Shown piece by piece: positions 1 to 64,000 of a stretch of DNA of 64,000 nt (positions are counted from its first letter, which is position 1; every line of letters starts with the position of its first letter). The notes beneath the pieces were generated by a model, which was given only the letters and a program-made list of their open reading frames with translations, searched no databases and was not told where the DNA came from. Source of the DNA: Phallusia mammillata (taxonomy: Eukaryota); contig OZ281499.1 in NCBI GenBank assembly GCA_965637545.1, positions 9,424,001 through 9,488,000 of the forward strand, read 5' to 3'. The translations under genes and the position numbers were made by a program.

Positions 1-472
1 TTTACCAGGTCACCACTGCATAAAAAGGTCAAACACATTTGTGATTTTAAATATATCCTCCTACATAATTTTTGCCTGGATGTAAATGGGCAAGCTTGTT
101 TAATTAGAACGTAGGACTTAACAAGACAGGTGTCTATTTTAGTGCAACAGCCATGTATGTATGTTTTATAGATTTCCTTAGTGGGTATCATGTCACATCT
201 CCTAAATGTGTAACGCTTAGTGCAGCTTGCCTGATTGTAGTTGCCCTGAATAATATTTTTTCCACCTATATTGCCAGATTTTTTGCCAACTACAAATACA
301 AATTAAGTAACGGCTTAACTAACAGCGATTATTTTTGCTGTACACGTATTTGTTGATTAAGCTCATAACAAACACACGAAAGAAAATATTTCAAGCATTT
401 TTTGCTCTAAAGCGTTTTTTTTTGTCAAAATATGCAAAAAATACTTAATCTTATGTAGTTAATCATACTTAC

Positions 473-2453
473 TTATTTATGAAAACTTCCAAACCCTTCC
501 TTCTCTCTTCAATAAATTCTTCAGCAAAAAGGCCTTCGTCAGATCTGAATGGAAGCTGTAATGACAATCCTTGAGGAGGCAAAGCAGGCACTACAATCTG
601 CAATTTAGTGATAAAATAAAAAAATAAACCCTTTTAGTGCAATTGTATTGAAACAATGCTTTAAGCTAAGAAGCAAAAATGCACATTATTACATACATAC
701 AACATGTGTCTTAGGTTGGATTTAAACCAAATTATTGAAGAATATTAGTTTTTAAAGCTGGTGTGCTCTTATTAAACAAACAAGGAACAGCACTTTGAAA
801 GATTCAATGCCTAAAATGGATTTCTTTACATTAAAAATCAATTTCTTTATGTTAAGTTACCTTACTATCTCTTTCTAATTCAGCCCCTAACCATTTAAAG
901 TCACTATATCTTCGTCGCACTGATTTTTCTTTGTGTTTGAAAACAGGCAAATTTGTCTGAAACAAAAATTTATTAACACTTTAATATTACATTTTGTGCA
1001 ACTTCTTAATTGTACAAAAGACTAATGCAGTATGAGGTTATCTTGCAATGTGTTTGAGCTAGAGCCAGTGGTGGGATTCAGCCGGTTTGCACCGGTTCTA
1101 TAGAACCGTCTCACGAAATTTTATGAGATCAGCGAACTGGTTATCATTACTGTTTACTGTCAATGGACTTTTTGTAACAGAACCGGCAAATTATGACTTT
1201 TGTGATAGAATCACCTGACAAAAAATTGAATTCCACCACTGGCTAGAGCCCTTTGCATGACTTACAGCAAACTACATTATATGTTCATTGGAATAACTTA
1301 GAACATATGAAAGTTATATAAATAACACCCGATTATAACATGCAAAAATAAAAATGAATTCTGCAATGGAAGAAATGGAACTGTAAAACGCCTTTTGAAG
1401 TCAATTATTTGTACTTAACACACACAAACAATGTAGAATCTTAAATGGGTTTTTAGTAGGAGACACCCAAGAAAAAGTATTTGCCTACTATTTTTAAGTG
1501 CATTGTATATTTCAGGGCAGATTGGAAAATTTTCTTTTTTAATGTAACTGGAATAGATTGTAAATGCATGAAACTGGCCATTGTATCAATTGAACAGTTT
1601 TTAGAAGAGGTTTATTATTTGTATGGTTTAAATCTTAAAACGATTGCAAAAATTACAGCAGTCCACAATTTATGGCACTGTTGAATCACAAAACCAATTT
1701 AAATTATTCTTTTCATTCCTCATATATATGAATAAGAAATCAACCCTATGCAGAATCCCTTTAGGTTTTACCGGGTGAAACTAAAATGCTGAATATTGCA
1801 GGATGCCGCGGGAGACGGTGGGACGTCATGAAAACCGCTGAATATCGAGTTAAATTGCTGACGGTTAGTACTATTAAGGTTGAGGTGAGGTTTTATAATA
1901 GAAAATCATTACAAAAAATTCCGCCCGATACATTCCGCGACCGAGGATTTTGTGGTTGGAACATTGCGCGTCTGAGACGTCCTGCAATAGCACTTTTGCC
2001 GAATGTCAGAAAATAGCTGAATAAGTTTTAGGCAGGGACATTTTTAGATTCATATACTATTATAAAACCTCAACCCAACCCTAATAGCACTAACCGTCAG
2101 CAATTTACCCGATATTTACCGGTCTCCACGATGCGTTTTAGTGTCACCTGTTTTGCCCAAGCAAAGACTTGGTTGCTACAAACGTTCAACTCTACAACAG
2201 GCGACCATACGCTTAAGAATTAAGATGATGTTAAATTGTTAAAAGATAATGGCAAACACTACTATCTTGACTTGCAAATCAGAAATACCTTAAGTTTGAC
2301 TTCATAGTCGGTGTACTTCTTTTTCCATCCTACACCATGATTTTCAGGATTGCAAACTTCAATTTCAAGAAAGTTAGCAGGCAAACTGTAAGCGTCCGAA
2401 AGATCTTGTCTTGGGGCATCCAATCGCCGCGTCGTTAAATCATCAGTCGCCAT
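473..2453 (-). CDS. SNX3: Sorting nexin 3/12 (PX domain), partial; last exon lies left of the window
   Basis: Exons 2453-2289 (MATDDLTTRRLDAPRQDLSDAYSLPANFLEIEVCNPENHGVGWKKKYTDYEVKLK), 956-861 (TNLPVFKHKEKSVRRRYSDFKWLGAELERDSK) and 597-473 (IVVPALPPQGLSLQLPFRSDEGLFAEEFIEERRKGLEVFINK). All are GT-AG with consistent phases. RRYSDF and FIEERRKGLE are SNX3/12 PX motifs. Confidence 0.95.
1066..1241. mobile_element. Non-autonomous hAT-type MITE (family 1) in SNX3 intron 1
   Basis: TIRs CAGTGGTGGGATTCA / TGAATTCCACCACTG and perfect 8-bp TSD GCTAGAGC. Related copies at 41699-41878 and 56588-56754. Confidence 0.9.
1772..2150. mobile_element. Fold-back MITE-like element with long interrupted inverted arms
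   Basis: Termini CGGGTGAAACTAAAATGC and CAGGTGACACTAAAACGC (reverse complement). Inner arms 1857-1901 and 2057-2101 are nearly complementary. No clear TSD. Confidence 0.65.
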
Positions 2454-3348
2454 GGTAAGTTACAATTAAAACCTTACAAGATATATGGCCCTAAAATTAT
2501 CAGAGTGTTTGACTTTTACAAGTTTCTGCAAGAAACAATAAAAAAAAGTTAATCTCAACAATATATGCCCAAATGCAAAAACACTTCATGTAATGTATAC
2601 ATGCTACAACATAACTTCGCATGCAATCACTTAATGTGACCTTTCCAAACGTTCGGTTAATTCATCATTCCGCAAAATTATGCTACGTTACCCCATTAAA
2701 CATTATGTTTTGCCAAATCTGCTATTCCGCTTGAGCGGCTGCGGGTTGATTGCTTGATTGTGACGTCATAATGCATAAGGAATTCCGATTGTCGGATGTA
2801 ATTTACCGTTTGTTTGTCAGCTTTCTTGATTTTCGTTTGTGCTCGCTAATTTGTATTCCTATGCGCTCGCTTTCGTGTCCTATAAATTTACATTGATAAT
2901 CCATTCATAAACGGGCTTGATATTTTTTAACAGGAACATGTTGCAATAATATGCATTAATAAATGTATAATTTTTCGATAGCTAGCAAAACTACAGTGTA
3001 AAATTTATTTTTTACCGTATTAAAAATATTTATCTCACGTTGTTATCCCATGATTGCGCAACTTTACCCGGTGACGCATCGGGGAATTTCCCTAGCTGTG
3101 GAAGTAATTTTTTTTTAGGTCGAGGAAACAGATTGAAAGTAAAACGCTTCTGCTTTGCATCAAACAATTTAATTTGTCATAAATTGTAATCATTCTTTAT
3201 AGTGGTTTCTTTTAGTGTTCTTCATGGTAAATTAGTTTTTGTGCACTTATGGAATTGTCATAAATTAAGAAGCTTTTATCTTTCAAGTTAAAACATATTA
3301 AAAAATCGTTTTGTTTTTAAAGAGAGATTAAGTAAAGTTGATGCTACA
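2454..3348. promoter_or_regulatory. Divergent SNX3/LTN1 promoter region with CRE palindrome
   Basis: Head-to-head ATGs at 2453(-) and 3349(+). TGACGTCA at 2761-2768. CpG-enriched relative to the flanks. Confidence 0.6.
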
Positions 3349-6300
3349 ATGGGGAAACAAAAAGGTCAAAGCCAAAGGACAAAAGGAAACCTCCGTCCAT
3401 CAAGCAGTGGAAGAGCAGCAAATTTCCTATCAACTGACAACTTAGTTGGATTTGAATCTCTGGCCGGGGATCTTGGATACATTCCAATATTGAAATCCTT
3501 AGAAGATGATACAGAGAGTTTAATTGACCCTCATTTTAAAGTGGCTTTGTGCAAGTTGTCCAAAAGAGATGTAACAACCAAGCTAAAAGCATTGGCAGAG
3601 ATTAGTGAACTATGTGAGACTTCTGATGTAAATGGCACCACTTCAGTGTTGCCGTATTGGCCAAGGCTTTACAACAAACTTTCTACAGACAATGACAGAA
3701 GGGTTCGTGAGTCGGTTGAAAATGCCCTACAATCTTTGATTTCTGTTGTAGGCAAGGCAATCGCCCCCCATCTGAGAAGTATTATAGGGGCTTGGTGGAT
3801 CGCAAGATGTGATTCTTATGCGCCGGCTGCCTCAGCGGCAATCAATGCTTTTCTGAAAGCATTTCCGTCTGAAGAAAAACAAAGGAAAGCAATAGTTTTT
3901 GGCCAGGAGCAGATTTTAGATGCTGTTTTTACTGGAATGTTTATCGCAGTCAAGGCTGTGGATTCTGGCAATGATGAAAAAGATGTATATCGAGAAACTG
4001 CCTCAAGTATTGGTGCATTAGCATCCTTTCTTAAAACATTCCAAACTGAAGATATCACCCTCAAAACTGAGTTGCTGTGTAGAATCTTGGATGAACCCAA
4101 ATTCTGGAAATTTGCCAAGCATAAATCACCAGCCATAAGATCCGCTTACTACTGTGTTTTGAGTGCACTGTGTAAGGCCACTCCTCAGATACTTCAAGAA
4201 CATAAGCAGATAGCACTGAAATCTGTCCTATGCAAATTAAATGAATGTGACCCATTGATCAGTAAAGCAGTCTGGGAGGCAGCAGATAACCTTACTGCCA
4301 CTTACAGCGATTGGTATGAGCATGTGGATGTAAGAAAAGGCTTTCTTCCTCCACTTTGGGGGATTTTGAAATCAGGATTTTATGGCAATGCCCATCTAAT
4401 TTGCCCCTACCTTTTACCACTGGTTTCAAGATTTCCTGCTACATTGGCAGTGATCCCAGTTTATCAGGAGTTTTTTGCATGCCTTCAAGTTGGAATGGAA
4501 AGCGACATCATGGTTAAGAGTGCTAGTGGAACAAGAGCTGTAGTTACTGCCACTGTAGAATGCATGCAGTACATTTTGCGCAAATCTGTAGAAACTTGTG
4601 AAGAGCCAGACTGGGAAATTGCAAACCATGTCCTAAAATCCCAGCTGTTTCCTTTATTGGAAAAATCAGTTACGAAAAGTGATTTTCATTCATACCTTCT
4701 CACTCCTTTGCATCAATTGATAGCAACAACTATGGGCACCTTGGCTCAAAAAGCTGTTGCTTCACCAAGACCAGAAAATCTACAGTCTGTTAGTTCTTCC
4801 ATTTGGGCACATATTTTACATCTGGGATGTGCCCTTATTGATGACATTTTGAAGGCTGAAAACACTGATTTGTGCCTATCTGATGAACTCAAACCATACA
4901 TAAGTTTCTTAAAGGCAGTCAAAAGTGTGTGCTATGGTAAACCGAATTCAGCAACACGGGCACAAAAAGTAAAATTTGGTGAATCAAATAAAAGTAAGAA
5001 CACTAACAGTGGTAGCAAGGATACTATTGTAACCAACATGTATTTACTTGATTCCTTCGAAAATTGCCTTACAGACTGGATGAAATATTGTATTACTTCA
5101 GTGAAATTGAATTCAATTCAAACTTTGGAGCTGGCTACTTTAATTTTGAGCAAATTTACAACAAAAAAGCTCCTTGAAAAGTTTACTGTTGGTCTAAACC
5201 TGTCTGAGTCTCCAGAAAGTCCTAATGTATGTGCAGGTTTAGTTTTGAATTCATTTTTATTGCCATGCTTCCAAGCATGCACAAAGGAGCTGACATTGAA
5301 CCTACCAACAAATGTACCTGAGTCATTTTTCTCATGCATTAGGTGGTGCAGTGCTTGTGAAGCATCAGATTTCCTTACCACTTTGTATACAGCTAAATCC
5401 AATACAGATCTTTGTACCAAACTTGCACAACTTCTTGTTGACAATGCAGAAACTTCAACCAGTACCCCCTTTGTAACATGGTTAACACAAAAACAATGTC
5501 CACTTCTTGATTTTTATATTGGTTTGCTCAAAAACAATGATCACAAGTCGGCCCTTATCTTAACTCCAGAATGGAAATGGATGCATTCCGCTTTGAATAA
5601 GGAACTCACATTTGGTACTGAAATGGCTTCTTCTCCACTTTTAAGTGGAAACCAAGCTCTTTGTTTATTACAAAGTATCAAAGAACAATTCTTATTGACT
5701 GATTGTAGCAACGACAGTGTGCTAGCATTTAACCATCTGGTTATGGATGCAGTAAAAAATTATGAAGAAGATGCAGACTTTCTTGTCGGTGTAGATGACT
5801 GTTTAATTTTTGCTCTGAAGTCTTTGTTGCAAAGAAGTTTGGAAAATAGCGAACATACAGACACAGCCAATGTTGCAGAGGTTGTTGACAGGTTTCTACA
5901 AACAACAGTGGCTCATAAAAAATACCTCCTGGCCATTTCAAATGAGATTCAGGACTTTCTTTTATGTCATTTGGAAACTGGTAACATTATTGACTTAGTA
6001 AGCAACCTGATGCTTTCATTTTCTGAGAGAAATGTATCTGCATCATGCATTCAGGACTGGTTGTCAGCACTCATACCAAATGAAAGAGTTTTTGAGGATT
6101 GGCATTCAAGTATTGGCTCAAATTGTTGGATGACTCTTGATTCCATTTTAGATGGAAATTGTTTGACATTTGATGTAGACAAAGCAAATGCAGAACCTAA
6201 CATACCATCTGAATGTGACTATGGTTTGTTAACCATTCTTAATGCAATTATCGTGGGAATTAAGGCATTCCCTCTGGCAGGTCAAATTACACTATCATCT

Positions 6301-8583
6301 AATTTTCAGAAACTATTCATGGAAAGTGTTTTTCTGAACACCATTGGTTCTTGCAATCATGAGTTGTTGGATGTACACAAAAGTTTGATGCAAAATACTG
6401 ACTTTGCATCTGTTATGTGCAAAAAGGTATTTGAAAACTCTGTAACTACTGGTGGAGGATGGTACCGGTGCCTTACTTATTTTCTTGAAATCTCAGACTC
6501 AAACACCACTGATCTGTTTTGTGAAATGCTTGTAAGCAAATTGACACAGGGCTGCATGTTAACTCCTGAACTTGCTACAACAATTAATCTACTTTCTGAA
6601 AAAATATCAAAGCATCTTTCTATAACAGAATGGTTAGGAAAGGTTGCCCTTGAAAATGATTTGACCTATTTGCAAGATGTGGAGAAAAACTGTTCCATGG
6701 CCCTTGCAATTTCCTGTCTTGTGAAAATTCTCAGTGGCCAAGAATCTACAGATCAGTCCAAGGAAGTTGTCTTTTCCATTTTACAGCTGATTGTGCAGTG
6801 GAAAGCAAGTTACCCAGATTCCTTTTTGTTTGATTGCAACCTATCCGAACACACCAACAAACAACTATTTTACAATACAGCCATTGCAAGATTCATAATG
6901 TACACAGTGTCATTCAATGTGTCAGCTATACATAATGATATGTGGGACTTTTACCAGTGTTCTACTGTCTCATGGTTGGAAAGTGTTTCTTCAACATGTG
7001 AAACCAGCCCAAGTACACATACACTCATCCTACTAAATGCTGCCAGCAAACTCATGAATGCCCTGAGTACATTTTTGACATCCCAGACTGCTATAGAAGA
7101 CCCAACACTGCCTAGTTCTTTGACAAATGAATGGAAGGAGTTCTTTGAACCAGCAGCACATGTCAACTTGTGCACCATATTTATGCTGTTAAACAGTAGT
7201 GAAATCTGTATCCATGACAATATTATCCACAGCATGTTTGCATCCTTGTCACGAGTCTCTATTGATTCTCTACTCAGCGCTACAAGCAGGCTAAAGCCTT
7301 ATTTGTACCCTGGTTCTAGCTTGCCTGATTCATTTCAAACATTACTTTATCATCTCTGCACAGTTTTCAGAAAACCTGTTAAATATTCTGGAGCAACCCA
7401 GGCTTTGTCGTTTAGGCTTCTGAACACAGTAATTCAACACATGTTTGTGTCTGAAGATGATGACAAAATCGCAGAATTTAAATTGCCCGACAGTTTTCAC
7501 AATGTACTGAAAGAAGCCAGCAACAAAACCTTAAACATGTTGGCAGTGTTTAAAAACCAACAGACCCGAAGACATACTGTCACACAGATGCATGAAGAAG
7601 ACAGTGAAGCAGAAGAGGATGAACTTCAAGACCAAGAAGAAGCCACAACAGCAGAAACATGCTTCCCAGATCTTGATATTACCGAATTTTTATCTCTTAG
7701 CGCATACCTCTTTACCTGGAGGTTGGCTGTGAAATCAACCAATCATGTCAAAGCAGATCATCGCTCCAACTACATTACATCAATGAACAAGGACCCTGTA
7801 ACAAATTTAGATTCACTCCTGACCAAGTTGTGGTACTTGCTTCCAGATGTTCCTTTGGTTTATTCTGATTCCAGTACAGACATGACGGAAAAAAGAATAA
7901 ACTTATTTGAAACTGAGCCAGATTTTACCACAACTGCATTTGATCTTAATCTCATTCAACATCTAGCATGCCTTTTGTACAAAGACATCCTCAGTAGCAT
8001 GCCAGTACTAATTCGCAGTTGGTATAATGACCTATCCAAGCTAAACCGCGCAAATGTAGATTCATACACATCGAGGTATGTAAGCCCAGTGATTTGCAAA
8101 GCCGAACTGCAAACGGTTTCACTTTCCAAGCACCAGCAAGATATCGCAGTAAGAGCTCGCCTGGCTACAAGAGAGGTTGTGGCAAGATATGAAGTATCTG
8201 ATGCCGACTTTGAAATCACTGTACAGCTTGCCGCTAACCACCCCTTAAGTCCTGTACAAGTGAATACTGTAAAACGTGTTGGAGTGGCCGCTTCGCAATG
8301 GCGCTACTGGATCCTGCAAATGACAATGCTTCTGCTGCACCAAAACGGCAGCATCATTGATGCGCTTCTTCTGTGGAAGCAAAAGGTTGACAAACGCCTT
8401 GATGGACTTGAGGAGTGTATGATTTGTTTTTCAGTTGTGCATGGCAGTAATGCCCAGTCGCTTCCTAAACTGGAATGCAAAACTTGTCACAAAAAGTACC
8501 ATGCTGAATGCCTGTACAAATGGTTTGATACCAGTAACCAGTCAACCTGCCCTTTATGTAGAGCGCCAATGATGTTTCGATAG
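3349..8583 (+). CDS. LTN1: E3 ubiquitin-protein ligase listerin (ribosome quality control), 1744 aa, single coding exon
   Basis: N-terminal QRTKGNLRPSSSGRAA and LSKRDVTTKLKAL, HEAT-like body, RWD-like region and C-terminal RING CMICFSVVH...CKTCHKKYHAECLYKWF...TCPLCR. The ORF is uninterrupted. Confidence 0.97.
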   Translation: MGKQKGQSQRTKGNLRPSSSGRAANFLSTDNLVGFESLAGDLGYIPILKSLEDDTESLIDPHFKVALCKLSKRDVTTKLKALAEISELCETSDVNGTTSVLPYWPRLYNKLSTDNDRRVRESVENALQSLISVVGKAIAPHLRSIIGAWWIARCDSYAPAASAAINAFLKAFPSEEKQRKAIVFGQEQILDAVFTGMFIAVKAVDSGNDEKDVYRETASSIGALASFLKTFQTEDITLKTELLCRILDEPKFWKFAKHKSPAIRSAYYCVLSALCKATPQILQEHKQIALKSVLCKLNECDPLISKAVWEAADNLTATYSDWYEHVDVRKGFLPPLWGILKSGFYGNAHLICPYLLPLVSRFPATLAVIPVYQEFFACLQVGMESDIMVKSASGTRAVVTATVECMQYILRKSVETCEEPDWEIANHVLKSQLFPLLEKSVTKSDFHSYLLTPLHQLIATTMGTLAQKAVASPRPENLQSVSSSIWAHILHLGCALIDDILKAENTDLCLSDELKPYISFLKAVKSVCYGKPNSATRAQKVKFGESNKSKNTNSGSKDTIVTNMYLLDSFENCLTDWMKYCITSVKLNSIQTLELATLILSKFTTKKLLEKFTVGLNLSESPESPNVCAGLVLNSFLLPCFQACTKELTLNLPTNVPESFFSCIRWCSACEASDFLTTLYTAKSNTDLCTKLAQLLVDNAETSTSTPFVTWLTQKQCPLLDFYIGLLKNNDHKSALILTPEWKWMHSALNKELTFGTEMASSPLLSGNQALCLLQSIKEQFLLTDCSNDSVLAFNHLVMDAVKNYEEDADFLVGVDDCLIFALKSLLQRSLENSEHTDTANVAEVVDRFLQTTVAHKKYLLAISNEIQDFLLCHLETGNIIDLVSNLMLSFSERNVSASCIQDWLSALIPNERVFEDWHSSIGSNCWMTLDSILDGNCLTFDVDKANAEPNIPSECDYGLLTILNAIIVGIKAFPLAGQITLSSNFQKLFMESVFLNTIGSCNHELLDVHKSLMQNTDFASVMCKKVFENSVTTGGGWYRCLTYFLEISDSNTTDLFCEMLVSKLTQGCMLTPELATTINLLSEKISKHLSITEWLGKVALENDLTYLQDVEKNCSMALAISCLVKILSGQESTDQSKEVVFSILQLIVQWKASYPDSFLFDCNLSEHTNKQLFYNTAIARFIMYTVSFNVSAIHNDMWDFYQCSTVSWLESVSSTCETSPSTHTLILLNAASKLMNALSTFLTSQTAIEDPTLPSSLTNEWKEFFEPAAHVNLCTIFMLLNSSEICIHDNIIHSMFASLSRVSIDSLLSATSRLKPYLYPGSSLPDSFQTLLYHLCTVFRKPVKYSGATQALSFRLLNTVIQHMFVSEDDDKIAEFKLPDSFHNVLKEASNKTLNMLAVFKNQQTRRHTVTQMHEEDSEAEEDELQDQEEATTAETCFPDLDITEFLSLSAYLFTWRLAVKSTNHVKADHRSNYITSMNKDPVTNLDSLLTKLWYLLPDVPLVYSDSSTDMTEKRINLFETEPDFTTTAFDLNLIQHLACLLYKDILSSMPVLIRSWYNDLSKLNRANVDSYTSRYVSPVICKAELQTVSLSKHQQDIAVRARLATREVVARYEVSDADFEITVQLAANHPLSPVQVNTVKRVGVAASQWRYWILQMTMLLLHQNGSIIDALLLWKQKVDKRLDGLEECMICFSVVHGSNAQSLPKLECKTCHKKYHAECLYKWFDTSNQSTCPLCRAPMMFR

Positions 8584-9185
8584 ATTTGTGGTGTATGTCT
8601 CATTCTAAAATGATTTCTTGTCAGTTTTATTACGCATTTCTCACTTTTGCAAAAAAGTTTTGAACAAACTTGTGATGTAAACAGGTAGAAAATTATGCTT
8701 TTTTCCCGACACATAGTTTCTGATCTGTTTAATTGACATAATATTCCAACAAATATTACTTATAGTTCCAAATCTCTTGTTGATGCCTTCATCTCTGAAC
8801 TATATCTAATGCTTATGTATTGCAAAAACAGGTCAAAACTAAATTCTAATGTATTGTGGTGAATGTCATTTGTAAGTTGAAACTATCGCTTGGAAAAATT
8901 TGTGTTGAATTGTATCTTTTCGCAGTCATTATGCACAAATTGATGGTGAAAGAAAATGTGTAAGTTGCATTGTCCTGATGAGCTTTTTTTAGCAAATGTG
9001 TGTGTTTAATTTTTGGGTTGTGCCAAAAGGTAGATTTGGGTTTCAGGCAAACACTGAGAAATTTTAGTTTATGAGTCACTGTTGTTATGTAATTGATTTA
9101 CCTAGGTCAGGGAAAAAAATCATTCTTTGGGGATCAATGTGCAGTTTTGTCGGGTGTGTGAAATTTTGGTGGAAAGACATTAAGG

Positions 9186-9502
9186 CAGTGGTTCTTAACC
9201 TGTGGGTAATTACCCCCAAAGGGGTAATTTGGCATTTTAAAAGGGGTAACATAGATTTTCTGTTATAGTTATCTTTAGATTGTTGGTTATCATTATTGCA
9301 ACCAGCAAACATTTTGTAATGAGGGTAAAATGTATTCAAAATAATTCAATAAAAATTCAATCTTAATAGATTTATCGGCGTCCTGCCACATTTTCAAAAT
9401 AAAAAAGAAGTAACTTCGATGGCAAACGTTTCTAATAAGGGGTAATTGATATCCATCAAAACATTTTGTGGGTAACAACAGAAAAAAGGTTAAGAACCAC
9501 TG
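9186..9502. mobile_element. hAT/Charlie-like MITE
   Basis: TIRs CAGTGGTTCTTAACCT / AGGTTAAGAACCACTG and perfect 8-bp TSD CATTAAGG. Confidence 0.9.
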
Positions 9503-10112
9503 CATTAAGGGGTAAGTTTTACCATTAAAATCTCCCAAGAGCTAAAACTAGTTTAACACTTTCAGTGCTGCCAGCAATCACCCAAACATGCGTTCTGTGC
9601 GGGCTTTTGTTAATTATTTCAATTATTGCGCACAATTGCATTGTCTTGTCTGCTGCAAGGCCTCAACAGCATCAATAACGAATTGCAATGAAAGTAATGT
9701 TACAACTTATGGACAATAAAATCTATTGCACAATAATTTACTACTAAACCTTAAGCACAATGATTACACAGTGTAACTACCTCAAGCATTACTGAAAGTG
9801 TTAAAAGAATTCAGTTTAAATGTAAAGAATCTGTAGGATCCAAGATCACTACTAGATGTTTCTGCCTTTTTTGATCTACTAGCATTTTAACACCATTGGA
9901 TCAGGTCTCATAAGAATAGCCAATTAACCAAACTGCATAGATCTCAGCATGGGTTATACACAATAGTTAATCTAATTACATTGCACACAAATGATCTGTC
10001 TACTAGTTGCCTGTAACCTTGTCACAATGAAGGTATAGTCCAAGGATATTTTGTGTTTCATTTTTATTTCGACATAAAGCAAGAAACTCAAAGGAGCATG
10101 CTTATGTAGATT

Positions 10113-13100
10113 TTACTTGGCCGCCAATCTCTTGTCACGCTCCTCAGCAATTGTCAGCTTAATTCCTTTGCCCCTTGGAAGGGAAATCATAGTCTTGTTG
10201 GCCTGTGAAAAAAAGGTTTAATATTATTGCAGTCAGCTATACAAAGTATGGTGTTCATAGTGTACAAAATGTCAAATCTTTCGAGCATCTTGAAAACAAT
10301 TTTTACAAATGTTTCATTTCTGCATTTGATCAGCACTTCAGTTGTTATCATAGCTAATTCAAAAACACGGACCGAAGGTAACTCATCATATCAAATGCAA
10401 GGGTTTGAAATAGCTTTTTAGCAGTTTACTGACCTGACCGATGATGAACACATTCGACAACCTGGTGGCAAACAAATGACCTTGGCTGTCCTTGACATGA
10501 ACAATGTCAAATGAACCTGGGTGGCGTTCACGATGCTGGACTATTCCAACTCGACCCAAGTTATGGCCCCCAGTGATCATGCACATCTGACCTATATGAC
10601 AAAAAACATATTGATGCTCAAGTGTGAATTACCATTTCAGTCTAAACTGAAGTATGGTTGCCACAAACAGTAAATCTGTAATATTTTTTAATATGTTAGA
10701 CTGTAAACATGTATCCGGGTTTACATATTATAAGGATAGCAACTACTGCATTGGGTTCAAGTTCGATAAAGATTTAACTTCAAACAAATGTATACAGACA
10801 AATACAAATCCAGTGAAACAACTGATTCTCTGGTGTTTTTGGACTTAAATAAAATTGGGATGAGCAGAAGCATGTTTAAAGGCACATTTATTTCTTATTT
10901 ATTGTAAAAAACAGCCAACCAAATTGCCTTTTTCCTTACTTTGTTGTTGCGCAGCATGCTTTAAAAGTTTGAGAACAACTGGCTTAAATGCACAACCAAC
11001 TGCCACATGTTTTATGTAACTGGGTATTTTTTAACAAAATGCTAGGGAGTGGGATTTTTGAAATGATTCCAATGCAATTAAACAGAATTTGTGATTAACC
11101 AGATTGGCCTGTTTTATCAGTGTTTCAACCTATTCTATGAAGTAAACCCATAAACTTATGGACAGTACCTAAATGAACACTGAGATAACACATATTTTAA
11201 CTTACCGCTGTCAAATCGCACAAAGGATGTAATTTTGCCACTTGCAATATCAACCACCACAGAATCGTTGATCTTGATGTCAGGGTGAGGATAGCGGATT
11301 GTTCGCGCATCATGAGTGGTCAGGTACGGAATTCCCTTCTGTGCTGTTCCAATCTTTTTCACCTTACAGAGCTTGTACTGGAAACAAATAAATACTGCTA
11401 TAAATCATTTTACAGTACATATTGCGGTAGTTATAAACAAAAAAGTTGGGTTTCTAGATTATGTACATATATGCCAAAAATTTGTGCAAAAAAACATAAA
11501 TTTTCAGAAAAATACATTAAGTAACCTGGTAATGTATTATAGTGAATATAGTCTTAGTCATAGTTAATAGTTTTACACTACGGCATTTAAAAAAAATTAT
11601 CAACACATTTTGTGGTGAGATCTATTTGCATGGTCAGTACTTCAGCTGTTGTCATGGTGATCAAAAACACGGACCGAAGTAAACTCATCATTCCATTTGC
11701 CAAACATTATCATTGAAGCAAAAAATGACACACATTTTAACATACCTTGGCCTCCTCATTGGTAATTCTGTGAACAGCAAAACGTCCCTTTACATCGTAG
11801 ACCAATCTGAAGTTTTCACCAGTTTTTTCAATGGTGATAACATCTAAAATGCACATTGAAAATTTAGCACATATTCTGAAAACATAATATTATTCTCTAT
11901 TCAAACAAACAACACCCAAACTAACAAGGGCCTTAATACAAACATCTTTGGGAGTTTCTCTAAAATGATAGTATACATTAAGGCAAAATAGAAAGGTACA
12001 TTTAGGAAATAATTTGGTGACATAAACACAAGCTTTCAACTTTCAAGTATGCAAACCTCTTGTCTTGCTCATGGCGGGAAAAAGTGGGGAAATGGGGATG
12101 CTCCATCCCGGGAAATCGGTCACACTTGCGGGAAATTTTTAGCTCTTTGTGTAAAAGCGAACACAAAAGTCGAAAAGAAGTTTTGTGGTGGAATAACGCA
12201 ACAGCACCAGTTTTTACTGCAGGTTACATCCGGCGAGGCAACGAAACTAAAACGCTGCAACACATAGGTCAACACACAAGGTGCTGAGTGTCTTTCTTCG
12301 CATTGCATGCGTGTGTGCACGAGCACAACAATACCCATTTGTTTCACGACAAGTATAGCAATGGCGCGATAAGCTGCGTTAGTGAAATAAGCTGCGAGTA
12401 TTCCTGTTGCGTATAACAACTTGGGGGATTTACCGAAAAATGGCGGGAAATTTTGGTGGCTTCCAGGGAAATTTGCATTTTTTCTAGCCCTGGTCTTGCT
12501 TACAACAAATTTTCAACACTAATCATAACAGTTTTTGTAACATCAATATATTTTTGATGTAAAATATTGGTTAATTTTCTTACCCATAAAGCCAGCTGGA
12601 TAAGTGGTGTCAGTCCTTACTTTCCCATCAACCTTCACCAATCGTTGCATTAAAATCCTCTTCACCTCTGTGTAGGTCAAGGCATAGTGGAGGCGATTTC
12701 TCAAGAAAATGCTAAGAGGAAGACATTCCCTCAGTTTGTGGGGTCCAGTGGATGGTCTGGGTGCCTTAATATAAATGACATACAAACTAAACATAACATT
12801 TTCATCTGCAGATGTACACAAGTAAAAACGTCAATCCTTGGTCCTTCGCCCAAATCCAGGAGTAATACTTTATTTAATTCACACAACAATCTTTGCATTT
12901 GTTCAGTACTTCAGCTGTTGTCATGGTTATCAAAAACACGGACCGAAGTAAACTCATCATTTCAAACGCAAACTTAATGTTTAAAAACTAATGAGAAATT
13001 TTTTTTTACTTACGAATACACCAGTAAGTTTATCAAGCATCCAATGTTTGGGGGCATTAAGCCGCTTCAGATGCTTTTTCGGTCCACGCGCCTAAAAATA

Positions 13101-13322
13101 CAAATCAGTATTAGGCTCAATGTATTCTATTTTTTGTAGAAGATCCACAATTTTGATCAAAACAAAAGTACTTTTGACACAAGAATTTAGCTAAATTAAA
13201 CCTCAAAAAACTTAAAAACATGTTTAAACTGCCTAAATATACCATAAACTGTTCTGGTCTGGTTTAAACAAAGGCTTAAGAGGCAGATTAATTTTGATTT
13301 CTTGCTATCAACCACTCACCAT
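10113..13322 (-). CDS. RPS4: 40S ribosomal protein S4 (eS4), 7 exons, 259 aa
   Basis: Exons 13322-13320 (ATG), 13091-13014 ([26 protein letters not shown]), 12764-12584, 11843-11746, 11377-11206, 10591-10434 and 10202-10113 (..[10 protein letters not shown]). Total 780 nt, all GT-AG. AATAAA at 10063-10068 (-). Confidence 0.98.
10321..10399 (-). ncRNA. SNORD18: Box C/D snoRNA U18/SNORD18-like, copy C (RPS4 intron 6)
   Basis: 9-bp terminal stem TGCATTTGA/TCAAATGCA, box C ATGATGA, guide TTCGGTCCGTGTTT followed by D' TTGA, box D CTGA. The guide is complementary to the conserved LSU rRNA segment AAACACGGACC. Confidence 0.88.
11630..11696 (-). ncRNA. SNORD18: Box C/D snoRNA U18/SNORD18-like, copy B (RPS4 intron 4)
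   Basis: ATGG/CCAT terminal stem, box C at 11685-11691, same guide and D', box D at 11634-11637. Confidence 0.88.
12070..12492. mobile_element. hAT-type non-autonomous element in RPS4 intron 3
   Basis: Perfect 8-bp TSD GTCTTGCT (12062-12069, 12493-12500) and imperfect TIRs CATGGCGGGAAAAAG / CAGGGCTAGAAAAAA (reverse complement). Confidence 0.75.
12892..12972 (-). ncRNA. SNORD18: Box C/D snoRNA U18/SNORD18-like, copy A (RPS4 intron 2)
   Basis: 10-bp terminal stem TTTGCGTTTG/CAAATGCAAA, box C at 12954-12960, guide and D', box D at 12903-12906. Confidence 0.9.
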
Positions 13323-13334
13323 CTTGTCACGGCA

Positions 13335-13343
13335 GAAAGGAAG
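13335..13343 (-). promoter_or_regulatory. 5'-terminal oligopyrimidine (TOP) start of RPS4
   Basis: CTTCCTTTC begins 21 nt upstream of the ATG, typical of ribosomal-protein mRNAs. Confidence 0.75.
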
Positions 13344-13800
13344 ATTTCGGAAATTTGTTCACACGACCCCATGTGTCGGACTTCATAGAAGTCATACAAA
13401 TATATTTATTTTTCACGATTTTCATCGGTCTTTGGACTGTGGAACTTAAACTGCCAAGTTTGTGGAGTAGTTTTACGATTATTCAGTCATAATACAAAAA
13501 AAAACTTATTTTGTAATTTGAATAATTACGTTTTAAAATTGACACTGTAATTTTGACGCTTAGCTTGATGTATGTCAAAAGATTGTATGATATGGCTGGA
13601 ATTTTCTTTTTCGACGCTCTTATTCCCATTTATTGATTTTTATCTCGTTTAAAACCAAATCCTAAGAATATTTTGATGCGTAATAAAGTATGATTTTTAT
13701 TTGATTTGTTTTCAAAGACAGCCATCTTTTTTGTGACGTCATAGACATTATTCACTGATCAGCTGACAAACAATACGTTGCGCTGTTTGTTTTTGTCAGG
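13344..13800. promoter_or_regulatory. Divergent RPS4/FIS1 promoter
   Basis: YY1-like GCCATCTT at 13721-13728 and CRE TGACGTCA at 13734-13741, between head-to-head genes. Confidence 0.55.
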
Positions 13801-13988
13801 CTTTACGTTGTTACATTACAACCTATTTAGTTTTGTTCGTGTTTAAATCTATAGTTGGCGAAGGTTAGCATTAGCATTCAATACTGAAGCACTGCGTGTT
13901 TATTTGATTCGAAAAGTTTCGCATTTTATGGTTGTTTGTTTGCACTTTGCTATCAGGAAGTTTTCAGATCATTAAATTTATGAACAAA

Positions 13989-14447
13989 ATGGACGTCATT
14001 ATAAAAGATGTGATAAATCCGGACGAGATAATGAAGTTTGAAGAGAAGTACAAGAAAGAAGAAGCTATGGGTTGTATCTGTCCTGAAACACAGTTTGAAT
14101 ATGCTTGGTGTCTTGTCCGAAGTCCCTATGCCGATGACTGGAAAACTGGTTTTGAACTTTTAAAGAAGCTCTATGACATTGGAGATGATCATGCAAAAAG
14201 AGACTACCTGTATTATATGGCAATTGCCAAATTTAAAATGAAAAAATATGATGATGCATTGGAATATTGTCAAGCTATACTAAAAGTCCAGCCTCAAAAT
14301 CACCAAGTGAAACAGCTGAAAGCTTATATCGAAAGCAAAATGAAAAAAGAAGGACTGCTGGGGATGGCTGTAATTGGTGGTGCTGGACTTGTCTTGGGAA
14401 TTGGGGCTGCTGCACTTGCTGCTATAGCGGTTGCATCAAAAAAATGA
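13989..14447 (+). CDS. FIS1: Mitochondrial fission 1 protein, single coding exon
   Basis: MDVIIKDVINPDEIMKFEEKY..TQFEYAWCLVRS..KRDYLYYMAIAKFKMKKYDDAL..PQNHQVKQLK..GLLGMAVIGG TM anchor..SKK*. In-frame alternative ATG at 13980. Probable 5'-UTR intron from 13864 to 13956 or 13967. AATAAA at 14723-14728. Confidence 0.95.
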   Translation: MDVIIKDVINPDEIMKFEEKYKKEEAMGCICPETQFEYAWCLVRSPYADDWKTGFELLKKLYDIGDDHAKRDYLYYMAIAKFKMKKYDDALEYCQAILKVQPQNHQVKQLKAYIESKMKKEGLLGMAVIGGAGLVLGIGAAALAAIAVASKK

Positions 14448-14992
14448 AATTAGTGTTTGCTTGTGTTGCCATTGCTTGCACTGTGAAATATGGATTATGT
14501 ATTCTTTTTACAGTTATTGAACTTGAAAGTGTAAACCAGAGATAATGGATTTGGTGTAAATAGTAACATTACTAAAATATGCAATAGTTTTGCTATTATT
14601 TTGCATGTGTAGATTGTGATTATAATTGTGTTATTGTTGTAAAAGCCTAAACAAGTTATTACACAATGTTGTTTTTTATCTGTGGACTGGTAAAATTGAC
14701 ACAACTACAAATAAGTTAAGATAATAAATGTACAAGAAACACATGTTAAAACTTTAGCAACCTTTTGCACAATGGTATTATACATGTTTTATTGTTCCAC
14801 GGTACTAAATAAGATATTTCTTGTAATTTAAAATTTCTTGCAATTGGATATTTCTTGCAATAAGTTTAAAATTTTGTTTACAACAGTAAATTTCATGCCC
14901 TAATTTGAACTTTTTGGGTTGATAATAATTGCCAACACATACAAATTTTGTTTTTAGTTTACTATTGTATCTACACCTTCAAAGTATCACAA

Positions 14993-17900
14993 ATGGCAAT
15001 GTTCAATTCAAATTTGACATCAAGTTTGTCTGGTTGGTTTACAAACAAATTCCAACCAAACCCAGAAGATTCTTCTGCAACAAATGAAGAGAAATCCCAG
15101 ACTGAAGAAAATATAAAAGTAAGTAACTACACCAAACCTCAGTTAATGCAGACCCATTTGGATCCAAAAAATTGCCTGAATTAAATGAAGATTCTGAATA
15201 AGTGATGTTGACACTTGACAAAGCCTTACCACATAACAATTCATTTGTACTTTTTGTCCGAATTAGGTGAAGACCTGAATTGGCAGAGGTTTACTGTAAC
15301 ACGTTGAACTAAGGACTATGATTTTTATTGGTATTGTTTTCTACTATGTACTTCCGTTTGCAGCAAACTCCAGAGGAAGAAGTATCTGAAAAACCTGTAG
15401 AAACAGAGAAGGATGATAACAAGGTGGAAAGCGAGGAAACCAATAATGAAGAAACATCAACTGAAACTACAAGTAACATGATTGGTTGTGAAACTTTCCA
15501 TAAATAATCAGTTTCAATACTTTTGATTCTGGGGAACTACAAGCTAGTTAATAGCTAAATTCTTTTACACTGTATTCCAAACAGTGGCTTATCATTGGTT
15601 TTAAAATAATCAAGAAAGCATATTGTGGTTAAACAAAATAGAACACTTAGCCAATGTATATTGCCACTATGTAAGAAGTTAGCTCCCTAGCCTTAATATG
15701 TTTTTATTATAATAGATCAAAGACATAGGCTAAGCAGGCAATGAGACTTTTAAAGTGCTCTTAACTGACTGTAGTATTTTACCCCACATTTGTACTTAAA
15801 AAATGCACACATTTTGTTTTTGGTTTGTTTAACCCCACATTTGATTGTGTAAGACTATTATGATTTTTTTGACGGGCAGATTCTTTGGACAAAATGTTGG
15901 ACATTGACACAGAACAAATGCAGAAAAAACTGGCGGAGGAAACACAGAAAGTTGTGTCATCAGCAATGTCATTTGGAAGTAAGTTATTCCTGCATGTTTT
16001 GAAATTAAATTTCCAAGAGGATAAACAGAGCAAATTATTAGTGAGCAGGGAATTGCAAAATGACATTTGAAGCCATTTCTTTCTCTTCTGTATTTAAATG
16101 ATTTCTTACTGTACCTGTTACTTGTGAAACTTGGTTAGTTCTGTTCTTAAGAGTCACATTGGTAATGTGTTGGACTCTTGGCATAACTATTAGAAGGAAA
16201 TCTTTGATACTCTTCTGTAGTTCTGAAAGGGTTAGTGTTAAAGCAAATGTTGGTGCACCAAAACTTTTGAAACTGGCAATGGAATAGATTGCTTGCTGTA
16301 ACACTGGGAAAAGGGACTTCTGTTTTTTATGCACTATTATGCACCACCAAGCAGTAGGAATTAACCCAGCTTTTGTCTTCAACACTGCATGCATTCTATG
16401 ATGCCAAACACATGCCTTTCTACTTAAAACAAAAACTATTTGAAATATGGTAAATATGATAATTGATAAGTAATGGTTAGCTCAGCCTATATTTAATGGG
16501 TATGTCCCAAACTTATAAATAACTTTAGGACACAAAATCAATTCCTTTAAAAGATGCCTTTTTATTTTTGTATCTTTTAACAGACTATCTGTTTGGTGTT
16601 GCCACTGAGGCATCAAAGAAGATGTCAACTACTGTTAATGAAACAGCACAAACTCTGAAGAAAACTGTAGAAGACAAGGTTAGGAAAATCCTTTCAATCA
16701 CACACACTTATATATAACTGAAGGACTTGTTAATAAAATGAAGCTTCTTTAATTGCAGACAATTTTGGGTGATCTTAATCGTGAACAAGATGAGTTTATT
16801 CGACAAAAGCGAGAAAAGCAAGGTGCAGACAGCGTTTTCTGTTTTCTTTTTGTTTGTTTATGGTTTAATAGAGTTGATATTGCATCAGAGACCCATCTAA
16901 GTGCATGGCAAGGCAACTCATATTGTAAGCTTTAAAAATAACCAATTTAAAACAGGAATACTGGCTTAGCTTATCCTATCATTTACTTACAAAGCACAGT
17001 ATTTTATGATGTCTAGGGATTGGCCGAAACCGCAAATGTTCTGTTTGGTCCTGTACCGAGCATCTCATGTTGGTGCCTGACTGTGTACGCTTGGTGCGTT
17101 TTGAGTTTTTGACATCACAAACATTCCCAATTCCACCCTAGTTTTGTAGCTTTTCAAGGTCACTCACATTACTAGCTGTGTATTAAGCTGTACAGGCCCC
17201 AAAAGTAAGTGTTTTCTCATGCATTTAAAAAAATTGATTCTGGACCCCTATCGAACACTCGTTTCAGACTTACCAGGGCACGAATATGCAAATTTAATGC
17301 TTGTGTCAGTTTATGCAACTTCTCTGCCGAGTACTGAGCATAAAAAACAGCAATGCTGGGTACCAAGTACTTGGGTTCTGGCTTGGCTCGGTCCATCCCT
17401 AATGTCAACTCCATTCTCTACACAGTTAAGCATGTGTGTGTATTTGTGCTTTAAAGGTGATGGGGCTGTTCCACCATGGTGTGGATACCAAGAAGAAGAA
17501 ACTATGAAACAACAGATCCTGGCTTTATCAACTGTAAGTGCTGATTTTTTGCTTTCTTTTTTGATAGTATATTGCTTGACAGTGTTACCAATTGGGCTTA
17601 CTAAAACATACCTCAAATTATTATTCTACATGTGTAATTACACATTTTTAGTTTGCGTTTAACATTGGAATAATGATATAATACTTTTTGTTCTCTTTTC
17701 AGGACACACGAAACTTTCTTCGTAGCCCCCCATCAGGTGTTCAATTCAACTTTGAGTTTGAACAAATGTTTCCAATTGCCAAAGCCACCTTAAAGGAAGA
17801 TGAAAACCTAAAAAAGATGAGATTCACCCTAGTGCCAACCAAGTAAGTTGTTATCCAAAATTTCAAGTAACCTTCACATATATATATATTATCAATTTAT

Positions 17901-20900
17901 CCTGCCAATTTACTTGTTATTTCCTTGTGTTAATGACCTGTCATGCTAACGTTTTTGTAAATAACAGTGGTTTGTGCCAGCAGATATCAATAATAAAGAG
18001 AAAGCAAAAGGTTTTGTGCATGTAAGGCTAAATTTTAAGGCATTGACATGATAAAAACAGGTCAAATTGTTACTTCCATATAAACCCGCAAATCGGTTGG
18101 TGTGCCATGAAAAAACATGTTACATGCCAGAGGTTGCCAACCCCAGCAATACACTATTTATAACAAATATGTCAAGTTGCTGAAAACAGGTTTACTGAAA
18201 AGCTTATTGAGTTGAAAAGTACTTGTTCTTGCCAGTGTCGTCTGTGTTTTGTATGTCACAGACTCGCTCTGAATAATGCAACCAAAACTTAGGGTCTTTT
18301 GTTTATCAGATACTTGTCATTTCCTGTGATATGTCAGCGCTGGTGCTTATTACTCACAGCATAATAAATGCAACAGTTGATTGGTTGTTTATGCTAGATT
18401 ACATGTGTTTCCTACACCTGCAAAGTTGTGTAAACAAAACTGCAAAAACAGGTGGTACTGCTACAGAATTATAAGCAATGTAATAACAGAATCAACAACA
18501 CATAAAATCCTTGATTTGTTTATGTTTTAGGCCATTAAGAACAAGCAAACTTGTAATACTTACAGTGCATTATATATTAGAGCTGCAAATCATTCCTAGA
18601 AACCACATTTTTTAATAGTCATTTACAGTGTTGACTTACATACTACGCTTTTTCTGGGCATTCGAATGTTCTTTGCAATCGTCTGCATCACCCAAACACA
18701 ACCGCATACTTCTGAATACAAGTATCTTTGTTCTAACTGTGTTTCAAGTCCTGGGTTTTACAATATTGCATCAAGGTAGTTGACTGTCTTGTGTGCATTT
18801 TTTAAGATGTGGGCAAAACATATGCAAACGGCAACAAAATTTAATGAAACTACACAACATTTAAGCTCAACAACATTGTAAACTGTAATTAGAACAAAGT
18901 TAAAAGTGAAAAATTAATACTGCCTGCTGATTTGGCTGGTCTTGGTCCATTCCCTTCAAAGGCTGCCGACCACTGTATTTATAATTTAAATTATTACTGC
19001 AATCTGTCCACAGGATTAAGGAAGAACTTTTCTGGCGGAACTATTTCTACCGAGTATCCCTGATCAAGCAATCTGCCCAGCTGTCGAGTTTAACAGAATT
19101 GCAGAAGACAGGAGCAGGTGAAGCTGCGTCATCTGCATCATCCACCTCTTCTATTGTAATGGTGGGAAGTACAGCAACAGGAACAATGAGCCGTAGTAGC
19201 AGCAACAAATCCCTTAACAGGTGAATCATTAGATTGTGTCAAAAATTGTTTGACAAGATTTATTGTATGTGTTTTTTTAAAATTGTTTAGGTTTAACTAA
19301 AATGGTTAGACTAAGAAATACAAATCAAATTTACCAAAGTCGCTTCCATTTCTGTTTTGGGGGCTTGCAACCTATGCAATAAGTAATGCTAACATTTAAT
19401 GAAGCGGGTTTGACTCCAAAATAGTTAAATCTGATTAAAAGCTGATAGGTAAAAACCATTTCAACCTGATTGGTCAGTATCAAATGTTTACAAAGAAAAG
19501 ATTAGCCTAATAGTATTGTTCACAAAATTCAGTTGTTACTAAATCTTACTGTTTATCCGACCCACTAATGTTGTTCAAAGGAAACTGAAACACACCGGTT
19601 GAGTAGGCAATATTGTCCAAAATTGAGTTGTTTCTGTTAATGCAATATATTTAGGTATTACAGGCCCTAAATGATATAAAAACTTACATACAACTTTGAT
19701 GACACCAACACACTCTGAAATGTAACACAATCATACATGTTTGTTACACATTTGTAGATCTGATGCAGAAACTGCTGGTGCAGAATCCCATGATACGGCT
19801 GATATTAATGAACCTGATGTAAGTTACAAGACCCTATAACAACTTAACTTGTAATTTAAATGTGCCAGCTAAGCTTGGTAAATTCTGCTAAGATAATTAG
19901 CTCACATCAGACAAAGTTTGCTTATTATCAAAGAACATTTGCTAATATTTAAAAGCAAATTGTGCGAAAAAAATAAATAAAAAATTGTGTTTAAATGCTG
20001 TTGGTTAGAGGAGTGGATGAGGTTTTGTAATACAAATACCAATAAACCTTATAAACTGGGTTCCCAATCCTATTAATTTAAATAACTGTGCTCTTCACGC
20101 CCTCTATTGGCATTTAGTAAACTCCTGCTGTGAGTTTTTTATATTAGTAGCTTTACCGCTAAACTTAGAGCTTCAAGCCCTGTTGAAACGGCCTTGACTT
20201 TTTGTGAAATCTAATTTAACTTATTTGTGTTCACTTAGCTAAACCTATTTAATAATGTTGAGAAAGTAGTGTCCGTTGTAAGCAGGAACTGCCCGCCGCC
20301 GAATTTGCCTCCGATGCGTTTGACCCCTCAACTTTGAACCCTGATGACCTCGAACGTGAAATGCGTGAACTTGGAATGGACGATGGTGGAACAGATATAC
20401 CTGAATGGGAACATGAACTCCAAAAAGAACTTCAGGTCTGTTTTAATGGATTAAAATATCAAGGTTTACATAGCGAGTGTTTAAGCATATGAATTCAACA
20501 AACACCTAAATATTGATCCGGGCTTGTGGCGTGATGTGGACGAACAACGGTTCTAGCCTCGAACCCACGACTGTAGTCTTTTCGGGACACAGGCTCTACA
20601 AACTAAGCTACACAGGGAATCACAAGCACCGTTGCCTGCCTCGTATGCTGCACATGTCAGCTTCGTATAGGAGGGGATCGCCTGATCGACTAGTAATCTT
20701 TCAAAATATAATTTCATAACTAAATCAACCCTGAAGCGTCGGTGCTGACCAGCGATCACGGCACACTCATGTAGTGAATCAGCTGGCCACCAAGCATTCA
20801 CCGTATGGTAAGGCGCACCCTAGAAAAATCTAGCCTGCGGTGGGATTCGAACCCGCGAAAGAAGTCATTCCGGGACTCGCGCTCTACAAGTGAGCTACAC

Positions 20901-21244
20901 AGGCTGCGCAAAAAGCAGGCACACATTTTTAAACAATCTTACAATGACACTTTTTTTGAACCAAATCATCATGTTTCAGCGCCAAATCACTGTAGAACTG
21001 GTTACATTACCTGAACTCGGTTGAAAAATTGCATGGGTTCTAAAGTTGCTGTCTAACAGTTACCATGACGTGATTTAGGTTTAAAATTGTTTGCAACAAA
21101 ACACATTACCGCTAAATTTAACACTATTTAAATTACTTTTTCTAGGACTACGAAGTAGTAAACGGCGAAGGCAAGGACGATATGTGGGAAAAAGAAATCG
21201 ATGATATGTTAAATGCGGATGCCGAACAAGTCAAGTCCAGTTAG
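14993..21244 (+). CDS. SYAP1: Synapse-associated protein 1 (BSD domain), 11 exons, about 408 aa
   Basis: Exons 14993-15118, 15364-15472, 15880-15978, 16584-16678, 16759-16822 (weak donor), 17457-17533, 17703-17842, 19014-19220, 19758-19818, 20286-20435 and 21146-21244. Motifs [57 protein letters not shown]. Confidence 0.92.
17014..17401. mobile_element. TAGGG-terminated MITE with apparent 5-bp TSD
   Basis: TIRs TAGGGATTGGCCGAA / TAGGGATGGACCGAG (reverse complement), with ATGTC directly flanking both ends. Confidence 0.65.
20555..20904 (-). mobile_element. tRNA-derived SINE-like element with two tRNA-like heads (20832-20904 and 20555-20617)
   Basis: The first head folds as a cloverleaf (GCCTGTG/CGCAGGC acceptor, GCTC/GAGC D-stem, GGTTCGAATCC B-box) but lacks U33 and has a T-stem mismatch. 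It is followed by TTTTT. The second head is a degenerate paralogue. Antisense in SYAP1 intron 10. Confidence 0.65.
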
Positions 21245-22486
21245 TTCCATGTGTTTCCTGTTAAACTTAGTTCTGTATTTCTACCGGAGGTTTCAATGTA
21301 CAATCTGCTACCGGCAATGGCAAAGTCCTCATCAGTATTTACGCTTATAGCTTGGCCAACTAATGCTTTTTTGCATGATGTATCTGGTTTATTTCAAAGT
21401 CTCAATTTGCGAACAATACAATACTGTTTGTTTGTTTTTTTTGAAGCAAAAAAATGACATCTAAAACGAATTGTTTTTTAAGTTGCGCTAAAATTTCACG
21501 CAAACCCCTTTAACAAAGCATTAGAAAGACTGCCTGGCTTATCAGCTGTATTTTTGTGCAGTAGAAAAGCTTGACAGTAATTTTTGGCTCCCAGTGCTGT
21601 TGTGTAAAATCGTTGTAACAGCAAAATATCGGTGACAAAAGAGACTTATACCTGTATAGCTATTGCCACAAAAACGCAAAAGCCCACTAAAAAAATGTTG
21701 TTTTTCATTATAAACACACATTTTCTGGAATAAGCAGGTGTGCAGTCTCCATTTTTCCCCTTCTAGAATCTCTTTATCCTTGAGCCATGTATTTCTCTAA
21801 CTTTATAAATAGCAATCTAGTCCACAAAAGATATTTTGTTTCTTGTGCTAAAGTAAACTATACCAACTAAATATCTGCAATGTAGATGTGTTGTACACAC
21901 TTTGTCTTTGTTTGCCGTTTCTATTTCTTTCCGCTTTATGTAGAGTTCTGTCTTTGTTCCATTGCCACGTGAGCTATATGTTTCGACGTTGTTGGTGGCT
22001 TTATATACCGAAGAAACTTTACACATCGATTAAGGCTGTTATGTGGTTTTTGTAGCAGTTTTTCGTGACGTATTTAAAACTTGGTGAACTTATGAGAAAG
22101 GTAGATTAAGATACTTTCAGGGTAATTGTAGTAAGAATAATATTTTGGGAATTCGTGGTAAATGTGTTAAAAAAACTTTCAATTTTATTTATTAAATCTG
22201 TCAGCAAATAAAATTTACAAATCAACTAACGCATGCTGGTAATATAAGTGATCTGGTAAAACTGACTTATATGCATCTATCTAAACTTGTTTTAGAAAAG
22301 ACATTTTACCACACTGTTAAACGGTTATAGCTTAATCTGTAATCCACACAACTTGTTCAGTGTATGTTAATGGAAAAACTCACTCTGTTTGCACCCATTT
22401 TAAACAAAAAAATAAATTCTGAAAGTTTTAAAACTCAGTTCCGAATAATATTACCAGAAAAAGTAGTGCACTGCAAATGAAGGTAC

Positions 22487-23184
22487 TGTAGCGGCCGTAA
22501 TTTATTCAAAAATCTGTGCAGCCTGGATCTGCACCGACCGCCGCACTAGGGGGTTTCCTAATTTGTCTTGAACGCAACACTGTCTGCCTGACGGTACAAA
22601 TTTCTCCTTGGTTGCACAACAGCATTGGTTCTCTGTTAAACGAACAGAAACGTGTCACAATCGGCAATAATACGCACATTCAATATGGCCGATAAACTTA
22701 CACTTAGGAATATGTCACGTTAAGAAAGTCAATACTCCTTAAATCATACACAAACAGTATTACGACATTTAACTTACACAATTTACACATTCAAATTACG
22801 TACCAACTTGTTAGGAGTCCAGGACTGAATTATAGGCACTTTGACGAACTAAGACGTTTCAGCATTTTAATAACTTTAGCTTTCATGTTTTTATAGCTGC
22901 ACATAATACACAAAATTGTTAGCACACAAATATCTACAAAAAACTACATTAGATCCACCACAACTGCAACTACTAAAAAGCCTGCTCACAGCACAGAAAG
23001 AAACTGTAAAACGTGGCCAAGACAAGATTGCGACACTAATGACATCACACGCATTGTTACGTCTGGAGACTTCTAACCAATCCTGGCAGACGCTTTGTTA
23101 CGTCATAGTCAATGAAGTCAGGTTACTGACATCGAACTAGAAACAGGGAAAGAAAGCACATACAAGTAATTTCTCGCTGTAACA
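22487..23184 (-). repeat. 3' LTR of BEL/Pao element
   Basis: Direct repeat of 29193-29890, with about 10 substitutions by manual comparison. Confidence 0.95.
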
Positions 23185-23292
23185 TTCCCGGCCCCGATGT
23201 GCGAATCCGTTCGTCACATCCAATAAAACACAACACCACAGCGAGCACATAACAAAACACATTCACTATGTACAATCAAAAACTACGCGACG

Positions 23293-26200
23293 CTAGTTTT
23301 CGCCCGCCTTGCGAATCAGGCACAATTTAGCAATTGGCCTTTTCAAAGTCCCATTTTTGGTTTTGACCAGTACGGTGCGTACCGATCCATCTTCTGCAGG
23401 GTAGGTATCCACGACTCTCCCCGTCAGCCATCTGCCTCGCGGGACGGAGTTGTCCGCGAGAAGAACTAGATCATCGTGCGCTAGATTGCGCTCTGGAACA
23501 GTCCATTTTTGCCGAACTTGTAAAGTCGGCAGGTACTCGTTGACCCATCTAGACCAGAATTGGTTGGCTAGGTATTGCATCTGGCGCCAACGACGTCTAA
23601 CGTAGTTGTCCTTCTTGTCGAAAACCCCTGGCGGCAGTGTATCACAATGCCCCAGCAACACCAGATGATTTGGCGTTAAAGGTTCGTCACTTTCTGTATC
23701 CATAGTAACTGGAGTGAGTGGTCGAGAGTTAAGTATCGCTTCCACTTCAACCATAAACGTGATGAGAGTTTCATCATTTGGCGTTTGCTCAGACATGAGA
23801 ACACTCAGTATTTTCCGCACAGACCGAATGAGCCGCTCCCAAACTCCACCCATGTGACTTGCAGTAGGCGGATTGAAAGCCCATTCAATGTCACGCTGCC
23901 TGAGACAATCATAAATCTGCGCTTGATTCCAAGCCTTTAACGAGTCGCGCAAAACGCGATTAGCTCCAATAAAGTTGGTCCCGTTGTCGCTGAAGATCTT
24001 CTTCGGTTTTCCTCGGCGACCAATGAACCTCCGAAGGGCGTCAATAAAAGAATCCGTTGACAGCGAGTGCGCAATTTCAATGTGCACAGCACGAACTGTC
24101 AGACACGTAAATATACATCCGTAGCGCTTAACCTCGCTCCCGCCTTGCTTTACCAACAAAGGCCCAAAGTAATCCACTCCAACGTATGTGAATGGACGCT
24201 CTCCTGGCGTTATTCGCTCACGTGGTAAGTTTGCCATCATCTGTTGACCGATGGGTGCATTGCGTCGACGACAAAATATGCATTGTCCCAACACACGCCT
24301 TACTGCAACTCCACCACGAACAACCCAGTACTTCTGTCGTAGCGATGTCCATGTAAGACCCATGCCAGAATGCTGAACGGTATTGTGATGATCCTCGATA
24401 ATCAGATTTGTCACGTGGCGTTTGTTGGGCAGAATCACCGGATGCTTCAAGTCATATGCCACCGGTGCACGATGCAAGCGACCTCCAACACGTAAAACAC
24501 CATCAACCAAAATAGGATTTAGCCTCTGCAAAGACCTTCCAGATTTCCTTGATACACGCTTGTTCACAGCATACGTATGATCGTGCTGTAAAAGTGCACG
24601 AATTTCTTCAGTAAACTCCTGCTGCTGAACGTATTTGATCACTGCAAGCTCTGCCTTTTGCAGTTCCGCAACGCTTAACGGATCGGTAACTTGTAACTTC
24701 TTTTTCGTTCGAATAAACTTGACAAACCGTAGCAGCCATGCCACAGCCTTCTTCAATCTTTTCCAGGACGAGTATCGATTGATCAACTGATTTATGCAGT
24801 CCAATTTCGGAGAAACAAGATGAACTGCGACTTCATTTCGCTCTTTAAGCACAAACTCCTCAGGTAGAACGTCTAGAATCAAAGGACTCGCAGGCCATTG
24901 ATCCTCTGGCTTGCACAAAAACGATGGTCCAGCAAACCATCTCTCGCATTCCACCAACGCAGCAACTCTCAAACCCCGCGACGCGTCGTCAGCCGGATTG
25001 AGCGCTGTTGGAACGTGTTTCCACTGTGAAGCATCTGACCCTTCATCTATCTTTGTCAGTCGATTAGCCACAAAGACAGGAAAACGCTTGGTCGTGTTGT
25101 TGATGCATCGCAGTACAGACGTAGAATCTGTCCAGAAAGTTGATTTTTCAATCTTCAGGTCCAACTCCTTTCTGAGAACCTGGTCCATTTTTACATCAAG
25201 TGTAGCTGCTGTCAGCTCAAGTCGCGGAATAGAAACGACTTTCAGTGGGGCTAGTCTAGCTTTAGCCAACAAAAGGGTACAACAAACGTGTCTATTTACA
25301 TCTTCAATTCTCAGGTACGACACGGTACCGTAACCATGCGACGATACATCGGCAAAATGGTGCAACTCGCATACCTTGATTCTGCCCAATTGGCTTGCCT
25401 TCAAACATCTGGGTATTTGAACAGAGGAAAGTTCCGGCAACTCGGAAATCCAACGGCGCCATGCTGTGGCAATATCTTCTGGTACTTCCTCGTCCCATCC
25501 AACACCCTGTCTACACAACTCTTGCAGCAACATTCGCACCTGCAAGACAACTGGAGCAACAAACCCCAAAGGATCAAAAAGAGAACTTACTACAGACAAT
25601 ATGCCTCGTCTGGTAATCGGCTTTTCCTTTACCTTGACATCAAATTGAAACGTATCGGTACGATAATTCCAGCTCACCCCAAGAACACGTTCCACTTGAC
25701 CGGTGTCATCTTTCAAAGAGAATGAAGACTTCGCTGAGTCGCTCTTAGGTACGCCATCTAAGACTCTTTCGTCGTTGCTTAACCACTTCCTCAAGTGAAA
25801 ACCGCCACGCTGCAAAAGCGCGCGAATCTCCTGCACCAATTGCTTGGCCTCCTGTAAAGTAGCGACAGACTTTAAACAGTCGCCCACATAAAAATTGCGT
25901 CGCACTGTAGCAACGGTCTCTTCTGAAAATGCATGACAATTGTCGTCTGCGGTACGCCGCAAACTAAAACTTGCACAACACGGCGACGACGTCGCTCCAA
26001 ACAAATGGACCAGCATTTGAAAATCTGCTGGCTCCCTCGTCATGTCTCCGTCCGGCCACCAGACGAATCTTAGACAGTCAATATCCCTAGGATCCACTCT
26101 CACTTGGTGGAACATTGCCTCGACGTCGGCAACAATGGCAATAGCCTCTTGCCGGAACCGTAAAAGAACGCCAACCAGGCTATTCATTAGGTCGGGACCT

Positions 26201-29149
26201 TGCAACAGCTGCTTGTTTAAGGACGTGTCCCGAAATTTTGCCGCGCAGTCAAACACTACTCTGACCTTCCCTAGCTTCTGCGGGTGCAGAACCGGGTGAT
26301 GTGGCAAATACCAAATTGACCTCTTCTCTTCCCTTCGATCATCCGCTTTGAGACGCTGCGCGTATCCATTCTTCAGATAGCCGGTAATCGTCTTCTTGTA
26401 CTTCTGACACAAGTGACTGTCGTTATTCAAACGACGCTTTAGGTAGCTCAGCCTGTGTGCGGTTGTTTGGCAGATTGGGCGATCCTGCACGCCACGGCAA
26501 TCGCAAACAGTAATGGTTATCTTCTAGTTTCACAGAGTCGTTCATTAGTTTCATCGCGTATTTGTCCTCCTTTGACATACCGACACTGGAACCTAGACTG
26601 GAATCTTTAAACTCAGTTTCCCACATCTTCTTTACTTGTTGATGCAACAACTCATTAGACAAGTTAACATGATTCACCTGGACGTGTTGTACACTGCATC
26701 TACCAGAGCGAGACGAAGCAGTACCGAACAGAGATCAACCGAGAACTGTCTTGACCGCGCTCGGCTTTCCGCGTCGTCCTCTTCTCTCATCTTCGATCCA
26801 AAATGCTTCTGGCACATCCAGTCCGATCAGCAGTAGCACTTCATCGTTTAATGGCGTCGCGAATTTAATGTCACGGAGATGCGACCATTTTTTCTCGCAT
26901 CTATTTGGAACAACAGGTAAATTATCTACCATAATCACATGTGGCAAGTCAACAACTCCTGCGCCATCTAGCGGCCTCGCAGATAAACTAACGACAGAAC
27001 CATTGTTGTTCTGTGTTTTCCCATTAATCGTTGAAAGCGTAAATTCAATCTTGTCACCTGTCAGGTTAAGCATATCTAGCAGCCGTCTCGAGCACATCGT
27101 CGAGTTTGAACCGGAATCCAGAAAGGCGTAGGTTTCAACCTCCTTTCCGTTTTTGCCACTGACCCTTACTGGGACAATATTCATATACACGTTTTGGCCA
27201 ACCTGAGGTACGGACGACTTGGCTGCACACGAAGTTGAGGTTACCACGGTCTTTGAGGCACTTCCATTCTTTGCTGGACCTGGCATTTGCTCTCTTCGCT
27301 GTGAAAGGTTGTCCGACTCTGGTTCAGGTAAATCATGAGGTAATAGCATGTGATGTCTACGTCGACATCCTTCTAGTGAACAAGAACTCTGCAATGTACA
27401 ATTCCTAGCGATGTGACCTTTAGCAAAACAGTTGTCACAGAGCCTAGCTCTTCGCACTATTCGCAGTCGTTCGCCGAACTGCTTTCCTTTAAACACTTTA
27501 CATTGCGCCAAAGCGTGGGGCACATTACAGATTGGACACTTGTCACCTGGCGGCTTGCTTGTCGATGCTTGCCTTCCGTCGTAACCTGTTGACACGGAAG
27601 CAGCATTTGACGAGGATCTGAACATCCTTGGAGCGGGCTTGACCGGTTTCGGTGGTCCGCTGTCCTTCTTAGATGTCATCATTCTTCCAAACGGTGTGTT
27701 AGCAATTAGCGCTTCATTCTGTACGAACTCCACCAAATGCGAAAACTGCGGTTCGCTTCCACGCAGCTCGATCTCGCCAGCATGTCGTTTCCACCTGTGT
27801 TGCATGTTTAGCGGCAAACGTCTAGCAATACTTAGGAGATGTTCAAAGTTATTTATATCAGCAAAATAACCCAAATGAGACAAAGTGACATAACATTCAT
27901 CCAAGTGACGTGCAAGCTCCTGCAGCCCTTCGCTGTCATCGGCTTTCAAATACGGACCCTGGGTCAGACGTTGAACATAGGACCTGGCTATAATAAACGG
28001 ACGACCATAATGGTCATGCAAAACTTTCCGTGCCTTGCGGTAGCCGTCATCGTCCATACACGAACAAAACAATATCATTTTTTCGGCCTCACCAGAACAA
28101 TACTGAATGAGATAGTTTAGTTTGGACTTGTCACTTTGCACACGGCTAGCAATACATTCATCAAACGTTGTCATAAAACGGGTGTAATGTAACGGGTTGC
28201 CATCGAAATGCAGTAACTCGGGCTTGGGCAAATCGAGGCCATCTTTCAATAGTGAAGCGACATGCATTAAATCACTGACCTGTGGTTTGTGCTCACCACT
28301 AACCATATTTGGCGCGTCACCATCAGACAAATCTAATGCACTTTCGATCAGTAACGGCTCTTGCGAAGCTGGCGTTTCCAAAGCAGTCTTTGATTTCAAT
28401 TCTTGCCGCAACGGTGATTTCGGCGTTTCCTTCACATGTTCCTCGATTCGACAAGGTACCGATGTCGTAGAAACGTCATCCAGATTCAGCACGTCGCGCA
28501 TTCCATTGAACGACCGACGCTCCCAGATATCAGCTTCGACCGCTGCAGCTTGTACTTCGTGGTCCGCTTCCAAAAGCTCAAATTTGTCCAACTCCTCACG
28601 CCTGCGACGTTCTGAATCTTCCAATTCGGCACGCCTGCGACGTTCTGCTTCTTCGACTTGCAACTTCGCTCGTTGTTTTTCCTGGAGCTGGTTTTTCTTC
28701 AGAACAGCCAGTTCTTTCTTTACGACAGCTTCGGTGCGTTTCGTACTTGAACGGGAACTGGCAATCGATGATCGCACAGTAGCTGGCCATGACGCATGCG
28801 AATTGTGACTTCGCTTCGACTTCACGGTAACATTATCGTCGTGATTCTATTCAATGCCAGACAGCCACTCTTCGATGCGATTTTCGAATTCTTCTTTGCC
28901 CTTGCGTAAGCTGCTAAGCTCCTCCTTAGCCTTAGACTTGGCATTATTACGTTTCAAAGCACTGACGTAATCAAAGTGCATTTCGACGTACTCTTCGAAA
29001 GTTAAAGAGACTTGCTTCTGCTTCTCCTTCAGCACTTTAACATTCTGGTTGCTGACCATCAATTCTTCCGCTTCTAGGTAGAGAGAATTGAGTTTGTCCA
29101 CAATAGCTTTCAGCGTTGCCTTTGTCACAACCATGTTGTAATTATTCAT
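23293..29149 (-). pseudogene. BEL/Pao gag-pol polyprotein, interrupted
   Basis: In-frame TAG at 28847-28849, TGA at 26735-26737 in the KTVLG(W) motif, frameshift near 26460 (LPNNR / HRLSYLKRRL) and RT motif YVGD instead of YVDD. Integrase GVDYFGP / SDNGTNF / WERLIR motifs are intact. Confidence 0.93.
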
Positions 29150-29192
29150 GAAACGTTCAGGTCGTCGTATGTCCCAAAGTTGAGAACTTTAA

Positions 29193-29890
29193 TGTAGCGG
29201 CCGTAATTTATTCAAAAATCTGTGCAGCCTGGATCTGCACCGACCGCCGCACTAGGGGGTTTCCTAATTTGTCTTGAACGCAACACTGTCTGCCTGATGG
29301 TACAAATTTCTCCTTGGTTGCACAACAGCATTGGTTCTCTGTTAAACGAACAGAAACGTGTCACAATCGGCAATAATACGCACATTCAATATGGCCGATA
29401 AACTTACACTTAGGAATATGTCACGTTAAGAAAGTCAATACTCCTTAAATCATACAAAAACAGTATTACGCCATTTAACTTACACAATTTACACATTCAA
29501 ATTACGTACCAACTTGTTAGGAGTCCAGGACTGAATTATGGGCACTTTGACGAACTAAGACGTTTCAGCATTTTAATAACTTTAGCTTTCATGTTTTTAT
29601 AGCTGCACATAATACACTATATTGTTAGCACATAAATATCTACAAAAAACTACATTAGATCCACCACAACTGCAACTACTAAAAAGCCTGCTCACAGCAC
29701 AGAAAGAAACTGTAAAACGTGGTCAAGACAAGATTGCGACACTAATGACATCACACGCATTGTTACGTCTGGAGATTTCTAACCAATCCTGGCAGACGCT
29801 TTGTTACGTCATAGTCAATGAAGTCAGGTTACTGACATCGAACTGGAAACAGGGAAAGAAAGCACATACAAGTAATTTCTCGCTGTAACA
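29193..29890 (-). repeat. 5' LTR of BEL/Pao element
   Basis: Direct repeat of 22487-23184, upstream of gag on the minus strand. Confidence 0.95.
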
Positions 29891-30030
29891 GGTACGATGT
29901 TTTATTTCACCACGGTATTTACAAGCGTGTTTACAAATAGCCTATATTACCAATGTATATGATATCCGAGGTAATATATATTTCGGAACCCTTGATTTCA
30001 CAACGAAAAAACGGAAGATGTACAGGTCTG

Positions 30031-33000
30031 TTATATTGCTATGTAGTTGGGGATTCGTTCTGGAAGAAGGTAGTTGTAAGGAAATTCCAAGTTTTCGTTT
30101 CGCTGTTTAATTCCCTCTGTAAAGGCGTCAAGATCTGATTTGTAGGACTCTTGTATGTTTTGGACAGCTTCCTCGGTAAAAAGCTTCTCTGGGTAGTTGC
30201 CAATAAACACCTGTGACAGACAAAAATGTTTTTTTAGTTTGTTTAAATTTGTGCCAGGGTTATATAGACAAGGTTATGTCGGTCTATTAGGTCATAGCGA
30301 TAAATGTAAGTTGTAAATACGATGCTAAAAGTTGATTACAAAAAGTTTAATAGGAAACAATTGCATTAAGAATGAATTGCTTAAAAATGCATTCTATTTT
30401 TTATTACACAATGTGTTTTTACTTGAATTAGGCAAAATCTTTTAGCTTAACTTAGGTCCGAAGGCTTAGGACCTAAGCTTTCAAAACCATGTATTTCGAG
30501 CCCCAAGTAATTTAACCCCAAATCTAATTGCGCATCAAACAATCGTCTTAACCATTTCTTGACCATTGTTTGTCGATGTGCACAATTTAGGCGGCTTGTT
30601 AGGCAAACAGTCATGTAGGCTAGAAACAGTGTGCTGGTTATCAAAAGTTTTTCGTGTTCGCTAATGCGTAATACCCGACGTACGGTAGACTTGTCTTACC
30701 TCTTTTTCTGAATAGGTCGAAAGTATAAATGAGAACACAACATACACGATACTTAGTTCCTGGCCAGGCAACGAGTCCAAAATTCTTTTCATTGTTGCCT
30801 GAAAATATACGACATTTTTAACCCGAAATGCCATATCATTTTATGTCTCCAAAGTGATGCAAGTTAAATTAATGAGAATTCTTTTAAACTGTAATTGGCT
30901 CTTTGCAGTCCCTTCAAGGGTATTTAACATATATGTAAGCAGCAGGGTTTGTAAAACCTCAAGTAGGCCAAAACTTGTTCATCAATTTTTTTCTAATGTT
31001 TGTGACAAAATGCAAAAGATTTTCGGTGTTTTATGCGGTTGTGCCACACCAAGCATATACCTCCCCCTTCTTGTGGGGTGGGAGCCTCATTCCTGCTGGC
31101 ATTGAAGGGATGAACTTGTAGGCGTCAAACTGGCCAAAGTTTACAGCGGCGTGTTGTGCTGAGCTGGTGAACATCACTGTAGTACAGATCTCAATCTATA
31201 AAAAACGTAGAAACTCCTAAACACAATTCACATGCTGGCCGCTTTTCAGTCGGTTTTACTAAAATCTAAAAGCAAAATCACTTGCAGATAGTATTCTTTT
31301 TTGTAAATATTATTTAAAGAAAACCAACATTTCGGCGCTCCCCAGTTAATATTAAACTTTTTCCCGCCACCTTGGTCTTTGCAAACGTAGATGCATTATT
31401 ACGTAATATAATCGTGTCTTGTTCTTTTCAAACTGACTGATTTTTGTGAGTTTAGAATTGTTGCAGTTATGGTTTATTACAGTTAACTTAGCCTTCAATC
31501 AGTAATAATCAGTAATAGTTATTTTTGTCCGGCAGGTATGTGAAATCATTTAGATAGATTGCTTTCTGAAGTATTCTGTTTGGACAAAAAATGGTGCCTT
31601 TATCAAATACCATCGACCTCATTTTGGCAGGTAATATACCATAAAAATATTACATTAGCAACTAGATTAGATTTTGTAGACTATAATACATCTCTAGATG
31701 TCTTTTCAGTCCGTTGTTGGTAAATAACAAAATTACCAGTTGTTCTCTTGTTTCTAAGCTGGTAGGCATTCCTCTTGTGTTTGAGTCTTGCCATGCGAAG
31801 CCTTCCATTGCAATATCATTTGTCCAATACTGTAGTTCATCATCTTCTTGTATATCCTAATTACAAATCAAGCATGTTTTGAAAATGAGGCATAAACAAA
31901 TAGTCAAAACTGTCAAAGGTTTGTTGAACTATGTAAAAGGTGACCAGAAATAGGCCATAATGGCTATAGTGTAGCCATCTAACGGTACTCCAGTTTGTTT
32001 GGAATAATAGGCTTGTTGGCAATAGTCACTGCGACCTATCTCTTGTCACCAGCTGCACTGATGAGACCTTTTAGTCCGAAACACTGTGCACTGTCTGCAG
32101 CTTATATTTTGTTAAACTATGTTTACGATTTTAGTATAGTATGCAACGCTAAACGTACCTGCTATATTAGTCATTAAGCTAAATTCTAACCTACCTTATC
32201 ACAGTGGTAGTAATAGTTGACAACATTGGCAACGTATTTCTCCATAATCTTCCAAAGTTGGATGGCATCGTCTCTGTAGTAAAAACCTGGAAGGACTTCT
32301 GCATCACCAACGCCTAAAAATACAGGTCTTTAAAAACTTATTTCACAACACTAAACATATTGTGAAGATAGGGTAGCCTAAAGCCTGATAATGTAAAATA
32401 AAGATATTGTAGAGTGTATAGACGGCGATACTACAGTTTCTACTTCCCTATAGGAATTTGTATACTAGTTTTTACCAACTATGGGGGAACTCCTTTAAAC
32501 AAACCAAACGCGCTCTAACCTACCGTATTTTTTGATGACTTTCGGAATTATCAGATCCTCAAACTTGAAAGTTTCAAAAACCTTTGCGCCGAGGCCAAGG
32601 GCAGCTAAGAGAGAAAATAAATGTCAATAGTATGCGTTGCCTTGTATATGAGTTGGAAGACGAGCGGGGCTTCTTGGATCCCAACTCCATGCCCAATCTA
32701 AATTTTTGGATCTCAACTTTTACTGTTTTCGAGTGCGTGTCATAGATGACGAACGTCAGGACGTGTGGATATCCATTTTGGTGTGTGGTCTGACTCATTT
32801 GGTAGCCCAGGTTCTCAAATGATGTCGCTTTTTGCGTATGATACATATACCTGATGTGTTTGTGGATGCGAAGTGGACGCAAGCTACAAACCTACACTAC
32901 GTGAGCGATTCTTCTCATTTTTCTTTTTTTTAATATATTTTGTCATTGTAAGCAGTACTTATTTTGGTTAAAGCGGTTAATTACAATTTCACTTTTCCAA

Positions 33001-36000
33001 ATTTGCGGATTTCGCACTGCATAGAATTTGCCATGTTCAGACATGTTCTGGAGCAATTCATACGTACGGATTGCAATCGCGTTGTTGACTGGACCGCCCT
33101 CTGGAAGCAAAGTCTGTCGTCCGTCTGTGTTGATCGAAACTACGTTCTTTAGGTGAGGTCGCAGGAGTTTGTAAATCGGATGACAGCGCGGTAAATCTCG
33201 AAACACAGCAATCGCAACGGGTTCCATGATGCCGTGGGTATACAGAAAATGATAAACCCACTGTTAAAGAAAAAGCTTTTATGTACAATATATAATGCAT
33301 TTTTGTTGCAGTAAAGGTTGGATACTAGATTTTGAATCTCTTGGCATTCGCTATGTGTTTTTTTAACAAATGTGTATGTGCTGATATTACGAAAGGCAAT
33401 AAATAAGTTTTACAATGAGACCGACTAACACTTTACTAAGCATAGCCTACTTGCAAAAAACGTCCAATAGCAATGCAGAGGTGTATTGCTGCTCTGAACT
33501 TGTTTCTTGCAGGATTTATGAGATCTTCAGATCTCTATTACAATCTAATATCTGACTGCAATTTACCTGATGTATGTTGGTTTCTGTGCACTTGTAGTAC
33601 ATCTTGGCTAGCATCCAGTCTTCCTTGCTGTCAGCAGCAGTAAAAAGGTAATCTCTATCTCCAGGGACAAGTTGAATAGCGATCGGTACAAACTTATTGT
33701 CCGAATTCACATAGAACATACAGATGGAATTGGCACACTCAATCTGAAAACCGTCGGCAGTCGAGTTTCGGGGAACTCCCGTTAGATACTTGCTACCATC
33801 GCTTACGTAGATTTTGCCCGCCTAAAACAGTCAAAAAAGTGAATGGTTTGGTTTATTGTTTTATGCTTCAATTGCTCCCTGTTATATCTATTTCTTTGAT
33901 GCATGTTGCACAAGTTTAGTTTAGAAGGGTGCTTGAGTAGGTCGCATGGCGGAACAAAATAGCTACAAGCCGTGCCCAATATTTACCCACAATCCTTAAA
34001 TTTGATTCATGTTTCGTCGTTTCAGTGTAGACAATTAATTGTCCATACATAAGAAATATATACCAGTTTCGCCTAGGCCTGCCTTGTAACACTAACATTC
34101 AAGGATTTCTATGGCTAGTGTTCGACTGGAGGAAATGCCTCCAACCAGCACTCTGATTATATTTTCGTTTGCAAAGCCCTGAAAAGATTAGTTTGCAGTA
34201 TAGTCTTTTTCTGCTTTAGTTTATAGCTGAGATTTTAAACTGATTGGTCTGTGCAATGGCCCTTTCGACCGTTTTTCTGTGTTTATTTAGTGTTTCTATA
34301 CCTGCATCTCCTCCTGAAGGGTTGCTCCGTTGCTTAACAATTTACTGATGTCATCATTAGTGACGTCAAAGCCCGAGGGCAAATTGTCTTGGCATCGGAA
34401 AAAGGCAATTTGACTAACACCATTCAACGTGGATCGGCCCATGCCTTCATCGGTATCCCAGCTAAACAAGCAGTAAGGTTTAAATTTTTTTGGACTTTAA
34501 TTCCTAATAATTACAGGTTAATAATTTTTTAACAACGCCGTTTTTCGCAACCCTACTTTAAAACATGTAACAAAAATTTCATACTCGTCTGGAACTTTTA
34601 GAGAAGTTTCACGGTCGATTTTTTCGTACAGTCGGTGGTAATCCGAAATCTCATCGATAGGGGAGAATACACCTTAACAGTAAATACTAAATTAGGCCTT
34701 CAGTACACTTAAATCGGTCTGTGTTTTTTGTAATGTAACACAAACAAAATTGATGATTAATGGCATTCTCAGTTCGACTGGTTGGCAATGAGCGCGTGTT
34801 GGTTCTGGACGATTTTTGTATGAGTACAGTCTTACAGCAGTATGACACGGAAAAGGCCCATGTTTAAAGCTGGTGCGTTAAGTTTAATTAAGCTTAGAAA
34901 CGGTTTTTCGTACTTTGTGGAATTACTCACAAAACTCACGCTTAAACTTTTTAGGTTGTTATCTCAAGCTAAACTATCACTTATGATGGCATGAGCATTT
35001 GCCGAAACCAGAGTTGTGAACGGGTCCTGAAAACTGGAGCCCAACTTGAAAGTTCAAGCCCGAAACCCGACCCAAACCCTAATCGTCTTTGGGAAGCCCG
35101 TTTAGGCCCGAAAGTTTGATGTACAGGCGTATAAATTAAAGCCACATAACCCCCAAGACCACCAAAACAGTAGATAACTGGTCTTGAACAAGGCGTTTTA
35201 GGACTGTTTGACATTAGGTCAGGTCCAGCAACTGGCTACTTGGCTATTTAAATTTATTTAAAACAATTCTTACACATAGTAAAATCATGCCAATAAACAA
35301 TATTTTCATCCGTTACTTTTATCATTAAACTATATCACTTACCATAAAACTTCTGCACAAGTGCGTTCAATTTTGCCGCTGTTCTTGCATCTTTTCGATT
35401 TCTAGTCATCGATTCACTCTGTCTAAAGATTTTTGGGAGTTCATTATATTTTGTGCCATTAATAGAGCGAGGCATACCCCAGCCCATTTCTCCTTTCGCC
35501 ACACGAGGGCACCATCTAAATCTGGATTGGTGGCGTTCGATTTCTTGTCGACGTTGCGACTTCAGATACGGATTAGTTATGTTTTGTGGCAGGGTTGCTA
35601 AAACAAGGAAAATATATGTACTGCGCCGTGGTTCTCTTTGTCTCTCATAAATGTAATGAACTTAAAGTATAACAATCGATTTGAAAAACTTTCTTAATGC
35701 GGAGTATTAAAAAAGATTACACTTCAAACCTAAGGTTCGAAAAGCTGGTGGTAAATTTGCCTCCGATGCATTGCTCTATATATGGAAACAGGTACCAAAG
35801 AACAAAATTAGTTGATACAAAACTTTGGAATATATATTTTGCCCCTTATTGGCATCATCAGTTTCTTATTCAAATAGAATTTTATATTTCAAAGTTTTAT
35901 ATCGACTAATTTTGTTCTTAGGAATCCGTTTTCATATTTAGCATTGCATTTAGGCAAAACAGCGATCGTCGTTAAAAATGTTGCCTGTCAGGGGGTCGGA

Positions 36001-38097
36001 TACTGCTCACTTCCTTGATTTCCCGAGAGGTAAATTGACATGCTAATAAAAAATAATTCGAGTTTGATTGGTGTGTGAAATTATAGCGGGTTAAGAAAAC
36101 TTGAAAAATCTGCAAAAGGGTAAACGAATAAAGAAAGTTTGAGAACCTATGGCCTCACATTTCGTATAAATTGAAACAATAGGTTTACACGTACCCTTTC
36201 CAGCTACAACTTCATCTTGGTCCTCGATCCAATCATAGATAGGAAATTCAACTTCCTTGCCTTCATATTTCACGATGATGTTGTTGCATAACCATTCGTC
36301 GTTGGCACCAGCTTTTTTGAGTTCTATAGCATAAAGTTTAATAAAAAATGTCTACCAAATCGAAAGTATCTAAAACAGTGGTTCTCAAACTTTTTTGACC
36401 GCGACCCAAATTTGAGTTTTATGAACATCTCACGACCCAAGCCTCAAACATCAAAAAATGTAACAACTTCGAGGCCACGTTGTCGCCGCATATGAGTCTG
36501 CCCATGTCAAAATGGCTGCGGGTTTAACGAGTTCGATTCGACAATACTACATAACACAACACATATTGTGGCTTTGTAGCACCATGGTCATTGATAGAAG
36601 TGAATCCCAAATCTAAAAATGTTTCCGTGTACGAATACTTACTCATCCTCAAACGCTAACTGGTACATCTCCACGTTCAGTTTTGCATGATTAACTTTTA
36701 TTCCCCATGCTATGACGTAACAATCGCCATGTGCGTAACAGCAAAAATCAGAAGGCTTTTGTCAATGATTAGTTCATTTTACTGTGCAACGTGGTCGAGT
36801 GAGGGGACTTTACTACTACAACATTAGGTAATTTCGTTTGTGTTTACTTAATGCGGTAATAGTTCGTTTGGACAGAATTGAACCACCATAGCGCGACCCA
36901 TTTTTTGACCCTGCGCGACCCATACTTTGAGAACCACTGATCTAAAAGGTATATTTATTTATGTATACTGCAATCGAGACAATAATCGTGGTTTTCCTAA
37001 CTTACTACTGACTATGAATATCAAAAATTAAGCTTACCAATCGATTATCTGATATAGAAAGATGCGCACAAACCCATACTGTTTGTCAGTACAAAATGGC
37101 GTGTTTCTATTAATTTGTGATGTTTTGTAAAGTTTAGACTTTCATAGACCGGTGTTCGGCAACCGCCGGGCCTCGACCAACATTTTTCCTGGTAAAGATA
37201 AACTCGGTCCTCGATAAAATTTCAGTTTCAAAAACGGCCCGCAGTGCAAAAAAGGTTGCAGACCCCTGACATAGACAACGTGCTCTATGTCTGTTAAACT
37301 GTAAACCGAAAATTTGTGGCCCAAATCTACAGTACTTTAAAGCAATGTGTTGTCATGCAAGGCAATTTTCACCAGATGGATTGGGACATACTTTGCGTTG
37401 GTCAAATAACCTAGAAGATAATTTTCCCAAATTGTACAAGTTCTCTTTACCTAATACAGTACTTACTGATTCGCAAAATAATAGGCAAACCGACATCTTT
37501 TGCTATAATATAAAACGTATTAACTTGTCCCTTCTCAAAATCATCAACAAGAAAATTATCAAGTTTTTTCCACTGGGTGGCGCTACCATCCTGACCGATC
37601 AGCATAACCGTGACATCAGCGTCCGTGTTGCTATCTGCATAAGCATCTCCAGTCTGTAAAAACGCATATGTTGGTAGTCAAGAAATTTGTGTTAACTTTC
37701 AATTTGACATAATCAATTTAATTGCCATGAAAGTGACTGATTGCAAAAAAATCGGCGGTTTTCATTCAAATAACGGTTTAGGAGGCAGTAACAAAAATTT
37801 AGAATTACTGCTCTTAATAGTTGGACCCAGAGAAACACGCCTGTGACACTTAAGATTAGTTACAGCAAGGTGAACAAATTATTAAGATCTACATAGAAAA
37901 ATTATGGACTTGTGTGAACTAAACAAACAAAGAATTATGGTCTTGTGTGAACTATGTGCTATCGCCTTTCAAACTGCAAAAACGTCATTGTCTTTTCCAA
38001 GAAACAATGCTTAACATTTATCAGTGTGACTTACGCGAACTACGATTGTGTATTTGGCATTTAGGTCATTAGCCGTTTTGCTTTGTCTTTTTCCCAT
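30031..38097 (-). CDS. Lipoxygenase LOX-A (PLAT + catalytic domain), 14 exons, 687 aa, Coffa-site Gly
   Basis: Exons 38097-38035, 37653-37467, 36323-36195, 35597-35343, 34672-34585, 34461-34302, 33821-33567, 33260-33068, 32604-32524, 32313-32195, 31856-31737, 31195-31061, 30798-30700 and 30210-30031 (2064 nt, phases consistent). Fe-ligand motifs [20 protein letters not shown] and C-terminal IPNYIAI*. Confidence 0.93.
35009..35260. mobile_element. Truncated copy of CAGAGTTG-terminated MITE (family 2)
   Basis: Shares the AGCCCG/ACCCG-rich terminal array with 42605-42930 and 48201-48561. The right end is not defined. Confidence 0.55.
36376..36939. mobile_element. hAT/Charlie-like non-autonomous element
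   Basis: TIRs CAGTGGTTCTCAAA / TTTGAGAACCACTG and perfect TSD ATCTAAAA. Confidence 0.9.
37150..37268. mobile_element. Short hAT MITE
   Basis: Ends CGGTGTTCGGCAACC / CAGGGGTCTGCAACC (reverse complement) and TSD TCATAGAC/ACATAGAC (7/8). Confidence 0.7.
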
Positions 38098-39008
38098 CTT
38101 TGCAATGTCTTTAAAGAAAAACTCTTTTTAAAAGAAAAAAACACCAATATCAATGTAAAACCAAAAACGAAAAGAAAAACGTTTACGAACTCACAGATTA
38201 CATGTATCGTATGAGACATTTTTGGTAATGAAGTTAGCTGCTTGTAGGAACGGTTTCTAATTTTTTTCTTTTTTTTCTTAATACAAAATTACCATTAAGC
38301 ATTTTAAAAAAACATTTGTTTGTATCCCATTTTATTGCGATGTCCTTCTTAAAAGAATCTTAACGCCTACTTCAGTCGCAAAGTTATAACTAGCATTTTT
38401 ATAGCACTTTACTACTATATTATCACCACAGAAGATGTTAGTAGCTGCTCTCAGTCTATTCTTTTACCTATTTTTTTTATAAAAGTGACGCGTTTACCAT
38501 TTGCGCATCAGGGATATATGTGAGTAGTTACCCTGATGAAGACAACCTTTATAGGACGTCGAAACGTTGGTACAAAAATGCAATTGCCAGAAAGTTGATA
38601 CTATACCTGACAGCTACAGCTTATATGAATTGGAACATAAAATGAAAGTACGTTGCATTTTATAATACGACATTCTCACTTCGTGTTACTAAACTTGACT
38701 GTTTTTCACAAAATTCGTGCTGCAGGTAGGCTATACCACGCTTTTTGCATGATGCACTGTGCACTTCCTGTAAATTTGAGTGACATTTAAAACAAAATGT
38801 CAGCATTATTGATAAAAGACCAAAGGCTGTTGCAACCTTACTGTGCTCAGATTAATTGTGGATGAGTTTGTCCAATCTTTTGCAATATACGCTATGACAA
38901 ACTCTAAAGGAAATATTATTCGCCGATGACTAACTGAAAACGGAAGGTAATTCAAGTATATTCTAACTTGTGACAACATATGATATGACAGAACTCAATG
39001 TCCAACTA

Positions 39009-39992
39009 TTAACAGAAACTAAACAACTCTTGTATGCATTGATTTTGTCCAAGGATTTTTCGCCGCAAATTTAGATACGGGCTTTTTAAGTTACGTACAC
39101 AGTGAACCCCACGATTCACTACCACGGTCAGTGGCGTATCCAAGGGGGGAGTTTGGGGGTCCGGTTTCGAATCTCGGAAGGATGATTCCGCAAATTCGCC
39201 ACCTGACTGCATGGGCTGTTTCATCTGACGGCGGGTTGTCACAGACGACAGGACACGGATAAATGCGCTTGACACGTTACTCTCACTGGTCGGCGCTAAA
39301 ACAAGACTGTCATCACTTGGTTGCTCGAGAATCTGATGTAACGAAGAAACACGACTCTTTGCTTCCAACATTTGCACCTTAACGCTAGGGCGATCCCTAA
39401 ACAGTTCTTGATCCTGCTCCTCGCCGACAGTATGTGATATGCCGCTCTGCTTCGCCGTCGTCTGGTTCGAAGAAACCGTCTCGTCTCCCTCCACCGAATG
39501 CAATTGCGATTTGACCAGCTCCTGCGATAACTCAGCTTGTTGCCCAACGGTCATCGTCTCAGGCGTGGCGTTTTGCTCCACTGAATCGCAGATTTCCGTC
39601 GTCTTTTGGTCCAAAGAAACCGTCTTGCTTCTCTTCACAATCTGCAGATCCATTTTTACGACCTCCTGCGATGAGTCTGCTTTAATCGTTTTCATTGCCA
39701 GTTCGTGTTCCATTTCACGAATCCTTTCTTCCCTGTTTCGTCTTTTCTGTGCAGCCTCGGCATCGCGTCTTCTTTGCGCAGCCTCTGCATCACGTCTTAT
39801 CTGTGCAACCTCTGCATCGCATTTTCTCTGTGCAGCCTCGACATCGCGTCTCCACTGCGCAACCTCGGCTTCGTTGTACTCTAGCCCCGCAAGTTCATCA
39901 AGTGTCATCTGCTCCTTCACGAACTCGCGTACCTCCTCGTCAACATACGCTAGCTGCTTCCCTAATTCCGCGTACTCCGCCTCAGACATCAT
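39009..39992 (-). other. 327-aa chimeric ORF: retroelement gag-like N-terminus reading through a hAT TIR into flanking DNA
   Basis: Starts just downstream of the LTR and PBS. ELGKQL..EEVREFVKEQ followed by coiled-coil RRDAEAAQ repeats. PDPQTPPLDTPL is the reverse-complement TIR of the enclosing DNA element. Confidence 0.6.
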
Positions 39993-40039
39993 TGCCGATC
40001 TTACAGGGGTTAGTGTTCAACTTCGCGTTTTTAAGTCAG

Positions 40040-40057
40040 ATCCCGGACGAGCCCCCA
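40040..40057 (-). promoter_or_regulatory. Primer-binding site for tRNA-Pro
   Basis: TGGGGGCTCGTCCGGGAT, the canonical 18-nt PBS-Pro, lies 2 nt downstream of the LTR end. Confidence 0.92.
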
Positions 40058-40059
40058 GA

Positions 40060-40488
40060 TGTCACGTTCCCGTTTTCACGGGTACGCAAAAGATTGGGAC
40101 TGACTATGGAAGTTCCTTAACAGCTAACGCTCGTGTACTCTGATCGGCAGCAAAAACTTTCCTTTTACATTTATTCACGTTCAACCACACGTAATCAAAA
40201 TAACAAACAAACAATCCAGCACTATTTTGCAGTTCTCTCAATTCTATGTTCTATCTCCGTTATGTTATCCTTAAATCGTGAAATAGGGGCTCTTATATCG
40301 CCTGCGTAACAATGATGGGGGAAAAGGCGATACATCCCTACAACCATTTCCCATGGATAAAACAACGGACAAGGCAACGGGTAACGGCAACGATAGACTC
40401 TAGAGTCTAGACGTACAGAAATTATCCGTGACGCGTTGTAACTGGATCGCAGGATATTGTCATGGGGCGGTCTAGAATATTTGTGACA
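40060..40488 (-). mobile_element. 5' LTR (429 bp) of a probably Gypsy-type retrotransposon; no partner LTR seen
   Basis: TGTCAC...GTGACA inverted termini, followed by the PBS and a gag-like ORF. Confidence 0.8.
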
Positions 40489-40916
40489 CAGCTGCAGTTT
40501 AAGTAAGCTAGATGGCAGCGGCGAAATCAGGAAACTACAAAGCTGTCGCGAAAATTATTTGTTATTTGTAAAATTATTTGTTAGTCGAAAGTTGGATTAG
40601 GTTTCGGTCTTGTACCTTCGGGTTAAAGTGCTCGTTTTTAACAAGAAAACGAAATAGGCAACGGGACAATTGAGTGGTAGTTTGACGTGTGAATTACGTA
40701 TTTAGTTTCGTGGGGTCTAACGTATTTGTGTGGGAAATTTTCCACAGATCTAATGACGTCATTAGGGAAATTCCCAAAATAAAATGTTGGACCCCCCCCC
40801 CCCCTTTAAAAATTTCTGGATATGCCCCTGACCACGGTCACATGGGTACCAAGGGGTTCACTAAAAAGTTATGTAAACATATGCATTGTGTGTATGACAG
40901 CATACATTATCTAGAA

Positions 40917-41524
40917 CAGTGGATCTCAACCTGCGATACGCAAGTAGCTTTCTGTTATACTTAATTTAGGTCAGATCCAAAATTGTTACCAAACTAATCA
41001 CCCCTGGTTTTGGACATTTCTTTAAAATTGCCAACTTTGCTGGTTTTCAGAAACATGCAAGCCTTGCCGAGAAAATTAGTCCCGTCCAAATGAGGCAGTG
41101 GTGGCCAAACTGCGGCCCGCGGGCCGCATCCGGCCCCCAGTCCTGTTTCATCCGGCCCGACAAACACCTTGCCTGGTTTTTTTCCAAGCACCATATTTAC
41201 CACTGGGAACAAGCAGTGCAACAGCGCTGGCTGCTACTAGCAATAGCTTGTGGCAAGCGTTGTTATTTTTAGAATAAATGCCCTTGCAGCGTTATTTTTA
41301 GAACAGTTTGCCAACCATGACGTATAGCTAACATAGTCTGTATGTGCTCTTTTTCCGTTACGACAAATTTTACGTAAATCTCATTTAATCCGGCCCTCCA
41401 GTGGCAAGACAGTTGCAAATTTGGCCCTCTGGTAAAAAAGTTTGGCCACCCCTGAAATAGGGTTTAGGTAGTATGCAGCGAAAATAAAAGTGGTATGCGA
41501 TCAGCATAAGGTTGAGAACCACTG
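40917..41524. mobile_element. hAT MITE with a second hAT MITE nested inside (41096-41454)
   Basis: Outer TIR CAGTGGATCTCAACCT / AGGTTGAGAACCACTG with TSD ATCTAGAA/TTCTAGAA. Inner TIR CAGTGGTGGCCAAACT / AGTTTGGCCACCCCTG with TSD 6/8. Confidence 0.8.
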
Positions 41525-41698
41525 TTCTAGAATGAACGGTGGTATGGCGCCCTTGCCTGGTTCTACCAACGTTTCCCCAGCGGGCTGTCGCATCTGTTAA
41601 TAAAGTCTGTAGCCCGTTTTACCTTGCCCAGCCGATTACGACCCTAGCAGTTTGACCATTCCTTAGTTCTACAACACTGACACATATTTAGCCCTAAT

Positions 41699-41878
41699 CA
41701 GTGGTGGGATTCAATGTTTTTGTCAGCCGGTTCTATCATAAAAATCATATTTTTCAGCCGGTTTTGTTACAAAAAGTCCATCGACAGTAACCAGTAATGC
41801 TAACCGGTTCGCTGATCTCAAAAAAATTCGTGAGACGGTTCTATAGAACCGGTGCGAACCGGCTCAATCCCACCACTG
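41699..41878. mobile_element. hAT MITE family 1 (inverted copy of 1066-1241)
   Basis: Same TIRs and internal AACCGGTTC motifs. TSD GCCCTAAT/GTCCTAAT. Confidence 0.88.
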
Positions 41879-42604
41879 GTCCTAATAGAGTGAAATAAGC
41901 TCAACTTAAATCAGTATCGCTTTTTATCATTTTGTGTGGACTGTATCGTTTTTAGTTTGCATTAAAAGAGCCGCGCTAAACGCTAGAATGTAATTTACGG
42001 ACCAAGTATCGTGCTGTTTCTGCTTTGGGCACTTGCGTTTATAGAGTTTTCTATTGGCTCTGAGTGTTACTTAACAATTCAAATTTTGTTTAACCCTCAA
42101 CGGCGTAAACATAATATTGACTATAACTTTTATGCATTAAAGCAGTTAAAAAGCAGTGATAACCAAGTCGCCACGAACTTTAATTTTCTACGAATCGGCA
42201 GCGACTGCAATTAATTTACAATGGGTTTGAATCAGGAAATAAGCTTGATCAAAACAATGACTGTGTGCAAACTGACGTACGCCATGTGAATGATTGATTC
42301 ACAACAACAATCTAAATACTGCAGATAGTTTTGCGCATAATATTAATAACGCCATATCTTGTTATGCAACCAAATGCACAACAACGATTTTATTCGTAAA
42401 TGTTCTTTCAAAGACCATAGACCAAAATCTGATCAATCAGTCCAATTTATATTTGCAAATTTGACAAAATTATCATTTTCGTTTTCAACCGCCAACTTGC
42501 ATACGAAAGCTGGTGAAAATCCGTTTAAAGTCCTAACCTGGATAAATCTCAAATTTCAAATGGTTCGTGGCCTAAGATGGATTAAGAAACTTCATTAGAT
42601 ATGG

Positions 42605-42930
42605 CAAAGTTGTAAGCGGACCCGAAATTTGAGCCAGAACCCGAAAGCATAAGCCCAGGCCGAACCCGAATAGTGTTAAAAAAGCCCGTTTAAGCCTGAA
42701 AGTTTGATTAACAGGTCTATAATGAAGAAGACACACATAATGGAAAATAACAGACAATGGCCCAAACAAGATGCTTTAGGGCTGTTGGGCATAACGTTAT
42801 ATTCAACTAGCTTGATAATTGATATTTTAAAAGTTTACTGAACAGAATGTAAAGTCAGGTCCGAATCAAGCCCGTTTGTTAAACAAAGCCCGAACCCGAC
42901 CCGAAAAGCCCGGCCCGACTTACAACTCTG
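42605..42930. mobile_element. MITE family 2
   Basis: Ends CAAAGTTGTAAGC / CAGAGTTGTAAGT (reverse complement) and homologous to 48201-48561. TSD not evident. Confidence 0.7.
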
Positions 42931-43970
42931 AACTACACTAAACATTTCACTAAGCTCAGATAAAATGTTGCTGCTCGACTTAATAAACAACACAAATGCT
43001 AATTAAGTCCTATCAAATCTGTAAACAAAATATTCATGACAGCTTCCTCTAATTGCAGGTAGCAATTTATAACACACATTTTTTATTGCTTATTCTGTGC
43101 TCAATACTTTATCGTTGTTTTCGCAGTTGGCTTTACAGTTCCCTGGGTCTAATCATGAACTTCCGTAAAGTTACAGAAATTTGTAGGCAAAGCAGACAAC
43201 AATCAACATATTGAATCTGCGGATGTTATAGCTGGTTGCTGGAAAATTACACAAGCACACGCAACACAGCACTTGCCATGAAATAAAGCTTGCAAATTTC
43301 GTTTCATGCATAAACAACTGATCACAAATAAACATAACTTATAAAACAATATTAAAGCGTAAATGGCAGTTTTTAAATTTTATTGTATTTTTTGTTTTAC
43401 TTGGTTATGTGAGGCAAGCAAAGCATTGTACAACAGCTCATAAACTTGGCAGTACAACATATGAAACAATACCAACTGCACATAAAAAAAACAAGCATAC
43501 TGCATCGAAAATTGTAGCGTTTGTAGACTGCTGTATGCGATTTGGTTATTAGATTTAGAGATTTAAAGAAACGTGGTTCGTGAGGAAAATTTGTTCAGAA
43601 TAAGTCACAACTACAGATATCTATTCTTGCTGGAGAGAATCGACTTCTTATTCATGCTTCTGACGTTTGGTGATGGTTATTTCAGCACAGCCCATACCAC
43701 AAACAGGTGGTCCTGGCTTGTTTACGATCAGTTTGGCTTGGTCATTGGTTTTGTTCGTGATTGCTGGTCAATCCTGCTCAGTTATTGCGAATAATAGTCA
43801 GGTTTACTGTACATCGAGTTTTGTGCTTTGTAAGACTTTGTCAAAAGAACGTTGCAGTATTATTATTACAATTGTTTGTTGCACGTAAAAACTTAATTAC
43901 AGCATTGCTTGATACTCATTTTGGTAAAAACATTTTAAAAAAGCGGTTGGTCAGATGTGTAGGGACAGCT

Positions 43971-46900
43971 CTATATGGCAATGTAGTTGGGAATTTTTTC
44001 AGGGAGTAAATAGGTGTATGGGCGCGAGATTCCTGCATTTCTCTGTTGTATTTTTTTGCCAAACACCTCTAGGTCCTCTTTAAAGATGCGTTGCAAGTTT
44101 AGGATCGAATCTTCGACATACAAGCGTTCGGGAAAGTTGCCGATATACACCTGGAAAAGAAAACGCAGCAAGATGAAAAAAATCTCCGGAGATTTTAAGG
44201 GGTCCTGAATAAACGACTGATGTTTTAGAAAGTAGACTATTTTTTATTAAAGTTTGATAAAGAAAGGTGTTTAAAATTATGCTTTGTGAAGGTTTATCTG
44301 ATACTTTTCTACTGCTATTGAAACTGCCTGTTTTATTTGTCGTGATGCAATTGTTCTTACCTCGTTGGGTGCGTACGACGACAACACATAGCTGAACACG
44401 ATGTAAGCTTGACTCATTTTCATGTCTGGCAACGAATCAATAATTCTTTGCTTTGAACCCTACGTCAAAAATTACAAAGACTTGTAAAATTGCAATTTAA
44501 TAATAATGGTTAAAATGTGATTTATCCACGTCCTACACTATTGTAAGACAGTTAACAAAACCAGTAGCCTTTCGTCTGTTTTTGTTAATGATCCGCTAAG
44601 CCTAAGAAGATCAAAAGATGGAGCAATCAGAGGACATTTGCAAGGTTGTAGATTTGAATTTTGTTCATGTCTTTCTAAAGTAGTAAACTTAAGCGTTATT
44701 CTTACAGACCCATGAAATTAAATCCAAAGCCACATTAGTTTTGCCTGCTCATCTAAATCACAAAAAAACAATTAATCTTTTTTCAGAGGCAAAATCGAGC
44801 ACTTGCACTCCCCTTAACAAAATCAAGCGCAATTCAAATATCGGAAGGGAAAACATAATCAACAACAGAAAAATACAAACTGAAATATAAGCATAGAAAT
44901 GGCTTGCTGACTAAATGTGGGATTTCTGACAAAATTAAGGTCAAATATTAATGTTGTAGCGACCCCTGTTGCTTATTTATTTCTTACGAAGCGTGACGTT
45001 TGCCTTTTTCCTATTGTGCGTGTGTTTTGCCTTTTTCGTTTGGTCCGCACGTTTGCTATGCGTTTGGTTTGACGCGTCATTCTATTATTTGCGATTGAAA
45101 TAAACGGACGCTACAATGTAATAATTTTTTTGACGGTTTGGTGCAGGTAGTCTATTTTTTAACTTACTTCTCCCCTCTTGTGTGCTGGTAATCTCATACC
45201 ACCCGGTGAGCTCGGAATAAACTTGTACGTTTCAAATTGACCGAAGTTGACAGCTGCATGCTGTGCTGTACTCGTGAAAATAATCACCGTGCAAATTTCG
45301 ATCTGAAAAAATACAGCACAATTTTGATAAGTATTCCTAATTTTTCTTTGATTTAAAACCTGCATGCCAACGTTCAATTTTGCTGTTTTTTTTTTTTCCA
45401 GTCCAATACAAATTTCTGTGACAAGGGCACCCTCGGTATTAGGCGCGATAACAGGCGGCACTCACTCAAGACAAGTTATCCTTTATGCTGTCTTCAGAAA
45501 CATTGTTAGTACACAAATATATCCTAAAGCTGTGCTCTGCAGCCAGAGTGCTGCGTGACTTTGCTACACTGGTTGACTCCATCAAAACACTCCCAAATAA
45601 TTAATACTAAAAGCGCAATATACACAGAAGGTTTTTTTTTAACCTACGAGGTAAATTTGATTTACTTTTGTCAATTTTTTTGTTTAAATGGACATAACTT
45701 ATCAGTTTTTGATGTTAGAAATCCTGTGCATCACCCCGACATACGCAATATGTCGCCCACCCTATATATAACAGGCGTAACGCGTGGCATTAAAACAATT
45801 CTTTAACGAGTCGTACCGCGAGACACAAAAACAACGATACTATATCTTTTATTAACGAAACTGCGCTATTTTTACAATATTATCGTTAAAACAACAAAAA
45901 TTATACGGAATAAATGTTGAAAGATTCAAATTCATACATATAAAAGTCAAATATTTACCAATTGTTCGCGCGTATCTAAATGCTCAGGAATTCCTCTGGT
46001 GTTATTGTCAAACCATCCAAATCCTTCGTTAGCGAGATCCGAAATCCAGTCTTGCAGCTCACTGTCTTCCACAATGTCCTAAAAACAGTTCTTGGTTTAT
46101 TCAATTTGCTTTAAAATCTGCAACCCTCGGACCTTAGCAAAACAGTACATTAGCAAGCTCTTCCACCAACAGCCGCATAGGTTGTCATTTTACCGTAACA
46201 TGAGTTAAAAACAGTAAAAGGTCAGTTAAGTCATTTTTGTTACTTGGTTGCTTGTATAAAACTGTTTGAGTATTCCGGCAACAAAAGATTCCATAATACT
46301 CCACAGTTCCAATGCATCATCCCGATAATAGTACTCGGGTAAGATTTTCGCATCATCCAAACCTAAAACGTTTTAAAGTATTCTAAAACCATGTCTATTG
46401 GCATGCAAATGTGAGTGGTTTAAATGTCATTGTAATTTTTTATTGGGTACATCTAATTGCAAAAAAGCATTGAAATACAGGAATGGAAATCTCACTTACC
46501 AAGCTTTTTTACCAGTTTGGGGATGCAAAGATCGTCAAAGTGGAAAGTAGCGTAAACTTTCTTTGCAGTTTCCGAGGCAGCTGTAAAATATATAGGCGCA
46601 ATGTTTAAAACATAGATTACGTTTCCAAGCAAATCATCTCACAAAAGAAGTAAACCGAAATCGACAACGGTTACTAAATAGTACTACGTGAGACACAAGA
46701 CACAAGAACGTGAGATTTAGCATTGGATTTTAACAGTTTAGTTGTAGTTTTTCCACAAAGGTCTGTCGGAGCAGTTGATTTGTCACGGCGCCGTCGGCTT
46801 GCTAGCATTTAATGTTTTCCCGAGAGTTTGTACCGTTACGTACTATTGTAATAAACTTTGCAGTATAAACTCTACCAAAACAAGCAACCGAAATCAGATT

Positions 46901-49900
46901 CAACAAATGCTAAACTCAAACATTGTTAGCAAAAACAAAATCAAGGACACTTATATCAAACCTATTTAAATTTTGAGTCACTTCATACACTTTGTCCAGT
47001 TACTTACATATCGCCAGTGCCTTATTTGCCGCCCCATCTGGAGCAATAAGAACCTTCCTCGCATCCGTGTTAATTGCAGCCACGTTGCGAAGATGAGTCC
47101 TAAGCAGTTTGTAGATCGGATGACAGCGCGGTAAGTCCCGGAACACTGTGATCGCTACAGTTTCCATAACACCATGTGTGTACAAGAAATGATAGACCCA
47201 CTGCACAGCAATGAAATCGTTTTTGAAGTAAATTATCGGTGCACTTTTAGGAGTCGTATGAAAAAGATATTAATGTTATGTAACAAATTTACCAAAAAGT
47301 ATCCTGTTTTATCATTTATAACCTTAAAATTTTTTTAGGATGATTTTACTGTCAGATGTCTAGAGTAGTGGTTAAGAATCACTGGATTGTGTTTTACCAC
47401 TTACATCATAAAGTTAATCAAAAAACCTTGAATGTATTGGTACAGCCAATTGTTTCAAAAACCCACCCATTTTAGTGGGGTCAATGGGATAAATTTGAAA
47501 CTACAATAACCCAATTAACAGTCCCGTATAATTTTTTGTTCTAAATCGCCTTTTTTTCAAATTTTAACCACTAGAGGTGGTTTGTTACTGATTCTGACGT
47601 CAGGGAAGAAAAAGTAAAAATGCGACGTTTAGGGAAGGGATCCAAACTTTTTTTGCCCTCAAAACGGTTTACCTGATGTGAGTTCTCAACAGCACATCGA
47701 AAGTACATCTTGGCTAGCATCCAATCATCTTTATTGTCAGCAGCAGTAAAAAGGTAATCTCTATCTCCAGGGACAAGCTGGATTGCGATCGGTACAAACT
47801 TCTTGTCCGAATTTACATAGAACATACAGATGGCATCTGCACATTCAATGTTTGCCCCAGCTGGTGTTTTGTTTCGTGATACGCCAGAGAGCATAGCGTG
47901 CATGTCGCTGATAAAAATCCTTCCCGCCTTTAAAGTTAAAAATATTTGTTTACACTGGTTCCTAAGCTAAGGGTGCGCAAACCGCTCGTGGCACGTGGGT
48001 TGCTTTATGCTATATTCAAGATTGAGAACGAAGAGATGTAGTAATTATAATGAAGTACAGTAAGCCGGTTGTTTTGGATTAATGCCAGAGGTTTGAAGTT
48101 TTTGGCCAATCTTAACGCTTGCTGCAGCTAAACTTATTTTCTGTGTAACGATCAATCGACACGTCCTACATTAGAAGGTCATGTTATGACAAGGTGAAAC
48201 CAGAGTTGTAAGTCGAGCCGGGCTTTTCAGGCTGGGTTGGGGCTTAGATTTTTTTTAAAAACGGGCTTGACTTTACACTTTGTGCCAGTATTTTAAGAAA
48301 AAATTAACTAGGTAAGTAGCCAGTAGCTGGACCTAGCGTAATGTCGAACATCCCTAAAACACCTTGTTCGGGAGCAATTGTCTATTATGTTTGTTGTCTT
48401 GGTCTATTCTGAGGCTTGAAGTATGGGCTTGTCAACCAAAATTTCGGGCATAAACGCAACGGATTTAGGCTTCTCAAACACGATTTGGGTTCGGGCCGGG
48501 TTTCGGGCCTGTACTTTCGGACCGGGCTTGGGCTCCAATTTCAGGCCTGTTTGAAATTCTGGGCGAAACGAGACCTATATATAATGTTAATGTTGTGATC
48601 ACTTATGCTTTGTTTGTCTTTACAAAATAAGAGGCTAATTGCATAATTTGTACCTGCATTTCGTCTTCAAGTGTTTTCCCGTCACTGATAAAGGTCGCTA
48701 CGTCATCATTGGTGACGTCAAACTTGTCAGGCAAAGAAGAGCAGCGGGAGAAGCATAGGGGGGCTATCCCGTTCATTGTATAGTAACCCAACCATTCGTC
48801 TGTATCCCAACTATACACAAAAGTAGTTTTACTTGTTGTAAAGTGGCCTTATAAGTTAAAAAAACCCAAATGCACAAGTTTCCACAGATTACATATTTTG
48901 CCAACGGTTTTCGAATAGCCAGTTCCATATTTAAACAGAGCAGGGAATCACAACCCTTTCGATAATATGGGTCGTAAAATTTGTCACCAGCGGTTTAAAG
49001 CCAATTATCTAGCAAAGGTTTACTGACACCAATACATGTATTTTCATACAGAAGCTCACGGAAGCAGAAATTGGTCTTCCTGAGAGCATAGGACCGTCCA
49101 TATGACCGCGGGTCGTGCACCCCTAAAACAGGGTTTGGTCAACGAAGTTAGAGAATAGCGAGCCACTTACCCCTCCAACAAGTTTCTTGCATCTTCTTCC
49201 TCCAGACGTTTGTAGAGCTTGTGATAATCATCAATGTCGTTTAGTTTGTTAAACAGCTCTAAAAATAGATTGAATCATAACAAAGTTAGTAAGCAAATGC
49301 TTGTTGAGTTTTTCTCGTATATAGGTGGCGCAAAGAGCTGAATTATTTATTTAGCAGATTAAGACTCAGGAACTTGGCTGAACGGTCTGGCTCGCCTGAC
49401 CCATATACAGACATAAAACCATGATCGGCATTCGTCCCCGGGAGTGTCCTGGGTTCGAACCCCGTGAAAAAAAAAGACTAATGCAAAAGAATAGCTTTGC
49501 AGAGAAATAAGAAAATGCGAGGTTGAGTTGTCTTCTTCATCTTAAACTACAAGTTGTTCTTGTGGTAGACCATGTCTAAAAATGTTAATCATCACAGGTA
49601 TAGTTCACGTATGTCCAAACACCAGACGACACATACTTAACTTTTACTCAAGATGTGCGCTTAAAAAGTTAATGTTTCGCAAACTCACTTCAAACGCACT
49701 TCAAAGCACTTACGTCCGACAGTTTGAAGCAAAGCATTGGTTTTCGCTTCGAAACGTATATCATTGCGCGCGCTGTTGCGTATTTCATCGGTCATAAAAA
49801 TCTTTGGGAGTTCCTCGAGTGATGATGCAGACAGAAATCGCGGTAAACTGTAACCAAGTTGTTTTGGAGTACTGCGAGCTGCCCAGTTAAAACGTACACG

Positions 49901-52310
49901 GGATTCATCGATCTCGTTTTTACGACTGTTCGTCAAATACATGTTGTTGACTTTCTGAGGCAGGGTGGCTGCAAAAAACAAAGATTTTTTTGGGTGTCTT
50001 CATGCCTCTCATATATTGGTTGTTGGGGGAATTTTAAGACTAATAAGCTATGTGCGTACTGCACTTGAAATGAAATCCTATGCTACGGTTTTAATGCTAC
50101 GAAATGTTACGGTTTTAATGCTTGGGGGTTATCATAACTGAATAAATAACATTAAACCATGCAGCGTTTACCCTTTCAATGACCTTTAAGGAAAAACATT
50201 CGATGACTTCATAAAATATTAAGAACTTTGATGTTGTGGCATTAAAATTGCATACAAATGATATCTATAGTTCCAGTTTTGGCCCAGACATGCAGGTGTA
50301 ACAAAAACTCAAATTTAAATAATGGCAATGGTTTATAGTCCGTGTTCTTATTACTTCACCCCACAAATTAAAAACGTTATTTTGTTTTCAAGTGACAAGA
50401 AGACGTTCCGATTTTTTTGTTTCGCTTTTCTGGTAAGGCACGATTTTGTACATAAATCATAAAATGACCACAGGGATGCTGTTAGGCTTATTAATGATTC
50501 CAGTTTCCGTCTTCTGAAAATTAATTTTAAATAAACAATGTCTTGACGTCTAATATGGCAGCTACTGCGAAGAAACTTTTACCACGTTAAACAATAATCC
50601 GTACGCCGAAACAATGATGATTAATCAAAGCTGTTCTGCCAAAGTAAACAACATTGACATGTAAGTATGCCGAATCGCCAGAGGGAAAAAAACTATAATT
50701 TTGCGTACGGCATGAAAGGCAGGTCAAGCGAAAAATACCTTGTGCTCTGCCCACTTCGATTTTTTCATCAATCCAATCGTACACGGGATACAAAGCTTCT
50801 TCTCCGTTTACCTTCACAACGATCCAGTCGCAAATCCATTCGTCGGTTCCTCCCCAGTGCTTAAGCGCTGTGAAATTAAGCAAGTATCAGACGAATGAAC
50901 AAATATGCCATAATCATTAATTGATTTTGCCAGATCGTTGATATGCATGTGAAAAAACACGTCGTCGAATATTCTTTAATTGTGGTTAATCCCTAAGGCA
51001 ATGGTTGCCTACCTTTTTCGACGAATTCCTCCCTACTATACTACATAGTAGATGCTAAACAGAATGAGACAATTTACAAGTACAAAATAACTTCTAATTT
51101 TTGCGTTTAATGCTAATTGAGTAGAAGACACAATTGGTGTCAAATGGGATCATGCAGCATACTTCGCACTTCGCAGTATAAATATTAGGTAATAAATGCA
51201 ACACGGTTGAGGTAGAAAGAATCTTACTGATTTTGACAAGAATTGGAAGACCAACATCATCAGCAACCAAATCAAACTTGTCATGTTGTCCCCTTTCGAA
51301 GTCGTCTTTTAGTAAATTATCCAATTTATGTCGTCCCGTCGTACTCCCATCTTCGCCTACTAACTCAATGTACACTGTAGAATCTGTTCCAGCCTCTGCG
51401 TATCCATCGCATGTCTACAGATAGATGTAAAGTCTAAGTATTTTGTATTTTTGTTTGAGCATTGTTTTTTACGCTTTTCTAAGTCGGAATATACATATGG
51501 TATTTTACTGTAAAAAAATATTCCCGGCACCTTTTTCAAATTTCAGTAAAAATGACGTATTCCCCGGGACTTTTTTAAATTGTATCCATACAAAATATAA
51601 CACAATTCCGGCAACGTAGGCAGGTTGCATTCTTGTGTCAAATTGCCACACACGTGATGATTGATTAACACCGGCAATTAAAATTCACCGTTGCGCTATA
51701 CCACCAACACGAATCAGTTTGACCATAGCAAAACGGACTCTTGTAACACCACCAATGCACATCAGCTTATAATTGTGCAATATGTATAAAAGGAGCTGGA
51801 ATATCACTTGATTGTGGTCGGTACAGAAAGGCACTTAGAGGTTTTGGCGTACTTTTTTGCGCACAAATCGCAAATCAATACAACTTAAGTACTTAAGAAG
51901 TGTTCAAACAATTAAAATGATTAAAATTTACATGCAATCGATTACATTAAAATGTATGGATTGTTTTGTTTCAAACTTTTAAAGGTATCTCTGTATATTT
52001 CCACACAGGTAACCTCTGATAGCAGCGTTTAATGTCATAGATGCTGCTGTAATTTTAAATAGGATAGGTGAAAACAAAACATATAAAGGATTTTAAGTTT
52101 CTACACAGAGCTTTATTATATAGGTCCACTGACTTAATGCATCCATAAAACGAATCCGTTTGTACAGAAAGATTGAGAACCACTGGTCAAATTTGAGGTA
52201 ATAATTTTTTGTTTTTCAAAACTTACCCTAATTTCAATAGAGTAGGTCGTTTGGTGTTTTTCTGGCTCAGTCGTATAATAACCGAAAAGTTTCGAAAATA
52301 ATCCTCCCAT
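43971..52310 (-). CDS. Lipoxygenase LOX-B (PLAT + catalytic domain), 14 exons, 693 aa, Coffa-site Ala
   Basis: Exons 52310-52227, 51414-51228, 50867-50739, 49968-49714, 49258-49171, 48810-48654, 47927-47673, 47200-47008, 46580-46500, 46362-46244, 46078-45959, 45302-45168, 44459-44361 and 44150-43971 (2082 nt). Intron positions and phases match [31 protein letters not shown]. Confidence 0.94.
48201..48561. mobile_element. MITE family 2 in LOX-B intron 6
   Basis: CAGAGTTG / CAGAATTT (reverse complement) termini and TSD GGTGAAAC/GGCGAAAC (7/8). Confidence 0.75.
49370..49475 (+). mobile_element. Short tRNA-derived SINE-like fragment
   Basis: A-box-like TGGCTGAACGG (49375-49385), B-box GGTTCGAACCC (49452-49462) and an A9 tail. 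Confidence 0.5.
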
Positions 52311-52456
52311 ATTTATGTCAATGATTCAGTCAAACGTTACCTCAACTAATTTTCCCTGTGAAAACGACAAAAGCAGTTGAACGATATAGTTTGGGTGGTT
52401 AAGTAGCACATAGACGAAGACAGATCTACACGAACAAAGCCGTAGCATGAAAAATC

Positions 52457-52770
52457 TGCTAACCCCATAACTCACGTCAGCCCCAAATTTAGCTAATTTT
52501 CGATAGGTGGCTCAAAGTGAACAAATCCCTCTTAAAATCGGTATATCTCAAAATATGCTAACAGTTAGGACTTTGGGGTTAGGTATTACATCAATAATTG
52601 ATAAAACTGACTGTAAAATTTAGTTCCTAATAAAAAAAATCTCAAAAACCTTCTTTCCAATTAATCCTATCCCTATTTAGCCGCTAAATAAATGATTCAG
52701 CTCCTGCGCCACCTATTGATAATTAGCTAAATGTGCGCCTGACGTGAGTTGTGGTTATAGTAGCTCTACC
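52457..52770. mobile_element. MITE-like element with about 55-bp inverted arms just upstream of LOX-B
   Basis: AACTCACGTCAG..ATTTAGCTAATT..ATAGGTGGC is mirrored at both ends. Related pieces at about 49321-49360 and 54375-54561. Confidence 0.65.
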
Positions 52771-54010
52771 GTATAGCGAATATTAAGCGGAACGTATGAC
52801 AATACTTCCGATTGCATGCCGGCAATAAGATCCTAATTTAAATATTACATTAGACACATGATGTTGTATGCATGTGTTATATATAGGTGTGTACGCTCGC
52901 TAAGCGGTAGATAGTGACGGTATTTTGTCCTGTGCGTGTTCTAACTGGTTTCCTATTTCCGGCCATGAAAGGATGTTACAAGCTTATCAAGACAAATTGC
53001 CATGTTAAGTCTTATTAACAATGAGGCAAAACGTTTACCTCCAGTTTCAAGGCGATAGACTATCACAAAATTAAATACCTTTTTTCTGCATTTTGTAACT
53101 CATAAACGAAGCCTTTTTACCCTTAAACGTATATGCCATGTTTTAAGTGTCTTTTAGTTTTGTCTACATACCATGAGATATCCTACGGATCATTGGTTTT
53201 GCAAACCTTGCGATTCACAGGGGGAAAATATTTCACGGCTCACGTAATTACATTGTTTGCAATAAACGCAAAGGATTGGAGTAGTTTGATAGTCCCACAA
53301 AATCAGAAATATATACTATTTGATAAACAAATTATAATACCAATGATCCTTTTTCTTGCTTTAGATATAAGTAAGTCAAAAGTCTACAAAAATGTGAAGC
53401 ACAAAATATCTGCCGCAATAGTTTGCACAACTATTTCGAAAAAAACGTTTACGCAACAGCGTGAACCAATGTGGGAAAAGGCACGACTTTTGACTTCCAG
53501 TAGTTACCTAAATCATGAGAACACACAAAGCACAGCAAAGTAATACCGCTAAAATGCTATTTGAACCACGGGAAAAACTGATGTAAAAGTTAATTTCTCG
53601 TTCCAGCTGCGAACTAAAGGGTACCTGTTGATACTTAAATTTTCCTGCCACCAGTTTTCGGTTCGGCTAGTGTAATTGCATTGAAAAATTAAACATTTCA
53701 ATCACTGCCCAAAACGTTTCTAAACAAACCGTATAATTTGTTGTCGTCTTTACGAATGGTCCGAGGCGCAACACTAAATGATTAATTGACAACAAACAAA
53801 TATTTCCTGTCACTAAAGCTGATTTTTTTTATGGGCCACTCTTTATCATGAAAGGTAATTGGAATTAAGAGAAGAAATAGACAGGGCGGTTATATACTTA
53901 TCTGACAGATAAACACACATTTTTAAAAGTTTAAATAAAAAAAATGGTTTCACAATCAAAAAACACTTTTTAAAGCCATAAAGAGCCTCAACAACCCCAA
54001 GTTCTGGCAA

Positions 54011-54732
54011 CAGGGGTTGTGACATTTTTGGGACACCTGTCACGTTTGGGACAGGTGTCACGGACACCCGTTGTATGTCACCAAATCAGGGACAGGCTGT
54101 CACTAAAGTGGCTGCGGATTTGGGTGTCCCTAATTTTGGGTGTCCCTGATTTTGAGTGTCACCAAGAATAAATAGCAAGACATAAGCGTGTAGGCGTAAT
54201 TGCTTACTTGCAAGATATTTCTTGACTTTTGTAAATATTATTAGTGTTTAGGAACCGGCAGTTAGTATTGACATTTGTAACTATTACTGTTTAAGAAACA
54301 GCAGTAGAACAATGTCCAATGAAATAACGAGAATCACAACCAAAAGTCGATTAATTATATCTCCAAAAATGCTTACGGTTAGGGCTATTAGGGTCGGGGT
54401 AAGGTATTAGCACTTAAAATTCAATAAAACTAACCCAAAAAATTAGTTACTAATGTAAAAATTTGAAAAACTTATTTCCCAACCCAACCCATTTATAGCC
54501 GCTAAATAAAAAATTCAAATTCAGCACCTTGTGAAAGCGTGGTGGTGTTAGTCGCTCTACCCAAAATCAGGGACACCTGTCACACATCAGGGACACCCTG
54601 TCACAAATCAGGGACACCTGTCACAAATCAGGGACACCTGTCACAAATCAGGGACACCCTGTCACAAATCTGGGACAGCCTGTCACTGACAGGCTGCGAG
54701 TGACACCCTGTCACTAAATTGTTACAGCCCCG
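54011..54732. repeat. Repeat element with subterminal GGGACACCTGTCACAAATCA arrays (about 6 tandem 20-21-bp units at 54565-54685)
   Basis: The same motif occurs in both orientations at 54030-54155, with rough TIR GGGG(T/C)TGT(G/A)ACA. It is interrupted by a piece of the 52.5-kb family. Confidence 0.6.
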
Positions 54733-56587
54733 TCTCAGTTCTGGTCCTGGTGCAGCTAGTGCAAGAACAGCCATCGCTGCGCCAAAGTGCATGGTATGTG
54801 GTAACCGATCGCTTAGCCTGCGTTACGTGATGCATAAAGCCGCAGAACTTCAATTATTTAGGAATTTACTTTCGTCACAGCGAACAGGATTTTATATTCA
54901 GGTACCAAAGAATACATGGTTCATCTTAATACCATTTTTGTCTTAAAGCTGCACAACACACTTATACATAAAGCTGCACAACACACTTATGTTGTTTAAA
55001 CAATGTAAACAGAGGTGTTTAAATGTTCTTGTATAGTCGAGTTACGCATGATTTGTCATGCATTTCGCTAATTATGTTTTGCCTCTAAACATCAGTGCTA
55101 ACTGCTAACCTCTGAGTTTCAGTTGACTACTTAACGCTTGCATGACTGCCATTCTTAAAAAGAATTTGTTTTACTGCCTTGGCGTTTCAGCAGATGCATT
55201 TTGCGGAAAAACTGCATTGAAACAAATGCAATTTTACAGTGCAAAAACGTTTTGTCCTGAGTCAATTTCATTTCAATTTCAGCAGTTCCAGTCCACCAAT
55301 CGTCATTTTAACTTGTTTTTCGAATAGTCTGAACGCAGTCAAGCGCGAAATACTTGCGATAAACGGTTGGTTATACCCATTTCAACTTGAATTCTGTAAA
55401 CTTAACGGTCACTGATTTTCCAAGAAACAAATAAACATCAAACTTTAACATCCAATCAATAACACTTAGGTAAGACTAGACTATGCACCATTGCTAAGTT
55501 TTAAATCTTCACTAATGAGAATCGTCCTTTCAGTATCAGAACATGATACATATACTACTTGTTTACATTTTGATATGTTGTTTTCAATACGACATCTGTC
55601 CATACCGCTTTGAATATACATGCAGCACACAACCCAGCACAAGACATGCCATCATGCATTCGTCATACCCTGTTCAGGGTAACTACAGCATCAATAGATA
55701 GCAATCAGCCACTGGTGCAACGGGATAAGCACTCCTTTTTCCGGGTTATTGTATATAGGCTTCACTATCCATCAGTACAGGCGAAGGAAACTTTAAACGC
55801 AGCCTTAAAATCTGTGTTATAGCTGGTCTGCCGTGCTAGTGGGGACACAGGTTGCTAAAAGGCCTTTAACCGGTAAAAAATATGGCCCTACATCTTTCAA
55901 GTAAAACGGTACATACAAGAATTTGATCATCTACCACGAACTCAAGCGTTTGCCTTGGCCACCGAAGTCCTTTCTTCCACGTAGGCCAAAAATTTAACGC
56001 TAATGAAAACCTGTGGTCGAACCAAGACAACAACCAAAATGAACTTTAACACTAGGGCCAAACATGAAGACAAACTTTTCGACCTAGCTACTTGCCAGGC
56101 GCCTAAATGTCGTGCGGTAAAAAAACGCTTGGTATCTTATGAACACCAATGCTCGTAGTAATCACTAATACAGAGTTTCTCTCTAGGGGTGGTTGTCTCA
56201 AACGTTTGAAAGTCCTGTGCATATAGCAGTTGTGTTGTTATGCTGCAAAGTTAACAAACAACTTTAATGAAAGAGTGGGGTCATAAGGGGTCTGCTTTGT
56301 GGTAGACTATACGTTGACGTCAACATTGCCCTCGCAATGCATTACGTTGGGTTAAACAATTTCAGCGTTGTGTAGACTACAAGACTTTAGCTATACTTCC
56401 CAAAGTGAACGACATTGCCCGCCTAATACGTCATCAGGTAAAAGACGTAACCAGTCTCTGGCTATGTTCGTTTTTTTACATCGGTAAATGATAAGGCTAC
56501 AGCATTTTAGTTCATACTGTTTGGATGTGCGGTATAAAGTCACAGGCGAATTAAGGGTCAAGCGTATTTTGATTTACATATGGTAAC

Positions 56588-56754
56588 CAGTGGTGGGATT
56601 CAGCCGGTTCGCACCGGTTATACAACCATCTCACGAATTAAATGTTCTGGTTAGCATTACTGGTTACTGTCAATGGACTTTTTGTAACTGAAACGGCTAA
56701 AAAATATGACTTTTGTGAAAGAACTGGCTGACAAAAAATTTAAACCCACCACTG
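56588..56754. mobile_element. hAT MITE family 1
   Basis: Homologous to 1066-1241. TSD ATGGTAAC/ATGGTAGC. Confidence 0.85.
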
Positions 56755-57496
56755 ATGGTAGCCCTATAAAAAAGATGTTTGTAGAATTAAGGGCGCGTCG
56801 TATTTGGGCAGTCAGGTACCACAGTGCAAATTCTAGCAGCAATACACACGTTCGTATCAGTTGATTCAAATGGAATGGCAGGTGAATAAACCATCAATAG
56901 AATTTAAATGCCTTCATCCAGTGTAGTACAAGAAGGCTACATAACTAGGAAGCAACCTTATACCTACTATTATTCTACCTTTCTTAACACAAAACCGGTT
57001 CAGCTCGTTGCTCTGGTGATCAATTTCTCGGGATTTAGGCTATTAGGTTGTCACCGGCTCAAATCTGACTGAAGACAATGCCAATTGTTAATTGATAATG
57101 GGCACACTCCAAAGCCTGACATGAGACAATGGATTTAGATCGGTAACAATTATTTGACAAATATTTACACCAACAGGTTGGAATTCGGGGCCTGTGCCGG
57201 TCAGGACAAGTTGGAATTAATCTTCCTCCAAAAGTAGGACCTCTGCATGCATTATTGGTGCAATATTTTCAAACAGTGCAATATTTTCAAACAGTGCAAT
57301 ATTGAGCAAAGTAATCGATAAACAAATTGGCTGTAGGACTTTTCAACTGTCATGTGACTGTGAAACTTTTCAACTGTCATGTAAATCCATGGTAAGATGA
57401 TCGCACATGATTTAATTGATGCTTGTTAGTTACGATTTCCCACTTATTGTGCCGAATCTTGAAACGTATTGTTGATGACAAAATTATAGGTTATAG

Positions 57497-57816
57497 CAGG
57501 GGTGTGCAACCTGCGGCCCGCGGGCCAAATGCGGCCCGTCGATTAAGGTTGTGCGGCCCGCGGAGACTCACAAAATTTCTAATATACTGGCAAACGAATC
57601 CAATTATTCTACATTTTTGAGCATACTAATGCGCCCGGTGCTATTTTTCTGCGATCTTGCAATAGGTGGCTAGAATCAAATGCTACTTATACTTGTAGTT
57701 AAGTATATTTGGTAAGCAACAAAGTAAAATCACCCTGTGTTATAGAAAGGTGCGGCCCGCGATCGAATCTTGGCAATTGTATTTGGCCCCACAGTGACAA
57801 AGGTTGCACACCCCTG
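57497..57816. mobile_element. hAT/Charlie-like MITE
   Basis: TIRs CAGGGGTGTGCAACCT / AGGTTGCACACCCCTG and perfect TSD GGTTATAG. Confidence 0.92.
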
Positions 57817-58716
57817 GGTTATAGCAACGAGATTTCGTACGCCCGGCTTTTAAGTGCATGCCAATTAGCTTACATACATATTTCTGAGAGGATAAAAAGT
57901 GTATTGGTCGAGAGAACTTCTTAATTGTTTGCATTTAACAATTACAAAGCAAAGGTTACATGTATATTTACTGTCATTTCGAAATCCATTTAGATTTAAC
58001 TATTCAACCCCGTAAATTGCTAATGGTATCAAACTAAATCCTCCAGTTGTAAGTACTTTCCTTTGGTTACCATTTATCTACATCAACAGTTCCGTGTGTA
58101 TATTATAAAGTGCCAAAAACCACTCGCAATTTTTTTGTCAAATAGGCTAGGCTTACAGCATTTTGCTGGGGTAGCCTACGTTCAATTTTGAATATTGCCG
58201 TTTCGCAAGCACTTTTCAATGTTTGCGTGTGTTCTAAATTCAGTAGCAATGAAGACGAGAGTAATTGGCCTGAATACGACGTTCTGTGATGCAAGATTTT
58301 AACGAAGAACCCTATTTTTTCGGTGTGTATAACGACCAACGGATTTATCCTACTACCTGTAGCACTGCTTGCTGTGTCCTGGATTATGACATGATGGTTG
58401 ACGGGGTAAGCTTACCCGTTTACCAGGCGAAACTCGTGGAGATATTCCCACAATCGGCTCGTGCGATCGACTGTCACCAAAGCTGGCCGCTTTTACCAAT
58501 GGCACGCAAGAAACAATACCCTTATATCCGGTGACACGGGCCCATGTTATCAAGGACTACAAATTGTCAGAAAGGTCACGGAATTGGAATGGTTAAACGT
58601 AGCTGGAGGTGCGAAGGGGCACTACAGATAGCACAGGTCGAATATTTGGTTTGTTTGTTTTATTAGAATTTCTCAAAGCCAGATGTCAAAGTTTGGAAAG
58701 CCAGTGAGAAGTGGAT

Positions 58717-60258
58717 TTACAAACCGAGCTTGGTTCGTCTCCAGTGACGGCGTTTGGCATTGTATCTGTAAACAAGAAATAGTATTTAAATGTTAATATC
58801 GGCAATGAGTGCTCATCTAAATGTTGGGGTACGAATCAGACAAATTAGTCAAGTAATTGAGATGGGTTGAGTTTATTTCGCTTGATAAAGGCACACATAG
58901 CGACACAATTGCACTGAATACCAAGCCGGAAATAGCTGCGCAACGTTGAAAAGTTATGGGGCGCAAAACAGTGAAGAGCATAATTGGTGGTTAAACGGCT
59001 GACGCTACACCGTATTAAAAGGCGTTGTGTGACTGGGGCTCAAAATCACACGACATTTGCGCATTGTTGGTAACACAAATTGACTAGATATGCCTATATA
59101 TATGAACTCAACCAGGTAATTTATAATATTTGCATTGTCACTTATCCAGACATCTGAGGTCATTGAACTTAGGAAACACATACGCTTCTTCTACTTTGCA
59201 GTAAATGAACCTAATTGTTAAAATGTGAGCAGTACTGTAACTTGCAACAAAAAATACAATAAGTTTGTACAAAACATAAAAAAAATGTTTCTAGTTTTGT
59301 TACAAATGCATTATTTAGATTTTTTGCAGTTTTAGGGTTAAGCAGTGCTTCCAAACTTTTTTGGCTTATGCATCAAAAATACACTTCAAACTTCCCACTG
59401 TAACCATGTGATAATTTTTATCGACACTTTTCATTAAAAAAATGTATCACACTTTCCGCTTAAGCTTATTGGCATTTGTTAAAGACAATGTGGATGCGAA
59501 AATAAAGCTGACATGTGTAATGTGACCCTTGAAAACTAAAGTTGAAAACTAAATGTGTTTTACACTGATTTAGAGCACAAATACAACAAACAAGTACCAG
59601 TGTACAATATTGACTCACCTAATTTTGTTGCCAGTCTTCATTCGGACCCATTGAGGAATCGGTCTGTTCTGATTCTGCTTTCTTGCAAGAATCCTTTTAA
59701 TCCTGAAGGTCTTGTGAGCAGCCTGTAATGAAAATATTAACACAATGAGTCATACCTTGCAATATTTTTGTTTCGAAGTTCAAAATAATGAATCGCTTTT
59801 TGTTCAAAAAATAGTAATTACTGATTAGAAATTGTAAATTAGGGATAGTTGTTTTGGGTTGGTAATATCAGTCCGTTTCATTTTAATGAAAAGAACAGTT
59901 GCGTTTTATCTCAATGAAATGAATGTTGCCACTATTACGTCATTAAACCCAGTAAAAAAGAAATTTGTGTCTCTTCCACCGCTTCTGTTTTGGATTAAAA
60001 TTTTAAACTTTAGTTGGTGTTTTCAATACGGGGTCTTTTACAACCGACTAGTTTTGTAACAATTGTTTCAATCAAAAATAAAAATCTGGTAGCTACGTAT
60101 TATCCGAATGAATCGACCAAAATAAAATCATATTTGTCACTTTCAACCCTAAACCAGATAGGCTTAGCACTGTATTCTCAGGATATTTGCTAAAATTTAC
60201 TAGGCAGCGACGAAAACGTCAATAACTAACACGATATTTACAACTTTTTACGCACCAT
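58717..60258 (-). CDS. RPL39: 60S ribosomal protein L39 (eL39), 3 exons, 51 aa; absent from the ORF track
   Basis: Exons 60258-60256 (ATG), 59722-59619 ([35 protein letters not shown]) and 58765-58717 ([15 protein letters not shown]). TOP-like CTTTC upstream of the ATG. Confidence 0.97.
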
Positions 60259-61528
60259 CTTATCTCAGCCTGGGACTTCAGTCGAAAGACATGTTTAGTC
60301 TCACTGCAGCCGCAAGTGGATGTTGGTCACGCATCAATAAATCTAAGGGTGGCACAACGTTTTTCACTCTTGCTACACATTCTTGTATTGAATAACGTTA
60401 ATAAAAATGTACACAATTATAAATTATTAGAATTTGGTAAGTTTATTGTTTTCACAAAAATATCGGCCAAGTATCAAAAGCATTTTACTATTTTTTTTAA
60501 ATTACATTTTGTCAAAAAAGTATCCAAATAAACTATTTGGGGAGCGTTATCAGTGACTTGCGCTTCTTCTTGCAGAAACAAGGTTGAAAATATTCTTTGC
60601 TGTTACGGTATATTCGGGGATTCACCGAATGACGTACCCACTCATTGATACTTGACACTCGTTGGAATTGTGTACATTTTCGACCAATCGGTGCGCGTCT
60701 TGGAGGTCACGTGCTGGTTGCCCGGAAATTTTAAACGCGCTGTTCAAATTTAAATGGCCATCGAACTGAAACGTTCGCCCGTGAGCAAGAGCCTTTGAAA
60801 ATTCGAGGACCACAAAAACATACAAAACGTCAAGGCTGCGAACATGATACAAGCTTGTGACAGATTAGAACACGGGCACAAGCACTACAATGCTTTGTTT
60901 TAGTGAAGAAGCAATGTATCATTTAAAAACTCTTCAAAATTCGTTTAATGTTTTGTTGCATGAGTTTAACTCTTTTACTGGCATGTTTGTGCTGATGCAG
61001 AAGGTCAGCACTAATATCTATTTTTAAGAAAAAAGGGAGACATGCAGTCAGTTGTTTGAATACAATAGTTTGCCATGTAAATAATGATTTTTAACTTCAT
61101 GAGTTTGTCAGATATAGTTTTTCTGTAGATTAAAAAATCCTAACTTCGCAAATTACATCATTCCTAGTTTACAGAGGTGTGACAGAACATTTTGTTATCA
61201 CCTTGTGTGCTTCAAGTTATGCAATAGAATGAACTTATGCTTTTCTGCAGTTTCAGTAAACAGATTTTTTCTAAACTGCAGCAATCTTCCACATATATTT
61301 GTGGGTCACAGGACAAGTGTATCAGATACCTGAAATAGAACTTAAAACTTCAATACATCTAGCTTCACTTGTTTGCATAAATGCACAATACATTATGTTT
61401 TTTTTTTACTCTGCAGACGAAAAAAACACAAAATGTATAAAATCAAATTAACATGAGATTACAAATTTTCTGGGCACATAACAACAATAATAAGCTGCTG
61501 CTTCCTGAAAATTATTGAGAATTTTATA

Positions 61529-63900
61529 ATGATGGATTTTGATGAGCCGGACCTGGAAGAACTCATTCAACATGATTTGCATTCTGAGATGAACAAGATT
61601 TTGGATGAATCCAACACCGATTCACACTCGTCACAGAAGATAGTTACGTCAGTTAATGCAGTGCTGCCTGATAGTCCTCAGATACACGATCAAGGTATTT
61701 TGTTACTTTTGTGTTTTTTGTTGTTAATATTCAGTTGAAAACATATTTATTGTGGACAGCTCTCCCTTCAGTGTTCTGGGGATTAAAACTGTCATTTTTC
61801 ATGGTTTTGTTCTAACATTATGCCAAATATCAACAAAAAATGTAAAAAACAGAAAAAAAAGATTTTTTTTCTGGGAGAATAGTAAAACAAATGTAACCTT
61901 GTTTCCAAAAAAAAAAAAATTATGTTTGATACTACATAACATTTTGCTTTCTTTTGTTTTTTTTAATGTAACAAACAAGTATATAACTTTGTCAACAATT
62001 CATGCAGCATCACCAGTGTCAAATAAAAAGGATCTTGGCACTCATGGAAATGTTGCCAATGATTCACAAACGACAGAAAATAATGGAATTTCACAAATTC
62101 AAGTGACAAATGTCCATTCATGTAATGTAGAAGCCAATGAAGTATTTCCATATAACAGTCCAATAGCTGGTGCTGCTGTGAAAAATGAAATACTACCACC
62201 AGATTTTAGGTACAAAAAGTTGCATGTTTCTCAGCAAACTACAGTAACATGATTATTAAATGTTTACTTGTATGGTATTGTTTGTAGCATATTAAAGCTG
62301 TTTCTTTATCCTTAATGTAACTAGGCAATTTGTGGTTAATTAAATGATATATAGTTCAATTCACCCAAAAGTGAAATTGTTAATACTGATAGTTTGAATT
62401 TAAACTGCAGTTCAACAATATTGTATAAAACATTTGGTATCAATGTACTGTGTGTCTTTGTTGGCAACTTGACAGCTGGACAGACATTGTGTAACATTTT
62501 TACAGTGGACATTTTTCTGTGGAGCGATTTCCTACCACTTCTGTAGAAGAACACATTGCTATGGAATGTTTAGTTCAAAAATCAGAACAGAGCGACCTGT
62601 CCAACCTTGCCTGGTTGACAACTGTTGATGTTCAGGTGGCTACTATTGTTCTAAATATCACAAAAAGAAGCTGTTTTCCAACATAACAAAACTTGAAACC
62701 TTTTTTTTACATTGTGCTTACCACTATTTTGTATGAAACAATTTGGTTTGTTGGAATACAAGTGTTTGGGTTTTTACTTTTTTCACACAAATAATTGAAT
62801 ACAAATCTTACAAACCACTTTATTGCTAAATATTTTTGCTTTGAATAAAAACACCAATGCCAAATTAGGTATATATACAGTAAACCTTTGTTAATCTTGA
62901 CCTGTTTGGTCCAAAAAACTTGTCCAGATGAGGTGAAGATTTGGTTTAAAAGATGTCAATGAGTTCAGGTCTTGCCACATAACAAATCATTTGTACCTCG
63001 AGCTTTATTTGAATTAGGCAAAGTTATGGATTAATCTAATATGGTTTAACTAAGGTTTACTATATTTTTTGAAAAGTCGTTTATGACATTTTTGTTTCAC
63101 AACTAAACAGGGTCTCTTTAAATCATACTTTGTTTTTGTTACAGCAAGCTTTACAAAGAGATGGAGAATTAAACATGGATGGTGGAATGGCAGTTTCAAC
63201 AAGCCAGCAACTGACTGCAAACCATGGCAAGTTGTGCACCAATACATCTTGTAGTATTAGTTATACAGAAACATTGGCACTTTGGCAGCTTGGTTTGCCT
63301 TTGTTTTGTCAGTGTTTCACAAGTATATATTTTGACATGAAGAGAAAAACATTGACATAGATGAGCCATGACCCCACATATATTTTAAGATACACATTTT
63401 TTGGCCCCTTGGATCGGTATTTTAAAACAGCTGATGAACAGACACAATATTTTTTCCCATGTCTCCAAAATATTGTTGGTCTCTTCCAAAATTGTGATCC
63501 TGCTACGTCACTGGGCCATATTTTTAACCAGTTTGTTAGAAGATGTATATGTCATGTCTTGGTTTAAAAAATGAATAGATCACTAAACACTTTCTTACCT
63601 TTTGTAGTATATTAGATTTTTTGCAGTACATTAGAGCTACAAAATGACAATCAAAAGTTGATTTTTAGAATCACAAATACAGTATGACATAATTTAAAAA
63701 TGCCAAAATTTAAAATTACCACATCATTGGTTTAGGTGAAATGGTATTTCCTTCCACCACATCAGTGATGCCTCCCTCTGGGTTTTCTCCACAAGCAGTT
63801 GGAAAATCCCCTTCTACCACTGGTGGTCTAGAAAACATGCAAACAACATACAGACTGCAAACTAGATTTACTCCTATTCAACCTCATCCAAATCAAGATC
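61529..63900 (+). CDS. 5' part of an unidentified multi-exon gene, possibly a FoxM/J/N-class forkhead factor; continues beyond the window
   Basis: Phase-consistent exons 61529-61694, 62008-62209, 62506-62635, 63145-63226 (GC donor) and 63736-63900. Low-complexity protein with SDLSNLAWL resembling the L(S/T)N(I/L)xWL motif upstream of the forkhead domain in FOXM/J/N. No forkhead domain lies in the window. Confidence 0.6.
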
Positions 63901-64000
63901 GTAAGTTACAAGAAACGTTTTTGAATTTGTATGAAATGAACATTCAATGCAAAAATAATTATATATCTTGAAAATGGATTAAATGATATGTGGGTTTAAC

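What the first reader, a model, noticed from the sequence alone, without database searches (positions are those of the whole stretch)
30031..52310. Tandem lipoxygenase pair with opposite stereo-determinant (Gly versus Ala at the Coffa site): a predicted R-LOX/S-LOX duo
Seen: two intact 14-exon LOX genes with identical intron phases. LOX-A reads [10 protein letters not shown] (codon 33120-33122, G426) and LOX-B reads INTDARKVLI (47060-47062, A432). Each residue lies 43 aa after the first iron-binding His, the same spacing as H367-A410 in human ALOX5. Established: Gly at this site typically marks R-LOXs (ALOX12B, coral 8R-LOX) and Ala marks S-LOXs, with known exceptions. Inference: a local duplication diverged into enzymes making oxylipins of opposite chirality and probably different position. 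The following pocket residues also differ (PVNNAIAI versus AANKALAI).
Basis: partly seen in the sequence, partly recalled or inferred. Interest (0 to 1): 0.8.

Follow-up and report, generated by a model that had tools for sequence, protein, structure and literature searches.

The report
Tandem lipoxygenase genes, Gly versus Ala
Two neighbouring, intact lipoxygenase genes of a sea-squirt genome differ at the one residue that usually sets product handedness, and the Gly copy is the only one of 23 family members with it, but the handedness is a prediction from a known rule that no enzyme assay has tested.

Summary
Two intact 14-exon lipoxygenase (LOX) genes lie head to tail on the minus strand. 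LOX-A is 687 aa (38097-30031) and LOX-B is 693 aa (52310-43971). All 26 introns are GT-AG and the intron phases are identical. Gly426 (33120-33122, GGA) and Ala432 (47060-47062, GCG) sit 43 residues after the first iron-binding His. Ungapped alignments place them on soybean LOX-1 Ala542, on the Ala of human 5-LOX and on the Gly of coral 11R-LOX.

New context:
- The nearest named proteins are ascidian LOXs (Clavelina 49%, Ciona 42%), so the genome is probably a tunicate's.
- It holds 23 LOX copies, and LOX-A is the only one with Gly.
- LOX-A and LOX-B are sister paralogs, 55% identical, nested among Ala-type copies. Gly is therefore derived by one C-to-G change.
- The Gly-type LOXs of Clavelina and Ciona arose separately; the AU test rejects a single Gly clade.
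- Spliced RNA contigs from four samples confirm LOX-A introns 7-13, and two cover the Gly codon. LOX-B has only indirect RNA support, from one sample.

The R/S prediction is reasonable but untested, and the rule has documented exceptions. This is a new member of a known kind, of moderate interest. Another note of this scan (s1-408732) covers the same stretch for its N-termini.

The parts
30031..38097 (-). LOX-A gene, 14 coding exons, 687 aa. Exons (high-low): 38097-38035, 37653-37467, 36323-36195, 35597-35343, 34672-34585, 34461-34302, 33821-33567, 33260-33068, 32604-32524, 32313-32195, 31856-31737, 31195-31061, 30798-30700, 30210-30031 (includes stop TAA 30031-30033)
   Evidence: Model; all introns are GT-AG. 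Introns 7-13 are confirmed exactly by spliced RNA contigs in up to four runs. Exons 1-6 rest on ORF and splice logic plus collinearity with Clavelina and Ciona proteins. The PLAT domain lies in exon 2 and PF00305 matches exons 8 and 12.
43971..52310 (-). LOX-B gene, 14 coding exons, 693 aa. Exons (high-low): 52310-52227, 51414-51228, 50867-50739, 49968-49714, 49258-49171, 48810-48654, 47927-47673, 47200-47008, 46580-46500, 46362-46244, 46078-45959, 45302-45168, 44459-44361, 44150-43971 (includes stop TAG 43971-43973)
   Evidence: Model; all introns are GT-AG with the same phases as LOX-A. It is collinear with annotated ascidian LOXs. The PLAT domain is in exon 2 and PF00305 matches. RNA support is indirect only: 14% of the sampled words of 43971-49970 are held by run X3, which one search shows to be RNA, against 1% in X1.
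33068..33260 (-). LOX-A exon 8, holding two iron-ligand His residues, the Coffa site and the Sloane positions
   Evidence: Ungapped alignment to structures. RNA contigs X2 record 7 and X3 record 11 cover it with no differing letters.
33120..33122 (-). LOX-A Gly426 codon (GGA), the Coffa stereo-determinant
   Evidence: It aligns to soybean LOX-1 Ala542 and to the Gly of 11R-LOX.
47008..47200 (-). LOX-B exon 8, holding two iron-ligand His residues, the Coffa site and the Sloane positions
   Evidence: Ungapped alignment to human 5-LOX, 11R-LOX and 12S-LOX.
47060..47062 (-). LOX-B Ala432 codon (GCG), the Coffa stereo-determinant
   Evidence: It aligns to the Ala of INTKARE in human 5-LOX.
33234..33251 (-). 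LOX-A iron ligands His383 (33249-33251) and His388 (33234-33236)
   Evidence: they align to soybean LOX-1 His499 and His504.
47174..47191 (-). LOX-B iron ligands His389 (47189-47191) and His394 (47174-47176)
31139..31153 (-). LOX-A His565 and Asn569 in the HAAVNFGQ motif (third His ligand and Asn ligand)
45246..45260 (-). LOX-B His571 and Asn575 in the HAAVNFGQ motif
30034..30036 (-). LOX-A C-terminal Ile687 (carboxylate iron ligand), at the end of PNYIAI
43974..43976 (-). LOX-B C-terminal Ile693

Best explanation
These are two functional iron lipoxygenase genes of an ascidian (tunicate) genome. They were made by an old tandem duplication and are now 55% identical.

After the duplication, one second-codon-position change (GCN to GGN) replaced Ala with Gly at the Coffa site in LOX-A. 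All other catalytic residues stayed in place: three His, one Asn, the C-terminal Ile and the shielding Leu four residues after the site.

Under the Coffa-Brash model, Ala lets O2 reach one end of the substrate pentadienyl radical and gives an S-hydroperoxide. Gly opens the other end and gives an R-hydroperoxide two double-bond carbons away. LOX-B is therefore predicted to be an S-LOX and LOX-A its R-specific partner, for example a 12S/8R pair acting on arachidonate or EPA.

Shown here: the gene structures, the identity of the site, the sister relationship, the derived state of Gly, LOX-A transcription and splicing, and LOX-A being the only Gly copy among 23. Inferred: the product chirality and position, and the activity of both enzymes.
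For: - Intact 14-exon models with identical phases.
- Ungapped alignment of the site to soybean LOX-1 A542, the 5-LOX Ala and the 11R-LOX Gly.
- All iron ligands and Leu+4 are present in both.
- PF00305 and PLAT matches.
- The nearest named relatives are LOXs of Clavelina, Ciona and Styela.
- Of 23 copies in the genome, only LOX-A has Gly; 20 have Ala.
- With the site masked, LOX-A and LOX-B are sisters (99/94), and the next relative is an Ala copy (100/98).
- One clade of ascidian Gly-types is rejected: p-AU 1.4e-5 and 4e-8.
- Spliced RNA contigs confirm seven LOX-A introns, with the Gly codon unchanged in two of the runs.
- The rule is stated in a 2026 review, including the shielding Leu and the 12S/8R partnership (PMC13059375).
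- 8-LOX and 12-LOX are reported for invertebrates, with a Ciona study among the three sources cited (PMC2483973, citing Knight et al. 1999, which I could not read).
Against: - No enzyme data exist.
- The rule fails for bony-fish LOXs, which carry Gly but make 12S-HETE (PMC10531496), and for cyanobacterial 9R-LOXs with Ala.
- Mutating the site changes mammalian ALOX15 orthologs only slightly (same paper).
- LOX-B expression rests only on a word count in one run.
- Exon 1 of both genes and exons 2-6 of LOX-A have no RNA support here.
- The groups for the AU tests were named after I had seen the tree.
Confidence: 0.6

Rival explanations
1. Both enzymes are S-lipoxygenases, or LOX-A gives a mixed product. 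On this reading Gly426 is tolerated without inverting stereochemistry, as in zebrafish LOX1 and other bony-fish ALOX15-like enzymes. The two genes would then differ mainly in expression or substrate, not in chirality.
For: Fish enzymes with Gly at this site make almost only 12S-HETE. There a Gly-to-Ala change merely removes a minor 8R share (PMC10531496). The pocket-depth positions of LOX-A and LOX-B are nearly the same: Ala-Ile versus Ala-Leu. The two genes appear to be expressed in different samples: LOX-A in four and LOX-B in one.
Against: The fish exceptions carry an Arg-Gly motif, and that Arg affects specificity. LOX-A has Asp-Gly-Arg, the same frame as the Ala copies, and otherwise resembles the INT-x-GR motif of the proven 11R-LOX and of the AOS-LOX-length (about 1050-1085 aa) Gly proteins in the search. 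Gly types arose separately in three ascidian lineages, which points to a selected functional change.
Confidence: 0.25
2. The Gly/Ala split is ancient in ascidians. LOX-A then only looks like a sister of LOX-B because gene conversion between neighbours homogenised them, so Gly would be inherited rather than newly derived.
For: The genes are adjacent and in the same orientation. Outgroup LOXs in the tree are mostly Gly.
Against: The two are only 55% identical, so no recent conversion has happened. The next relative, C6_3091, lies 6 Mb away and is Ala. Forcing LOX-A together with the Clavelina Gly-types costs 70 log-likelihood units, p-AU 4e-8. The Clavelina Gly and Ala types lie on different contigs.
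Confidence: 0.08
3. One of the two is not mainly a fatty-acid dioxygenase. It could be a hydroperoxide isomerase or epoxyalcohol synthase like mammalian eLOX3. The Gly/Ala difference would then tune O2 access and activity rather than chirality.
For: Large LOX families often hold specialised members. Six other copies in this genome have lost an iron ligand, so functional drift does occur in the family. That the site residue affects eLOX3 dioxygenase activity is from my own recollection and was not checked here.
Against: Both genes keep every iron ligand and the conserved active-site motifs. Nothing in the sequence marks an eLOX3-like enzyme.
Confidence: 0.07

Closest known systems
Coral R-lipoxygenases: Gersemia fruticosa 11R-LOX (PDB 3VF1) and the Plexaura homomalla 8R-LOX domain of AOS-LOX (PDB 3FG1, 4QWT)
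   Same: The fold and iron ligands are the same. Gly sits at the Coffa site in the frame INT-x-G-R, with the shielding Leu four residues later. 11R-LOX is the best solved-structure match for LOX-A exon 8 (E 4e-14).
   Different: Overall identity to the AOS-LOX-length proteins is only about 33-35%. LOX-A has no catalase-like AOS fusion. Its Gly is derived inside an Ala-type ascidian clade, not inherited from a cnidarian-type R-LOX. Its activity has not been tested.
Human epidermal LOX cluster on chromosome 17p13: ALOX12B (12R, Gly), ALOXE3 and ALOX15B (15S, Ala). This is from general knowledge and was not tested here.
   Same: R-type (Gly) and S-type (Ala) paralogs sit side by side after local duplication, with a gene structure of about 14 exons.
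   Different: It is an independent duplication in another lineage. The ascidian pair is nested in a tunicate-specific clade. The human enzymes are biochemically characterised and these are not.
Zebrafish LOX1 and bony-fish ALOX15-like enzymes (PMC10531496)
   Same: They are chordate LOXs with Gly at the Coffa site.
   Different: The fish enzymes are 12S-LOXs despite the Gly and carry an Arg-Gly motif, whereas LOX-A has Asp-Gly. They show that the prediction for LOX-A can fail.
Annotated ascidian LOXs: Clavelina lepadiformis XP_076825703 (Ala type) and CAK8695669 (Gly type), and Ciona intestinalis XP_002120964 (Gly type)
   Same: They belong to the same tunicate LOX clade and are collinear over their full length. 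Both Gly and Ala forms are present, and the N-termini start with MG.
   Different: Identity is 42-49%. The Clavelina Gly and Ala types are each other's sisters and lie on different contigs, so that pair arose separately from LOX-A and LOX-B. I found no open paper describing their enzymology.

Membership tests
Iron lipoxygenase (Pfam PF00305 with N-terminal PLAT) | Match to the lipoxygenase profile above the curated cut-off | tested here: met
   Exon 8 of LOX-A scores 62.9 bits and of LOX-B 55.1 bits against a cut-off of 23.6. Exon 12 also matches.
Iron lipoxygenase (Pfam PF00305 with N-terminal PLAT) | Five iron ligands: His-x4-His, a third His and an Asn in HAAVNFGQ, and a C-terminal Ile | tested here: met
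   LOX-A has H383, H388, H565, N569 and I687. LOX-B has H389, H394, H571, N575 and I693. The first two His align to soybean LOX-1 H499 and H504.
Iron lipoxygenase (Pfam PF00305 with N-terminal PLAT) | N-terminal PLAT/LH2 beta-barrel domain | tested here: met
   Exon 2 alone matches PF01477: LOX-B 31.4 bits (above the cut-off of 23) and LOX-A 22.2 bits (just under it, for a 62-aa piece).
Iron lipoxygenase (Pfam PF00305 with N-terminal PLAT) | W-x-x-A-K motif | tested here: met
   WMLAK is at residue 363 in LOX-A and 369 in LOX-B.
R-specific lipoxygenase (Coffa-Brash class) | Gly at the Coffa position (soybean LOX-1 residue 542 equivalent) | tested here: met
   LOX-A G426 is placed by ungapped alignment. 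LOX-B has Ala.
R-specific lipoxygenase (Coffa-Brash class) | Invariant shielding Leu one helix turn after the switch (8R-LOX Leu431) | tested here: met
   L430 in LOX-A and L436 in LOX-B. The role of this Leu is described in PMC13059375.
R-specific lipoxygenase (Coffa-Brash class) | R-configured hydroperoxide product | not testable with these tools
   This needs recombinant enzyme and chiral chromatography. Fish LOXs with Gly make S products (PMC10531496).
Expressed gene | Spliced transcripts in independent RNA data | tested here: met
   For LOX-A, seven introns are bridged by contigs in up to four runs, with no depth in introns outside repeats. For LOX-B the result is inconclusive: only a 14% word share in one of those runs.

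The most novel reading that the evidence does not exclude
Ascidians have made an R-type lipoxygenase from an S-type paralog at least three separate times: in this genome, in Clavelina and in Ciona. Each time the route was the same single Ala-to-Gly change after a lineage-specific duplication. This implies steady selection to keep an R/S partner pair, such as 8R with 12S. It also offers natural replicates for testing why the Ala/Gly rule holds in some LOXs and fails in others.
Probability: 0.4. Interest if true: 0.55.

Novelty: new member of a known kind. Interest (0 to 1): 0.4.

Why it matters
If the prediction holds, this genome offers a clean natural test of the Ala/Gly stereo-switch. The two sister enzymes have nearly the same pocket-depth residues and differ at the switch, and independent replicates of the same change exist in two other ascidians. 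That could help explain the known exceptions to the rule. It could also assign genes to the 8- and 12-lipoxygenase activities cited for Ciona. No open paper found here describes tunicate lipoxygenase enzymology, so a 23-copy family with a single Gly member is a useful map for choosing which enzymes to express. It reveals no new kind of enzyme or mechanism.

Tried and rejected
- **Plus-strand reading.** Translating the stated codons on the plus strand gives nothing; the genes are on the minus strand.
- **Whole-protein tools.** The spliced proteins have no reference, so I could not send them to the structure, family or look-up tools. No fold of LOX-A or LOX-B was made, and pocket residues beyond exon 8 were mapped only by motif.
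- **Fetching the other LOX loci.** Nine paralogs outside the large cluster are therefore represented only by about 3.2 kb around exon 8.
- **Word search for LOX-B RNA fragments.** The search for homologous proteins with the LOX-B exon-8 ORF found no candidate in the allowed length range. This says nothing about LOX-B expression.
- **Co-substitutions.** I scanned for residues shared by the three ascidian Gly lineages. Only four weak positions turned up (LOX-A K84, D240, F481, A596), none at a known determinant. I rejected this as evidence.
- **Literature.** Searches for cloned tunicate LOXs found nothing relevant. Knight et al. 1999 on Ciona eicosanoids is not held.
- **A third LOX or a partner enzyme in the window.** None was found. 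The flanks hold listerin, Fis1 and transposable elements.
- **Species identity.** It was not determined; the run and organism names are coded.
Full report
**What is there**

Plus-strand translation of the quoted codons gives nothing.

A self-comparison of all stop-to-stop reading frames in the window paired 13 minus-strand ORFs at 30.0-37.7 kb with 13 at 44.0-51.4 kb. I scored donor and acceptor sites for each junction and kept the pair that fell at the same place in both genes. A short first exon was found upstream of each gene.

The result is two 14-exon models. Every intron is GT-AG, and the phases are identical (0,1,1,1,2,0,0,1,1,0,0,0,0). Exon lengths are equal except exon 1 (63 vs 84 nt) and exon 6 (160 vs 157 nt). 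The reading frames are uninterrupted, giving 687 aa (LOX-A, 38097-30031) and 693 aa (LOX-B, 52310-43971). The site residues are G426 (GGA, 33120-33122) and A432 (GCG, 47060-47062), each 43 residues after the first iron His.

**Is it the Coffa site?**

Exon 8 of each gene aligns without gaps to about 50 solved lipoxygenase sequences.
- In the alignment to soybean LOX-1, the two His of LOX-A fall on residues 499 and 504 and the Gly on residue 542. Ala542 is the residue mutated in the original Ala542Gly study cited in PMC10531496 and PMC13059375.
- LOX-A '[11 protein letters not shown]' lies on 'aINTlGRndLi' of Gersemia 11R-LOX, its best match (E 4e-14).
- LOX-B 'aINTdARkvLi' lies on 'aINTkAReqLi' of human 5-LOX, its best match (E 1e-11).
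- The shielding Leu one helix turn later (8R-LOX Leu431 in PMC13059375) is present as L430 and L436.
- The third His, the Asn (HAAVNFGQ) and the C-terminal Ile are all in place.
- Exon 2 of each gene matches the PLAT domain, and the lipoxygenase profile is matched well above its cut-off.

Membership in the iron lipoxygenase family, and the identity of the site, are therefore not in doubt.

The two positions there known to set pocket depth (+14 and +15, equal to 5-LOX A424/N425) are Ala-Ile in LOX-A and Ala-Leu in LOX-B.

**Expression**

Four runs of one study each hold 9-13% of the sampled words of 30031-36030. When laid on that stretch, their contigs cover only exons and two intronic repeats. 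They bridge introns 7 to 13 at exactly the modelled borders, read as CT..AC on the plus strand, which is GT..AG on the minus strand. The runs are therefore RNA, and LOX-A is transcribed and spliced as modelled. Two contigs from different runs cover the Gly codon with no differing letters, so the Gly is not an assembly error.

For LOX-B, one of those runs (X3) holds 14% of the words of 43971-49970, another (X1) holds 1%, and the other two are not listed. Exons make up about 28% of that stretch. This suggests LOX-B is expressed in one of the four samples, but I could not lay reads a second time. Exon 1 of both genes and exons 2-6 of LOX-A have no RNA support here. They rest on splice logic and on end-to-end collinearity with annotated ascidian proteins.

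**Whose genome, and how many copies?**

A search of protein cluster representatives with LOX-A exon 8 gave the following nearest full-length proteins:

| Protein | Species | Identity to LOX-A |
|---|---|---|
| P0006 | Clavelina lepadiformis | 49% |
| P0001 | Clavelina lepadiformis | 45% |
| P0010 | Ciona intestinalis | 42% |
| P0139 | Styela clava | 39% |

All of these are ascidians. The window therefore comes from a tunicate whose own proteins are not in the collection. The assembly is 240 Mb in 312 contigs.

The lipoxygenase profile and LOX-A exon 8 each find the same 23 copies in the genome:
- 13 in one cluster at contig 6, 3.09-3.22 Mb
- three at contig 6, 11.43-11.46 Mb
- two on contig 4
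- four singles
- this pair

Reading the site in all 23 gives Gly once (LOX-A), Ala 20 times, Val once and Leu once. Six copies have lost the first iron His.

**History of the switch**

LOX-A and LOX-B are 55% identical over 672 residues. I built a careful maximum-likelihood tree of 41 rows with the site residue masked. It includes all the window genome's copies (nine of them partial), the named ascidian proteins and outgroups.
- LOX-A and LOX-B are sisters (ultrafast bootstrap 99, SH-aLRT 94).
- The Ala copy at contig 6, 3.091 Mb, is their next relative (100/98), and further Ala copies lie around them.
- By parsimony, the Gly of LOX-A is derived from Ala by one C-to-G change at the second codon position.
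- The Clavelina Gly-type is sister to the Clavelina Ala-type (98/98).
- The Ciona Gly-type sits among Ala copies of this genome (94/53).

Forcing all ascidian Gly-types into one clade costs 129 log-likelihood units (p-AU 1.4e-5). Forcing only LOX-A with the Clavelina Gly-types costs 70 units (p-AU 4e-8). The groups were chosen after I had seen the tree, which weakens the p-values but not the size of the likelihood differences.

Ancient gene conversion between paralogs could in principle mimic this pattern. It is unlikely, given the 55% identity and a next relative 6 Mb away.

**How it most likely works**

The Ala/Gly rule is established knowledge. Ala beside the bound substrate gives S products and Gly gives R products, because the residue controls which end of the pentadienyl radical O2 can reach. 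As a result, 12S- and 8R-enzymes are mechanistic partners (PMC13059375).

On that basis LOX-B should be an S-LOX and LOX-A the R-specific partner acting on the same pentadiene. The near-identical pocket-depth residues fit a shared substrate alignment. A review of invertebrate eicosanoids says 8-LOX and 12-LOX occur in a range of invertebrates and cites a Ciona study among its three sources (PMC2483973). I could not read that study, so whether those products are 8R and 12S is not established here.

The prediction can fail. Zebrafish LOX1 and other bony-fish enzymes carry Gly and make 12S-HETE, and mutating the site has little effect in mammalian ALOX15 orthologs (PMC10531496). I put the R/S reading at about 0.6.

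**Comparison with what is known, and verdict**

This is an ordinary member of the lipoxygenase family by every testable criterion. Side-by-side R-type and S-type paralogs are already known from the human ALOX12B / ALOX15B cluster (general knowledge). Both Gly and Ala LOXs are already annotated in other ascidians.

The new points are modest but real:
- LOX-A is the single Gly copy in a 23-member family.
- Its Gly is derived after a tandem duplication.
- The same switch appears to have happened separately in two other ascidian lineages.

I found no open paper on cloned tunicate lipoxygenases. I rate this a new member of a known kind, with interest 0.4.

Noticed in passing
window 22484-29890: A BEL/Pao-type LTR retrotransposon lies on the minus strand. 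Its 701-bp LTRs (22484-23184 and 29190-29890) are 98.4% identical. Its ORFs carry Pao peptidase A17, integrase, DUF5641 and a gag-like DUF1759. It ends 140 bp downstream of the LOX-A stop codon. One RNA contig has 170 letters beyond the stop, so the LOX-A 3' UTR may run about 30 nt into the LTR.
   Followed up: partly
G000 contig 6 at 3.09-3.22 Mb (L001-L016), plus contig 6 at 11.43-11.46, 17.05 and 27.03 Mb; contig 4 at 21.34-21.36 Mb; contig 2 at 7.908 Mb; contig 8 at 8.587 Mb: The lipoxygenase family has 23 copies, 13 of them in one 130-kb cluster. Six copies lack the first iron-binding His, for example WIYNYLETH in two neighbours, and AKYRFLQTN, which has lost both His. They look like pseudo-lipoxygenases, in line with scan note s1-380856. 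Two copies at 11.43 and 11.45 Mb are nearly identical.
   Followed up: partly
window 38035-38097 and 52227-52310 (predicted exon 1 of each gene): Both predicted proteins start with Met-Gly (MGKRQSK and MGGLFSKLFG), a myristoylation-type start. Annotated Clavelina relatives start MGCTCGK and MGGGCSK, and an unnamed relative starts MGNCCS. These are myristoyl-plus-palmitoyl-type starts, so a lipid-anchored N-terminus may be a trait of this ascidian LOX clade. Exon 1 has no RNA support here. It is the subject of scan note s1-408732.
   Followed up: partly
window 3349-8583 (+) and 13932-14447 (+): A 1744-aa listerin (LTN1) E3 ligase is encoded as one uninterrupted ORF, and a Fis1 mitochondrial fission protein lies in a single ORF. 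Both appear intronless next to the intron-rich LOX genes.
   Followed up: no
window 32031-32230 and 34831-35230 (LOX-A introns 10 and 4): Two short stretches inside introns have very high summed contig depth in all four RNA runs (50-240, against 2-6 on exons), with many loose ends. They look like expressed repeat or transposon fragments.
   Followed up: no
window 39009-40143, between LOX-A and LOX-B: Overlapping ORFs of 327 aa (minus strand) and 234 aa (plus strand) have no Pfam match. Scan note s1-408781 reads this stretch as a composite transposon.
   Followed up: no
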